Notes: generated by a model from the letters alone, not told the origin. 64,000 bases of DNA from an uncultured Actinomycetes bacterium (GCA_963815405.1 CAWFGR010000005.1:431447-495446), one strand, 5' to 3'; positions 1 to 64,000 are shown, counted from the first letter of the stretch. A program made the numbers and translations.

Positions 1-13
1 AGGTCCACGCCTG

Positions 14-664
14 ATGGCGGTCTCCCGCGCCCAGGCGGCGGCCGACAAGCGCCGCGCCGATCCTCGACGCCGCCGTGCGCGTGTTCGCCCGCCAGGGCTT
101 CCACACCTGCCGCGTCTCGGACATCGCCGACGAGGCGGGGGTCGCCTACGGCCTCGTCTACCACTACTTCGACTCCAAGGACGAGATCCTCGACACGCTC
201 TTCCTCGAGCGCTGGGACGTCATGCTCGCGGCGATCGGCGAGATCGACCGCCGCGAGCGAGATCCCGCCGCGCGAGAAGCTGCTACGCGATCGCCTCGTT
301 CATCGTCGACTCCTACCGCCACGACCCCGAGCTGATGAAGGTGATCATCGTCGAGGTCACGCGCGCGGCGAACTCGTTCGGCCGCACCCACCTCGCGAAG
401 ATCCGCGAGGCCTACGACGCGGATCGCGCGCGATCGTCGAGCAAGGCCCAGGCCGACGGGGACGTTCAAGTCCGACGTCACGCCCGAGTTCGCCGCGATG
501 GCCTTCTACGGCGCGATCGAGCAGGTGCTGACCGGCTGGATCTTCGACCTCCTCCCGACCGGCGAGGACGAGTTCGAGCAGGCCAAGCGCTTCGTGGTCG
601 AGACCATGTGCGGCGGGTTGGAGGCGGAGGGCGCCGGGAACGCTCCCGCGACCCGGCTGAATAG
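14..664 (+). pseudogene. TetR/AcrR family transcriptional regulator, multiply frameshifted
   Basis: The HTH 'RVFARQGFHTCRVSDIADEAGVAYGLVYHYFDSKDEIL' (ORF 75..335) continues as 'YAIASFIVDSYRHDPELMKVIIVEVTRAANSFGRTHLAKIREAYDA' in the frame of ORF 14..664. It then continues as 'MAFYGAIEQVLTGWIFDLLPTGEDEFEQAKRFVVETMCGG' in the frame of ORF 498... The 3' end is uncertain. Confidence 0.8.
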
Positions 665-680
665 ACTCGGGGACCTCCCG

Positions 681-816
681 ATGGACAACGACCTCGTCAA
701 GCGCCTCGTCTGGGCCGGGCCTGCTCGCCGGCCTCGGCGCCCTCGCCAGCATCGCCACCACGCGGGTCGCCGCTGTCATCTGGCGGCGCGTGTACGGGGA
801 GGACCCGCCGGAGTGA
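681..816 (+). pseudogene. DUF4235-like small membrane protein (one extra base near 720)
   Basis: ATG at 681 reads 'MDNDLVKRLVWAG', then after a +1 shift 'LLAGLGALASIATTRVAAVIWRRVYGEDPPE*' with TGA at 814-816. The stop overlaps the next GTG. Confidence 0.5.
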
Positions 817-1012
817 GCGACGAGACCCAGAGCACCAGCGAAGCCGCCGCGGTCCTCCCGGAGGTCGAGGGACACCCCACCGGCGCCGAGCGCGCGTATG
901 ACCGCGGCGCGCTCGAGCAGCCCGGCTTCGCCGAGCAGCATCCCGAGGCCCTCGTCGGCGCCGCCTTCGTCGGCGGCATCGTCCTCGCACAACTGATCGA
1001 AGCGCCGTGGCG
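813..1012 (+). CDS. hypothetical small protein with C-terminal hydrophobic segment
   Basis: GTG at 813 overlaps the preceding stop. The reading is 'VSDETQSTSEAAAVLPEVEGHPTGAERAYDRGALEQPGFAEQHPEALVGAAFVGGIVLAQLI'. The end is not resolved, probably because of a frameshift. Confidence 0.3.
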
Positions 1013-1468
1013 ACTGATCCCGAGACAACGTCAACGGCGGGCTCGCCGGCGCGGTCTCGGAGGTCTCCGAGCGCGCGTCCGTGCTCGTCCGCGAGGAGAT
1101 CGAGCTCGCCAAGGCCGAGGTCTCCGAGAAGGTCACCAAGCTCGTCCGCGGCGCGGTGGTCGGCATCGCCGCCGGCATCTTCGTGGTCGTCGGCCTGCTC
1201 TTCCTGCTCCACGCGCCGCCTGGGGCCTCTACACGGCGTTCTTCGACGAGGTCTACCTCGGCTACCTGATGGTCGCGGGCGTGCTCTTCCTGCTCGCCGC
1301 GCTCGCCGGCTGGCTCGCCGCCGCTGGCTTCAAGGGCGGCTCCCCGCCCACGCCGAAGATGGCGATCGAGGAGGCCAAGCTCATCAAGGAGACCTCTCCT
1401 CGCCGAGCGCGGCGGCCGAGGCCGAGCGCGCCGACGCGGACCGCATCCGCGCGGAGCGCCTGCGCTGA
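1007..1468 (+). pseudogene. holin-X / phage-holin-family-type membrane protein, frameshifted
   Basis: 'VLVREEIELAKAEVSEKVTKLVRGAVVGIAAGIFVVVGLLFLLHA' (ORF 1081..1269) continues as 'LYTAFFDEVYLGYLMVAGVLFLLAALAGWLAAAGFKGGSPPTPKMAIEEAKLIKET' in another frame. The tail is '..AAEAERADADRIRAERLR*', and TGA at 1466-1468 overlaps the next ATG. Confidence 0.6.
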
Positions 1469-1698
1469 TGCCGACCGGAGAGCGCAGCGCCGAGGAGATC
1501 CGCGACTCGATCGAGCGCAACCGCCGCGAGCTCGCGCGTCTCGGTCCGGCACCTCCAGCTCGAGGTCCACCGCGCCACCGACTGGCGCTCCTTCGTGCGC
1601 CAGAACCGCCCGCAGGCGATCGCCGGCGCGGCGATCGCGGGCTTCGTGATCGGCGGCGGGATCGCCGCGCTCACGGGCCGCCTGTTCCGCCGCGGCTA
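1468..1698 (+). pseudogene. DUF3618-like membrane protein, frameshifted
   Basis: 'MPTGERSAEEIRDSIERNRRELA' shifts to 'LEVHRATDWRSFVRQNRPQAIAGAAIAGFVIGGGIAALTGRLFRRG*' (TAG at 1696-1698). Confidence 0.55.
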
Positions 1699-2576
1699 GC
1701 GAAACAGCGAGGCGGGGCCGCCGCCGACCCCGAGCAGGCCGGGGCCCACGTGGGTGCCGATCACGGGCCCGATCTCCGAGACCAAGACCGGCTCGGTGCC
1801 GAAGATCTCGCGCCCGCGCTCGACGAGCAGCTCGGCGTGCTCGGGATGCCTGGATGTGCTGGACCACCCAGCCGTCGGCGCCGTCGTCCTTGCGCTCCGC
1901 GCATGTAACTCGACCATGCGCTCGAACGCGCGGCCGGACGTGCGCACGCGCTCGACCGGCGTGATCTCGCGCCTCGCAGCGTGAGGATCGGCTTGATCCG
2001 CAGCGCGGACCCAGCCAGGCCTGGGCGGCGCCGATGCGCCCGCCCCGGCGCAGGAACTCGAGCGTGTCGACGCGAACCAGATCCGCGTCGCCTCGCGGGC
2101 CTCCTCGGCCCGGCCGCGACGGCCTCGCCGTCGGCGCCGCCGCGCGCCGCGGCCGCGGCCGCCAGCGCGATCAGCCCCAGCCCACCGCACGCGGTCTCCG
2201 AGTCGATCACCTCGATCCGCTCGTCGCGGCCCTCCGCGCGAGCTGGTCCTTGGCCTGGCAGGGCCGAGTCGATACGTGCCGGAGATCCCGGCCGAGATGT
2301 GGATCGAGACGATGTCGCGCCCGGCGTCCAGCAGCGGCTCGTAGACCTCGAGGAAGTCGCCGATCGAGGGCTGCGAGGTGGTCGGCAGCGGCTCGGCGCG
2401 TGCGCAGATGCTCGTAGTAGGCGTCGAAGTCGGGCAGGTCGGACTCGCGGTCGTGGCGGCCCTCCCAGTGGACGTAGAGGCTGACCAGATGGATGTCGTT
2501 GGCGGCCGACCAGCTCGCGCGGCAGATAGTGCGTGGTGTCGGTGACGACCGCGACCGGAGGCCATCGGCGTGGCAC
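1696..2576 (-). pseudogene. DegV family (fatty-acid-binding) protein, multiply frameshifted
   Basis: Fragments lie in three frames: 'VAVVTDTTHYLPRELV', 'SIGDFLEVYEPLLDAGRDIVSIHISAGISGTY', 'RIEVIDSETACGGLGLIALAAAAAARGG', 'ITPVERVRTSGRAFERMVE' and 'HPEHAELLVERGREIFGTEPVLVSEIGPVIGTHVGPGLLGVGG'. Confidence 0.8.
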
Positions 2577-2590
2577 CCTACACTCCGCCC

Positions 2591-3644
2591 GTGGGCAAGA
2601 CCCTGGTCACCGGAGCGACCGGCTTCGTCGGCTCGCACGTCGCGCGGGCGCTGCTCGACCGCGGCGACGAGGTGCGCGTGCTGGTGCGGCCCAGCTCGAA
2701 GGCCGAGAACCTCGACGGCCTGGAGTACGACGTCGCCAAGCGGCGACATCAACGAGCCGCGCGCCATGCGCCGAGCCCTGCGGGGCGTCGACCGGGTCTT
2801 CCACGTCGCCGGCCTGACGTCGCTGCGCGCGAGCGCCGAGAAGCTCCACGCGATCAACGTCGAGGGCACGCGCAACGTGCTCGAGGAGTGCCTGCGGGCC
2901 GGGTGTCGAGCGCGTCGTCTACACCTCGTCGGTGGCGGCGATCGGCCCCGCGCCGCCAGGGGGAGACCGCCGACGAGCGCCAGCACTACCCGGCGCGCGG
3001 CTGAGCATCCCCTACGTCGACGCCAAGCACGAGGCCGAGGTCGAGGCGCTGCGCTTGGCCGCGCTCGGGCTGCCGGTCGTGATCGTCAACCCCGCCCACG
3101 TCCTCGGCCGCGGCGACGTGCACCGCTCCTCGACCGAGTTCGTGCGCCGCTTCCTGCTGCGCCGGATCCCCGCCTACGTGGACGGCGCGCTCAACGTCGT
3201 CGACGTCGGCGACGTCGCGCGCGGCCACCTGCTCGCCGACGAGAAGGGGGACGTCGGGCGAGCGCTACATCCTCGGCAACCGCAACTACACCTTCGACCG
3301 CCTGTTCGCCGACCTCGGCGCGCATCTCGGGCGTCGAGCCGCCGGCGCTGAAGGCTGCCGCTACGCCGTGGCGCTCGCCTTCGCCGAGGCGGCCGAGCGG
3401 CTCCCCGGCCGGCCGCCCGATGCACCACCGATCGAGGTCCGCGCCTCCAGCCAGTGGTGGACGTACCGCAACACCAAGGCCAAGCGCGAGCTGGGCTTCA
3501 AGCCCTCGCCGCACGAGGAGACCGTCGAGGCGACACGATGGAGTGGTACCGCGAGCGCGAGGGGATCGCTTCTCCCGGGCGGGCACGGCCCAGCCGCTGC
3601 CGCTGCGGCCGGCGGGTTCGGTGATCAAGCGCGCGGGCGACTGA
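2591..3644 (+). pseudogene. NAD-dependent epimerase/dehydratase (HpnA/dihydroflavonol-reductase-like), multiply frameshifted
   Basis: The Rossmann motif 'GKTLVTGATGFVGSHVARALLDRGDEVRVLVRP' opens the gene. Later fragments are 'RALRGVDRVFHVAGLTSLRASAEKLHAINVEGTRNVLEECLRAG', 'YVDAKHEAEVEALRLAALGLPVVIVNPAHVLG', 'NVVDVGDVARGHLLADEKG' and 'WTYRNTKAKRELGFKPSPHEETVE'. These lie across at least 4 frame changes. The start could instead be GTG 2570. Confidence 0.8.
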
Positions 3645-3689
3645 CGGGCCGGATGGTCCTCTGAGGGCGCTCGCTAAGCTGCGCGCCTC

Positions 3690-3964
3690 GTGAACGAGCC
3701 CCAGGCCCTCCCGCCCGCCACGCTGTATCGCTGCATCACCCCGACGAACGTGCTCTGCCCGTGCGGCAAGGTCGCGCGCCGGCTGCACGAGCCGGGATCG
3801 AGTACGAGGAGATCCGCGTGCCGATGCGCAAGACGCGGCGGGCCGAGGTCATCGACCTCACGGGGCAGAACATCGTGCCCGTGCTGCTGCACGAGGGCGA
3901 GGCGATCCACGACTCGAAGCGGATCGTCGAGTACCTGGACAGCATCGACGGGAAGGCGGCCTGA
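3690..3964 (+). pseudogene. glutaredoxin / GST-N-terminal-like thioredoxin-fold protein (one frameshift ~3792)
   Basis: 'ATLYRCITPTNVLCPCGKVARRLHE' continues after a shift as 'GIEYEEIRVPMRKTRRAEVIDLTGQNIVPVLLHEGEAIHDSKRIVEYLDSIDGKAA*'. Confidence 0.55.
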
Positions 3965-4188
3965 TGGCGACGAAGTCACGTGTGGGACGGGCGCGCGGCG
4001 CCGTGAAGGCGATCACGCCGCTGGCCGTGAGCGCCAAGGCGTGGTGGGACGGGCTCTCCGAGAAGGAGAAGGCCCGCTATCGCGAGCAGGCGGCGAGGGC
4101 GATCCGCCAGGCGCAGCAGCTCGGCCAGGCCGGGATCGACATGGCGAAGTCGGCCGCCGGCGGCGGCAAGGGCCGCAAGAAGCGCTAG
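3964..4188 (+). CDS. hypothetical small basic protein
   Basis: Intact 74-aa ORF whose ATG overlaps the preceding TGA (ATGA). No recognisable domain. Confidence 0.4.
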   Translation: MATKSRVGRARGAVKAITPLAVSAKAWWDGLSEKEKARYREQAARAIRQAQQLGQAGIDMAKSAAGGGKGRKKR

Positions 4189-5116
4189 CGCAGGGCCGGG
4201 TCGACCACCGGCTTGCGCGCCTCCCCGCGTGAGCCGCGCGCGAGGGCGTCCTCGAGGCCGTCGAGCCCGATCGTCTCGCCCGCGAACCCGCGCCAGTCGA
4301 CGGCGCCCTCGGCGAGCAGCGCGAGCGCCCGGTCCACCTCGGCGCGGTCGTGGTGGAAGGCGCCGCGCACGTCGAGCTCGTCGTAGTGCAGCGGGCCGGG
4401 CGGGAGCGCGACGTCGTGGTGGCCCGGGCAGCCGCCGACGAGCACGACGACGCCGCCGGGCGCGGCCGCGCTCACCGCGGCGCGCCAGGCCTCGGGGCGG
4501 CCGATGGCCTCGAACACGAGCGGCGGCCGCGCCAGGCGTCTCGGTCGCCCGCGCGCCCAGCGTCTCGGCCTGGGCCCGGCGCTCCGCGTGGCGGTCGGCG
4601 ACCGTGACCGTCCGGCCCTCGGCGACGAGCAGACGGGCGAGCATCAGGCCGATGGTGCCTCCGCCGAGCACGCCGACCGGGTCGCCCGTCGCCGCCGCGC
4701 GCGACCGCGTGCAGCGCCGCCGCGAGCGGCTCGGCCATCGCGGCTCCCGCCGCCGGCAGCCCCTCGGGATCGGGTGCAGCGCCGCCGCCGGCGCGCCGAT
4801 CAGCTCCGCGAAGCCGCCGAGCACCCACGCCGGGTCCCGGCAGATCTGCGCCCGGCCCGCGGCACAGGGCGCGCACGCGCCGCACGCGACCGAGTCTCCG
4901 ACCAGCACGCGCTCGCCGGTGTCGAGGCGCACCCCCGCCGTCTCGTGGCCGAAGCGCGCCGGGTAGGCGCCGAGCGCCGGATGCCCGTGCCGCCACATCT
5001 TCACGTCGGTCCCGCACGCGGTGGCCGCCTCGACGCGCGACGACCACCCCGCCCTCGGGCTCGCGCACCTCGTCGACCCGCAGGTCGCCCGGCGCGTGGA
5101 GGAGCGCCGCCCTCAC
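4185..5116 (-). pseudogene. zinc-binding medium-chain alcohol dehydrogenase, multiply frameshifted
   Basis: Fragments are 'LLHAPGDLRVDEVREPEGG', 'KMWRHGHPALGAYPARFGHETAGV..VGDSVACGACAPCAAGRAQICRDPAWVLGGFAELI', 'GVLGGGTIGLMLARLLVAEGRTVTVADRHAERRAQAETLGA' and the C-terminal ORF 4185..4517. GTG at 5116 overlaps the stop of the upstream ADH. Confidence 0.75.
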
Positions 5117-6079
5117 GGCAGGACGACCGCCTTGAGCGCCTCGCCGCTGCGCTGGAGCTCGAGCGCCCGCCCGGTCTCGTCGAGCCCCAGGCGGTGGGTG
5201 ACCAGGGGCGCCAGGTCCACGCGGCCCGACGCGACCAGGTCGCGCGCGGCGCGCATGTCGCGCGGCATCGGCGGAGTAGCTGGCGGTGATCGTCAGCTCG
5301 CCGGCGAAGACGCGCTCGCCCGTCGATCGGCAGCTCCGTGGCCGGCTCCGGCGGGGCGTAGAGGCACAGCTCGCCGCCGGGGGCGAGCGCCTCGGCCGCG
5401 GCGGCGATCGCGTCCGGCTTCGGCGTGCAGACGATCGCCACGTCGACGTGCTCGTTGCCGTGGTGCTCGGCGCCCCAGGCCTCGGCGAGCGCCCGGCGGT
5501 CCTCGCGCGGCTCGCGCACCCAGACCGCGTCGACGGCGCGGGCGTGGGCCGCGGCGACGTGCAGGAGGCCCGATGGCGCCGGCGCCCACGACAAGCAGGC
5601 TGTCGCCGGCGCGCAGGCCGGCGCGGTCCTGGGCGCGCAGGACGCAGGCGAGCGGCTCGATGAACGTGGCGAGCGCCGGGTCCAGGCCGTCCAGCGGCAG
5701 CAGCTCGTCCACCAGCTCGGCCGGGACCCGCACCAGCTCGGCGAAGCCGCCGGGATCGAGCCCGACGGCGCGGAAGCGCTCGCACAGCGTCTCGTGGCCC
5801 CGCCGGCAGCGCCGGCACTCGCCGCACGGCGCGTGGTGGTGGATCGCAACCCGGTCGCCGGGCGCGACGACCTCGACGCGCGCCGCCGATCGCGCAGCAC
5901 CTCGCCGGCCGGCTCGTGGCCGAGCACGGCCGGCAGCTTGCGCGCGACGTACCACGGCAGGACGTCAGAGCCGCACACGCCGCAGGCGAGCATGCGGCAG
6001 ACGACCTCGCCCGGCCCGGCCTCGGGGTCCGCAACGTCCTCGATGCGGACCTCCTCCAGCGAGAGCGAGCGCGCGACCC

Positions 6080-6083
<4 letters not shown>
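5113..6083 (-). pseudogene. zinc-binding alcohol dehydrogenase (threonine/sorbitol-dehydrogenase-like), multiply frameshifted
   Basis: Fragments are 'MRVARSLSLEEVRIEDVADPEAGPGEVVCRMLACGVCGSDVLPWYVARKLPAVLGHEPAGEV', 'VAPGDRVAIHHHAPCGECRRCRRGHETLCERFRAVGLDPGGFAELVRVPA' and 'LELQRSGEALKAVVLP*'. Confidence 0.75.
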
Positions 6084-7110
<1,027 letters not shown>

Positions 7111-7197
7111 GGCGCCAGCGTAGTTGACGACCAATCCCGCGACCGCCCGCACGCGGAGGGCGCGAGGTATCTACGCCGGATCTTCGTCCTCGGGCTT

Positions 7198-7218
7198 GCC
7201 TGTGCCGCCGGCACAGGC
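7198..7218 (-). terminator. GC-rich hairpin downstream of the glutaredoxin gene (possible intrinsic terminator, no U-tract)
   Basis: GCCTGTGCC-GCC-GGCACAGGC is a perfect 9-bp stem with a 3-nt loop, in the 180-nt gap between the grx stop (7291) and the mtnA start (7110). Confidence 0.35.
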
Positions 7219-7290
7219 TGCGCCCTGCGTCCTCGCCCGACTTGATCCCTCGCGCCCCCGCGCACGCGCGGCCACGGGATCGATCGTCGG

Positions 7291-7689
7291 CTAGCTCAGC
7301 CGGTTCTCGATCTGCATCGGCGCGGCGCCGTTGACCTCGCCGTTGGGGGCCTCTGCCGCGCCGTCCGGGGCCTCGACCCCGAGCGCGGTGTGCAGCTCGC
7401 CGGCCTCGAACATCTCGGTGACGATGTCGCAGCCGCCCAGCAGCTCGCCGTTGACGAAGAGCTGGGGGATGGTCGGCCAGTTGGAGATCGCCGAGAGCTC
7501 CTGGCGGATGCGGGGGTCGGGCAGGATGTCGACGGCCGCGAACGGCGCGCCGACGGCCTCGAGCGCGGCGACGGTGCGGGCGGAGAAGCCGCAGGCGGGC
7601 TGCTCCGGGTTGCCCTTCATGAACAGCAGGACGGGGTGCTCGGCGATGGCCTGCTGGAGGGCGTCGCGGATCTCGGTCGAGTCGGTCAT
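7291..7689 (-). CDS. grxD: Grx4-family monothiol glutaredoxin with ~30-aa C-terminal extension
   Basis: Intact ORF containing 'VLLFMKGNPEQPACGFSARTVAALEAVG..FAAVDILPDPRIRQELSAISNWPTIPQLFVNGELLGGCDIV' with the CGFS active site. Confidence 0.9.
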   Translation of the reverse strand: MTDSTEIRDALQQAIAEHPVLLFMKGNPEQPACGFSARTVAALEAVGAPFAAVDILPDPRIRQELSAISNWPTIPQLFVNGELLGGCDIVTEMFEAGELHTALGVEAPDGAAEAPNGEVNGAAPMQIENRLS

Positions 7690-7696
7690 GGGTTCC

Positions 7697-7925
7697 TCAC
7701 TCGGCTTGGGTCTTGATGGACAGGGCGTGGATCGCGCCGCCGACCTCGGGGCCGAAGACGTCGTAGACGAGCTTGTGCTGGGCGATCCGCGACAGGCCCG
7801 CGAAGGCGGGGGCGGTCACGGTCGCGCGGAAGTGGTCGCCGCCTCCCGTGAGGTCGGAGACCTCGGCGCGCGCGCCCGGGATGGCGGCTCTCGATGCGCT
7901 GCTTGAGCTCGTCGGCGTGGGGCAT
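7697..7925 (-). pseudogene. bolA: BolA family protein (one frameshift ~7880)
   Basis: 'MPHADELKQRIE' continues after a shift as 'AIPGARAEVSDLTGGGDHFRATVTAPAFAGLSRIAQHKLVYDVFGPEVGGAIHALSIKTQAE*'. Confidence 0.75.
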
Positions 7926-8048
7926 TCCTGCCCACAGGGTAGCGATGGAGGAATCCCGGCCATCCCTCGCTACACTTGATGAAGTAACGGGCCGATAGAG
8001 GCCTGAGAGACTGGTTTGAACGCCACAAGCTTCGGAGACTGAGAGCAC

Positions 8049-8403
8049 ATGGTCACCTTCACCGAGAAGGGCGCAGAGAAGGTTCGCGAGTTCCTCGAGG
8101 GCCAGGGCGCCGACGTGCAGTCACGCCGGCCTGCGCGTGTCCGTGCGCGGCGGTGGCTGCTCGGGATTCCAGTACGCACTCGCCTTCGACGAGCAGCGCG
8201 ACGGCGACCAGATCTTCGAGGACCACGGCCTGCGCCTGCTGGTCGATGAGGCCAGCCTGCCCTACGTCCGCGGCTCGATCGTCGACTACGTCGAGAGCCT
8301 CCAGGGCGCGGGCTTCAAGGTCGAGAACCCGAACGTGATCGCGGCCTGCGGCTGCGGCTCCTCGTTCCGGGTCGCCGAAGAGGAAGAGGTCTCGGCGGTC
8401 TGA
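8049..8403 (+). pseudogene. A-type Fe-S cluster carrier (IscA/ErpA/HesB family), one frameshift ~8125
   Basis: 'MVTFTEKGAEKVREFLEGQGADVQS' continues after a shift as 'GLRVSVRGGGCSGFQYALAFDEQ..FKVENPNVIAACGCGSSF', including the C-x..-CGC motif. Confidence 0.8.
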
Positions 8404-9674
8404 CCCGCTCGGTTGCGGGTAGGTGCGCCGCCCTTGCGGCGCTGATTCTGTCGCTCGCCGGCTGCGGCGGCGACTCCAAGAAGCCTGAGCGGACGACGGC
8501 GACCACCCCGCCGACGACCGAGACCACGCCGAAGGCGCCCAGCTCGCTCGCCGTCGGCCTCACGGAGAACAACGCGAACCTGCTGTGGACGCCGAAGGGC
8601 AAGCCCCAGCTCGCGCCGCCCGTCGACCACGCGCGCGCCCAGCTCGACAAGCTCAACCCGCGCTACCTGCGCCTGGTCATCGATTGGTCCGCGGCCCAGC
8701 CCAGCCAGGGCGCCCAGCCCAACTGGCAGATCTTCGCCAACGGCTGCCTGCGCGACCAGCAGCCCTGCGTGGGGTTTCAGGGCGTGCGCGAGCAGCTGCG
8801 CGCGATCGCCTCGCGCCAGGAGGAGGGCAAGGGCACGCCCGACGTGCTGATCGTCTTCTCGCGCACGCCCGCGTGGGCCGCGCGCCCGCCGAGCGGCTGC
8901 GAGCGCCCCGACACCCAGCCCTTCGCCCGCGCGCCGCGCGACGACGCGCTGGACGCCTACCGGCAGGCGATCGTCTCGCTCGCCACCGAGGCCGAGCACG
9001 ACGGGGCGCGGATCACGTACTGGTCGCCGTGGAACGAGCCGAACCACCCGAGCCAGCTCAGCCCGCAGCGCTCGGGCTGCGCGCGCACCGACCGCGCCCT
9101 CGCGCCGGCCGCCTACGCGAAGCTCGCCAAGGCGATGAGCCAGGCGCTGGAGGACGTGCCGGGCGAGCAGAAGATGGTGCTCGGCGAGCTTGCCGCGTTT
9201 CGCAAGCCGCGGCGCGATGGGCGCCGGGGTGGGGGAGTTCATCGACGCGCTGCCCAAGAGCGTCGCGTGCAACGCCGCAGCGTGGGGGCAGCACAGCTAC
9301 GTCGGCGGCGAGGCGGTGGTCGACACGCTCGAGCGAGGCCGTCACGGCGAAGAACTGCGGCGCGGACGCACCGCACATCTGGATCACCGAGACCGGAGTG
9401 GGGGCCGCGCACGCCGGCTCGAAGCGCTCGCACGATCCGGCCGCGCTGCGCCTGGGCTGCCGCCAGCTCGACGCCCAGCTCGGCGAGTGGTACCGCGACC
9501 CGCGCGTGGACGTCGCCTTCCAGTACAGCTTCCGCGAGGACAACCTGTTCCCGGTCGGCCTGGTGAGCACGGCGCTGGCGAGGACTTCCCGGAGCTCGAA
9601 GGAGTGGCAGGCGTGGGGCGGGAAGCGCAAGCCGCGACGGGCCGGAGCCGAAGCTCGCGCAGGCGTGCCGGTAG
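8403..9674 (+). pseudogene. secreted lipoprotein with TIM-barrel glycoside-hydrolase-like core, frameshifted in its 3' third
   Basis: The lipobox 'AALILSLAGCGGD' is followed by a Thr/Pro linker and then 'LNPRYLRLVIDWSAAQP..ITYWSPWNEPNHP' (GH5-like WNEPN). Later parts, such as 'IWITETGVGAAH' and 'VDVAFQYSFREDNLFPVGLVS', are in other frames. The start codon is not resolved. Confidence 0.5.
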
Positions 9675-9675
9675 C

Positions 9676-10312
9676 TCAGACCTCGGGCTCGTTGTCCAGC
9701 GAGCGCCAGAGGTACAGGCACGCCGTCGTGCGAAACGGCCGCCACGGCTTCGCGATCTTCTCCAGCCGCTTGGGGTCGGGCAGCTTGCGCAGGCGGTACT
9801 CGATCATCACGGCCTTGCGGATCCCCAGGTCGCCGACGGGGAGGATGTCGGGCCGGCCGAGGTGGAACATCAGGAACATGTCGGCGCTCCACTGGCCGAG
9901 GCCCTTGATCGCCGTCAGCTCGGCGATCACCTCCTCCTCGGACAGGTCGTCGAGCTTCTCGAGCTCGATCGAGCCCTCGATCACGTGCTCGGCGAGCGAG
10001 CGCAGGTACGACACCTTCGCGCGCGACAGGCCGGCGGCGGCGCGCATCTCCTCGGGGTCGGCGGCGAGCAGCTCCTCGGGCTGGGGCGTGCGCCCGCCGA
10101 AGAACGCCTCCAGGCGCCCGTAGATCGACGCCGCGGCCTTCGTCGAGAGCTGCTGGCCGGTGATCGTGCGCACCAGCGCGCCGTAGTGCTCGCGCGGGCG
10201 CTCGCGGCGCGGCGCCGTCGTCCTCGGGCCCGACGCGGTCCATGATCGCGGCGAGCACCGGGTCGGACCCGCGCAGGTGCGCGAGTCGGCCGTCGGCCTG
10301 GGCCGCGGGCAC
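9676..10312 (-). pseudogene. HhH-GPD DNA glycosylase (3-methyladenine glycosylase II / AlkA-like), one frameshift ~10200
   Basis: ORF 9676..10173 reads 'ITGQQLSTKAAASIYGRLEAFFGG..LTAIKGLGQWSADMFLMFHLGRPDILPVGDLGIRKAV'. The N-terminus 'AHLRGSDPVLAAIMDRVGP' lies in another frame, starting from GTG 10312. Confidence 0.75.
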
Positions 10313-10314
10313 GG

Positions 10315-11393
10315 CTAGACCTGGCCCTCGACCCCGCCGGGCACGCCGGTGTTGGTCGAGTACTTCGGCTGGAGCTTGGTGTCCGGGCGGATGTGGTGCA
10401 CGGCCTGGGCCACCGCGACCGCGGACTCGGCGAAGCCGGTCGCGATCAGCTTGAGCTTGCCGTCGAAGGTCGTGATGTCGCCGCACGCCCACACGCCGTC
10501 GAGGCTCGTCTTCATCACGCCGTCGACCACGATCGCGCCCTTGGAGATCTCGAAGCCCCACTCCTTGAGCGGGCCGAGCGCGGTCTTGAAGCCGAGCTGG
10601 AGCAGGATGGCGTCGATCTCGAGCTCGACCTCGTTCGCCTCGTCCTCGGAGTGGAAGAGCGTCACCTTCTCGACCTCGCCGTTGCCCGGTCGACCTCCTT
10701 GATCTGGAAGGGCACCTTGAGGTCGACGCGCCCGGCTTCGGCCGCCTCCATCACCTGGCCGACCGTCACCTCGTGGGCGCGGAAGCCCTCGCGGCGATGC
10801 ACGAGCGTGATCGACGCCGCGGTGTCGAGCAGGTTGACGACCCAGTCGCAGGCGGAGTCCCCGCCGCCGACGATCAGCACGTTCTTGCCCGCGAACGCCG
10901 ACTTCTCGCCGACGAGGTAGTGAGCGCCGCGGCCCTCCCACGGAGTCATGTCGTAGCCCGGCAGCTTCTTGGGCTCGAAGGCGCCGTGGCCGCCGGCGAC
11001 GATCACCGTGCGCGAGCGCAGGTCGCCGCGGTCGGTGTGCAGCACGACGATCCGGCGCTCGGGGTCCTCGGGGTCGGGCTCCCAGGAGATCGTCTCGGCG
11101 GTGGTCTCGAGGTGGACCGGCACGTCGAACTGCTCGAGCGCCTGCTCGCGCAGCTTCTCGACGAGGTCGCGCGCGACCACGCGCGGGTAGCCGGGCACGT
11201 CGAAGATCCACTTCTCCGGATACAGCGTCGTGAGCTGGCCGCCGATGTCGGGCAGCGAGTCGATGATGCGCGCCGAGGACTCGCGCATCCCGGCCCAGAA
11301 GGCGGTCGCGAGGCCGACGGGACCGGCTCCGATCACCGTGATGTCGCGGACCTCGTCAAGGTCGCGCGACAGCGAGACTGCGTCGGTCGTCAT
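10315..11393 (-). pseudogene. ferredoxin-NADP+ reductase, thioredoxin-reductase-like type (one frameshift ~10690)
   Basis: 'ITVIGAGPVGLATAFWAGMRESSARIIDSLPDIGGQLTTLYPEKWIFDVPGYP...NVLIVGGGDSACDWVVNLL' continues after a shift as 'GVWACGDITTFDGKLKLIATGFAESAVAVAQAVHHI'. The ATG at 11393 overlaps the hemQ stop (ATGA). Confidence 0.85.
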
Positions 11394-12088
11394 GCCAGCG
11401 TCTCGATCGAGAGCGCCTCGCCGTCGAGCGCGTTGAGCGCGCGCTCGGCGGAGGCGGCGATGCACGTGAAGGTCGGTGTGTCGCGCAGCGTGTACGAGCT
11501 CGACTCGGTCGTGCGCAGGCGCTGGACGAGGTCGAGGAACTCGGCCGGGTCGTCGCCCTCGAAGGCGACCACGAACTCCTGGTCGTCCAGCCCGAAGGAA
11601 TAGGACGTGTTCAGGTCGATCGACGGGTACTCGCGGCCCATCTTGATGTGCTCCTGCATGATCCGGTAGCGCTCGTCGGCAGGCAGCGCGTACCACGCGC
11701 GCGTCTTGACGAACGGGTAGACGAAGAGGTACTTCGACTGCCCGGGGCGAACCTCGAGGCGGGACTCGTCCGAGTACTCCGACGCCTTGGTCATGGCCAG
11801 GAAGGAGTAGGGGATCTCGCACCACTTCATCACGCCGCTCTGGGCCAGCAGGACGTGGAACTCGTGGATGTGGTCGAGGCTCTGGCTCTGGGAGAGCAAG
11901 AGCAGGTCCGCGTCGCCGCGCGTCCCCACCAGGGAGAATGTCCGCAGCAGGTGGTGCTCGCCCTCCGCGAAGTCCTGGCAGGCGGCGAGGAACTCGCGCT
12001 TGTCGCGGGACCGCTGCTCAACGTCGAGCCGGCGCCAGGCCGGATCGATCTTCAGGAAGGTGTACTTGACGAAGTGTCGGGCGGGCAT
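11390..12088 (-). CDS. hemQ: chlorite-dismutase-family heme-biosynthesis protein (coproheme decarboxylase HemQ/ChdC)
   Basis: Intact 232-aa reading from ATG 12088: 'MPARHFVKYTFLKIDPAWRRL..LLLLSQSQSLDHIHEFHVLLAQSG..YLFVYPFVKTRAWYALPADERYRIMQEHIKMGREYPSIDLNTSYSFGLDDQEFVVAFEGDDPAEFLDLVQRLRTTESS'. Confidence 0.85.
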   Translation of the reverse strand: MPARHFVKYTFLKIDPAWRRLDVEQRSRDKREFLAACQDFAEGEHHLLRTFSLVGTRGDADLLLLSQSQSLDHIHEFHVLLAQSGVMKWCEIPYSFLAMTKASEYSDESRLEVRPGQSKYLFVYPFVKTRAWYALPADERYRIMQEHIKMGREYPSIDLNTSYSFGLDDQEFVVAFEGDDPAEFLDLVQRLRTTESSSYTLRDTPTFTCIAASAERALNALDGEALSIETLA

Positions 12089-14176
12089 GTGCAAAGACCC
12101 CTGCTGAGAAGGAAGAGGATAGCCGTGGCCGCCTGCGCGGCCGCTGTGGGTGGGCTGGGACTTCTCCCCGGGACGGCGCTCGCGCAGCCCCGCGCGGTGA
12201 TCGCGTTCCTCCCCGCGATCGAGCGCGCCCCGCTGCCCGATAACGCCTCCCAGGAGCAGAAGGACGCCCGCAAGGCGCTCTTCGAGCGCGAGTCCACGCT
12301 CAACCAGCTCGCGCAGCGCCCGCAGCTCGCGCTCGGCTTCGACGGCGCGACCCAGGGCGCCTACTCGCGAGTTCAGGCGCTCCTGGACCTGACCCAGGGC
12401 ACGCGCGTGTCCAAGGCGGCGTACAAGCCGCCCGCGCCGCCCGAGCTGGGCTTCGTGGTCTCCGGCGGCGCGGGGCGCATCCTCGACTGGGCGCTGGCCG
12501 CCAGCCGCGCCGAGAAGGCCCCGGCCGACACCATCCCCGGCCTGCTCGCCGGCTCGATCCCCGGCGGGGCGGGCTACGTGGGCATCAGCGGGCAGGGCCA
12601 GCCGTGGGCGATCGCCGCCGCGGACCGGCGCGGGCGCATCGCCGAGGTCTCGCTGGGAACGGGGCGCTCGGTGGGCGAGCGGGTGCAGCGCGTGCTGGCG
12701 AACCGGCGGCTGGTCGTCGCCTCGCTGGCCGCCGGCCCCCTCGGCGCCCGAGCGCTCGACGAGATCCTCGCCGGCCGTGCGCGCGACGAGCTGGTGATCG
12801 CCGTGAAGGCGCCTCCGGACCGCTTCTCGCCCCAGCTCCTGCCGATGGGGATCGCCGGGCTGAACGAGGCCAACGGCGGCCTGACGTCCGATACCACGCG
12901 GCGGCAGTACATCATCGCCGGCATCGACGTCCTGCCGACGGTGCTCGAGCACCTCGGGATCGCCGTGCCCGACAAGGTGATCGGCCAGGCCATCCGCGTG
13001 CAGGGCGACCGCGACGTCGACGCGATGCGCGCGATCGAGGGCCGCCTGCGCGTGATCAACGGGCGCCGGATCCCGGCGCTGAAGATCTTCCTCGAGGCGT
13101 GGCTGGCGCTGCTGATCGCGCTGCGCCTGGCGGCCGGGCGCCCCGGGATGCGCTTCGCCAACCGCGTCGGCGCGCTCGGCCTGCTGTGGGTGCCCTCGGT
13201 GCTGCTGGTCACCGCGGCGCTGGCGCCGTCGCGCAACGTGGAGTTCGCGATCGTGACCGTGGGCTGCCTGAGCCTGGGAGCCCTGACCGACGCGCTCTTG
13301 CCCTGGCCGCGCGGACCGCTCTTGCCCGCGCTGGTCGGCCTCGCGGCGTACACGATCGACCTCGCCAACGACTCGACGCTGATCGTGCAGTCGCTGCTGG
13401 GCCCCAACCCGCGCTTCGGCTCGCGCTACTACGGCCTGGGCAACGAGCTCGAGGCGTCGCTACCGATCCTGATGCTCTTCGGGCTGGCGGCCGTGATGAC
13501 CCTGCGCGACGGCCCGGGCCGCGAGCTGCGCACGCGCCGCGGCGCGATCACCTTCGCCGGCTGCGGGCTGGTGCTCGGCATCGTCATGGCGTCGGGCCGC
13601 CTGGGCGCCGACGTCGGCGCGGTCTTCACGGTCGGCGCGGCGGCCGCGGGCGCGACGCTTCTCATGCTCCCCGGCGGCATCACCCGCCGCGCCCTGGCGC
13701 TCGCGATCGCGGTCCCCGCGCTCGGCCTCGCCGCGCTTGCCGCGCTCGACCTCGCGACCGGCGGCAACTCGCACTTCACGCGCTCGATCCTGCACGACCA
13801 CGGCGGCGGCCACCTCTTCGACACCGTCACACGCCGCTACCGACTCGCGTTCAGCCAGTTCAAGCGCGGGCTGATGCCGTTCCTGACCGTGCTCTCGATC
13901 GGCTTCGCGGTGCTCGGCGTGCGCCGTCGCGTCGAGCTGTTCGTCGCCCTGCGCGGCTCCCCGCCCTGGGAGGCGGCGTTCGGGGGTGCGCTGGCGGCCT
14001 CGGTCGCGGGGGCGCTGTTCAACGACTCAGGGCCGCTCCTGTTCGTGTTCGGGATGGTGATCATCGCCTTCATGACGCTCTACGCCCGGGCCGTGCCTGC
14101 CGCCCGGGCAGCGGAGACCGAGCAGGAGTCTGCGCGCCCGCCCCGAAGCGCGCTGGCTCCCGCGAACACCCGGTAA
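12089..14176 (+). CDS. large membrane protein: signal peptide, extracytoplasmic domain (possibly degenerate alkaline-phosphatase-like), C-terminal multi-TM domain
   Basis: Intact ~695-codon frame. GTG at 12089 gives 'QRPLLRRKRIAVAACAAAVGGLGLLPGTALA/QP'. The ectodomain ends with 'TTRRQYIIAGIDVLPTVLEHLGI', followed by about 9-10 hydrophobic segments. An alternative start is GTG 12125. Confidence 0.6.
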   Translation: MQRPLLRRKRIAVAACAAAVGGLGLLPGTALAQPRAVIAFLPAIERAPLPDNASQEQKDARKALFERESTLNQLAQRPQLALGFDGATQGAYSRVQALLDLTQGTRVSKAAYKPPAPPELGFVVSGGAGRILDWALAASRAEKAPADTIPGLLAGSIPGGAGYVGISGQGQPWAIAAADRRGRIAEVSLGTGRSVGERVQRVLANRRLVVASLAAGPLGARALDEILAGRARDELVIAVKAPPDRFSPQLLPMGIAGLNEANGGLTSDTTRRQYIIAGIDVLPTVLEHLGIAVPDKVIGQAIRVQGDRDVDAMRAIEGRLRVINGRRIPALKIFLEAWLALLIALRLAAGRPGMRFANRVGALGLLWVPSVLLVTAALAPSRNVEFAIVTVGCLSLGALTDALLPWPRGPLLPALVGLAAYTIDLANDSTLIVQSLLGPNPRFGSRYYGLGNELEASLPILMLFGLAAVMTLRDGPGRELRTRRGAITFAGCGLVLGIVMASGRLGADVGAVFTVGAAAAGATLLMLPGGITRRALALAIAVPALGLAALAALDLATGGNSHFTRSILHDHGGGHLFDTVTRRYRLAFSQFKRGLMPFLTVLSIGFAVLGVRRRVELFVALRGSPPWEAAFGGALAASVAGALFNDSGPLLFVFGMVIIAFMTLYARAVPAARAAETEQESARPPRSALAPANTR

Positions 14177-14177
14177 G

Positions 14178-14192
14178 CGCCCCTACGGGGCG
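14178..14192 (+). terminator. short GC hairpin right after the TAA stop (weak terminator candidate)
   Basis: CGCCCC-TAC-GGGGCG lies 2 nt after the stop at 14174-14176. There is no U-tract. Confidence 0.3.
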
Positions 14193-14218
14193 GGGAGGGC
14201 CGTTGGTACGATCCCCAT

Positions 14219-15420
14219 GTGCGTATCGCCCTGGTGTCCCCCTATTCGTGGACGTATCCGGGGGGCGTGACCCGCCACATCGAGGCCCTCGCGGATGAGT
14301 TCGCCGACGGCGGTCATGAAGTGAGGGTGCTGGCGCCGTTCGATCCGGACGACCGCCTGTCCGCCCGGCTCCACCGTGGCGCGCGGCCAGAGCCGCGGCG
14401 CGGCTCCCGACTACCTGGTCCCGCTCGGGCGCACGATCGGCTACCCGATGAACGGGGCCGTCTCGAACCTCGCCGCGCACGCCGACCGCGGTCGTGCGCA
14501 TGCGCCGCGAGCTGCGAGCAGGGCGACTACGACGTCGTCCACCTCCACGAGCCGATCGCCCCGGCGCTGTGCTGGGACGCGCTGACCTCCGCGCGCGTGC
14601 CGCTGGTCGGCACGTTCCACTGCTACTCGGAGAACCGGGTCTCCAACAACGTCGCGAACCTGCTCGGCGCGCGCCAGGCTGCTCAACCACCTGAGCATGC
14701 GCATCGCGGTGTCCGAGGCCGCCGCCTGGACCGGCCGGCGCTTCTTCGGCGGCGCGCTACCGGATCATCCCCAACGGTGTCGACCTCGCCGCCGCGCGCG
14801 CCGCGCCCGTGCCGGTGTCCCGATGAGGCGCGCGCCGGCCGCTGCGCATCGTGTTCGTCGGCCAGGCCGTCGAGCGCAAGGGCCTGCCGATCCTGCTGCG
14901 CGCCTTCGAGGCGCTGCGCGAGCACATCCCCGCCGAGCTGACGATCATCGGCGCCGACCGCGAGGCAGTCGAGCCGGTCGTGCTCGACGAGCAGGGGCAT
15001 CGTCGCGCTCGGGCAAGGTCGCCGACGACGAGCAGAAGCGGTCGCTCTGCGCGCGGCCGACGTGCTCTGCGCGCCGTCGCTCGGCGGCGAGAGTTCGGCA
15101 TGATCCTGACCGAGGCGTTCGCCGCCGGCACGCCGGTCGTCGCCTCCGACATCGCCGGCTACCGCGACGTGGTCCGCGATGGCGAGGACGGCATGCTGGT
15201 GCCCGCGTGGCGACGCCGATCGAGCTCGCCGAGGCGCTGCGCGACCTGTGGCTCGAGCCAGAGCGCCGCGGGCCGAGCTGGCCGCGGGCGCCGAGCGAGC
15301 GCGCGCGCGCTACGCCTGGCCGCGCGTCGCCGCACGACGTGCTCGAGCGCCTACGAGGATGCGGTCGCCGTGCCCGGCCCGGACGGCCGCGTGGCACGCG
15401 CCGCGGTGCGCATCGGGCTC
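14219..15420 (+). pseudogene. GT4-family glycosyltransferase (PimA-like), multiply frameshifted
   Basis: Fragments are 'MRIALVSPYSWTYPGGVTRHIEALADEFADGGHEVRVLAPFDP', 'DYDVVHLHEPIAPALCWDALTSARVPLVGTFHCY', 'RIVFVGQAVERKGLPILLRAFEALREHIPAELTIIGA' and 'ESFGMILTEAFAAGTPVVASDIAGYRDVVRDGEDGMLVP'. They lie in at least 5 different frame segments. The 3' end is approximate. Confidence 0.8.
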
Positions 15421-15439
15421 GTGCCGGCCGACATCGAAG

Positions 15440-16598
15440 CCCAAGCAGCCCGCCCGGCGCCTGCCGACACTCGAGCCCGCGCCCGAGGGGAGCCGCAAGC
15501 CGGCCGTCGCCGGCCGCGCGCCGGGCCGCGTTCGCGGTCGCCACCGCCAGCGGCATCGCTGCTTGACGCTGCTCGCGCTCCAGCGGATCGGCATCGAAGC
15601 ATCGGCCGCACGCTGCTGCGACTCGAGCCCCGCCTGGGTGCTCATCGGCCTCGGCGCTGATGTGCACCTCGATGGTCACTGCGTGCGCTGTCCTGGCACG
15701 CGATCCTGCAGCGCCGCGCTGCCCGACGCCCGCGTCGCGCGCTCGCGCGATGCGATGCAGGGAACCTTCATCGGCGTGCTGATGTCGGCCACGCTGCCCG
15801 CCCGCCTGGGCGAGCCCTCGCGCGCGCTCGATCGTCGCGCGCCGGCTGGGCCGCGTCCGCGAAGCGCTTCCCGATCGTGCTCGGCACGCTCGTCTCCCAG
15901 ACGCTGCTGAACATCCTCGCGCTGGTGATCCTGGGCATCGTCGATGTTCTCGTCCGTGGGCATGTTCCACGGCCACGAGGGCGCGCTCGCTCGTCGCGAT
16001 CGCGCCGCTGGCGGTGCTGGTCGCGGTGCTCGTCGCGCCGGCCATCCTGCGCGCGGGGCGGCGCTCGCGCTCGGCGCGCGTGCATGAGCACGTGGTCCAG
16101 GCGCGCCGCGCGCTCGTGCGCGTGCGCCGCGGCCTGATCGTGTTCCGCCGCCCGCGCCTGGGCGCCGTCGGCCGGCGGCGCCCAGCTCAGCGGCGTGGGC
16201 GATCCAGTGCCTGTCCTGCTACGTGCTGCTCGTCGCGCTCGGCCTCGACGACCGCGCGGGCCTCGGCGCGGCGGCCGCGGTGCTGTTCGCCGTCAACGTC
16301 ACCGCCGTGCTGCCGGCCACGCCGTCGAACGTCGGCGTCTTCCAGGCGGCCTGCGTCGCGGTGCTGACCGGCGCCTACGGCGTGTCCTAGGCCGACGCGC
16401 TGGGCTACGGGATCATCCTCCAGGCGCGTCGAGGTCGCGACCGCGGTGATCATGGGGATGCCCGCGCTGGTCAAGGAGGGGCTGTCCTGGCGCGACGTCC
16501 GCCTGCGCGCGCTGCACGCGGCGCCCGTGCAGCTTCCCGATCGTGCGGGTGCGCGGCGCGGCGACGGGATCGAGGCGCTGAGGGAGAGCACGGGGTGA
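15440..16598 (+). pseudogene. flippase-like / lysylphosphatidylglycerol-synthase-TM-region (UPF0104) membrane protein, multiply frameshifted
   Basis: Fragments are 'GTFIGVLMSATLPARLGEPSRA', 'VLGTLVSQTLLNILALVILGIV', 'AVNVTAVLPATPSNVGVFQAACVAVLTGAYGVS' and 'ALGYGIILQA..ATAVIMGMPALVKEGLSWRDV'. TGA is at 16596-16598 and the 5' end is approximate. Confidence 0.55.
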
Positions 16599-16645
16599 CC
16601 GGCTGACGTCGAGCCCGGAGTGGTGCTCGACGGAAGGCGACCGGC

Positions 16646-19600
16646 TCAGGCGGGCGCCGCGTCAGCGAGCTCGACCCCGAGCTCGGCGTAGACCGCCTCG
16701 CCCTCGGTGCCGTCTTCGCCGCCGAGCAACAGCGCGGTTCGTGCCGCCTGGTAGCGCGCGCCGATCTCGCTTGAGGACGTCAGCGCCTCGCGGATCCGGG
16801 CCTCCTCGCCCTCGAGCAAGCCGTGCGTCCGCAGGTTGATCGCCTGGGCGAAGCGGTCCGCGTCGGCCCAGCGCTCGGCCTCGTGGAGGACCTCCGCCGC
16901 TCGTCGCTCCCCGCACGCGCCAGCGCCTCCGCGTGGGTCGCCTCATACAGCGAGCGCCACCAGTTGCTCTGCGATGGCGGGCGCGCTCGAGCAGGCCCGA
17001 CGGCCGCGTCCACGCAGCCGTGGTGGAGCTCCACGTCGGCGCGCAGCGCCTGGACCCACATGCTGGTCGTCCCGACGTGGCCCATCAGGGCGGCGGTGAA
17101 GTCGAACCAGTCCGTGGCGCCGATGTCGTCGCCGCGGTAGCCGAGGATCGCGCCCACCGGCGCGCAGGAGGAGGCGAGGAAGGCGGCGTACGGGCGGCGC
17201 GCCCGCTTCCAGGCCGCGCGCATCTGGTCCGCGTCGGCGAGCACCCGGTCCCAATCGCCGAGGAAGAACCGCGGCGCGAGCCCGCGCGAATGCGCGATCC
17301 AGTCGAGGTCGTGAGCGAGCTCGAGCTCGCGGGCGCGCTCGTGCCACTCGAGCGCCTCCCGAAGCGGCTCGTCCGCATCAGGGTCGTCGCGATCATCGCG
17401 AGGATGTCGATGCGCTCGAAGACCGCGCCCTTCGAGTCGGCGGGGAGGCGGTCGAGGAGGTCCGCGCGCTCCCGGGCGAAGCCGCGCCGGTCCCGAGGCG
17501 CCCGGCCTCCTCCTCGGCCGCCATGGCGGCGTCGAGCGCGCCCGAGAGCACGTAGACGTTGTCGCCCTGGCGCGCGAGCGCGACCGCCTCGGTCGCCGCC
17601 TTGAGCATCGCCTCGGGGTCCTTGCCGCGCCAGTGCAGCCACGCCTCGTCGGCGAGCAGGCGCGCGCGGGCGTCGATGGCGTCGGGCGGCGTGAGCTCGC
17701 GGGCGCGCTCGATCAGGCGCTCCTGCTCCTCCAGCGGCGGTGCGTCGGCGGTCAGCCCGCCGAAGCGCGACGCCGTCTCGACCACGCGGGCGAAGTTCGC
17801 GGCGGCGGCCGCCGCGTCCCCGGCCGCCTCGGCGGCCTCGCCGGCGGCCCGGTAGAGGTCGAGCGCCTCGGCTCCGCGGAAGCGCTGCTTGGCGATCTCC
17901 GCCGCGGAGCGCAGCACGGGCACCGCATCGGCAGGCGCGGCCGCGTGCTCGGCCGCCTGCTCGAAGAGGTGCTGGGCGCGGCTGGTGGCGCCGCGGCGCA
18001 GGGCGGCCTCGGCCGCGATGACGCTCGCCTCGAAGGCGCGGGCCTCACGGTCGGCGGTCGGCGCCAGGCTGGCGGCGCGTTCGAGGTGGAAGGCGACGAG
18101 CTCCGCGAGCTCGGCGTGACGCTCACCGGCCGCCTGGTCGAGCCAGTCGGCGGCGTGCTCATGCAGGTCCCGCCGCAGGCTGCGCGGCAGCGCCTTGTAG
18201 GCGACGTCGCGCACGAGCCCGTGGCGGAAGCCGTAGATCCCGGCGCCGTCGGCGACCCGCTCCTGGAGCAGTTCCCGGCGCACGAGCTCGCCGAGCGCGG
18301 CACTCGGGGGCCGGCCGCCGAGCAGGTCGGCGAGCGCCTGGGTGCGGAAGGTCTGCCCGAGCACCGCCGCGTACTGGAGCACGCGCTTCTCGTCGGCGGG
18401 AAGCTGGTCGATGCGCGCGGCGATCGCGGCCTGCACGGTGTCGGGCAGCCGGCCGCCGTCGCTGCCGCCCGAGTTGGCCACCTGGCGCGCGATCTCCTCC
18501 TCGAAGAACGGGTTGCCGCCGGCGGCGGCCGCGACCTCCGCGGCGCGGTGGCGCGCCTCGGGCGGCAGCAGCTCGCGCGCGAGCTGGTCGCCGTCGGCGG
18601 GCCGCAGCGGGCGCAGCTCGAGCAGCGTGGCGTTGCGCGAGCCCCGGCCCCACGTGGTTCGGCGCTCCAGCAGCTCGGAACGGCTCGCGCACAGGGCGAC
18701 GATCGGCGCGTCCTCGAGCCCGTGGGTGATCGACTCGATGAGGTCGAGCACGCCCGAGTCCGCCCAGTGCAGGTCGTCGAGCACGAGCACCAGCGGCTGC
18801 TCGGCGGCGAGGAGGCCGGCCAGCCGGCGCCACGCGCGCTCCAGGCGCTCCTGGACGCCGCCCTCGCCCTCGAGCGACTCGAGCGCCGAGCCGGCGCCCA
18901 GCGCGCGGCGAACACGGCGGCAAGCTCCTCCGCGTCGGGCGCGCCCAGCTCGACGAGGCGCGCGGCGAGGGCCTCCTGCACGCGGCGGGGGGCGCGTCGG
19001 CCTCGGTTCCCGCCGCCTGGCGCAGGATCTCGCCGAGCGCCCAGAAGGCGATGCCCCGGCCGTAGGGCAGGTTGCGCCCCACCAGCACGCGCGGCGGCGC
19101 CGGGCGAGTCGCGCAGCTCGGCGATCAGCTCCTCGAGCAGGCGGGTCTTGCCGATGCCGGCGTCGCCGAGCAGCGTGACGAGCTGGGGCACGTGCTCGCG
19201 AAACGCCCGCCGGGTGACGAGGCGCAGCAGGTCGAGGTCGTCGTCGCGCCCGACGAGCGGGGCGACACGGCGGGGCTCGGGAACGTCCATGACGGCGACG
19301 GCCTGGAAGGCGCGCAGCGGCTCGTCCAGGCCCTTGGCCGGGACGGGGTCGACCTCGCGCATCACGATCGACCGGACGCGCGCGCGGTGCGCTCGCCGAG
19401 GATGACCTGGCCGGGCCGGGCGTGCTGCTGCAGGCGCGCGGCGACGTTCACCGGCGCGCCGGTGACCGAGAGGTCGGCGCTGGAATCGGGGGAGACGAGC
19501 ACCTCGCCGGTGTTCACTCCCACGCGGATCGCCAGGTTGCCGTCGAGCTGGGCCACGCGCTCGACGAGCTCCAGGCCGGCCCGGGCCGCCCTGTCGGGAT

Positions 19601-19904
19601 CGTCGCCGTAGGCGACCGGCGCGCCGAAGACGGCCATCACCGCGTCGCCGATGTACTTCTCGACGGTGCCGCCGTGCTCCTCGAGGACCTCGCGGGCGGC
19701 GTCGAAGAAGCGGCCGAGCACCGCGCGCAGCTCCTCGGGGTCGCGGCCGCTGGCCAGCGCGGTCGACCCGACGAGGTCGGCGAAGAGCATCGTGGCGAGC
19801 CGGCGCTCGGCGCCGAGCGGCGTGGCGAGCGCGGTGCCGCACTCCGGGCAGAACCGGGCGCCGACAGGCAGTTCGGCGCCGCAATGAGAACAGGCGTCGG
19901 CCAT
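16646..19904 (-). pseudogene. multidomain signalling protein: zinc-ribbon + class III adenylate/guanylate cyclase + AAA/STAND ATPase + helical-repeat C-terminus; frameshifted at both ends of a clean 1.4 kb core
   Basis: The N-terminus is 'MADACSHCGAELPVGARFCPECG..RRLATMLFADLVGSTAL..KYIGDAVMAVFGAPVAYGDDPDRAARAGLELV..IRVGVNTGEVLV'. A P-loop 'VTLLGDAGIGKTRLLEEL' follows, then ORF 17393..18790 ('LVLDDLHWADSGVLDLIE...'). The tail ends '..SSEIGARYQAARTALLLGGEDGTEGEAVYAELGVELADAAPA*'. Confidence 0.8.
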
Positions 19905-19967
19905 GACACGACCATAGCCAGCATCGCGCTGCGCCGGATTCCCGCGCGCGGATAAGATCGGCGACCG

Positions 19968-20381
19968 ATGGCGGTCACCGCCGACAGGCTCCGCAAGGTT
20001 CCGCTCTTCTCCGGGCTCTCGGAGCGGGACCTCGCGCACCTCGCCGCAACGATGCGCGAGCGCACCTACTCCGAGGGTGCCGCGGTCACCGCCGAGGGCG
20101 GGCGCGGCAGCTGGTTCTTCGTGATCGAGGAGGGCAACGCCGACGTCGTCGTCGACGGCAGCAAGGTCGGCACCCTCGGCCCCGGCGACCACTTCGGCGA
20201 GATCGCCCTCATCGACGAGGGCAAGCGCACCGCCTCGGTGATCGCCGCCACCGACCTGCGCTGCTGGGTCCTCCCGCCCTGGGAGTTCCGCCCCTGGGTG
20301 AAGGAGAACCCGAGGTCGGCGTGGGCGCTGCTGGAGACGCTGGCCAAGCGCCTCCGGGCCGCCGAGCAGCGGGTCGACTAG
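19968..20381 (+). CDS. stand-alone cyclic-nucleotide-binding domain protein
   Basis: Intact 137-aa ORF: 'LRKVPLFSGLSERDLAHLAATMRERTYSEGAAVTAEG..FFVIEEGNADVVVDG..LGPGDHFGEIALIDEGKRTASVIA'. Confidence 0.85.
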   Translation: MAVTADRLRKVPLFSGLSERDLAHLAATMRERTYSEGAAVTAEGGRGSWFFVIEEGNADVVVDGSKVGTLGPGDHFGEIALIDEGKRTASVIAATDLRCWVLPPWEFRPWVKENPRSAWALLETLAKRLRAAEQRVD

Positions 20382-20532
20382 GCGGCGCGATTTCGGATTC
20401 TGCGGATGCAACCTTGCGCCAAGCGCGTCCGATTGTTGAGCCGGCAGCGCGAAGCGGCTGATGCCGGTTGGCCATGAGATCAGTCGCTCTGTGGAACCGG
20501 GCGCTGGCCAGCCAGTCGGTTCGCGGTTCGGG

Positions 20533-21243
20533 CTAGTCCCCCTCGCAGGTCACTCGTGCGAAGTGGCTGCCCGCACCCGCAGCGGGATGTACAACGGCGT
20601 CAGCGCTTGGGCATCCGGGGAGCAACGGGATCTCAGTCGACACGTTGCCGATTCTCATCTCGAGGGTTGCGTGCTCGCTAACAGTTCCCATAGCGACACC
20701 GTTCGCAACGGGCACCGAGTCGACCCGACCGTCCGCGAAGCGAAGCGCCACCGAGCCTTCTGCCCGCGGCAGTACGGCAACGAACTCGCCGCGTGTCTGA
20801 CTCTGACTCGTAAGCGCGACAACCAAGCCATGCTGCTCGATCTGATCGAGCGTCTCACAGGCTTGACCGTAGCCGTCTACCGAGTCGGGGACTGCGAGAC
20901 AGAAACGGCCTCCCTCGGCGGGCATCACGAAGCCAGCTCCCCACGGTGTTTGGATGCGGCGCGAATCCGAATACCGCGCGCCGAGGTTCGATAGGCGGGC
21001 GGTGGTCGACCGAATGTGGTGTGCGTCTACGACGGGACGCCCCAGCACCGGGAGAGCTGCTGCAGGCGCCGGCGACGAGCCGCTAGCCGCCAGGAGAGCG
21101 CCAAGCGCGATACCGCACACGACACCGAAGGCGGCGAGTGTCGTCGATCGTGATGGCAACGTTGAGCGATCCGCTGGTGAGACATGAGGGCGCTGCGAAG
21201 CCCGGGTCAGTTCGCGCTCCAGCCGGTCGATGTAGTTGTTCAT
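20533..21243 (-). CDS. single-pass membrane protein encoded directly downstream of the ECF sigma (possible non-canonical anti-sigma/partner)
   Basis: Intact 236-aa ORF whose ATG overlaps the sigma stop (ATGA at 21240-21243). A short cytoplasmic N-terminus precedes the TM segment 'LAAFGVVCGIALGALLAA' and an ectodomain with 'C-LAVPDSVDGYGQA-C-ETLD'. Codon usage is atypical. Confidence 0.6.
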   Translation of the reverse strand: MNNYIDRLERELTRASQRPHVSPADRSTLPSRSTTLAAFGVVCGIALGALLAASGSSPAPAAALPVLGRPVVDAHHIRSTTARLSNLGARYSDSRRIQTPWGAGFVMPAEGGRFCLAVPDSVDGYGQACETLDQIEQHGLVVALTSQSQTRGEFVAVLPRAEGSVALRFADGRVDSVPVANGVAMGTVSEHATLEMRIGNVSTEIPLLPGCPSADAVVHPAAGAGSHFARVTCEGD

Positions 21244-21797
21244 CGTTCCTCCTTTAGCAAGATCCGGAGTGTTGCGAGGGCTCGACTCACACGCTGGCGG
21301 GCTGCCTGCTCTGTCAGCCCTAGCCGTCGCGCAATTGACGAATATCGCTCTCCCTGCAGAACACGTGCTCGCACAGCCTCCGAATGCTCCACGCTCAACG
21401 CGGAGAGCGCACGAAGGGCTGCGCTGTCCTCCTGACGCCAGCGCTCGTATTCAGCGATGTCGTCGCGATCCGGGACTAGACGCTCCATTCCTAGCCGCCT
21501 GCACATCGATCCTTCCCTGGTCCAGCGACGCGCCTGGTCAGCGAGCTTGTGCCGCAGAATGCCCAACAGCCAGGCGCTGGGCACCCCACGCTCAGGTCCA
21601 TATGCGTATCGCGACACGAGCGCCGCCGCGAAGGTTTCCGCGGTAGCGTCGGCCGCGTCAGATGCGCTCACTCCTCTGCTCGCGCAATACCGCAGAGTCG
21701 TTTCGACGTTCCGCCGATAGAACGCGCTGAAGCTTTCGTCGGGCCGAGTGCGGTCTGCGAGCAACTCAGCATCGTCAAGGTGCTCGAGAGCTCTCAT
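21240..21797 (-). CDS. ECF-type sigma-70 family RNA polymerase sigma factor
   Basis: Region 2 is 'FSAFYRRNVETTLRYCASRG..AADATAETFAAALVSRYAY..AWLLGILRHKLADQARR'. Region 4 is 'LSVEHSEAVRARVLQGERYSSIARRLGLTEQAARQRVSRALATLR'. The start is taken at ATG 21797 (AGGA 7-10 nt upstream), although the ORF track extends to 21878. Confidence 0.85.
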   Translation of the reverse strand: MRALEHLDDAELLADRTRPDESFSAFYRRNVETTLRYCASRGVSASDAADATAETFAAALVSRYAYGPERGVPSAWLLGILRHKLADQARRWTREGSMCRRLGMERLVPDRDDIAEYERWRQEDSAALRALSALSVEHSEAVRARVLQGERYSSIARRLGLTEQAARQRVSRALATLRILLKEER

Positions 21798-22009
21798 GCT
21801 GGCTATTCGTCCTAAGTCCACGGAACGTGACAGACAACGTGAGCCACGAGACAAGTATATGGCGCACTTTGCACGCATTAGATACCCAGATTAGTCATTG
21901 ATTCTTGCTTATAAAAGAGCACGCAGGATCTAGTCGCGGCGCGCTAGCTGCTCAAGTTCACCGGGAGGCAGGTTCTCGCCCGGCGCGTCGTCAGAAAGGG
22001 GCTCGAACG

Positions 22010-22390
22010 ATGTGCGCCCGACGCGGTCCGGCTCAGGGAGTAGTAAGGCGCCGAGTCGTCAATCTGTTCGTTGCGCTCGCGCTGGCCGCAGTTCCGAGCG
22101 GAATTGCGGAGAGTTTTGCCAGCGCGTCCATCGACTACTACTTCTCCGGAGGGGTGATCTACGACAACACGGGCGTGATCGACACCTATGGCCATTACCT
22201 CACGTTGAGTTACGTTCATTACCTAGGTACGGGCAACCGCTGGCCGGGCGCGGGCGCGTACAACTACGCCAACTTCGTTTGGGGCTACAACGAGGTTTCA
22301 CATCCCTACGGCGGCAGCAATTACCTCTATGCGGAGGCGTGGAACGCGAGTGGCCACGACGTCACGGCGAACGCGCATGCGGACTACTGA
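22010..22390 (+). CDS. small secreted Tyr/Gly/Asn-rich protein of unknown function
   Basis: ATG at 22010 has 'GAAAGGGG' just upstream. The signal-like N-terminus is 'MCARRGPAQGVVRRRVVNLFVALALAAVPSGIAESFA/SA'. The mature ~89 aa contain 14 Tyr, no Cys and no Lys (hand count). The frame is intact and hand-counted G+C is about 55%. Confidence 0.6.
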   Translation: MCARRGPAQGVVRRRVVNLFVALALAAVPSGIAESFASASIDYYFSGGVIYDNTGVIDTYGHYLTLSYVHYLGTGNRWPGAGAYNYANFVWGYNEVSHPYGGSNYLYAEAWNASGHDVTANAHADY

Positions 22391-22400
22391 GGACGAACCG

Positions 22401-23096
22401 ATGACCAAGAACGCCATTAAGAGACCCAACCGATTTCTGAGAAGGCCACGCCTTGTGGGGTTGTGCGCGACGACCGTCATCGTGGCGTCGATCACCGCCG
22501 CCATGGCCGTCGCGTCTTCCGGATCGACCCTCGCGCCAAAGGGTGTCGTGGTCGCCCCGATGAGTCATGATGTCGCAGCTTCCGTCGCGGCCTTCCGGAC
22601 GCCGCTGGCCGACCAGCCGGACGGGGTCGTGCAGGGCCGCCTGCGCGACGCGTTTCGATCCGCCCCAAGCGAGATCGCTGAGGGCCACGTCGACTTTGAT
22701 CTAGCTCGCCCTAGCCCCGTCGCTGGAGGTGGCGGACGGGTCTGGATCGCACCTGCAGGCAATGAGATCTGTACGTTCATCCCAGATCCGACCGACGGTG
22801 TCGGCGCGTCATGCGCTCCGCTCGATGCCGTGAGGGCCGGTCGCGCGATTACCGTGCTCGGTGGAAGGCCGGGCAGTCCTGCCGATGACGTTATCGTGGC
22901 CGTGGTCGTCACGGACGACGCTGCGCCGCCCACCCTTGTCGAGCCCGATGGACACACGGTTTCGATGACCGTTCGCGGGAACGTGGCAGCTGTCCGGGCC
23001 TCGCGAGCATCGAAGATCTCTACTTCGGCGGGGGTACTCGATCTCGCAGTGTTGGGTCGCTACGACGCGGACCCGGCGATGGTTGGCGGAAACTAG
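22401..23096 (+). CDS. membrane-anchored/exported protein, paralogous ectodomain to 20533..21243
   Basis: ATG at 22401 has a 'GAGGACGA' RBS. The N-terminus 'MTKNAIKRPNRFLRRPRLVGLCATTVIVASITAAMAVA' is a signal or anchor. The ectodomain contains 'C-TFIPDPTDGVGAS-C-APLD'. The frame is intact. Confidence 0.6.
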   Translation: MTKNAIKRPNRFLRRPRLVGLCATTVIVASITAAMAVASSGSTLAPKGVVVAPMSHDVAASVAAFRTPLADQPDGVVQGRLRDAFRSAPSEIAEGHVDFDLARPSPVAGGGGRVWIAPAGNEICTFIPDPTDGVGASCAPLDAVRAGRAITVLGGRPGSPADDVIVAVVVTDDAAPPTLVEPDGHTVSMTVRGNVAAVRASRASKISTSAGVLDLAVLGRYDADPAMVGGN

Positions 23097-23109
23097 AAGC
23101 GACCGTTGG

Positions 23110-23142
23110 GGGGTGGGCTGCACCTACCTGGCTGCCCACCCC
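23110..23142. terminator. hairpin between convergent genes (bidirectional terminator candidate)
   Basis: GGGGTGGGC-N15-GCCCACCCC (9-bp stem) lies between the stop at 23096 (+) and the stop at 23166 (-). Confidence 0.45.
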
Positions 23143-23165
23143 TGCTCGTATCGGCAAAGGGTGGC

Positions 23166-23615
23166 TCAGAGCCGCCAGCCGAACGAGTACGACTTGGCGC
23201 TCGCGCCCTCGCGGTCGTAGAAGCGATGCGCGTCCGTGCGCGCGAGGCCGGAGTCGAGCTCGAGGTGCGAGGCCCCGTGGTCGCGTGCCCAGTCCTTGGC
23301 GGTGTCGAGCAGGCGCTTGCCGACGCCCTTCGAGCGCCAGTCGGGGTGCACGGCCAGGTCCTCGACCCACGCGCGCTGGCCGAAGCGGACCGAGTCGATG
23401 TCGCGGTAGACGGTGCAGAGGCCGACGAGCCGGCCCTCGTCCTCGGCGACGAACGCGGTCGAGGTCTCCGAGGCGATGACGCGGCCCAGGGTCGCGGCGG
23501 CGCGCTCGGGATCCCAGTCCTCGGGCCTGGAGCCCGGCGGGGCGAACAGCCACTCGTAGGTCTCGGCGACCTCGGCGACCTCGTCGGTGCGGGCGGGCCT
23601 GACCTCGGCGCTCAC
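23166..23615 (-). CDS. GNAT family N-acetyltransferase
   Basis: Intact 149-aa ORF: 'LVGLCTVYRDIDSVRFGQRAWVEDLAVHPDWRSKGVGKRLLDTAKDWARDHGASHLELDS..RFYDREG'. Confidence 0.85.
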   Translation of the reverse strand: MSAEVRPARTDEVAEVAETYEWLFAPPGSRPEDWDPERAAATLGRVIASETSTAFVAEDEGRLVGLCTVYRDIDSVRFGQRAWVEDLAVHPDWRSKGVGKRLLDTAKDWARDHGASHLELDSGLARTDAHRFYDREGASAKSYSFGWRL

Positions 23616-26600
23616 GCGACCGGCGCGTCGACGTCGGCGCGCTTGCCCTTGCGCCGGCGGGGGTCGGCGATGATCTCGTCGGGCGCCTTCTCCTTGGGGA
23701 TGAAGCCGCTCTTCATGCCGAAGTAGGTGGCCTGCGGGTGGTGGGCGATGATCGCCAGCGTCGACTGCTCGGGCTCGACGGCGAAGCCGCCCGACAGGCG
23801 CAGGCCGATCGAGGGCGCGTCCAGCAGCGAGAAGACCTTGGTGTGCTCGGACTGGTCCGGGCAGGCGGGGTAGCCCCAGGAGTAGCGCCGGCCCTGGTCG
23901 AGGTCGATCCCGAGGCCTTGCGGACCTCCGCGTGCAGGTACTCGGCCATGCCCTCGGCGGTCTGCACGCCCAGCCCGTGGACGAAGAGCTGCTCGGAGAA
24001 CTCGCCGTCGGTCTCCAGGCGCGCCATCAGCTCGGTGACCTCGTCGCCGACGGTGACGGCCTGAAGCGCGACGACGTCGCGCTCGCCGGAGTCGACGGGG
24101 CGGTAGAAGTCGGCCAGGCAGATGCGGTCGTGGCGCGGCTGGCGCGGGAAGACCAGGCGCTCGATCTCGCGCTCGGGGTCGTCGGGGTCGTAGACGATCA
24201 GCTCGTTGCCGTCGGAGTTGCAGGGCCAGTAGCCGAGCACGCGCGCGCGGGTGCAGGTAGTCCTGCTCGCGCCACATGCGCTCCAGGCGCGGCTCGAAGT
24301 CCTCGCGCAGCAGCTTCTCCCACTCCTCGCCCTTCACGCCGCGCCCGCCCCAGTGGAGCTTGAAGAGCACGTGCAGGTCGAGATGGGGGAAGACGTCGTC
24401 GAGGTCGATGTCGACCTCGCGCGCGCCCCAGCCACGGCGCGGTCGGGATCGCCACGTCGGTGCGGGCGGCGCGAGCGCACGGAGTCGTCCGTGGTCGGCG
24501 GGCCGTCGTCGACGACCTCGACCTTCTCGCGCAGGGTCAGGGCCTCGGCGCGGGTCTTCTCGACGAGCGCCGCGCGGGTCTTGGGGTCGACGAGCTGGTC
24601 GATCACGGACAGGCCCTGGAAGGCGTCCTTGCAGTAGAAGACGCCGGGCTCGTAGACCTCGTCGGACTCCTTGCCCTTGGGGTAGAGGATGCGCCGGCCG
24701 AAGTCGCGGTTGATCGCCGCGCCGCCGACGAGCACGGGGAACTCGAGCTTTCGCTCGTGCAGCTCCCCGACGCACAGCGGCATCTGCTTGGAGGTCGACA
24801 CGAGCAGCGCGCGAGAGGCCGATCGCGGTGGCGTCGTGCTCGACGGCCGCGTCGATGATCGTGCCGATCGGGACCTGCTTGCCGAGGTCGACGACCGTGT
24901 AGCCGTTGTTGGTGAGGATCGTGTTGACCAGCGACTTGCCGATGTCGTGCACGTCGCCGAAGACGGTCGCCACCACGACGGTGCCCTTGGTGTAGCCCTC
25001 GATCTTGTCGAGGTAGTTCTCGAGCTGGGCGACGGCGCGCTTCATCACCTCGGCGCGACTGGAGCACGAAGGGCAGGATCAGCTCGCCGGCGCCGAACTT
25101 GTCGCCGACCTCCTTCATCGCCGGCAGCAGCACCGTGTTGAGCGTCGGGACCGCGCCGATCTTCTCGTTGCAGCGGTCGATCCAGTCCTCCACGCCCTCC
25201 TTCTTGCGGCGCAGGATGTGCCAGTGCAGCGCCTCCTCGGGCTCCATGTCGGCGGTCGGGTCGGCGGCCTCCTCGGCCTCCTCGGGGCCCTTGGACTCGA
25301 AGTGGCCGATGAAGCGCTCCAGCGCGTCCTCGCGGCGGTTGAAGACCAGGTCGTCGGCCAGCTCGCGCTCGAGGTCGACGATCTCGCCGTAGGGCGTGAT
25401 GTGGTTGGGGTTGACCATCGCGAGGTCCAGGCCGGCCTCGACGCAGTGGTGCAGGAAGACGGAGTTCAGGACCGCGCGCGCGGGCGGGGAGACGCCGAAG
25501 GAGACGTTGGAGACGCCCAGCGAGGTCTTCACGCCGGGCAGCGCCGCCTTGATCGCGCTGATGCCCTTGATCGTCTCGACGGCGCTCGGCTTCCACTCGT
25601 CGTCGCCGGTCGTCAGCGTGAAGGTCAGGCAGTCGAAGATCAGGACCTCGGGGTCGAGGCCGTGCTCGCCGCAGGCGATGTCGTGGATGCGCTGGGCGAT
25701 CTCGACCTTGCGCTCGGCCGTCTTGGCCATCCCGACCTCGTCGATGGTCAGCGCGATCAGCGCGGCGCCGTGCTCGAGGGCGATCGGCACGACCTTGTCG
25801 ATCTTGTCGCGCCCGGCCTCGAGGTTGACCGAGTTGACGATCGCGCGGCCCGGGATCTGGTCGAGCGCCGTGGCGATGACGTCGGGCTCGGTCGAGTCGA
25901 TCTGGATCGGCGCGGGCTGGGTGAGGGAGACGCGCTTGGCCACGAGGCGCATCTGCTCGTCCTCGTCCTGGCGCTCGGTGAGCGCGACGCAGAGGTCGAG
26001 CACGTGCGCGCCGCCCTCGACCTGGTCCTCGGCGACCTGGAGGATGCCGTCGTAGTCGTCGGCGAGCAGCAGCTCCTTGGCCTTGCGCGAGCCCTGCGAG
26101 TTCACGCGCTCGCCGACCAGCGTCGGGCGCGGGCTCCTGGGCCAGCAGCGTGGCGCCGATCATCGAGGAGACGTGGGGCGGGCGCGGCGCGGGGCGCTCA
26201 TTGATGTCATGGCCGGCGCAGCGCTCGTGGATCGCGGCGATGTGGGCGGGCGTGGTGCCGCAGCAGCCGCCGACGATCGAGACGCCGTAGCGCTCGACGA
26301 ACTCGCCGAGCGAGTTGGCCAGCGGCTCGGGCTCCTCGGGGAAGATCGTCTCGCCGTTGGGCCCCTGGAGCGGGAGCCCGGCGTTGGGGATGCAGTGCAC
26401 CGGGACCGGGGAGAATTCTCCGAGGAAGCGGATCGCGTCGCGCATGTCCTCGGGGCCGGTCGAGCAGTTCAGGCCGATGACGTCGACCTTCAGCGCCTCC
26501 AGCGTCGCGAGCGCGGCGGAGATGTCGGTGCCCAGGAGCATCTTGCCGCCGTTGGGCAGCAGCGAGACCGAGGTCTGGATCGGGCAGCGTCCGGCCCGTC

Positions 26601-27145
26601 TCCTTGAAGGCCTCGCGCGCGCCGAAGACGGCGGCCTTGACCTCGAGGATGTCCTGGGCCGTCTCGATGATGATGAGGTCGACGCCGCCGTCGATCAGGC
26701 CGCGCGCCTGCTCGGCGAAGACCGCCACCAGCTCGCGGAAGCGGATGGTGCCCAGCGTGGGGTCGTCGGATGCGGGGAGGTGCCCGGTCGGGCCGATGGA
26801 GCCGGCGACGAAGCGGTCCTCGCCGGCCGCCCTGCGGGCGATCTCGGCGGCCTTGCGGTTGATCTCGAGCGTGTGCTCGCCCAGGCCCCACTCGTCGAGC
26901 TTGATGCGCGACGCCTGGAAGCTGTCGGTCTGCAGGACCTCGGCGCCGGCCTCGATGAAGGAGGCGTGCACGCCCTCGATGACGTCGGGGCGGTTGAGCA
27001 CGAGGACCTCGTGGCACTTGCCGGGCAGCCCGCCGTAGTCCTCCGCGGTGAGGTCGAACTGCTCGAGCGTGGCGCCCATGCCGCCGTCGAAGATGACGAC
27101 GCGATCCCGGATGGCCTGGCGAAAGTCGCGCATCAGATCAGCCAT
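23612..27145 (-). pseudogene. metH: cobalamin-dependent methionine synthase, about 7-8 frameshifts
   Basis: All domains are present in order but spread over the frames of several ORFs. ORF 26207..27145 holds the Hcy-binding domain. ORF 25045..26541 holds 'GLNCSTGPEDM..VGGCCGTTPAHI'. ORF 24603..26105 holds the pterin-binding domain and B12 cap. ORF 23612..25048 holds 'VVATVFGDVHDIGKSLVNTILTNNGYTVVDLG'. ORFs 24334..24801 and 23713..24240 hold the AdoMet-activation domain. Confidence 0.9.
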
Positions 27146-27203
27146 GCTAACAAGGATTCGGCAAACCTTGACATAAGCCTGGCAATGTTTGGGAGGGCCC
27201 AGA

Positions 27204-27818
27204 ATGAGCGGGATCGAGCGCGAGATGCGCGCCTACTACGACCTTCGCGCGCATGAATACGACGAGTGGTATGAGGGAACGGGGAAGTTCGCCACGCGCG
27301 AGCGCCCGGACTGGCGGGCGGAGGTCGATCGAGTGATCGACGTGCTGGCGGGACTCGCGCCCGCGCGTGTGCTCGACGTCGCCTGCGGCACGGGCTTCCT
27401 GACCCGGCACCTGCGGGGCGAGATCACCGCCCTGGACCAGAGCCCGACGATGATCGAGGTCGCGTCGGTGCGCCTACCCACCGCGACCATGGTGGTCGGC
27501 GACGCGCTCGCGCTGCCCTTCCCCGATCGCGCGTTCGACCGCGTGGTCACCGGGCACTACTACGGGCACCTGAACGAGGTCGACCGTGCGCGCTTCCTTC
27601 GCGAGGCGCGCCGCGTCGCGCGCGAGCTGGTGGTCGTCGACTCGGCGCTGCGCGACGAGGTCGAGCCCGAGGAGTGGCAGGAGCGCGTGCTCAACGACGG
27701 CTCGCGCCACACGGTCTACAAGCGCTTCTTCACCCCGGAGGGCCTCGCCGCGGAGCTCGGCGGCGGCGAGGTGCTGCACGCCGGGCGCTGGTTCGTGGTG
27801 GTGCGTTCGCGCCCCTGA
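27204..27818 (+). CDS. class I SAM-dependent methyltransferase
   Basis: Intact ORF with 'RVLDVACGTGFLTRHLRGEITALDQSPTMIEVA..VVGDALALPFPDRAFDRVV'. The start is ATG 27204 or 27189. Confidence 0.8.
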   Translation: MSGIEREMRAYYDLRAHEYDEWYEGTGKFATRERPDWRAEVDRVIDVLAGLAPARVLDVACGTGFLTRHLRGEITALDQSPTMIEVASVRLPTATMVVGDALALPFPDRAFDRVVTGHYYGHLNEVDRARFLREARRVARELVVVDSALRDEVEPEEWQERVLNDGSRHTVYKRFFTPEGLAAELGGGEVLHAGRWFVVVRSRP

Positions 27819-27833
27819 GCCTCAGGAAGCGCA

Positions 27834-27858
27834 AAGGGCGGCCCGGCGGGCCGCCCTT
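27834..27858. terminator. strong hairpin between convergent genes (bidirectional terminator candidate)
   Basis: AAGGGCGGCCC-GGC-GGGCCGCCCTT is a perfect 11-bp stem. It lies between the methyltransferase stop (27818) and the GS-III stop (27879), and a pyrimidine/T-containing tract follows on the + strand. Confidence 0.6.
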
Positions 27859-27878
27859 CCCGCTTCTGCTTCCGCTTC

Positions 27879-30056
<2,178 letters not shown>

Positions 30057-30187
30057 GGGTACTGGTTTCCTCCTGAAGATCTCGGGGCGCGCGATGACAC
30101 ACGCACGCAAACACGCGCGAGCGTGTGGAACGGCAGCGTACGTCGAATCGCCCGGAGGCGGTCTGTACGCGTGTCTAAAGATCCGCA

Positions 30188-30214
30188 CGTTCCTTTCGCC
30201 CGGCGGTCGGAACG
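30188..30214. promoter_or_regulatory. inverted repeat CGTTCC-N15-GGAACG in the divergent glnN/amt control region (candidate regulator site)
   Basis: CGTTCC is at 30188-30193 and GGAACG at 30209-30214. A third GGAACG sits at 30127-30132, and the palindrome ACACGC-GCGA-GCGTGT at 30111-30126. Confidence 0.3.
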
Positions 30215-30346
30215 CCCGCAGACCCGCTTGGACCGGGTGTCCGACCGAGTGGCGAATCGGCGGGGGTGATCTTTCGACAGGAGTCCAAAGACCATCCGAG
30301 GCCTCTCGCCCAGACTCGCGATCGTGCATCCGAACGAGGAGGACGT

Positions 30347-31817
30347 ATGAGAGGCAGCAAGCTGGTCCGGGCGCTTCCCCTTGCGCTCGTGGCCATGTTG
30401 GTCATGCCGGCTGCGGCAATGGCCGACACATTCGACGCCGCAGGGAAGGGACTCCCCGACTCCGTCGGAATCAACTCGATCTGGGTCATCCTGGCCGCCT
30501 GCCTGGTCATGTTCATGCAGGCGGGCTTCGCGTTCCTGGAGATCGGCTTCTCGCGTGGAAAGAACGCGGGAACGGTGGTCGCGAAGATCCTGACGAACTT
30601 CTCGATCGCCGCCATCATGTACTGGGCGGTGGGCTTCGCCTTCGCGTTCGGGGCCGGGGACCTCATCGGTCATACCGGCTTCTTCCTGCGCGACTTCGGC
30701 GATCCGCAGTCGGCCTTCCCCATCATGGGGGCGTCGGACGCGACCATCGAGTCGAAGTGGTTCTTCCAGTTCGTCTTCTGTGCCGTGTCGCTGGCCATCG
30801 TCTGGGGGACGACGCTCGAGCGCATCAAGTTCGGCGTCTACGTCATCTACGCGGTCGTCTTCTCGGCCGTGATCTACCCGATCGCCTCGCACTGGGTGTT
30901 CGGCGGCGGCTGGCTGCAGGTCAACGTCGGCATGCAGGACTTCGCCGGCTCGACGGCGGTCCACCTGATCGGCGCCACCGGCGCGTTCGCGGCCTTGCTC
31001 CTGCTCGGCCCGCGGCGCGGCAAGTACGGCCCTGACGGCAAGCCCCGGGCAATCCCTGGGCACAACATGCCGCTCTTCGGCCTCGGCGTCCTGATCCTGT
31101 GGCTGGGCTGGTTCGGGTTCAACCCCGGATCCACGCTCAACGCGCTGGACGGCCGCTTCACCGAGGTCGTGCTCGTCACCCAGCTCGCGGCCTGCGCCGG
31201 CGTCCTCGGCGCCATCGCGACCGCCTACTGGAGGACGAAGGCAATCGACATCGGCATGGCGGGCAACGGCGCGATCGCGGCGCTGGTCGCCATCACCGCC
31301 CCCTCGGGTTACGTGGTCCCCTGGGCCGCGATCCCGATCGGCGCGGTGGCCGGCGTCATCGTCGTGCTCGGCGTCTACGCCATCGACAAGTACATCGACG
31401 ATCCCGTGGGAGCGCTCTCGGCGCACGGCCTGGCCGGCATCTGGGGCACGCTCTCGTGCGGCATCTTCACGAATCCCGATCTCGCGAAGTTCAACGGGGT
31501 CGGCGATCCGGGAGGCGGCCTCGTGTACTCGAAGTCCTTCACGCAGCTCGGCCATCAGGCGCTGGGCGTCGTGACGGTGTTCGCGTTCGTGTTCGTCCTG
31601 AGCTACGATCACCTTCTGGGCGATCAAGCACACCTACGGCATGCGGGTGAGCGCGGAGGAAGAGGACGCGGGCCTGGACATCTCCGAGCACGGGATGTAC
31701 GGCTACCCCGAGCAGTTCATTCCGGCGCCTGAGCTCATCGGCTACTCGCCGGCGGCTCGGCCGGTCGGAGCATCGGCCTCGGCGCCCGTTTCGACCACCT
31801 CGGAGGTGCCCGCATGA
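30347..31817 (+). pseudogene. amt: ammonium transporter Amt (single frameshift ~31605 near the 3' end)
   Basis: ATG at 30347 follows GAGGAGGA. The reading includes 'INSIWVILAACLVMFMQAGFAFLEIG..', 'FAGSTAVHLIGATGAFAALLLLGPRRG', 'LGWFGFNPGS' and 'DDPVGALSAHGLAGIWGTL'. After '..FVFVLSY' the sense continues in another frame as 'TFWAIKHTYGMRVSAEEEDAGLDISEHGMYGYPE..', ending at a TGA that overlaps the glnB ATG. Confidence 0.9.
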
Positions 31818-32188
31818 AGTTGGTGATCGCGTACGTTCGCCACGAGGCGTTCGAGCCCATCCGCACGGAGCTGCTGGAGCTCGGATTCCCCTCGATGTCG
31901 ATCTCGGAGGTCAAGGGGTCGGGACGTCAGAAGGGCATCACGGAGACCTACCGTGGCGCCGAGCTGACGAACTGGCTGCGACCGAAGCTCAAGATCGAGT
32001 GTGCGGTCGCGACCAAGGACGTGCCGACGATCGTCGACACGGTCCTCAAGCACGCTCGGAGCGGGGCGATCGGCGACGGGAAGGTCTTCGTCATGCCGAT
32101 CGAGGAGGCGTACCGGATCCGGACCGGGGAGTCCGGTGAGGAGACCCTCCAGGCGCACCCCGACGCTGCCGCGACGACAGTCGCGTAA
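31814..32188 (+). CDS. glnB: P-II nitrogen regulatory protein
   Basis: Intact 124-aa ORF: 'MKLVIAYVRHEAFEPIRTELLELGFPSMSISEVKGSGRQKGITETYRGAEL..IECAVATKDVPTIVDTVLKHARSGAIGDGKVFVMPIEEAYRIRTGE'. Confidence 0.9.
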   Translation: MKLVIAYVRHEAFEPIRTELLELGFPSMSISEVKGSGRQKGITETYRGAELTNWLRPKLKIECAVATKDVPTIVDTVLKHARSGAIGDGKVFVMPIEEAYRIRTGESGEETLQAHPDAAATTVA

Positions 32189-32203
32189 GCCCGATCGGTC
32201 AGT

Positions 32204-32230
32204 GGGGGCGGGCAGCCACCGCCCGCCCCC
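32204..32230 (+). terminator. intrinsic terminator candidate after glnB
   Basis: GGGGGCGGGC-AGCCACC-GCCCGCCCCC is a perfect 10-bp stem. It begins 16 nt after the glnB stop, and a ..GTTCTTTCC.. tract lies downstream. Confidence 0.65.
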
Positions 32231-32287
32231 ACCGGCCCGGGCCCCCGTTCTTTCCCCCCGAATTCGTAGAGGCAGGAGCTGACCCCG

Positions 32288-33490
32288 ATGGCCGCACGAA
32301 CGCTGCGCGAGGAGGAGGCTGACGGCACACCGCTCGTCGAAGAGCTGCGCGGCGTCCATCTCCAGATGGTCGACGCGGTGCTCTCCGGCGACGGGCTCGA
32401 GCGCGTCGCCGAGCTGGCCGCCACGGCCGCCGGCGCGCCGGTGGCCATCGTCGTGCCGCGGCAGGGGGCCGCGGTGCTCTCACCGCCCGGGGCGACCGAT
32501 CTCGGTCCCATCAAGCGCTACGTCGCCGACCGGATCAAGGACAAGCCGGCAGAGGTGCCCGAGGAGGTCGCGGCCGAGGTTCCGATCGTCGCGGGTGACG
32601 AGCGCCTGGGCGCCGTGCTGCTGATCGCCGGCGGCGAGGACAAGCCACACCCCGAGGCGGCCGAGTTCCTGCACCTCGCGGCGGTTGCCTCGCTCACCGA
32701 GGCGGCGATCGAGGACGCCAAGGAGGAGGTCGAGCAGAACCTGCGCGGCTCCTTCCTGGAGGAGCTGCGCTCGCGCCAGGACCTCGAGCCCGGCGAGGTC
32801 GTCCGGCGCGCGGCCCGCCTGGGCTGCGATCTCTCGCGGGGCGCTGTCGTCCTGTGCGCCGAGCTGACGACCGACCGCCCGCGCCACGTGGTCGCGACGG
32901 TCGCGGGGGAATACCCGGGCGCGCTGGCCCAGCACATCGAGGGCCGGGTCTACGCGCTCCTGCCGGCAGCCGGCGCCGACGAGGCGCCCGAGGCGACGCT
33001 CGCCGCCGCCCGCAAGCTCGCGGGCCGGCTCCAGCGCCACGGCACCGTCGGCCTCTCGTCCTTCTACGTCGACCCGTCGGAGTTCCGCCGCGCGGTGCAG
33101 GAGGCCGAGCTGGTGCTCGAGGTGCTGCGCCAGTCCGACGCGCCGATCGCCGAGGACATCGGCACCGGCACGTATCGCCTGCTCTTCCGCGTCCTGGCCT
33201 CGCACCCCGAGGAGGTGCGCTCCTTCTACGAGGACACGGTCGCCCCGATCGTCAAGTACGACGACCAGTACGCCACCGACCTCGTGGGCACGCTGGACGC
33301 CTACCTCGACCAGAACTGCAACATGAACGCGACGGCGGCGGCGATCTACGCGCACCGCCACACGGTCGCCTACCGCCTCGACCGCATCCGCGAGCTCACG
33401 GGCCTGGACCCGATGCAGTCGGAGGACCGCGAGCGCCTGGGCCTCGGGCTGAAGGCGTATCGGATCATCGCGCCGCGGTTGCCGAAGTAG
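32288..33490 (+). CDS. PucR/CdaR family transcriptional regulator
   Basis: Intact 400-aa ORF with the C-terminal PucR-type HTH 'LDAYLDQNCNMNATAAAIYAHRHTVAYRLDRIRELTGLDP'. Confidence 0.8.
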   Translation: MAARTLREEEADGTPLVEELRGVHLQMVDAVLSGDGLERVAELAATAAGAPVAIVVPRQGAAVLSPPGATDLGPIKRYVADRIKDKPAEVPEEVAAEVPIVAGDERLGAVLLIAGGEDKPHPEAAEFLHLAAVASLTEAAIEDAKEEVEQNLRGSFLEELRSRQDLEPGEVVRRAARLGCDLSRGAVVLCAELTTDRPRHVVATVAGEYPGALAQHIEGRVYALLPAAGADEAPEATLAAARKLAGRLQRHGTVGLSSFYVDPSEFRRAVQEAELVLEVLRQSDAPIAEDIGTGTYRLLFRVLASHPEEVRSFYEDTVAPIVKYDDQYATDLVGTLDAYLDQNCNMNATAAAIYAHRHTVAYRLDRIRELTGLDPMQSEDRERLGLGLKAYRIIAPRLPK

Positions 33491-33582
33491 CCCGGCCGTC
33501 CTCAGAGCCGGGTTCGTCGACAGCCGCCCTCACACGTCCGATACCCGCGAGCGTTTCAGCGGGTGTGTGGGACATTGGCCGC

Positions 33583-35037
33583 ATGCCCGTCGACGAAGAC
33601 CGCCTCTGGCGCGCCGTCCAGTCCGGCGACCCGCGCTTCGACGGCTGGTTCTTCTGCGGCGTGACGACGACCGGCATCTACTGCCGGCCCAGCTGCCCCG
33701 CCCGCACGCCCAGGCGCGAGAACGTCCGCTTCTTCGCAACCGCGGCCGCCGCGCAGAGCGCGGGCTTGCGGGCCTGCAAGCGCTGCCGGCCCGACGCGGC
33801 GCCCGGCTCGCCCGAGTGGGACCTGCGCGCCGACATGGTCGGCCGCGCCATGCGCCTGATCGCCGACGGCGTCGTCGACCGCGAGGGCGTCGCCGGGCTC
33901 GCCGCCCGGCTCGGCTACAGCGAGCGCCACGTCCATCGCCAGCTCGTGGCGGTGGTGGGCGCCGGGCCGCTCGCGCTCGCCCGCGCGCAGCGCGCGCAGA
34001 CCGCGCGCACGCTCATCGAGACGACCGAGCTGTCGATCACCGAGGTCGCGTTCGCCGCCGGCTTCCGGAGCCTGCGCCAGTTCAACGCGACGATCCGCGA
34101 GGTCTTCGCGATCACCCCCCGCGACCTGCGCCGGCGCGCGCGGCGCGAGCCCGGCGCCTCCGACGGCGGCGCGGTCGTCCTGCGGCTGCCCTACCGCGCG
34201 CCGCTCGACGCCGAGGGCGTGATCGGCTTTCTCGGCCGGCGCGCGGTGCCCGGCGTGGAGGAGGCCCTCGACGGCGCGTATCGCCGCAGCCTCCGCCTCC
34301 CGTACGGCGCCGGGATCGCCGAGCTCGAGCCGGCCGACGCCCACGTGCGCGCCCGCCTGCGGCTCGAGGACCTGCGCGACCTCGCCGCCGCGGTCCAGCG
34401 CTGCCGCGCGCTGCTGGACCTCGACTCCGATCCCGAGGCCGTCGCCGACGCGCTGGGCGCCGACCCGCTGCTCGGCCCGGTCGTCCGCTCCGCGCCCGGT
34501 CGCCGCGTGCCCGGCCACGTCGACGGCCAGGAGCTCGCGGTGCGTGCGGTCCTCGGCCAGCAGGTCTCCGTCACCGCCGCGGCCACCCATGCCGCCCGGC
34601 TGGTCGCCGGCCTGGGCGAGCCCCTCGCGCACCCGCGCGGGACGGTGACGCATCTGTTTCCTTCGATGCCCGCGCTGGCCGCCTCGAACCCCGCCGACCT
34701 CGCGATGCCGAACTCGCGCCGGCGCGCGCTCCTGGCCCTGGCGGGCGCGCTGGCCGGCGGCGAGCTGGTGCTCGACGGCGGCGCTGACCGCGACGAGGCG
34801 CGCCGCCGCCTGGTCGCGCTGCCGGGCATCGGCCCGTGGACCGCGGCCTACGTGGCGATGCGCGCGCTGCGCGACCCCGACGCGTTCCTGCCGACCGACC
34901 TCGGCGTGCGCCGCGGGCTCGAGCGCCTCGGCGAGGACGGCCGCCCCGCCAGCGCCGCGCGACTCGCGGAGGGCTGGCGGCCCTACCGCTCCTCAGCGGT
35001 CATGCACCTCTGGGCCCAGCCCGCCGTCGCGGCGTAG
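33583..35037 (+). CDS. bifunctional Ada-N (Zn, methylphosphotriester) / AraC-HTH / AlkA-type DNA glycosylase
   Basis: Intact 484-aa reading from ATG 33583. It includes 'DPRFDGWFFCGVTTTGIYCRPSCPARTPRRENVRFF..AGLRACKRCRP', the AraC HTH 'LSITEVAFAAGFRSLRQFNATIREVF', and HhH-GPD 'LVALPGIGPWTAAYVAMRALRDPDAFLPTDLGV'. Confidence 0.85.
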   Translation: MPVDEDRLWRAVQSGDPRFDGWFFCGVTTTGIYCRPSCPARTPRRENVRFFATAAAAQSAGLRACKRCRPDAAPGSPEWDLRADMVGRAMRLIADGVVDREGVAGLAARLGYSERHVHRQLVAVVGAGPLALARAQRAQTARTLIETTELSITEVAFAAGFRSLRQFNATIREVFAITPRDLRRRARREPGASDGGAVVLRLPYRAPLDAEGVIGFLGRRAVPGVEEALDGAYRRSLRLPYGAGIAELEPADAHVRARLRLEDLRDLAAAVQRCRALLDLDSDPEAVADALGADPLLGPVVRSAPGRRVPGHVDGQELAVRAVLGQQVSVTAAATHAARLVAGLGEPLAHPRGTVTHLFPSMPALAASNPADLAMPNSRRRALLALAGALAGGELVLDGGADRDEARRRLVALPGIGPWTAAYVAMRALRDPDAFLPTDLGVRRGLERLGEDGRPASAARLAEGWRPYRSSAVMHLWAQPAVAA

Positions 35038-35041
35038 CGAG

Positions 35042-35650
35042 CTAGCTCGACCCGTCGGGCAGCCGCTCGACCTTGCCGCCCTTGCCGACGGTGGACTGCG
35101 GGGGCTTGCCCGAGACGCGCACCGTGAACGTCCCCTCGGGTGCGCTGCCGTTGGTCAGCCGGGCCTGGGCCTTGCCGGTCAGACCGGCGGCGACCTTGTA
35201 CTTGAGCGTGTACGTGCCGGGATGCAACGCCGTGACGTGCCAGCGGAACACGGCCGTGCGCCCGGGGCCGAGGCGCCGGTTCGTCGCCCAGGTGTTCACG
35301 TAGGAGGTGTCGGCGTCGAAGGGCCCCTTCTCGACCGTGAAGCTCGGGCGCGTGGGATCGCCGATCCCGGCCTGCTCGATGCGCCGGTCGAATCCGTTGA
35401 CGGTGACCGCCACGTTGGGCATCGCGGTGGCGCCCGCGTTGCGCACGGCGATCGTCATGACGGAGCTCTGGGCGAGCGCCTGCTTGGAGGGGAAGGACGT
35501 CTGAACGACGTCGACCTTGTAGACGCCGGAGGGCTCGTCCGCCGACTGGTCCTTTCCGCCGCAACCGGCCGCCCCGACAAGGACAGCCGTGGCCGCGACC
35601 CCGGCTAGAAGCCGCAACACCCTGAAAACCCCCTCACAGCGGGCGAACAT
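35042..35650 (-). CDS. secreted lipoprotein, unknown function (beta-rich, Ig-like by composition)
   Basis: Intact 202-aa reading from ATG 35650 with the lipobox 'LVGAAGCGGKD'. No enzymatic motif is recognisable. Confidence 0.6.
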   Translation of the reverse strand: MFARCEGVFRVLRLLAGVAATAVLVGAAGCGGKDQSADEPSGVYKVDVVQTSFPSKQALAQSSVMTIAVRNAGATAMPNVAVTVNGFDRRIEQAGIGDPTRPSFTVEKGPFDADTSYVNTWATNRRLGPGRTAVFRWHVTALHPGTYTLKYKVAAGLTGKAQARLTNGSAPEGTFTVRVSGKPPQSTVGKGGKVERLPDGSS

Positions 35651-35824
35651 ACCACGGGCACGCATGGTTTCGTGCAGCCGCCCATGCTCGACTTGACAAC
35701 CGAGCGGGTATGGCGGGCGCGCCTGCGGTTGCGGTTTGTCATGGGGACGGTCCTTGGCATACGCTACGCGGCGGGAGTGGGGCGGTGAGGCCGTCCTGCT
35801 CGGGTCGCCAGGGGAGGACTGGAG

Positions 35825-36631
35825 ATGGTGCGTAGCCTCGCTGACCGGGCGTTTCTTCCTACGAAGAACCTGCTCGAGGAAGTCGGGGACATGATGATCC
35901 TCACGGGGAAGACGATCATGTCTGCCCTGCGGCCACCGTACCCCTACGGCGGCGAGTTCGTCTCGCAGTTCCTGTTCGCGCTGAGGCTCTGCTGGTTCCC
36001 GCTGCTCGTCTCCACCGTGGCCTTCGGCTACGGCGCGCCGGGACTGCAGGCCGCGAACTTCCTCGTCCTCTTCGGCGCGATCGACCGCCTCGGCGGCTTC
36101 TTCGTCCTCGCCTCGATCCGCGAGTTCGCCCCCTTCGTGACCGCCATCGTCCTCGCCGGCGTGGCCGGGACGGCCATGACGGCCGACCTCGGCGCGCGCA
36201 AGATCCGCGAGGAGCTCGACGCGCTCCAGGTGCTTGGCGTCGACCCCGTCAAGAACCTGGTGGTGCCCCGCTTCCTCGCGCTGATGCTGGTGACCGGCCT
36301 GTTCAACATCTACGCGCTGCTCTTCGGCATCTTCGGCGGCGTCCTGGCCACGCTGGTCAACGGCGCACCGCTCGGGCCCTTCTGGGCGACGTTCTTCACC
36401 AACGCCTCGGTGACCGACCTCTGGGGCTCGGTCATCAAGACCACGCTCTTCGGCGCGATCATCGCGATCGTCTGCTGTTACAAGGGGATGACTGCGTCCG
36501 GAGGCGCCGAGGGGGTGGGTCGCGCCGTCAACCAGGCGGTGGTGATCGCGTTCCTGGGCGTCTTCGCCTTCAACTACGTCTTCACGCAGACGCTGCTGGC
36601 GACGCACCCCGAGATCACGGTGATCCGATGA
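35825..36631 (+). CDS. yrbEA: MlaE/YrbE-family ABC permease of the Mce system (YrbEA)
   Basis: Intact 268-aa ORF: '..REFAPFVTAIVLAGVAGTAMTADLGARKIREELDALQVLGVDPVKNLVVPRFLA..'. Confidence 0.85.
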   Translation: MVRSLADRAFLPTKNLLEEVGDMMILTGKTIMSALRPPYPYGGEFVSQFLFALRLCWFPLLVSTVAFGYGAPGLQAANFLVLFGAIDRLGGFFVLASIREFAPFVTAIVLAGVAGTAMTADLGARKIREELDALQVLGVDPVKNLVVPRFLALMLVTGLFNIYALLFGIFGGVLATLVNGAPLGPFWATFFTNASVTDLWGSVIKTTLFGAIIAIVCCYKGMTASGGAEGVGRAVNQAVVIAFLGVFAFNYVFTQTLLATHPEITVIR

Positions 36632-36647
36632 CGGGCGGGGACCGCTG

Positions 36648-37448
36648 ATGGGCCGCTCCTGGCTGGCCGTGCCGCGCGAGTGGATCGCGTCCAGCGGCGA
36701 GATCATCAAGTTCTGCAGCCGCGTCGTCGGCGAGGTCTTCGGCCTGCGGGTCTTCCGCTTCTTCGGCGAGGCGCTGCGCCAGTCCGGGATCCTCATCCTC
36801 TCCTCGACCATCGTGATCTGGGGCCTGGTGTTCATCATCGGCCTCCAGTGCGGCATCGAGGGCGCGTACTTCAACCGCGCCACCGGCGTGCCCGCGTACT
36901 CCGGCGTGTTCGCCGCCTGGTGCGACCTGCGCGAGCTGGTCCCCTACGCCTTCGGGTACATGATGGCCGCGAAGGTCGGCACCGGCATCGTCGCCGAGCT
37001 CGGGTCGATGCGGATCTCCGACGAGATCGACGCCCTCGAGGTCATGGGCATCTCCTCCATGACCTTCCTGTGCGCGACCCGGCTGCTCGCCGCCTGGATG
37101 GTGCTCCCCTTCATGTACATCGCCGCCGTGGGCGCCGGCTTCTTCGCGTCGTATCTGGCGGTGGTGGAGCAGATAGGCGAGGTCTCATCGGGCGGGTATC
37201 TCCTGATCTTCTGGATGTTCCAGAACCCACCGGACCTCTTGTTCAGCGTGATCAAGGGCATGGCGATGGCCACCGTGATCGTGCTGGTGGGCTGTTACTA
37301 CGGCTACAACGCCGGCGGGGGACCGGTAGGGGTGGGCACCGCGACGGCCAAGTCGATGGTGCTCAACATCGTGCTCGTGCACCTCATCGGGATGCTCGGC
37401 ACGCAGCTCTTCTGGGGCGCCAACCCACGAGCGCCGATAGGCGGCTGA
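36648..37448 (+). CDS. yrbEB: MlaE/YrbE-family ABC permease of the Mce system (YrbEB)
   Basis: Intact 266-aa ORF: '..AAKVGTGIVAELGSMRISDEIDALEVMGISSMTFLCATRLLA..'. Confidence 0.85.
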   Translation: MGRSWLAVPREWIASSGEIIKFCSRVVGEVFGLRVFRFFGEALRQSGILILSSTIVIWGLVFIIGLQCGIEGAYFNRATGVPAYSGVFAAWCDLRELVPYAFGYMMAAKVGTGIVAELGSMRISDEIDALEVMGISSMTFLCATRLLAAWMVLPFMYIAAVGAGFFASYLAVVEQIGEVSSGGYLLIFWMFQNPPDLLFSVIKGMAMATVIVLVGCYYGYNAGGGPVGVGTATAKSMVLNIVLVHLIGMLGTQLFWGANPRAPIGG

Positions 37449-37486
37449 CCGGCGCACGCCCGAACACGGATGAACGGAGGGACACG

Positions 37487-38451
37487 GTGACCGACGAGAA
37501 CACGCCAACGGAAAGCGACATTCCCGCGCGCGAGGGCGAGCCCCTTGCGCGCGACGGCGAGGCCGACGGCCACGCGGCGACGGCTCCCGAGGAGCCGGTC
37601 CGCGCGGCGGTCACGCACGAGCCCGCCCGCCGCAACCGCGAGGACGAGGACGAGGAGTACCGCTGGCACACCGGCGCGCAGCGCCCCTCCGGGGCTCCCG
37701 ACGCCGTCGAGTTCATCGACGTCCACAAGGCCTTCGGTCGCAACAAGATCCTGCGCGGCCTGAACATGGGCATCCCCGAGGGCAAGATCTCGATGATCCT
37801 CGGCCCCTCGGGCACCGGGAAGTCGGTCTGCATCAAGCACATGGTCGGGCTGCTCTACCCCGACGAGGGCGACGTCCTGGTCCACGGCCAGTCGGTGCCC
37901 AACATGTCCGACGACGAGCTCTTCGAGATGCGCAAGAAGTTCGGCGTCCTCTTCCAGGACGGCGCGCTCTTCGGCTCGATGAACCTCTACGACAACGTCG
38001 CCTTCCCGCTGCGCCAGCACACGGACAAGGGCGAGGAGGAGATCGCCGAGATCTGCAACCGGCGCCTCCAGGAGGTCGGCCTCGCGGACGCGGGCGACAA
38101 GATGCCCAACGAGCTCTCGGGCGGGATGCGCAAGCGCGCCGGGTTCGCGCGCGCGCTCGTCCTCGACCCCGGACATCGTCCTCTTCGACGAGCCCGACTC
38201 GGGCCTCGACCCGGTCCGCACCGCGCTGCTGTGCGAGCTCATCAAGGAGGTCCACGAGGAGAACGGCGGCGCCTACGTCGTCATCACCCACGACATCATG
38301 AGCGCGCGCCGCGTGGCCGAGCACATCTCGGTGCTCTGGAAGGGGCGCATCGTGGAGTCGGGGCCCGCCAAGGAGCTCTTCGAGTCCGACAACCCGTTCG
38401 TCCGCCAGTTCCTGAGCGGGGAGTCCCAGGGGCCGCTGGGAATGGAGTAGC
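37487..38451 (+). pseudogene. mkl: Mkl/MceG-type ABC ATPase with ~70-aa acidic N-terminal extension (single extra base ~38171)
   Basis: GTG at 37487 follows GGAGGGA. The reading includes 'ILGPSGTGKSVCIKHMVGLL', 'LSGGMRKRAGFARALVLDP', then after a shift 'DIVLFDEPDSGLDPVRTALLCELIKEV..VVITHDIMSARRVAEHISVLWKGRIVESG'. Confidence 0.85.
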
Positions 38452-38532
38452 GCCCAGCGCGCTCCGGTCCCCCGATCAGCTGATGACTTCCACGTCCAAC
38501 CACGACTGTCCGCCTCGTCCGCGGCCGGCCGC

Positions 38533-39884
38533 ATGACCGTTGCCCGAGGCGCGGCGCTGGCCGCGCTGGCGATCGCCATCGTCGCGGTGGCCCTGCTCGT
38601 ATTCGGCGGCGGACGGGACGACGACGTACAAGCTGCGCCTGGAGACGGCGGCGCAGCTGGTCAAGGGCGACGACGTCCAGATCGGCGGGCGCCGCGTCGG
38701 CTCGATCCGCGAGATCAAGCTCACCGACAACAACGAGGCCGAGATCACCTTCCAGCTCAAGAAGGAGTTCGCGCCCCTGCACCAGGGCACGACCGCGATC
38801 GTGCGCGCGACCTCGCTGTCGGGCATCGCCAACCGCTACATCGCGCTGACGCCCGGCCCGCAGAGCAACCCGAAGATCCCCGACGGCGGGCTGATCCCCT
38901 CCGACAAGACGACGTCCCCGGTCTCGCTGGACCAGCTCTTCAACACGCTCGACCCCAAGACGCGCAAGAGCCTCCAGGAGGTCATCCAGGGCTCCGCGAC
39001 GTGGTACCAGCGGCAAGGGCGCCGAGGCCAACCGCGGTGCCAAGTACTTCAACCCGGCGCTCTCGACCACCGACGCGCCTGGTCAACCAACTCACGCAGG
39101 ACCAGCAGTCGTTCACCGACTTCGTCGTCGAACTCGTCGCGCCTCGTCACCGCGCTCGCCTCTCGCAGCGCGACGACCTCACCGACCTCGTGTCCAACAC
39201 CGACCGAGACGACGCGGCGCGATCGCCGACGAGAACGCCGCGCTCGACCAGGCGCTCGAGCCTGCTGCCGGGCACGCTGCGGCGAGGCCAACACCACCTT
39301 CGTGAACCTGCGCGCGACGCTCGACGACCTCGACACGCTGGTCTCCGCGTCCAAGCCCGCGACCAAGGACCTCGCGCAAGTTCTTCCGCGAGCTGCGCCC
39401 GCTCGTGCACGACGCGCGCCCGACGATCCACGACCTCGCGACGCTGATCCGCCGCTCGGGCCCAACAACGACCTGATCGACCTGCTCAACAAGCGCCCAC
39501 GCTCGCAGAGCGTCGCCAATCCGAGCTTCTCGGACTCCTCCAGGCGCTGCGCAAGTCGCAGTCGGTCGTCGACTTCTTCCGCCCGTACGCGCCCGACTTC
39601 ATCGGCTGGCTGCGCGACTTCGGCCAGGGCGCGTCGAACTACGACGCCAACGGCCACTTCGCGCGCGTGCAGCCGCTGTTCAACGCCTTCTCCTTCGACG
39701 ACAACCCGGCGGGCGGCACGCTCACGCCGCTCACGCCCTCCCAGCGCACCGCCGGCCTCCAGACGGCGTCCAGCGCTGCCCGGGCGCCGCCAGCCAGACC
39801 CCGGCCGACGGCTCGGCGCCGTTCCTCGACGACGGCAACCTCAACGGCCAGTGCGATCCCAGCCTGGTGCCCCCCGGACCATGA
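38533..39884 (+). pseudogene. mceA: Mce family substrate-binding protein MceA, many frameshifts
   Basis: The TM start is 'MTVARGAALAALAIAIVAVALLVFGG'. The MCE domain 'YKLRLETAAQLVKGDDVQIGGRRVGSIREIKLTDNNEAEITFQLKKEFAPLHQGTTAIVRATSLSGIANRYIALTPG' follows. The TGA overlaps the next ATG. Confidence 0.75.
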
Positions 39885-41430
39885 AGCGCATCCTCGCCAT
39901 GACCGTCGTGCTCGGCGCCGCGGTGGCGATCGCCGTGCTGGGCACCGGCTCGGGCACCGGCGGCACCTACAAGGTGCGCGCGATCTTCGACAACGCCGTC
40001 TCGGTGATCCCCGGCGAGGACGTGAAGATCGCCGGCGTGAAGGTCGGCAAGATCGCCGACCTCGACGTCACCAAGGACAAGAAGGCCGCCGTGGTCCTCC
40101 GCATCGACCGACCCGGGCTTCCAGGACTTCCGCTCCGACGCGACCTGCACGATCCGCCCGCAGTCGCTGATCGGCGAGAAGTTCGTCGAGTGCGCGCCGA
40201 CCCAGCCGCGCCCCAACGGCGCCCAGGAGCCGCCCCCGCTCCAGCAGATCAAGAGCGGCGCGGGCAAGGGCCAGTACCTGCTGCCGCTCTCGCACACCTC
40301 GACGCCCGTCGACATCGACCTGATCAACAACATCATGCGCAAGCCCTACCGGGAGCGCTTCTCGATCATCCTCAACGAGCTGGGCGTGGCCTTCGCGGGC
40401 CGCGGCAAGGACCTCAACGAGGCCATCCGCCGCGCCAACCCGGCGCCTGCAAGCAGACCGACAAGGTCCTCAACATCCTGGCCTCCCAGAACAAGGTCCT
40501 CGCCGACCTGGCCACGAACTCCGACACGGTGCTCGCGCCGCTGGCGCGCGACCGCAAGCAGTTCGCCGACTTCATCGACAGCGCGGGCAAGACCGCCGAG
40601 GCGACCGCCGAGCGCCGCGCCGACCTGGCCGCCAACTTCGAGCGCTTCCCCGAGCTTCCTGCGCCAGCTCACGCCGACCGCCCAGAAGCTCTGCGGACTT
40701 CGCCGACCAGGCCGGCCCCGGTGCTTCCACGACCTGCGCGCCGACGCCCCGGACATCAACCGCTTCATCAAGCCGCTCGGCCCGTTCTCGAAGGCCTCGG
40801 ATCCGGCGCTCACGTCGCTCGGCGACGCGGCGGAGACGGGCACGCCGGCGGTCAAGGCGCTGCCGCCGATCACCCAGGACCTCAAGACGTTCTGCCGAGC
40901 CCGCCAAGCCGGTGTCCAAGAACCTCGCCGCGCTGACCTCGAGCCTGCAGCGAGACCCACGGCCTCGAGCGCCTCATGGACTTCCTCTTCTTCCAGGTGG
41001 CGGCGATCAACGGCTTCGACTCGATCGGCCACTACCTGCGCGCCGGCTTGATCGTGAACACGTGCACGACCTACGCGGTCGAGCCGACGACCGGCTGCTC
41101 GGCGACGTTCACCAACGGCGGCAAGGCCAGCGCGGCGTCGGTGAGCAACGGCACCGACGCCAACGACACGGCGCTCGTGCGCACGGCGGCGCTCCTGCGC
41201 GGGCAGAACCCCGACAAGGCGGCCGCCGACGCGGCGGCGAAGACCGGCACGTCCGGCGCGAGCGGCAAGACCGCGGGTCAGAGCAAGCCCATCAAGCTCC
41301 CGGCGAACCTGCGCTCGGGCTCCTCCGGCACGACGACCACGACCGCGCCCACCACGACGAGCAGCACGCAGTCGGCCGACCAGTCGATCGACGCCAGCCT
41401 GTTCGACTACCTCCTCGGGGGCCGAAGTGA
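39881..41430 (+). pseudogene. mceB: Mce family protein MceB, many frameshifts
   Basis: 'MKRILAMTVVLGAAVAIAVLGTGSGTGGTYKVRAIFDNAVSVIPGEDVKIAGVKVGKIADLDVTKDKKAAVVLRI', followed by '..CTIRPQSLIGEKFVECAP..'. The tail is Thr/Ser-rich. Confidence 0.75.
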
Positions 41431-42855
41431 GCCGGCGCCGCGGCAGCCTCCTCGATCGCCGCCAACCCCGTGCTCATCGGCGCGGCCACGACGCTCGTGG
41501 TCATCGTCGCCGTCTTCCTCGCCTACAACGCGAACAACGGCCTGCCGTTCGTGCCGACCTACCAGCTCAACGCCGAGGTGCCCAACGCGGCCAACCTGGT
41601 CAAGGGCAACGACGTGCGCATCGGCGGCGCGCGCGTCGGCGTCGTCTCCGAGATCACGCCGGTCCAGCGGGCCAACGGCACGGTCACCGCGCTGCTGAAG
41701 ATGAAGCTCCAGACCTCGGAGAAGCCGCTGCCCGAGGACTCGACGATGCTCATCCGCTCGCGGTCGGCGCTGGGCCTCAAGTACATGCAGATCACGCGCG
41801 GGACGTCCGCGGAGGGCTTCCAGGACGGCGCGACGATCCCGCTGGCAACGCCACCCCGAGCCGGTCGAGATCGACCAGGTCTTCAACATCTTCGACAAGC
41901 CGACGCGCGACGCGAGCCAGACGAACCTCCACGAGTTCGGCAACGCGCTCGCCGGCCGCGGCCAGAACCTCAACGAGGCGATCGCAGCCTTCAACCCGCT
42001 GCTGCTCAACCTCGTCCCGGTGATGCCGAACCTCTCCGACCCGCAGACGCGGCTGAACGCTTCTTCCCGGCGCTCGGGCAACGCGGCGCGGTCGTCGCGC
42101 CGGCGGCCGAGCAGCAGGCCGAGCTGTTCCGCAACCTCGACACCACGTTCACGGCGCTCTCGGCGTGGCGCGGCCGTTCATCCAGGAGGCGATCACCGGC
42201 GGGCCCGCGGCGCTCGACGCGGCGATCAGGTCGTTCCCGATCCAGCGCGCGTTCCTCGCCAACACCGCGGCGCTCTTCCGCGAGCTGCGCCCGGGCGTGC
42301 GCCGCGCTGCGCACCGCGGCGCCGATCCTGGCCGACGCGCTCGAGGCGGGCGCGCCGACGCTGCCCAGGCCGTGCCGCTGAACCAGCGCCTAAGGACGTC
42401 TTCCTCTCCCTGGAGCGCCTGGCGACCGACCCGCGCGTGCCGCTGGGCCTCAAGGACCTGACGCGCACCGTCACGATCCTCGACCCGCCGCTCAGACGCT
42501 GACCCCGGCCCAGACGGTCTGCAACTACATCTCGCTGTTGTTCCGCAACGTGGCGAGCCTGCTCACCGAGGGCGACAGAACGGCACCTGGCAGCGCTTCA
42601 TCATCATCGCGCCGCCGCAGGGCCCCAACAACGAGGGCGGCCCGTCCTCGGCGCCCGGCCAACGGGCCCCAACGCCCGACAACCACCTGCACACCAACCC
42701 CTATCCGAACGTCGGCGCGCCCGGGCGGCCGGACGAGTGCGAGGCCGGCAACGAGACGTACATCCGGGCCGCCAGGTCATCGGCAACCCGCCCGGCAACC
42801 AGGGCACGAAGACCGAGGCCAGACCACCAAGAACGGGAAGCCGAGCGGCAGCTGA
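41427..42855 (+). pseudogene. mceC: Mce family protein MceC, many frameshifts
   Basis: 'PVLIGAATTLVVIVAVFLAYNANNGLPFVPTYQLNAEVPNAANLVKGNDVRIGGARVGVVSEI..STMLIRSRSALGLKYMQITRG'. The GTG overlaps the previous TGA, and the terminal TGA overlaps the next ATG. Confidence 0.75.
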
Positions 42856-44605
42856 TGCGCTTCCAGCCGCGGCAGCCACAGGACGCCCAGGGCCGGCGCA
42901 TCCGCGCAAGGACCGCCGCGGCATGGACCCGTTCCGCGGCGGGCCTGCTCGTCCTCGTCGATCATCGGCGTCATCACCTACTTCGGGTTCACGAAGCACA
43001 TCCCGTTCACGCAACGGCTTCCGCCTCAAGGCGGTCTTCGACCGGCCAACAACCTGCGCAAGCCCAACTCGCCGGTGCGCATCGCGGGCGTCAACGTCGG
43101 CAAGGTCAAGAAGGTCGAGCGCGCTACAAGGACTCCGACACGCCGCTCGTGACAGATGGAGATCGACAGACAGCGGCCTGCCGATCCACAAGGACGCCGA
43201 CGCTGAAGATCCGGCCGCGCATCTTCCTCGAGGGCAACTTCTTCGTCGACCTCCAGCCGGGCACGCCGTCGCGCGCCGACGCTCGACGACAACGACCGCC
43301 CGATCCCGATGACCCAGACGGCCGACGCCCGTGCAGCTCGACCAGGTGCTCACCGCGCTGCAGTCCGAACCCGCGCCGGGACCTGCAGGTGACGCTGCTC
43401 GAGGGACTACGGCAAGGCGCTCGAGCGCAGGCCGACACGCCGGCGCAGACGACGCTCGACCAGGACCCCGACGTCCAGGGCAGACGCGCGGCCGAGGCGC
43501 TGCAACGACTCAGCTCACGTACGCGGCCGACGCGCTTCAGGAACGCGTCGATCGTCAACCAGGCGCCGCTCGGGCACCGAGCCCGACGACCTGTCCAAGC
43601 TGATCGCGGGCCTGCAGCGGACGTCCGACGGGCCTGGGCCGCAACGAGGCCCAGCTCAAGGGCCTGATCACCAACTTCAACACGACGATGGCGGCGTTCG
43701 CGTCGCGAGTCAGGACAACCTCGCAGCGACGATCCGCGCTGCTGCGCGCCGACGCTGCGCAACGCCAACACCGCCTTCGACGCGCCTCAACGCGCGCGTT
43801 CCCGCCGACGCGCGCCTTCGCGCTCGAGATCCTGCCGGGCGTGAACGCAGACCCCGGCGACGATCCAGGCCTCCTTCCCGTGGATCGCGCAGGTCCAGCA
43901 AGCTCGTCGGGCCCGAGGAGCTGGGCGGCTCTCGTCAACGAGCTCGCAGCCGACGACCGCGCGACCTCGCGGAGCTCACCGACCAGACCGTCAAGCTGCT
44001 GCCCAAGACGAACCTCACCGCCAAGTGCGTGACCCACGTGATCCTGCCCACGGGCGACGTCGTGATCAACGAGGGCCCCTCACCACGGGCACGCCGAACT
44101 ACAAGGAGTTCTGGAACACGATGGTCGCGCTCGCCGGCGAGGGCCAGAACTTCGACGGCAACGGCATGTACGTCCGCTTCCAGCCCGGCGGCGGCGACCA
44201 GACCGTCTCGACCGGCAACCGTCGCTGCGGCGGCCGACGCCGCTGTTCGGCAACGCGCGTCGACGCGCCGCTCGGGCACGCGCCCGGCTACACCGGGCAA
44301 GCGCCCGCCCTACAGGCCCGACGTCGCCTGCTACAAGAACGACTGCCGCACCAACCTCAACGGCCCCGGCGGGTCGTCCCACCGGGCCGGCGCGGGCACG
44401 CTGCATCGCGCAACGCCAGACGACGCCGGCAGAGCTACAAGACGACGCCTCGGCTCGCGGGCGCCGGCCAGGAGCTCGAGAGCCATCGATCCTCCGACGA
44501 GCGACCAGCGAGGACCCGGCGGCGACCGGCTCGCACGACGACGACGCGGCGAGCCCGACGACGCCGACCACGGGCGCGGGCGCGCGACGGGCAGAGGCGA
44601 AGTGA
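42855..44605 (+). pseudogene. mceD: Mce family protein MceD, many frameshifts
   Basis: Fragments are 'FRLKAVFD', 'NSPVRIAGVNVGKVKKVE', 'LKIRPRIFLEGNFFVDLQPGTPS' and 'NYKEFWNTMVALAGEGQNFDGNGMYVRFQPGGGDQTV'. Confidence 0.7.
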
Positions 44606-45976
44606 GACGCGCGATCCGCAAGCACCTGCCGCGACTTCGCCGCCGTCATCGTGCTGATCGTGATCGCCGTGGGCGTCGGCGGGCTACATCCTCTCCCACC
44701 AGCGCTTCTACCTGCCCGAACTGGGTGCCGATCGTCGGGCAAGGACTTCTTCACCCTGAAGGCCGAGTTCTCGACGGCGCCAGGCGGTCACGCCGGGCCA
44801 GGGGCAGACGGTGAACATCGCCGGGCGTGCAAGGTCGGCGAGATCCAGAAGGTCGAGCTCGTCAACGGCCGCGCGGTCGTGACGATGAAGATCGAAGCGC
44901 AAGTACGCGCACGATCTACAAGCGACGCGACGATGCTCCTGCGCCCCAAGACCGGCCTGAAGGACATGATCATCGAGCTCTGACCCGGGCACCCCGCCGC
45001 GGGCGAGGTGCAAGAGCGGCGGCGACGATCCCGGTCTCGCAACACGCTGCCCGACATCAACCCGGACGAGATCCTCGCCCCGCTCGACGGCGACACGCGC
45101 GACTACCTGCGGCTGCCTGCTGGGCGGCGCGGGCCAGGGCCTGCGCGGCCAGGGCAAGGACCTGTCGGCGACGTTCCGGCGCTTCGAGCCCACGGCGCGC
45201 GACCTGCGCGAAGATCACCGACCTGCTCGCCGAGCGGCGCGCAGAACATCGCGCGCGTCGATCCACAACTTCCAGCTGCTCTCGACGGAGCTGGGCGCGC
45301 GCGACGACCAGCTCGCCGAAGTTCGTCGACAGCTCCAACGCCGTGTTCCAGCGCGTTCGCCAGCCAGGACGCCAACATCCGGGACGACGCTCCGGCAGCT
45401 GCCGCCGCACGCTCACCGCCGACGCAGAGCGCGCTGGCGCAAGACCGACGCGCTCGCCAAGCGCCTCGGCCCGACGCTCGCAGGCGCTGCGCCCGGCGCG
45501 CGCGCGCTCGGCCCGACGCTGATCGCGCGTCGCAGCCGTTCCTCAAGGAGACGACGCCGATCATCCGCGACCAGCTGCGGCCGTTCACGAAGGTCGCGGC
45601 GCCCGACGGTCAAGGACCTGCGGCCGGCGGCCAAGAACCTGGCCGAGCTCACCCCGACCTCACGACGGTCTTCAAGGTCGTCAACTACCTGCGTGCAACG
45701 AGCTGGCCTACAACCCGCCCGGCGACGCGGACGAGGGCTTCCTGTTCTAGCTGGCGTGGGCCAACCACGCCGGCGCGTCGGTCTTCGCGCCGCAGGACGC
45801 GCACGGCCCGATCCGCCGCGGCCTGTTCCTGGCGTCGCTGCAACAGCCTCGCGATCCTGAAGCCAGATCGCCGCGCCAGAACCCCGCCCTGGGCCTGCTG
45901 GTCGACCTGCTCAACGTCGCCAGCGACACCGCCGTGTGCCCCGAAGTCCGCCAGGGCCACGGCCACGGGAGGCTAG
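44602..45976 (+). pseudogene. mceE: Mce family protein MceE, many frameshifts
   Basis: Fragments are 'VRRAIRKHL..FAAVIVLIVIAVGVGG', 'FTLKAEFSTA', 'GQGQTVNIAGVKVGEIQKVELVNGRAVVTMKIE' and 'ATMLLRPKTGLKDMIIEL'. Confidence 0.7.
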
Positions 45977-47542
45977 ATGCAGAAGCAGGCGCCCAGCCTC
46001 GGCCGGATCCTCGTGATGGTCGGCCTTCGCCCTGTCGTGCTTCGGCCTGCTGCTGTTCCTGTGGCTGGCCTTCGGCGGCTCGATCCCGCTCAAGCCGCAA
46101 GGGCTACCGCTTCAAGGCGCCTTCAAGGAGGCGACGTCGCTGGCCATCGAGGCCGACGTGCGCGATCTCCGGCGTGCCGGTGGGCAAGGTCAAGACGATC
46201 GAGCTCGACAACGCGACGGGCCGCACCGAGGCCACGATCCAGCTCGAGCCGCAGTACGCGCCGCTCCCGAGCCGACACGCCGGGCGATCCTGCGCCAGAA
46301 GACGCTGCTGGGGGAGACCTACGTCGAGCTCACGCCCGGGAACGCGAACGGCCCGAAGCTCCCGGAGGGCGGCGACGCTGGCGCATCGGCCAGGTCTCGC
46401 CGACGGTCGAGCTGGACGAGATCTTCCGCGCCTTCGACGAGAAGACCCGCCAGCGCGTTCCAGACCTGGATGCAGCGCCAGGCGCAGGGCGTCGACGGGC
46501 CGCGGCCAGGACCTCTCCGACGCGCTTCGGCAACCTCCCGCCGTTCGCCGAGGACACCAACAAGCTGCTCACAGGTCCTCGACTCGCAGCAGGGCGCCGT
46601 GCAGCGGCTCGTGCGCAACACCGGCGTGGTCTTCAGCGCGCTGTCGCGAGCGCGACGGCCAGCTGCGCGGCCTGATCACCAACTCCAACACGCGTCTTCC
46701 AGACGACGGCGGAGAACAACCAGCAGCTCGCCAGACTTCTCAGGTCCTGCCCGACGTTCGAGACGAGAGTCGCAAGACGACCGTCGAGCGCCTGCTCGAA
46801 GTTCGCCCACAACACCAACCCGCTCGATCACCGAGCTGCGCCCGGCGGCGCGCGAGCTGAGCCCGACGCTGCATCTCCCTCGAGCCGGCTCGCGCCCGAC
46901 CTCAAGGCCTTCTTCCAGCGACCTCAACCCGCTGATCGACGCCGTCGAACAAGGGCCTCCCGGCGACCGCAGAGCTTCCTCGACGAGCTCCGCCCGCTGC
47001 TCGGCCAGCTCGACCCGTTCCTGCGCCAGGTGAACCCGCGCTCACCGGCTCATCGGCCTGTACAAGCAGCGAGCTCGAACGCGTTCTTCGCCAACACGCG
47101 TCGCGACCCAGGCGCGTCGACCCGCCGGGCACCACGGGCAAGACCGTCCACTACCTGCGCACGACGAACCCGGTCAACCCCGAGAACCTGGCGCGTCTAT
47201 CCGAGCCGGCTGGGCACCAACCGGCCCAACCCGTACATCGCGCCCGGGCGCGTTCAAGCGAGCTGGCCAGACCCGGCCTGCAGGTCGTACGAGAACCGGC
47301 AGTGCGGCAGCGGCGACCTCCCGCTGCCTCGTCGGCGCTCGCGGGTCAACCCGCTGCTCATCCCGCCGACGATCACTGCCCTCGGATCGCCACGGTCGAT
47401 CATCAACGCCCACGCGTTCGAACGGCGCCGACCGGCCGGTGGCCGCGCCGCCGTGCGTGCAGCAGGGCCCGCTCACGACGAACGCGGCCAACGGCGATCC
47501 ACGCAGTACCCGCACGTGCCGGTCGCCAAGCCGGCTCCGTAG
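45977..47542 (+). pseudogene. mceF: Mce family protein MceF, many frameshifts
   Basis: Fragments are 'MQKQAPSLGRILVMVG', 'GYRFKA', 'ISGVPVGKVKTIELDNATGRTEATIQLEPQYAPLP', 'AILRQKTLLGETYVELTPGNANGPKLPEGG' and 'VSPTVELDEIFRAFDEKTRQ'. The frame changes about every 50-100 nt. Confidence 0.75.
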
Positions 47543-47598
47543 CGCCAGTCGCTGCGCGGCGCTGAACCGCGCCGGGTCGCCGGATCGGCCCTGATACC

Positions 47599-50346
47599 GT
47601 GGCGCCGATCGTGAGCGCGACGGCCTTCTTCGCGCCGCGTCGTGCGCGGCGCGGCTCGGCGCCCGGTCGTGGTGTCGCGATCGTCGGCGCTGCTCGCGCG
47701 TCGGCGGCGGCGTGCTCGCGCTGCGCCTCGAGCCGAGCGCGGCGACCGACACGCTCGTCGGGCGGGGCTCGCGACGCTCAAGGACACGAGCGCTACCACC
47801 AGCGCTTCGGCGACGACGCGGTGGTCGTCCTCGTGCGCGGGGCCGCTCCCGCAGCTCGTGCTGACCTCCGACCTCGGGCGGCTGCTCGGGCTCGAGGGCT
47901 GCCTCGCGGCAACGTGCCCGCGACGGCGACCGCCGCCGGGCGGGGCCCACGGCGCCGTGCGCGGAGCTGGCGCGCCGACCAAGCCGGTCGCAGGTCGTCT
48001 ACGGCCCCGGCACGTTCATCAACGAGTCGGTCCGCCAGATCCACGGCGAGTTCGACGCGCCAGCACCAGCCGCGGCGACCGAGCGCGCAAGCGCGCCTGC
48101 GCGCGGCGACGCGAAGCTCGCCGCGGCGCAGGGCCGGAGCACGCGCCGAGCAGAAGCGCCTGGCCGACGCCGGCCGAGCCAGCTCGTCGCGACCGAGACT
48201 TCGCGCAAGACGCTGCTGCGCCTGGCGCTCAGCTACGGGATCCGCCCGCCTGCCGCCGATCGACAACCCCGACTTCGTCTCGTCAGCTGGTCTTCGACCC
48301 CGCGCGCGGGGCGACCGTCCCGAAGGCCCGCTTCGCCTACCTGTTCCCCAACCCGAGCTAGGCGCTGATCCAGGTCCGACTGCAAGCCCCGACCTCTCCG
48401 ACGCGCAGCGGCGCCGGGCGATCGACCAGATCCGGGCGGCCGCGCGGATGCCGGGCGTGCGCCTCACGCAGGGCGAGCGCTACACCGTCACCGGCGCGCC
48501 GGTGGTCGTCACCGACCTGGCCAACGAGCATCACCGACTCGATCGCTCCTGCTGCTTCCTGGCGCGCGCTGCTCGTGATGGCCGCCGACGCTGCTGCTGG
48601 TGTTCCGCAGCCGCGCGCCTGCGGCTGCTGCCGCTGGCGGTGGCGCTGGGCGCCGCCGGCGTCACGTTCGGCGGCGATGGCGCTCGCGGGCGCGTCGCTG
48701 ACGATGGCCTCGATCGCGGTGCTGCCGGTGCTGATCGGCCTCGGCCGTCGACTACGCGATCCAGCTCCAGTCCCGCTACGACGAGGAGCTCGCGCCGCAG
48801 GGCGCCGAGCCGCGGCGAGGCGGCGCAGCGCGCCGCCGCGGCTGGGCGCGCCGACGATCGCCACCGCCGCCGCGGCGACCGCCGCGGGTTCCTCGTGCTG
48901 CTGCTCTCGCCGGTGCCGATGGTGCGCGGCTTCGGGCTGCTGCTCGTCATCGGCATCGCGCTCGCCTTCGTGCTGCGCGCTGACGGCCGGGTTCGCGGCG
49001 CTCGTGCTCGCCGACCGCCGCCGCGGCTCGCGCGGCGCCGGACCGTGCTGCGCCGCGCCGGCGCGGTCGCGGGCTCGGCGTGGCGCGGCGCGGGCGACCT
49101 CGCTGCGCGTGGACCGGCTCGGGCGCCTCCCCGCGCGTCCGCTGGGCCGCGCGCGCCGGGCCGGGCGCCGGAGCGCTGGCGCAGCTCGGTGCCGCGCATC
49201 CCGCGCGCGTCCTGCTCGTGGGCATCGCGCTCGCGCTGCGCCGGGTGGGTGGCGCCGACACGCAGACGAAGGTCGTGTCCGACATCACGCAAGCTCGTCC
49301 CGCACGACCTGCCCGCGCTGCGCGACCTCACGCGCTCCAGAGTCCACCGGAGTCTCGGGGGAGATCGACGTGATGGTCGAGGCCGACGACCTCACCGACC
49401 CGAAGGTCGTGCGCTGGATGCGCGGCTACCAGGGCGGCCCTGCTCAAGCGCTTCGGCTACCGCCAGCCGCGCGGCTGCGGCGCGCGCCGAGCTGTGCCCG
49501 GCGCTCTCGCTGCCCGACCTGTTCACCACCGCAGCCGACGGCGCACTCGCAGGCGCGCATCCGCGCAGCTGCTGGACGCGCGTGCCGCCGTACTTCTCCA
49601 GGCGGTGATCACGCCCGACCGCCGCGCCGCGACGCTGGCGTTCGGCATCCGGCTCATGCCGCTGGAGCGGCAGCAGCACGTGATCGACGACATGCGCGGC
49701 GCGGCTGCACCCGCCGCCCGGCGTGCGCGCGCGCTCGTCGGGCTCCCGGTGCTGGCGGCCGAGGCCAACGCGAAGCTCGCCTCGCTCATGGCGGCGGATG
49801 CTCACGCTGGGGGCCGGCCTGCTCGCCGTCTTCCTGGTGCTGCTGCTCGTCTTCCGGCGCCTGGAGCGCGCGCTGGTCCCGCTCGTGCCGATCGCGCTGG
49901 CCACCGGCTGGTCGGCGCTCGTGCTGTTCGCGATGCGGATCCCGCTGAACCCGATGTCGGCGACGCTCGGGGCGCTGGTGATCGCCATCTCGACCGAGTT
50001 CGCCGTGCTGCTCTCGGCAGCGCTACCGCCAGGAGCGCGCGGCCGGCGCGACCCGCCGGACGCGCTCGCGCGCACGTACCGCTCGACCGGGGCCGCGGTG
50101 CTCGCCTCCGGCGCTGACGGCGATCGCCGGCTTCGCCGTCCTCGATCGCTCTCCGACATCCGGATGCTGCGTGACTTCGGCTTCGTCACGGTGGTCGACC
50201 TGGCGGTCTCGCTGCTCGGCGTGCTCGTGGTGCTGCCCGCGGCGCTCATCCTCGCCGAGCGCGGCCAGCTGCTCACGGCGCCGCGGCGGGCGCTCTCGCG
50301 CGTGCGCCGGGCGCTTCCCCGCGTGCGCCGCACGCGGACAGCGTGA
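47599..50346 (+). pseudogene. MMPL/RND-superfamily membrane transporter, many frameshifts
   Basis: Recognisable stretches are 'GFLVLLLSPVPMVRGFGLLLVIGIALAFV' and the C-terminal 'LVPLVPIALATGWSALVLFAMRIPLNPMSATLGALVIAISTEFAVLL..IRMLRDFGFVTVVDLAVSLLGVLVVLPAALILAE'. Confidence 0.7.
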
Positions 50347-51082
50347 GCGAGCGCCCACTCGACTTCGGCGGCGGCGACGACGAGCCGGCGCCGCCGCGCG
50401 CGCCCGCCGCGCCGCCCGGCCCACCGCCGGCTCGCCGCGCGGGCGGGCGCATGGGCTGGCTGGTGGGCGCTGATCGTCTTCGCCGCGCTCGCCTACATGA
50501 CGATCAACACGCTGCGAACCGACTCGCCGGGCTCGCGCGGCCTGCCCGACAATCTGCCGCTTCCGCCGGCCGCCATGCCGTTGGCCTCGAGCGACCTCCC
50601 GGGGGACGCGAACACCGCGCGCAAGCCGGACAGCGGTGGTGCCGGCCGGCGGCCGGCGTGCGCGGTGCGCGGACCCGGGATCCTCAACATCTGCCAGCTC
50701 GCCGAGCGGGGGCCGGTGGTGCTCGCGTTCACGGTCGCGCGACACGGGCGGCCGCTGCGTGCGCCAGCTCGACGCGATCGAGCGGGTCCGCGGCCGGTTC
50801 CCGGGCGTGCAGTTCGCCGCGGTGGGCGATCAAGGGCGACCGCGGCGACGCTGCGGACACTGATCGACCGGCATCGGCTGGGGCTTCCCGGTCGGCTACG
50901 ACCACGACGGCGCCGTCGCCAACGTCTACGCCGTCGCCGTATGCCCGACGATGACCTTCGCCTACCCTGGCGGCATCGTGATGCACACCGCCCTGGGCCT
51001 CGAGTCCGATGTCGAGCTCGCACGCGGCGTGCGCCGGCTGGTGGCCGGCTCGAAGCGGCGTGGGTGGACACCCCCGAGCTGA
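50343..51082 (+). pseudogene. membrane-anchored thioredoxin-fold (TlpA/redoxin-like) protein, frameshifted
   Basis: GTG at 50343 overlaps the MMPL stop. Fragments are 'LIVFAALAYMTINTLRTDSPGSRGL', 'GILNICQLAERGPVVLAF', 'GFPVGYDHDGAVANVYAVAVCPTMTFAYPGGIV' and the tail '..LVAGSKRRGWTPPS*'. No clear CxxC was seen, possibly because it was lost in a shifted stretch. Confidence 0.55.
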
Positions 51083-51741
51083 CCGACGACGACCTGCGCC
51101 CTGTGGCGGGGATCGTTGCGCCCGAGGATGTCCGACGAGTTCCCGGAGCTGCGCCTGCTTCTCGGTCACGCTCGCGGCGACCGGCCGCGCGCAGCCCCCG
51201 CGAGGTCCGTCAGCGCCTGAACGGACCTCTCCGACCGCTTCCGCGGCGCCCAGGCGGTGGCGATGCGCCAGCAGCCGATCCCCTGGGCCTACCGCGTCTT
51301 CTACCGCCACATCGGCCTGGACCCCGAGGTCGACCGCCCGCCGATGGAGGCGCTGGCCCTCGATCGGCTGCTGCAAGGGCCGCTTCCGGTCGCAGAGCCT
51401 GCTCGACGACGCGCTGACCGATCGCCCTGATGGAGACCGGCGTCCCGCTCTGGGCGCTGGACGCCGACGCGGTCCGGGCTCGCTGGGCGATCCGCCTCGC
51501 GCAGCCCGGTGAGCGCCTGGGCCGGGCCTCGACCGCGCCGCCCGCTGCCCGCGGGCGGCCTCGTGGTCGCCGACGACGCGGGGCCGCTGGCGGTCGCTGT
51601 TCGGGGCGCTGGCACCCGGCCACGGGGTCACACCGAAGACCGACGCGGATGACGCTCTTCGCCCTCCAGGTCGCCGGCGTGCCGGCGATCCACGTCGAGG
51701 AGGCGTTCTGGGAATGCACCTCGGTGCTGAGGACGGGCTGA
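51066..51741 (+). pseudogene. B3/B4 tRNA-binding-domain-like protein, frameshifted
   Basis: Fragments are 'LSDRFRGAQAVAMRQQPIPWAYRVFYRHIGLDPEVDRPPMEALALDRLL', 'ETGVPLWALDADAV' and 'MTLFALQVAGVPAIHVEEAFWECTSVLRTG*'. The 5' end is approximate. Confidence 0.5.
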
Positions 51742-51792
51742 CGGGCGCTGAGGCCACTCGTTAGACTGGCGTTCCGGAAGGAGGTCGGTCGC

Positions 51793-52315
51793 GTGGTCGT
51801 ACTGACTCGACGAGCTGCGACAGGCATCCGGCGTCTTCGGCCCTTCGCGTCGAGGTCGACGAGCGCGCCGCTCGCCGCACGCTGCGACGAGCAGATCGCC
51901 CGGCTGGAGAGCGAGCTGGGCGCCAGCGTTCGCCGCTGCCTTCCCGCGCTCACGGCCTGGACTGGTCGGTCCCCTCCCGCGGCGGTCCGCGCCTGCTCGG
52001 GCTCGGGTGAGCTCGAGCGCTGCGCGACGACCTCGCCGAACGCCTGCACCGCGTGCGGTCCGATCTCGCCGGCCGCGCCGAGCAGCGAGGCGCAGGCCCG
52101 CGCTGCTGATCGAGCGCATGCTCGCCGATCCCGCGTCGCCACAAGTGGGTGCGCGTCACCACGCCGACCTCGGGGCGCCCGGCTGCCGCAACTGGCACGT
52201 GCGCCCGCGGCTCGGCCTCATCGGCATGCTGGCGGGCTGGTGGCACGTGAAGGTCTCCTCCGGGTGTCCGTTAGCCCGGGGGCCGGCGCCTGGTCGCCGG
52301 CCCCGCGCCACCTGA
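51793..52315 (+). pseudogene. hypothetical protein, frameshifted; conserved-looking C-terminal Trp/His/Cys motif
   Basis: Sense fragments are 'DEQIARLESELGA', 'LLIERMLADPAS', and 'GAPGCRNWHVRPRLGLIGMLAGWWHVKVSSGCPLA' (in ORF 52007..52315). Confidence 0.35.
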
Positions 52316-52500
52316 CCTGAGACCCGCCTGGGACGCCGCAGCCGCAAGCGCAGTGTCGCGACGCGAGGGCCGCCGCCGCGCCGCGGCGCCGGCGCGCGCC
52401 GCCCGCCCCCGCCGCGCAGGCGCCGCGCCCGCGGCGGCGCTCGCGCCTGGACGAGTCGCCGCCCGCGCCGTGGGGCTCGTTCCCGCTGGTCGAGCTGTGC

Positions 52501-52815
52501 GTGTTCCTCGCGCTCGTGCTGGGCGTCATCGGCATCATCACGTGGGGCCGCAGCGGCCAGGTCATGCTGGCGTGCGCGACCGCCCTGGGCTCGCTCGCCG
52601 GCCTGGAGCTCGCCATCCGCGAGCACTTCGCCGGCTTTCGCTCGCACACGCTCGTGCTGGCGGGCGCCTGCGCGGTGGCCACCATCGCGCTGCTCGTGCT
52701 CGCCGGGTTGCCGCAGCCGGTGTCCCTGGCCGCCGGCATCGCCGTCCTGGTCAGCGCCTTCGTAGCGCTGCGCAACGCCTTCCGCCGCCGCTCGGGCGGC
52801 CTGAGCTTCCGCTGA
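52501..52815 (+). CDS. small 3-TM membrane protein (true start probably further upstream in another frame)
   Basis: ORF 52501..52815 is hydrophobic. The same frame reads '..RLDESPPAPWGSFPLVELC' upstream without a start codon, while GTG 52353 opens a different frame, which suggests an N-terminal frameshift. Confidence 0.5.
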   Translation: MFLALVLGVIGIITWGRSGQVMLACATALGSLAGLELAIREHFAGFRSHTLVLAGACAVATIALLVLAGLPQPVSLAAGIAVLVSAFVALRNAFRRRSGGLSFR

Positions 52816-53276
52816 TGGCCGAGGAGACGCCCGCCGCGCCGCGCCGCATGCGCCTGACCGGCCTGCACCACCTCACGCTGATCAGCGCGGACCTCGAGCG
52901 CACGACGGCCTTCTATCGCGACGTGCTCGGCCTCGCGCTCGCCGAGGAGAGCACCAACGCCGATGACCCCGGCACGCGCCACTTCTGGTTCGGCGACGGG
53001 GCGGGCACGCCGGGCACGCTCGTGTCCTTCCTCGAGTACCCCTCCCTGCCCGAGGGACGGGTGGGCACCGGCTCGACGCACCACTTCGCGCTGGCCGTCG
53101 AGACGGCCGAGGAGCTGGACGCGTGGCGCGACTACCTGGCCGCGCGCGGCATCGACTGCACGGAGGTCTTCGACCGCGGCGGCTTCCGCTCGGTGTACCT
53201 GCGCGACCCCGACGGGCACATCGTGGAGATCGCCACGCGTGGTCCCGGGCTTGGCGCGGGGGGCTCGCCTCCCTAG
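52815..53276 (+). CDS. VOC/glyoxalase-family (ring-cleaving dioxygenase-like) protein
   Basis: The ATG overlaps the upstream TGA. The intact reading is 'LTGLHHLTLISADLERTTAFYRDVLGLALAEE..THHFALAVETAEELDAWRDYLAARGIDCTEVFDRGGFRSVYLRDPDGHIVEIAT'. Confidence 0.85.
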   Translation: MAEETPAAPRRMRLTGLHHLTLISADLERTTAFYRDVLGLALAEESTNADDPGTRHFWFGDGAGTPGTLVSFLEYPSLPEGRVGTGSTHHFALAVETAEELDAWRDYLAARGIDCTEVFDRGGFRSVYLRDPDGHIVEIATRGPGLGAGGSPP

Positions 53277-53321
53277 GCGAGCCCCCGGCCTAACCCCTGT
53301 GGCCGCGCGGGTTGGTGGGAC

Positions 53322-53702
53322 TCAGTTTCGAGCGAAGGGCATGAGTCGCAGCCCCCCGGGGACGGCGACCGGACGGCCTCCGTTCTCGAGGGAAGACGCC
53401 AGTGTCATGCGCTGGCGTTCGGTCAGCGATCCGAGGACCTTCGTCTCGGAGAGATCACAGCCCTGCAGGAACTTCCTGCAACGCGTCTCTCCCCACCGCC
53501 GCTGGCTGAGCAAGAGCTCGGAGACGGACATGGTCGCCGCTTCCTGCGGGCACGAGAGGATGACCTCGGCCGCCGGCAGGCTCCCATCTCCGACGCGCCG
53601 CTTGAGCTCGGCCCGCGCCAGGCGCACGGCATTCGCACGCTCCAGCGCGCGCAGATGCTGTGGCTGAGGGCGGGCAGGGACAAGCGTCGCGGATGCGCTC
53701 AT
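53322..53702 (-). CDS. MihF/sIHF-like actinobacterial nucleoid-associated (integration host factor-like) protein
   Basis: ATG at 53702 has GGAGG 9 nt upstream (the ORF track starts at 53753). The reading is 'LRALERANAVRLARAELKRRVGDGSL..MSVSELLLSQRRWGETRCRKFLQGCDLSETKVLGSLTERQRMTLASSL', which parallels the mIHF layout. Codon usage is atypical (lower GC3). Confidence 0.55.
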   Translation of the reverse strand: MSASATLVPARPQPQHLRALERANAVRLARAELKRRVGDGSLPAAEVILSCPQEAATMSVSELLLSQRRWGETRCRKFLQGCDLSETKVLGSLTERQRMTLASSLENGGRPVAVPGGLRLMPFARN

Positions 53703-54084
53703 AAAACGAACCTCCAGGTCGTCCGGCGAGTCTCGCGCGGACGTGCTCGGCATTGTGCGGATACCCGTCCACGTCTTCGCGCTGGGGCAAGGGCGGGCAA
53801 CGGGAGACGAACCCAGCGGCGGTCGCGCCCTGCAAACGACCGCTCGGCAATCCCTCGAAGACCCTCCTCCCCGTCGGCGCGAACGCGCTTCCGGTGAGCG
53901 GAGAAACTACGACAGCGCCGCTGGCAAGGTCAACGAAATGGCAACTTCGCCTGCCGCTAAGAGCGGACTATTTGTCTGACCCGATCCTTGTCCTGATCTG
54001 GACAAGCGAACGTCCATGTTCGTGGTTCTTCAACCCTCCGCAAACCGGTTCGCGCCGTGCCTGAGCACGTTGCGGGGGTGAGCG

Positions 54085-55349
54085 CTACTGCGGTCCGGGC
54101 AGGACGCCGTGCTCGGCCTCGAAGTCGCGCTTGACGCGACCAAAGGCGTCCAGAGCGCGGTCGAGGACGGCCCGATCGTGGGTCGCCATCACCGACGTGC
54201 GCAGCAGCGCGCCACCGGGCGGGACCGCCGGATGGATCGCCACATTCGTGTAGACGCCGGCGTCGTAGAGCGCACGCCAGAGGAGCACCGCGCGCCAATC
54301 GTCGCCAACCATCACAGGGACGATCGGCGTAATGACGGTGCCCCCGCCTGGAAGGGGGGCGGGATCGACGACCCGGAAACCGAGGTCGTGCAGACCGCGA
54401 TTGAGGTAGGCGCGCGTTGTCGAGAACGCGGGCAAAGAGCGGTGGTCCCTCGGCCGAGCGGCAGATACGGACCGCCGCGAGCGCGGCGCCGACGGCGGCC
54501 GGCACACCGGAGGCGGTGAAGAGGAACGGCCGCGCGGCGATGCGCAGGTACTCGATCACCTCGGCCGGGCCGGCGATGACCCCGCCGCACGAGGCCAGCG
54601 ACTTCGAGAACGTGGCCATGCGCAGGTCGACGCGGTCCTCGACGCCGAGCAGCTCGCTGGCGCCGGCCCCGCGAGCGCCCAGCACGCCGAGGCCGTGGGC
54701 CTCGTCGACCATCAGCCGGGCGCCGAAGCGCGAGGCGAGCTCGGCGATCTCCGGCAGCGGGGCGACGTCGCCCTCCATGGAGAAGACGCCGTCGACGATC
54801 ACCAGCACGCCGCCGCCGTCACCCGCCGCGCGCTCGAGCATCTTCTCGAGCTTGTCGAGGTTGCTGTGGCGGAACGGGCGCAGCTTGGCGCGCGAGAGGA
54901 TGCAGCCGTCGAGGATCGAGGCGTGGTCGCCCGAGTCCACGACGACCGTGTCGCCGGGCTCGAGCAGGGTCCCGATGGCGCCGAGGTTGGCCTGGTGGCC
55001 GGTGGTGAAGACGATCGCGTCCTCGGTGCCCATCCAGGCGGCCAGCTCGGCCTCGAGATCGAGGTGCAGGTCCAGGGTGCCGTTGAGCAGGCGCGAGCCC
55101 GTGACCCCGGTGCCGTAGCGGTCGATCGCCTCGTGTGCGCGCGGCGATCACGCGCGGGTCGGCGGTCAGCCCGAGGTAGTTGTTGGAGCCGAGCATGATG
55201 CGCTCGGCGCCCTCCATCTCGACGACGGGGCCGGCCGGTGACTCGAGCCGGCGGAAGTAGGGGAGGACGTCGGCGTCGCGCGCGGCACGCAGCTGCTCGG
55301 CCCGGTCGTGGCCGCGCACCTTCTCGAAGACGTCGATGGTGGTCCGCAT
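54085..55349 (-). pseudogene. alpha-oxoamine synthase family PLP enzyme (serine palmitoyltransferase / 8-amino-7-oxononanoate synthase / KBL-like), 2 frameshifts (~55130, ~54420)
   Basis: '[37 protein letters not shown]', '[45 protein letters not shown]', 'VDGVFSMEGDVAPLPEIAELASRFGARLMVDEAHGLGVLG' and 'RMATFSKSLASCGGVIAG' (Lys in the SKS motif). Confidence 0.8.
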
Positions 55350-55367
55350 GTAGGGTCCGCCGTCTCA

Positions 55368-56546
55368 ATGGCGCTCGACATCGTCCCGGTCGCCTCGCGG
55401 CGCGACCTGAACACCTTCATCAAGCTGCCGTGGCGGCTCTATCGTAACGAGCCGCACTGGGTCGCCCCGCTCATCTCCGAGCGCAGGAAGTTCCTGGACC
55501 GCAGCCGCAACCCGTTCTTCCGGCACGCCGAGGCCGAGTACTTCCTCGCCATGCGCGACGGCCGGGCCGTCGGGCGCATCACCGCTCACCTCGATCGCAA
55601 CTTCAACGAGTTCCAGGGCAACGACTGGGGCATGTTCGGCTTCTTCGAGTGCGAGAACGACCCCGAGGCCGCCGGCGCGCTGCTCGCGGCGGCCGAGGAC
55701 TGGCTGCGCGTGCGCGGCCGCGACCGCATGGTCGGCCCGATGGACTTCTCCACCAACGACGAGTGCGGGATCCTCATCGAGGGCCACGACCGCGACCCGC
55801 TGATCCTCTCGCCCTGGACGTTCCCCTACTACGCCGACCTGCTCGAGGGCGCGGGCCTGGAGAAGGCGATGGACCTCCTGATGTGGGAGCTGCACATCAC
55901 CGGCCGCGAGAACGTGCACCCGATGATCTGGCGGATCGCCGAGGAGGTCGAGACCAAGCACGGCATCACGGTGCGCTCGATGAACAAGCGCGACATCCAG
56001 GCCGAGGTCACGCGCTTCCTCGAGGTCTACAACGCGGCCTGGGAGCGCAACTGGGGCTTCGTCCCGCTCACCGAGGAGGAGGTCCGCCACTACGCGAAGG
56101 ACCTCAAGCCGATCCTCGACGAGAACTGGGCCTACATCGCCGAGCGCGACGGGGAGATCATCGGCGCGGCGCTGACGCTGCCCGACTTCAACCAGGTGCT
56201 CTCGCATCTGAACGGGCGCCTGCTGCCCTTTGGCTGGATCAAGGCGCTCTACTGGCGCCGCAAGATCGACCGGGTGCGGGTCTTCGCGCTGGGCGTCAAG
56301 CCCGATTACCAGCACACCGGGGTGGCCGCCGCCTTCTACAAGCGCCACTTCGACACCGCCGAGGTCACGCCCCAGAAGTGGGGCGAGATGGGCTGGATCC
56401 TCGAGACCAACAAGGCGATGAACCGGGCGATGGAGGGCATGGGGGGCAAGGTCGTACGGCGCTTTCGGATCTACGGCAAGGACCTCGACGGGGCCGGCGA
56501 GCCCGCCCTGCGCGGCGGTCGCGGCCGACCGCCGCGACGAGGTCTA
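55368..56546 (+). CDS. large (~390 aa) GNAT-superfamily N-acyltransferase-like protein; C-terminal stop probably displaced by a late frameshift
   Basis: ATG at 55368 lies 18 nt from the divergent synthase start. The reading 'FIKLPWRLYRNEPHWVAPLISERRKFLDRSRNPFFRHAEAEYFLAMRDGRAVGRITAHLD...FALGVKPDYQHTGVAAAFYKRHF..GWILETNKAMNRAMEGMGGKVVRRFRIYGKDL' is intact. The in-frame reading never stops, and TAG at 56544-56546 lies in a neighbouring frame. Confidence 0.7.
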
Positions 56547-56559
56547 GACTCCTCCGCTC

Positions 56560-56868
56560 GTGTCCGAGAGTCCCGACACCACCGCCATCGAGGCCGTCCC
56601 GGTCAACGGCGAGGTGCGCCCGATCGAGCCCGCTGCGCAGCACGGAACGGCCCTCGCGCTGCGCACCCCGGCGCAGGCCGCCGTCGTGGCGGTCACCGGC
56701 TTCGTGGCCGGCGCCGCGACCCTCGCGCTGGTGCACCGGCGCCGGACGCGCCGCGCGCTGACCCGCTCCGCGGGTCGCCGGCGCACGCTCGGGCGCAAGC
56801 GCGGCGAGGTCATCTCGGTCGCCGGCACCCGTTCCTTCCTGGTCGACGTCCACCTGCTGAACCGGTAG
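56560..56868 (+). CDS. small single-TM protein, Arg-rich C-terminus
   Basis: Intact 102-aa ORF starting at GTG 56560. The TM segment is 'AAVVAVTGFVAGAATLALV', followed by 'HRRRTRRALTRSAGRRRTLGRKRG'. Confidence 0.45.
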   Translation: MSESPDTTAIEAVPVNGEVRPIEPAAQHGTALALRTPAQAAVVAVTGFVAGAATLALVHRRRTRRALTRSAGRRRTLGRKRGEVISVAGTRSFLVDVHLLNR

Positions 56869-57772
56869 TGGCGCTCCCGCGCCGCGCCGTCGAGGTGCGC
56901 CGGGAGGTGCGCCCGCCCTGGCCGCTGCGGCTCGCGCTCCAGAACGGCATGGACGGCGTCCAGCGCCGCCGCGGCAGCGTCCTTGAGCGGCTGCTCACCG
57001 TCGGCGGCGACCCCGTCGTGGTGCGCGTCGCCCAGCCCTCCGGCAGCGAGGTGCTCTTTGGGGCATGGGCCGACACTCGCGACGCGGCCGAGCACGCGAT
57101 CGACCGCATGCGCTTTGCCCTGGGCGTCGACGACGACCTGCGCGCCTTCCACGACCGCTTCCGCGGCGACCCGCTGCTGGGACGCCTCCTGCGCGCGAAC
57201 CCGCTGCTGCGTGTCCGCCGGCGCCCCGAGCCCTTCGAGGCGCTGATGTGGGCGATCACCGAGCAGCTGATCGAGTTCTCGCGCGCGGCGGAGATTCAGC
57301 GCCGCCTGGTCTCGCGCCTGGGCCGCCGCTGCCCGGAGACCGGGCTGCGCGAGCCCCCGTCCGCGGCGCGGGTGGCGGCGCAGGCCCCGGCGCTGCTGCA
57401 GTCCCTCGACCTCTCCGGCGGGCGCTCGCTGGCGCTGATCCGCGCGGCGCGCGAGGTGGCGGCCGGGCGCATCGACCTGCACGCTGCCGACCACGAGCGC
57501 GCCTGGGCGCGTCTGCGGGCCATTCCGGGCATCGGGGCCTGGACGGTCGAGGTGCTCGCCGTCTCCGGCCAGGGGCGCTACGACCAGCCCATGGCGGGCG
57601 ACCTCGGACTGCTCAAGCTGGTGGGGCGCCTGCGCACCGGCGACCCGCGGGCCGTGGGCGAGGAGGACGAGGTGCGTGAGCTGCTGGCGCGCTATGACCC
57701 GTGGGCCGGCCTGGCCGCGACCTACCTGCTGCACGCCCGGCTGGACGCGCTGCCGCTGCCGGCGGCGCCTAG
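56868..57772 (+). CDS. HhH-GPD DNA glycosylase (AlkA-like); 3' end uncertain
   Basis: GTG at 56868 overlaps the preceding TAG. The reading includes 'RRRPEPFEALMWAITEQLIEFSRAAEIQRRLV' and 'LRAIPGIGAWTVEVLAVSGQGRYDQPMAGDLGLLKLV'. The frame stays open to 58124 and would overlap the convergent gene, so the end is set at a nearby out-of-frame TAG. Confidence 0.65.
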
Positions 57773-58793
57773 ATCCCCTGGCCCGGCAGGAACTCGTTCG
57801 TCAGCGCGTCCGCGGCTGCGCGGCGGCTGCTTGAGCAGGTCGTTGCTCGTACATCCAGCGGCCGTAGGACTCCCACGCGCCCTGGGTCCTGGCAGCCGAA
57901 CGGCTGCCGGTCGTGCGGGGAAGAAGACGGGGATCGTCGCCTTGACGCTCGCAAGCTGGAGCTTGCGGTCGAGGTCGGGGTTGGCCTTCACGAGCGGCGC
58001 CACGGCCTTTGCGGGGTCGTCGCGGGCGCCTCGTAGCCGGCCGTCAGCGCGCGCAGGAAGCGCCGATCTTGCGCGCCGTCGTGGCGAGGTGTGCTTTCGC
58101 GCGACCACGACGAGCTCGTCGTAGGTGGGTACGCCCGCGCTTGTCCACGGGGATGATCGTCGGGGCGCGGGCCGCGCAGGCGCAGCTCGACGCCCTCGTA
58201 GTTCCAGAAGCCGCCCAGGGTGGCGTCGACCTTGCGAGAGCATCGCGGGCACGAGGTTGAAGCCGACGTTGGTCTCCTCCACCGAGGTCGGATCGGCGCC
58301 CGCCTTGGCAGGATCGTCTTCAGGTAGGCCGACTGGTAGGGGATGCCGGCGGTGCCGACGTTCTTGCCGCGAGATCGGCGGGCGTGCGGATCTCCTTGTC
58401 GCGAGGGAGATGATCGAGGTCAGCGGCGCCTGGACGATGGCGCCAACGGAGACCAGGCTCAGCGCCCTTGTCGCGGGCCAGCAGCAGCTCGGGCTCATAG
58501 GAGATGGCGAGGTCGGCCTTGCCCGCGGCGAGCAGCTTCAGCGGCGCCGAGGGGTCCGAGGGCGCGCGGAGTGACGTCGAGGCCGGCCGGCGCGAAGTCG
58601 CCGTCGGCGATCGCCGCGTAGATGCCGACGTGGTCGGCGTTGGGAAAGTAGTCGAGCACGAGCTCGACGGGTCGGCGCTGCCGCGGGGCCAGCTCGAGTC
58701 CTTCTTCTCGCCGCAGGCGGCGAGCCCGAGCGCGAGCAGCGCGGCGGCGAGCAGCGCGAGGATCCTCGCGTTCCTCGTCGCTGTTCGGCCCAC
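57769..58793 (-). pseudogene. NMT1/THI5-like ABC substrate-binding lipoprotein (ThiY-like), many frameshifts
   Basis: GTG at 58793 gives 'GRTATRNARILALLAAALLALGLAACG'. Further fragments are 'ELVLDYFPNADHVGIYAAIADGDFAPAGLDV', 'APSDPSAPLKLLAAGKADLAISYEPELLLARDKGA', 'LVSVGAIVQAPLTSIISL' and the C-terminal '..AADALTNEFLPGQGI*'. Confidence 0.65.
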
Positions 58794-59504
58794 GGGACGG
58801 CGCGGCGCTCCGTCAGGGTCAGGGCCCCGAAGAGGACGATGGCGAGCCCGGCGAGGAGACCCGGCGGCGTAGGCGCGCGCGGTCTCGAGCTGCGGGATGG
58901 CCTGGAGCATGAGGTGGCCCAGGCCGTCGCTCGAGCCGGCCTGCTCGGCGAGCACCGCGCCGATCACGGCCACCGTGACGGCGATCTTGGCGCCGCTGAA
59001 GAGCGCCGGCAGCGCGGACGGGCGCCTCCACGCGCCGGAAGGACTGCCAGCGCGAGGCGTCGAGTGTGCGCATGAGCTTGAGCAGTCGGGGTCCACCCGC
59101 CAGAGCCCGTCGAGCGCCGAGACGACGACGGGGAAGAAGCAGATCAGCGCGATGATCGCCAGCTTGGGCGCGATGTCGTAGCCCAGCCAGGCGACGAGCA
59201 GCGGGGCGACGATCACGATCGGGATCGTCTGGGAGGCCACGAGCAGCGGGTAGACGGCGCGCCGCAGGGTGCGCGAGGCGTGGATGGCCGCGGCGAGGAC
59301 CAGCGCGGCGACCAGCGCGGCGAGGATCCCGAGCAGGACCTCCCAGGCGGTGACGGTGAGGTTGTGCCAGAGGATGGCGCGATCGTCGTAGAGCGCCGAG
59401 GCGATCTGGCTCGGCGCCGGCAGCAGGAAGTCGTCGACGCCGCCGAGGTCGGCGAAGAGCTCCCAGCCGCCGAGCAGCACGAGCAGGAGTCCGACCGCCA
59501 GCAT
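58790..59504 (-). pseudogene. ABC transporter permease (nitrate/sulfonate/HMP type, ThiX-like), 2-3 frameshifts in the 3' half
   Basis: 'MLAVGLLLVLLGGWELFADL..LLPAPSQIASALYDDRAILWHNLTVTAWEVLLGILAALVAALVLAAAIHASRTLRRAVYPLLVASQTIPIVIVAPLLVAWLGYDIAPKLAIIALICFFPVVVSALDGL' is followed by shifted 'ALFSGAKIAVTVAVIGAVLAEQAGSSDGLGHLMLQA'. The stop is not resolved. Confidence 0.7.
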
Positions 59505-60268
59505 CAGCGCAGCGCCTCCAGGGCCTGGGCGCGCAGCGCGACGAGGTCGGCGTCGGTGCGCGAGCGCGGGCGGGGGAGGGGAACGGCGAGCTCGGCCACG
59601 ACCCGGCCCGGGCGCGGTGAGAGCACCACGACGCGGTCGCCGAGCATGAGCGCCTCCTCGACGTCGTGGGTCACGAGCAGGACGGTGCGCGGCTCGCGCG
59701 CCAGCGCGCCCGCGAGCCACGCCTGCATGTCGTGGCGGGTCATGACGTCGAGTGCCGCGAAGGGCTCGTCCAGCGCCAGCACCGGCTTGCCGGCCAGCAG
59801 CGTGCGCACGAACGCGACCCGCTGGCGCATCCCGCCGGAGAGCTCGTGCGGGCGCGCCTCCTCGAAGCCCGCGAGCCCGAACTCGGCGAAGTGGACCTCG
59901 GCGCGCTCGCGCGCCCGCCCGCGCCGGATGCCCCGGTTGCGCAGCGGCAGCGCGGCGTTGTCGAGCGCGCTCAGCCACGGGAGGAGCAGATCGCGCTGCG
60001 GCATGAAGACGGCGGGCTCGGCGACGCAGGTGCCGTCGTCGGGGCGCTGGAGGCCGCACACGAGCTCGAGCAGGGTCGACTTGCCGCAGCCACTCGGGCC
60101 CACGACGGCGAGCACCTCGCCGCGGCCGACGCGCAGGCTCAGCCCGTCGAGCGCGCGGACCGGCCCGCGCGCCGAGTCGTAGCTCCGGACCACCCGCTCG
60201 AGGCGGACGGCGTCGGTTCCCTGAACGATGTGAGGCTCCTTCTTGGGAGCCTCGAGCCTCGCCTGCAT
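59504..60268 (-). CDS. ABC transporter ATP-binding protein (ThiZ-like)
   Basis: Intact 254-aa reading from ATG 60268: 'VLAVVGPSGCGKSTLLELVCGL', 'LSGGMRQRVAFVRTLLAGKPVLALDEPFAALD' and 'LLVTHDVEEAL'. Confidence 0.85.
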   Translation of the reverse strand: MQARLEAPKKEPHIVQGTDAVRLERVVRSYDSARGPVRALDGLSLRVGRGEVLAVVGPSGCGKSTLLELVCGLQRPDDGTCVAEPAVFMPQRDLLLPWLSALDNAALPLRNRGIRRGRARERAEVHFAEFGLAGFEEARPHELSGGMRQRVAFVRTLLAGKPVLALDEPFAALDVMTRHDMQAWLAGALAREPRTVLLVTHDVEEALMLGDRVVVLSPRPGRVVAELAVPLPRPRSRTDADLVALRAQALEALR

Positions 60269-60375
60269 GCTCCCTCCGCGGGCATTACCCCACAGGTTCG
60301 AAGGGTCGAATCCGCGTCGTGGATTCCTCTCAGCCGGGCGTTGCCCCAGCCCCCCTGGTTGTCGAGGGGGCACCG
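60269..60375 (-). promoter_or_regulatory. TPP (THI-box) riboswitch leader of the ABC importer operon
   Basis: The minus-strand RNA reads ..GGGGGGCUGGGGCAACGCCCGGCUGAGAGGAAUCCACGACGCGGAUUCGACCCUUCGAACCUGUGGGGUAAUGCCCGCGGAGGGAGC-AUG. It contains the THI-box core elements GGCUGAGA, ACCCUU-GAACCUG, GGGUAAUGCCC and GCG-AGGGA. The start codon follows immediately. Confidence 0.8.
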
Positions 60376-60388
60376 TAGCATCTCGCCC

Positions 60389-61231
60389 GTGAGCTTCGAG
60401 CAGATCACCTACGACGTCGCGGACCGCGTCGCCACGGTCACGCTGAACCGCCCCGAGCGGCTGAACGCCTACACGCCGACGATGCACGGCGAGCTGGTCG
60501 CCGCCTTCGACCGCGCCGATGCCGACGACGACGTGCGAGCGGTCATCGTGACCGGCGCCGGGCGGGCCTTCTGCGCCGGCGCCGACCTCGGCGGGGGCGG
60601 GTCGACGTTCGATCGCGGCAGCGACGAGCCGCGGCGCGACAGCGGCGGCGTCCTGACGCTGCGCATCTTCGCCTCGACCAAGCCGGTGATCGCCGCCATC
60701 AACGGCCCGGCGGTCGGCATCGGAATCACGATGACCCTGCCGATGGACGTCCGGGTCGCGGCCGACGACGCGAAGATCGGCTTCGTCTTCGCCCGCCGCG
60801 GGATCGTGCCCGAGGCCTGCTCGAGCTGGTTCCTCCCGCGGGTCGTCGGGATCTCGCGGGCGATGGAGTGGGCGGCGACCGGGCGCGTCTTCTCCGCGCA
60901 GGAGGCCTTCGACGCCGGCCTCGTCCGCAGCCTGCACCCCAAGGACGAGGTCGTCGCGGCCGCCCGGGCCCTCGCCGCCGAGATCGCCGAGCACACCGCG
61001 CCGGTGTCCGTCGCGCTCACGCGCCAGCTGATGTGGCGGATGCTCGGCGCCGACCACCCGATGGTCGCCCACCGCGCCGACTCGCGGGCGATGTCGGCTC
61101 GCGGGGCCTCGGCCGACGCGCGCGAAGGCGTGACCGCGTTCCTCGAGAAGCGCGCCGCGGCCTTCACGGACCGCGTCTCCGACGGGCTCCCGGACGTCTT
61201 CCCCGACTACCAGGAGCCCGAGTTCCGCTAG
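60389..61231 (+). CDS. enoyl-CoA hydratase/isomerase (crotonase) family protein
   Basis: Intact from GTG 60389: 'VATVTLNRPERLNAYT..VRAVIVTGAGRAFCAGADL..KPVIAAINGPAVGIGITMTLPMDVRVAADDAKIGFVFARRGIVPE'. Confidence 0.85.
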   Translation: MSFEQITYDVADRVATVTLNRPERLNAYTPTMHGELVAAFDRADADDDVRAVIVTGAGRAFCAGADLGGGGSTFDRGSDEPRRDSGGVLTLRIFASTKPVIAAINGPAVGIGITMTLPMDVRVAADDAKIGFVFARRGIVPEACSSWFLPRVVGISRAMEWAATGRVFSAQEAFDAGLVRSLHPKDEVVAAARALAAEIAEHTAPVSVALTRQLMWRMLGADHPMVAHRADSRAMSARGASADAREGVTAFLEKRAAAFTDRVSDGLPDVFPDYQEPEFR

Positions 61232-61232
61232 G

Positions 61233-62666
61233 TCACGAGTACTGCGTCGGGCGCGTGAGCGCCTTGACGAACTCCTCGAGCTGATTGGTCGTCCAGCACT
61301 CGAACGCCGTGCAGTGGCGCTCGTAGGCGGCGATCACGGAGTCGCCGTAGTTCCAGTACAGGCGCGGCTCGGGGTTCAGCCAGAACGTGCGCCCGGCGCG
61401 CTCGACGATGCGGGCGAAGATGTCGGCGCGCGGGTCGCGCCCGTTGGTGCGCGCGTCGCCGAGGACGATGACGGTCGCCCGCGGGTGCAGGTCGTCGGCG
61501 ACCATGGAGAGGAACTCGGTCCACACGCGCCCGTAGTCGGTGTAGCCCGACACGTCGGCGACGCCGGCGTCGCGCCCGATCGCCTCGGAGACCGCCTTGA
61601 AGTTGCGCTCGCGCTCGAAGACGTCGGTGACCTCGGAGATCCGTTCGACGAACACGAACGAGCGCATCTTGCGAAACGAGTCGTGCAGCGCGTGCAGCAC
61701 GGAGAGGAAGAAGACGGACGCCGAGGTGACGCTGGTCGAGACGTCGCAGAGCACGTAGAGCTCGGGGCGCCGCGGCCGGCGCGGGCGGAACTTCAGCTCC
61801 ACCGGGACGCCGCCCGTCTGCAGCGACGCGCGCATCGTGCGCCGCACGTCGACGTGGGCGTGGCGCTTGCGCCCGCGAGTCTCGTGGCCCTGCGTGGCGA
61901 GGCGGCGCTTGAGCTGGGCCACGACGCGGTGCACGGCGGCGAGGTCCTGGAGCGGCCCCGACGGGAGCGCGCGGTCGAGCTCGTTCAGCGGCCGGGCGGG
62001 CGGCAGCGCCTGGGTGCGCTCGATGAGCGCGCGCTCGAGCTCGCGGCGCAGGTGCGCCTCGAACTCGCGGATGCCCTCGGGCGGCAGGCCGATCTCCTCG
62101 CCGCGCTGGGGCTCGGTCATCGGCCGGGGCTCCGAGCGCAGGCCCAGCGTGCGCCGGATGCGCTGCACGTCGACGCCGATCACGCCCGAGCCCTCGCCCT
62201 GGCGCCCGAAGGCGGCGATGGCGAGCCGGGCGAGGTCGCGCATCGCGCCCTCGTCGCCGTCGCGGATCGCCTGGGCGATCGCATCGCGCAGCGCCTCGAG
62301 GTCGAGCGACTCCGCGCCCTCTGCGCCCTCGCCCTCGGGGGCCTCGCGCACGCCGCGGCGCACGGCCTCGGCCTCGGGGGCGCGGAAGAAGAAGCGCTCG
62401 AAGATCAGCTCGAAGATGCGCCGGTCCTCCTGGGACTTGGCCAGCGTCGCGGCCAGGCCCTCGCGGAAGTCGGCGCGGTCCTCCCACGCGATCTCGCCGA
62501 GCACCGCGAAGGCGTCGAGCAGCTCGGAGGTGCCGACCGCCATCCCCTCGGCGCGCAGCGCCTCGGCGAACTCGAGCAGCCGTGCGGCGATGCCCGGCGG
62601 GCCGGCGGCGGGCAGGCCGCCGTAGACGCGGCGCGGGCCGTTACTCGGCGGCGGCGATGGGGCCAC
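61233..62666 (-). CDS. coxE: VWA-domain protein, CoxE family
   Basis: Intact 477-aa ORF: 'ELYVLCDVSTSVTSASVFFLSVLHAL..', 'ATVIVLGDARTNGRDP' and 'FWLNPEPRLYWNYGDSVIAAYERHC'. Confidence 0.8.
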   Translation of the reverse strand: MAPSPPPSNGPRRVYGGLPAAGPPGIAARLLEFAEALRAEGMAVGTSELLDAFAVLGEIAWEDRADFREGLAATLAKSQEDRRIFELIFERFFFRAPEAEAVRRGVREAPEGEGAEGAESLDLEALRDAIAQAIRDGDEGAMRDLARLAIAAFGRQGEGSGVIGVDVQRIRRTLGLRSEPRPMTEPQRGEEIGLPPEGIREFEAHLRRELERALIERTQALPPARPLNELDRALPSGPLQDLAAVHRVVAQLKRRLATQGHETRGRKRHAHVDVRRTMRASLQTGGVPVELKFRPRRPRRPELYVLCDVSTSVTSASVFFLSVLHALHDSFRKMRSFVFVERISEVTDVFERERNFKAVSEAIGRDAGVADVSGYTDYGRVWTEFLSMVADDLHPRATVIVLGDARTNGRDPRADIFARIVERAGRTFWLNPEPRLYWNYGDSVIAAYERHCTAFECWTTNQLEEFVKALTRPTQYS

Positions 62667-63558
62667 GGGCGAGCCCGGTCAGCCGCACCCCGACGCGCTC
62701 GGCGACCGTGTCGAGGTCGGTGCGGTGCTTGACGATCACGCTCATCGTCTCCCGGAAGATGTCGGCGTCGATGTCGTCGGCGCCCAGCAGCAGCAGCGTG
62801 CGCGCCCAGTCGATCGACTCCGCGATCGACGGCGGCTTCTTGAGGTCGAGCTCGCGCACCATGGCGATGATCTCGACGAGCTTGCGGGCGACCGTGTCGC
62901 TCAGCTCGGGCGTGTGGAGCTGGACGATCTGCAGCTCGTGCTCGAGCGAGGGGTAGTCCAGCCACAGGTAGAGGCAGCGGCGCTTGAGCGCCTCGGTGAG
63001 CTCGCGCGAGTTGTTGGAGGTGAGCAGGACAACGGGGTGGCTGGTGGCGTGCATCGTGCCCAGCTCGGGGATCGAGATCTGGAAGTCCGAGAGGATCTCG
63101 AGCAGCATCGCCTCGAACTCCTGGTCGGTCTTGTCGATCTCGTCGATGAGCAGGACCACCGGCTTCTCGGAGGTGATGGCGTTCAGCAGCGGGCGGGCGA
63201 GCAGGAAGTCGCCGGAGAAGATGTCGTCCTGGATGTCGGTCCAGCCGCCCCCGCCGCGCTCCTCGGACTGGATGCGCAGGAGCTGCTTGCGGTAGTTCCA
63301 CTCATACAGCGCCTTGGTCTCGTCCAGGCCCTCGTAGCACTGGAGGCGAATGAGGTCGCGCCCCAGGTAGCGGGCCAGCGCCTTGGCGAGCTCGGTCTTG
63401 CCCACGCCCGCCGGCCCCTCCACGAGCACCGGCTTGCCGAGCTTCGCGGCGAGGTAGGAGACCAGCGCGGTGGACTCGCCCGGGAGGTATCCGGTCGCGC
63501 GCAGGCCCTCGGAGACGTCGGCGACGGAGTCGGGGAGCGCGGACATGGGACCGCGCAT
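62641..63558 (-). CDS. coxD: MoxR-like AAA+ ATPase, CoxD family
   Basis: Intact 305-aa ORF: 'PVLVEGPAGVGKTELAKALARYLGRDLIRLQCYEGLDETKALYEWNY', 'VVLLIDEIDKTDQEFEAMLLEILSDFQISIPELG' and 'LLTSNNSRELTEALKRRCLY'. Confidence 0.85.
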   Translation of the reverse strand: MRGPMSALPDSVADVSEGLRATGYLPGESTALVSYLAAKLGKPVLVEGPAGVGKTELAKALARYLGRDLIRLQCYEGLDETKALYEWNYRKQLLRIQSEERGGGGWTDIQDDIFSGDFLLARPLLNAITSEKPVVLLIDEIDKTDQEFEAMLLEILSDFQISIPELGTMHATSHPVVLLTSNNSRELTEALKRRCLYLWLDYPSLEHELQIVQLHTPELSDTVARKLVEIIAMVRELDLKKPPSIAESIDWARTLLLLGADDIDADIFRETMSVIVKHRTDLDTVAERVGVRLTGLARGPIAAAE

Positions 63559-63572
63559 GATAGGACTGGCCG

Positions 63573-63788
63573 GTGCTCGGGCGGATTCCAGCGGTGGCGC
63601 TTGCGCTGGCGTCGGTCATCCCCGAGGGCGACCCGGACATCGCCCCGTTCATCGTGCTCACCGTGCTCGGGTTCTCCATCGCTGTGTTCGGCCACCTCAT
63701 CAAGTCCAACACCGTGATCGCGACGGGGATCATCCTCGTCTTCCTCGCGGTGGTCCTGATCCCGCTGATCACGCAGGGCGGGTCGTGA
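63573..63788 (+). CDS. small 2-TM membrane protein
   Basis: Intact 71-aa hydrophobic ORF. Its TGA overlaps the next GTG. Confidence 0.4.
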   Translation: MLGRIPAVALALASVIPEGDPDIAPFIVLTVLGFSIAVFGHLIKSNTVIATGIILVFLAVVLIPLITQGGS

Positions 63789-64000
63789 TCCTGCTCGCGA
63801 TCGTGGCGCGCGTGCCCGCCGAGGGCGTAACCCGCTACCAGGCCTACGAGGCGCGGGTGCTGCCCCTGCTCGCCGAGCACGGCGGGCGCCTCGAGCGCCG
63901 GCTGCGCACGCGCGACGAGCAGGTGGAGGTGCACATCGTCTCCTTCGAGTCGGCCGAGGCGCTGTCGGCGTACGTCGGGGACCCGCAGCGCGCGGAGCTC
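63785..64000 (+). CDS. hypothetical protein, 3'-truncated by the window end
   Basis: The GTG at 63785 opens 'VILLAIVARVPAEGVTRYQAYEARVLPLLAEHGGRLERRLRTRDEQVEVHIVSFESAEALSAYVGDPQRAEL', which runs off the window. Confidence 0.3.
   Translation, partial: MILLAIVARVPAEGVTRYQAYEARVLPLLAEHGGRLERRLRTRDEQVEVHIVSFESAEALSAYVGDPQRAEL

Follow-up and report, generated by a model that had tools for sequence, protein, structure and literature searches.

A mosaic of error-rich and clean blocks in a soil actinobacterial metagenome contig, very probably a technical artefact of sequencing and assembly

Are genes that can be read only by hopping from frame to frame broken in the organism, or only in its deposited sequence? 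The question is raised by a stretch of 64,000 nucleotides, called here the window, taken from a metagenome contig of an uncultured soil actinobacterium (Solirubrobacteraceae) with 72% GC. The original prediction described it as a mosaic of indel-riddled and perfectly clean blocks. About half of the 64-kb window bears errors of 1-2 nt, in kilobase-sized patches; N runs and other signs of a join are absent throughout.

Frame breaks were counted with and without references. The reference-free count lays a codon-usage Viterbi path over the window and records switches between adjacent frames of the same strand: there are 170 of them, or 2.66 per kb. The same path makes 0-0.7 switches per kb at the loci of 8 relatives, and 0-9 switches per locus in 23 of 23 relatives' loci. 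The reference-based count is a frameshift-aware protein-to-DNA alignment (DP) against the proteins of L001-L021, L083-L085 and L086-L111, which covers 44.2 kb of the window and yields 241 consensus frame-breaking events. The nearest relatives found are a 2.7-kb contig, whose GS-III protein is 92% identical at the amino acid level, and contigs L082 and L083, at 87-90% nucleotide identity.

These events are not evenly spread. A dispersion test on counts per 500-nt bin gives a variance/mean ratio of 3.3 (chi-square p = 9e-20) and a lag-1 autocorrelation of 0.67; 27 bins are empty, against 4.7 expected. The predicted mosaic is thus real, and the six blocks that had been called clean prove to be so: they hold zero genuine events in 13.4 kb of reference-covered sequence, and their remaining parts are single unbroken frames. 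Four DP calls inside them were rejected, all being at gene N-termini, in the translation of upstream non-coding sequence. As for the blocks listed as disrupted, five have the following densities per covered kb: 8.1 events in 14-7110, 11.7 in 14340-17390, 2.6 in 23900-26560, 10.9 in 38600-52300 and 14.6 in 57800-59100. Damage is slight in the two others, 9190-10210 and 18790-19400, with 3-5 events each, and their support comes mainly from the Viterbi path. Density is therefore graded from block to block, from 2.6 to 15 events per covered kb. Blocks range from 0.5 to 14 kb, the clean ones from 1.4 to 6.5 kb, and most edges fall inside genes: metH, an ABC permease and a large regulator. Dirty bins are slightly richer in GC (0.729 vs 0.704, p = 0.0015), which hints at a composition effect.

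The first dirty block [60..7010] has 37 consensus events against L084 and L085, about 8 per covered kb, and the Viterbi path keeps changing frame until 7008. Its genes encode a TetR regulator, small membrane proteins, DegV, an NAD-epimerase, a glutaredoxin-like protein, two Zn-ADH-like proteins and MtnA. Isolated 1-nt insertions follow in a BolA-like gene at 7886, on the minus strand, and in a HesB/IscA-like gene at 8125, on the plus strand, each seen against both L001 and L085. The lightly dirty block [9207..10236] shows Viterbi switches at 9207, 9333 and 10207, and DP events at 9214-9636 and 10194-10236 against the low-identity references L085 and L002, for 3-5 events in all. At 10686, on the minus strand, a thioredoxin-reductase-like gene has an isolated frameshift: the alignment with L085 spans both frames at 82% identity, and the Viterbi path passes from frame -0 to frame -2 at 10688. 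Interval [10690..14218] is clean, with no genuine DP event and a single frame across 12173-14128.

The next dirty block [14373..17482] counts 25 DP events against L001 and has a density of about 11.7 per kb, with Viterbi switches at 16899, 17375 and 17482; within it lie a 781-aa glycosyltransferase/membrane gene and the large regulator's 3' portion. This regulator, on the minus strand, has a 1.4-kb clean core with dirty flanks on both sides: the core [17483..18903] keeps one Viterbi frame for 1421 nt, and the small dirty block [18904..19377] has four switches, at 18903, 18992, 19089 and 19377, across which the stitched translation reads through. No DP events occur in [19378..23916], which includes a lower-GC region at 20-23 kb and intact ORFs with cNMP-binding, ECF-sigma and GNAT domains. 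The low-density dirty block [23917..26583] lies entirely in metH (23627-27184, minus strand). In the alignment with L006, at 80% identity, it shows 8 events, all but one being 1-nt insertions; each was viewed at the nucleotide level, and as many as 9/9 references agree on one event. The first 600 nt or so of metH (26584-27184) and its last 290 or so (23627-23916) are clean.

From 26584 to 38168 the sequence is clean, with no genuine event in 8.5 kb covered, and is interrupted only at 31608 by a 1-nt insertion on the plus strand, close to the 3' end of amtB, on which 9/9 references agree. Its genes are GS-III, 100% identical to the public protein P0001, amtB, glnB, PucR, Ada/AlkA, two MlaE and an mkl ATPase. 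A further isolated 1-nt insertion, supported by 19/19 references, sits at 38169 on the plus strand in a Mce-associated ABC ATPase (Pfam: ABC_tran). The largest dirty block [38612..52366], on the plus strand, then spans six mce genes (MlaD-domain), an MMPL gene and three downstream genes; its consensus events number about 142, or 10.9 per kb, and lie a median of 58 nt apart. For each gene, 7-20 Illumina-derived references give counts that agree: 12, 6-10, 10-14, 24-31, 22-23, 22-27 and 31-36. The block is dense as predicted, but not throughout: it holds a clean gap of about 900 nt at about 40950-41850.

The stretch [52367..57810] is mostly clean. Alignment with L083, at 81-92% identity, and a three-way nucleotide alignment of the window, L082 and L083 place single insertions there at about 54410 (54408-54412), 55139 (55138-55140) and 56511. 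All seven isolated events of the original prediction are thereby recovered, together with one that it had missed: the single G insertion at 56511, on the plus strand, is specific to the window and abolishes the stop codon of a GNAT gene, giving a read-through ORF of 918 aa. The exact product is P0361, encoded on the window's own contig in the public record, of 500,553 bp, and found verbatim in public protein collections; this lesion, at least, is therefore in the deposited sequence. Among the retrieved members of the P0361 cluster, four are full-length (391-396 aa) with normal ends, and three others are fragments of 190-224 aa. The last dirty block [57811..59086] has about 14.6 events per kb (15 and 3 DP events, against both L082 and L083) and affects a 321-aa gene at its 3' end, an NMT1-type binding protein, and the ABC permease over 40% of its length. 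Here the three-way alignment shows 8 insertions and 10 deletions specific to the window, all of 1-2 nt; 5 of the 10 deletions are of 2 nt. The permease switches from dirty to clean at 59086, and [59087..64000] shows no events against L082 and L083, at 87-96% identity. It carries the remainder of the permease, an ABC ATPase, a TPP riboswitch, an enoyl-CoA hydratase, VWA/CoxE and an AAA ATPase.

What kind of lesions are these? The DP events fall into four classes only: +1 (153), -1 (40), +2 (34) and -2 (14). One-nt insertions dominate, as had been proposed, but 2-nt events are common too. In terms of net shift, 167 events are +1 and 74 are -1, an insertion bias with p = 2e-9. All dirty-block lesions are of 1-2 nt; longer indels specific to the window, in the three-way alignment, lie between genes or are multiples of 3. 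Homopolymers show no enrichment of events: the longest run within 4 nt on either side of an event is distributed as in the background, runs of at least 4 accompanying 5.3% of events and 7.7% of background positions, and event sites share no common sequence context. Lesion density in dirty blocks is about 1%, or one per 60-120 nt. Across every break, protein homology picks up at once in the new frame; when the frames are corrected, translation yields six MlaD proteins and one MMPL protein with full domains. A single gene can carry up to 36 frameshifts with 0-2 in-frame stops, and codon usage is kept. Identity to relatives is 55-72% for the Mce and MMPL proteins and about 80% for metH, within the range of clean genes compared with the same relatives.

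The relatives tell where such lesions occur. The short-read relative L083, at 83-89% nucleotide identity, has essentially no intragenic 1-2-nt indels, and in L083 and 26 JGI Illumina contigs the ORFs of the same genes are uninterrupted. Neither DP nor the three-way alignment finds any event common to the window and a relative. The sister contig L082, of long-read style and with a Flye-style name, has its own indels, 23 insertions and 4 deletions, which cluster in places where the window is clean (window positions 54456-57763 and 60219-60803); in the window's dirty places L082 is clean. The Viterbi path over L082 makes 36 switches, clustered at 597-3702 and 12635-15697. Substitutions were compared as well. 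In a dirty block, 95 are specific to the window and 46 to L082, about a twofold difference, and in six clean genes the ratio is about 1:1; the excess substitutions thus outnumber the indels by only about 3:1. The excess itself is non-discriminating: relaxed selection would also produce it.

Taken together, the small size and insertion bias of the lesions, the intragenic block edges, the intact genes of L083 and the displaced lesions of L082 support the reading of the original prediction, unpolished or gap-filled long-read sequence rather than old pseudogenes. We put at about 0.93 the probability that the mosaic is a technical artefact of the sequencing and assembly of this metagenome contig. 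Judging from the error signature, low local depth or missed polishing would be the cause. In dirty blocks the consensus may rest on a very small amount of error-prone long-read data, or polishing may never have taken effect; random indels of 1-2 nt, of the quality of reads or of a low-depth consensus and spaced about one per 60-120 nt, would then persist into the deposit. Clean blocks would have had enough concordant reads, or accurate short-read sequence, for an essentially error-free consensus. On this reading the breaks are patchy sequencing and assembly errors of 1-2 bases, and the "broken" genes are almost certainly whole in the organism itself; that most likely holds for metH, the six mce genes, MMPL and the NMT1-type ABC importer.

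Suppose instead that the lesions are real: accumulated frameshifts would then recently, block by block, have cost the organism metH, the Mce importer, MMPL, the NMT1-type importer and the rest of the damaged genes. The deposited sequence does contain lesions, as shown at least for 56511, substitutions are raised in a dirty block too, no hit gene is strictly essential, and some relatives have the mce cluster while others lack it. The spectrum, however, is wrong, being insertion-biased (167:74) and exclusively of 1-2 nt, and genes with up to 36 frameshifts have at most 1-2 in-frame stops and keep their codon usage and identity. Neutral decay normally brings many-fold more substitutions than indels; the 3:1 excess is too low. 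Nor does it predict zero-event cores beside dense flanks within genes. The sister contig has the same kind of lesion in different conserved genes, and the short-read relative has none. We consider such pseudogenisation very unlikely.

A collapsed consensus, in which the merged reads of closely related strains or species give chimeric calls with spurious indels and a single dominant population gives clean sequence, has an equally slim chance. It fits the kilobase scale of the blocks, the raised substitutions of a dirty block, and the occurrence, in samples of this kind, of several Solirubrobacteraceae that are 80-90% identical. Merged strains should, however, show up mainly as substitution chimeras at variable positions rather than as random indels of 1-2 nt with a density of about 1%, and there is no link to conservation: conserved (metH, 80% aa) and variable (mce) genes are both dirty. 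It would in any case be an artefact as well, leaving the biological conclusion unchanged. Finally, programmed ribosomal frameshifting, recoding or editing could restore the frames in vivo, as the immediate return of sense after each break might suggest. With some 241 sites, as many as 36 in one gene, that shift the frame either way by 1 or 2 nt, the chance of this is negligible; the reading is effectively refuted, since the sites have no common motif and not one is conserved among relatives.

How does the window compare with known systems? Programmed frameshifting expects one conserved slippery site per gene, against tens per gene here and none in relatives. Reductive decay of pseudogenes leaves many substitutions and stop codons alongside the indels. 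In Mycobacterium leprae and leaf-nodule Burkholderia, as in the window, many adjacent genes are frameshifted and their intact orthologues still recognisable; natural bacterial pseudogenes, however, are deletion-biased (insertion:deletion about 0.76), lose about 19 nt per deletion on average and bear about 4.6 indels each (PMC6054270), against an insertion bias, 1-2-nt events and up to 36 per gene here. Decay is also expected over a whole gene, whereas metH, the permease and the large regulator show sharp internal transitions.

The closest likeness is to errors of long-read assemblies. Indel-driven frameshifts are a known failure mode of these, above all in low-coverage metagenome bins, where the problem is worst; IDEEL-type tests measure them and frameshift correctors such as Kastor repair them (PMC9262707, PMC13087279, PMC12007338). 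As in the window, indels of 1-2 nt in Nanopore or PacBio CLR assemblies split or fuse ORFs while homology goes on in another frame, are missing from short-read assemblies of relatives, and reach public protein sets, as did the fused ORF P0361; the public record deserves a quality flag. The window differs from finished long-read consensus in its local density, near corrected-read level, and in its sharp kilobase blocks, in place of an even spread of errors. Consensus errors of the homopolymer type (454, Ion Torrent, polished Nanopore, HiFi) would concentrate in homopolymer runs, and the events here do not. Raw PacBio reads are insertion-rich, and about 1% error is left after consensus correction (PMC7671305); with its insertion bias the window is closer to PacBio CLR-like noise than to the usual Nanopore consensus errors, prone to deletions and homopolymer-centred after polishing, but many of the database relatives are Nanopore MAGs. 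Patchy short-read polishing should leave far finer patches, at the scale of read lengths. A hybrid assembly, with short-read contigs bridged by long-read gap-fill, would also alternate error-free and error-rich segments: the clean blocks resemble soil short-read contigs in size, and the isolated single errors could mark joins. Such an assembly is expected to be two-level, and the window has no junction marks. Since the blocks are of the size of long reads and their error density varies by degrees, we lean, if not strongly, to a long-read-only assembly of uneven depth or polishing.

The window has a GC content of 72% and contains no N. A codon-usage model was trained on its long open reading frames (ORFs) and used to draw a Viterbi path through seven states, the six frames and a non-coding state. 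In the blocks that the original prediction called clean, the path keeps to a single frame over 1.2-2.2 kb; in the blocks it called disrupted, or dirty, the path changes frame on the same strand every 40-300 nt. Adjacent same-strand switches number 170, or 2.66 per kb. Eight relatives' loci that were re-run have 0-0.7 switches per kb, and all 23 loci have 0-9 each: these few switches are ordinary gene boundaries.

Frame breaks were also located with a local protein-to-DNA alignment in which steps of 1, 2, 4 or 5 nt are allowed at a penalty. The references were gene-called proteins from 22 genome loci, three syntenic contigs (L083-L085) from homologue searches and, over the mce/MMPL region, 26 JGI short-read soil contigs; the sister contig L082 was aligned too, and kept out of the consensus because it is itself error-prone. 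Since off-frame and antisense ORFs of high-GC DNA align spuriously with frame hops, even over the type III glutamine synthetase gene (GS-III), raw stop-to-stop ORFs of relatives were replaced by gene calls filtered by codon usage or GC3. An event, that is, a frame-breaking indel of 1-2 nt, entered the consensus when half or more of the references that cover it placed it within 12 nt and in the same phase.

The consensus contains 241 events over 44.2 kb of covered sequence. Their density per covered kb is 8.1 in block 14-7110, 11.7 in 14340-17390, 2.6 in 23900-26560, 10.9 in 38600-52300 and 14.6 in 57800-59100. Independent references agree closely on the number of events per gene: MceA has 12 with each of seven references, and the counts are 24-31 for MceD, 22-23 for MceE, 22-27 for MceF and 31-36 for the MMPL gene. 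The six blocks claimed to be clean have no genuine event in 13.4 kb of reference-covered sequence: four calls were made there, all at gene N-termini, and are not genuine because the reference ORF ran into upstream non-coding sequence. In 500-nt bins, the variance-to-mean ratio is 3.3 (chi-square p = 9e-20), 27 bins are empty against 4.7 expected, and the lag-1 autocorrelation is 0.67; a uniform process is excluded as the source of the events. The mosaic claimed in the original prediction is borne out by these densities and this dispersion, and the seven isolated events that it listed are all recovered, at 7886, 8125, 10686, 31608, 38169, ~54410 and ~55139; one more, absent from its list, lies at ~56511. 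With minor corrections of this kind, the observation as a whole is confirmed.

The edges of the blocks ignore gene limits. All eight events of metH (23627-27184) fall inside 23917-26583, an ABC permease gene (58778-59504) passes from dirty to clean at 59086, and in the gene of a regulator of ~1,060 aa (16655-19838), a clean core of 1,421 nt comes after three switches and before four more, these last within 470 nt. Runs of N, tRNAs and Rfam matches at the gathering threshold were sought in the window as marks of junctions, and none was found. GC content was rejected as a driver: dirty bins have a GC fraction of 0.729 versus 0.704 for clean bins (p = 0.0015), but the association is weak, with clean stretches at 77-79% GC and dirty ones at 70%.

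The regulator gene lies in a region, 16537-23716, where ~7.2 kb of the window correspond to less than 0.6 kb in three relatives (L001, L002 and L004). The region also encodes a cNMP-binding protein, an ECF sigma factor and several ORFs without Pfam match; at 20-23 kb its GC content drops to 62-68%, and there the sequence is non-coding under the codon model. The region may represent an island that was acquired.

Classified by type, the events are 153 one-base skips, 40 one-base overlaps, 34 two-base skips and 14 two-base overlaps, and net +1 changes outnumber net -1 changes by 167 to 74 (p = 2e-9). Seen at the nucleotide level against a reference 80% identical, 7 of the 8 metH events are one extra base; some of these lengthen a short run of C, and others stand between unlike bases. 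A homopolymer origin was rejected, as event context equals background: the longest run within 4 nt on either side is distributed alike for events and for random positions of the same genes. That one-base insertions prevail, and that they are not confined to homopolymers, is as originally described.

Gaps counted from plain blastn or MAFFT alignments at 70-80% identity proved too noisy a measure, with 50 in the clean GS-III gene, and polarisation at the nucleotide level was confined to 52-64 kb, the part that has references at 83-90% identity. A three-way MAFFT alignment of 52.3-64 kb with two such relatives, by which events could be polarised, gives 8 insertions and 10 deletions (five of them of 2 nt) among window-specific indels of 1-2 nt, clustered at 57817-59086; longer window-specific indels in this interval are all either intergenic or multiples of three in length.

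Once frameshifts are corrected, the translations regain complete domains in six MlaD/Mce proteins and one MMPL protein, and in-frame stop codons are scarce, at 0-2 per gene. Within this cluster (41401-44540), the ratio of net +1 to net -1 events is 3:9 in MceC and 19:5 in the adjacent MceD (Fisher p = 0.003, for a pair chosen post hoc), a contrast that might reflect a switch from one source read to another at ~42.85 kb. Over all segments, heterogeneity in the insertion:deletion ratio is marginal (p = 0.043) and a runs test is not significant; with a post hoc choice, a marginal test and a null one, we make no claim that sub-blocks of differing ratio are a sign of single reads. The six mce genes (within 38500-47560) are themselves absent in several of the close relatives compared (L001-L004, L007 and L020), where the yrbE (MlaE) pair and the mkl ATPase gene are directly followed by an MMPL gene, and kept in six others (L008, L009, L013, L015, L017 and L019), so the Mce cluster is variably present in the family.

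The strongest evidence for an artefact comes from the comparison with relatives. The nearest other sequences are at 92% aa identity, for GS-III on a 2.7-kb JGI contig, and at 87-90% nt identity, for L082 and L083; the best match of MceD in JGI metagenomes has 72% aa identity. L083, a 13.4-kb MAG contig from a short-read-style assembly, is syntenic with 52.4-64 kb, and its genes are intact throughout. L082, a 386-kb ENA metagenome contig (ERZ25039492 contig_33659), is the closest relative at 52.3-64 kb, and in it, too, indel-riddled blocks alternate with clean ones: its Viterbi path has 36 switches, clustered at positions 597-3702 and 12635-15697 of the locus, and its specific 1-2-nt indels, 23 insertions and 4 deletions, cluster at the equivalents of window positions 54456-57763 and 60219-60803. 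They break the L082 genes for a GNAT protein, an aminotransferase and an enoyl-CoA hydratase, where the window is clean; the binding-protein gene is clean in L082 and dirty in the window. Like lesions in different conserved genes of two related contigs, and none in a third, point to sequencing noise and not to biology.

This binding protein, of the NMT1 family, belongs to an operon with an ABC ATPase and permease, and directly upstream is a predicted TPP riboswitch (RF00059, 60254-60366, minus strand), a full-length match of 51.7 bits, just under the gathering score of 54.3 bits, with E = 1.5e-9. It came from a 301-nt search, having been missed by the whole-window scan at the gathering threshold, and supports the earlier label of thiamine-precursor importer.

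In six clean genes, window-specific and L082-specific substitutions are equal within noise (71/76, 43/47, 20/20, 60/54, 27/34 and 53/47). The dirty block of the window, counted more than 6 nt from any gap, has 95 and 46 of them, and L082's dirty aminotransferase gene 38 and 68. Some of the excess comes from compensating indels that are hidden, seen as out-of-register runs at ~58060-58100. The excess was rejected as a test of error against decay, both readings predicting it, and the indel:substitution ratio is the sole informative part of these data: at face value, the dirty block has ~50 excess substitutions to 18 or more indels, or ~3:1.

We put at roughly 93% the probability that the mosaic is an artefact of assembly or consensus, a cause that is read from the signature of the errors; the indel spectrum, the insertion bias, the lesions of the sister contig at other places and the block edges inside genes all favour this reading, as the original prediction did. 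The organism itself most likely has the hit genes in intact form. Three checks that need no reads told artefact from real decay, and make a usable recipe: the sizes of the indels, their bias to insertions, and different lesions in a sister assembly.

One of the isolated events has already left a trace in public collections. At ~56511, an inserted G removes the stop of the 392-aa GNAT gene, and yields a 918-aa ORF (55368-58124, plus strand) that reads out of frame through the next two genes. The exact 918-aa sequence is public as P0361, on the same 500,553-bp contig as the GS-III protein P0001; its cluster holds four full-length homologues of 391-396 aa with normal ends (...DEV/DED) and three fragments of 190-224 aa. 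Exact look-up of three guessed N-terminal fragments, two alternative starts of metH and one of the aminotransferase, gave no match, and the choice of start codon probably differs.

The GS-III gene (27879-30047, minus strand) encodes a protein 100% identical to P0001; after the match at 92% aa, the next are at ~80% aa, in many Solirubrobacteraceae MAGs, and on these matches the window was assigned to a metagenome-assembled contig of the Solirubrobacteraceae (Thermoleophilia). The GS-III gene is part of a nitrogen-assimilation cluster (27879-33490), divergent from amtB, a glnB-like gene, predicted from position and size, and a PucR-family regulator, with synteny conserved in several Solirubrobacterales relatives. 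A 727-aa ORF (32854-35037) is too long: its coding part is only 33577-35037, an Ada/AlkA fusion with Ada Zn-binding, AraC HTH, AlkA_N and HhH-GPD domains, and the sequence upstream of this belongs in part to the true PucR gene, which is read in another frame. Spurious long ORFs of this kind are typical of high-GC DNA.

For the record, the value of these results is a warning of quality, with low biological interest. About 46% of the window is at ~99% indel accuracy, as presumably is much of the 500-kb contig. Gene calls in the dirty stretches are fragments or fusions, and automated inferences on pseudogenes, metabolism and completeness for this MAG will be wrong, of the kind "no metH", "no Mce transporter" or "no thiamine-precursor uptake". 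The problem spreads: at least one artefactual protein (P0361) is already public, and L082 shows that this record is not the only one affected.

Long-read assemblies leave indels that cause frameshifts, notably in low-coverage metagenome bins (PMC9262707, PMC13087279, PMC12007338). Raw PacBio reads have ~8% insertions, 3% deletions and 2% substitutions, raw Nanopore reads of the same generation ~4% of each class, and consensus-corrected reads keep ~1% error (PMC7671305). The dirty stretches could have a consensus drawn from a very small number of noisy reads, or could have been skipped by a polisher, as a density of ~1%, the insertion bias and independence from homopolymers suggest; residual errors in a well-polished Nanopore consensus are described as homopolymer-centred, which the events of the window do not fit. 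Uneven long-read depth or polishing is somewhat more likely than short-read contigs bridged by long-read gap-fill, since block lengths of 0.5-14 kb match long reads and the density is graded. Such a bridged assembly would fit the clean blocks, which at 1.4-6.5 kb are like short-read contigs from soil, as well as the single errors, which could be joins, but it should be a two-level patchwork, and density varies from 2.6 to 15 per kb between blocks.

Were the indels real, one would have to suppose kilobase tracts of localised, insertion-biased frameshift hypermutation in a Solirubrobacteraceae lineage, for example by an error-prone mode of repair or replication that works tract by tract. This would inactivate metH, the Mce/MMPL cluster for lipid transport and the importer under TPP-riboswitch control, with adjacent tracts untouched. 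We know of no precedent for a tract-wise mutational process of this kind, and consider it very unlikely. Ordinary pseudogenes are ruled against by the indel spectrum, the load per gene, the codon usage, which the hit genes have kept, and the zero-event cores inside them; their aa identity to relatives, 55-72% for Mce and MMPL and ~80% for metH, falls within the range of clean genes against the same relatives. In neutral decay, substitutions normally outnumber indels many-fold, a surplus that is not seen in the window. Curated bacterial pseudogenes have an insertion:deletion ratio of ~0.76, deletions of ~19 nt on average and ~4.6 indels each (396 deletions totalling 7,421 nt and 300 insertions in 151 pseudogenes; PMC6054270), whereas the events of the window are insertion-biased, exclusively of 1-2 nt, and number up to 36 per gene.
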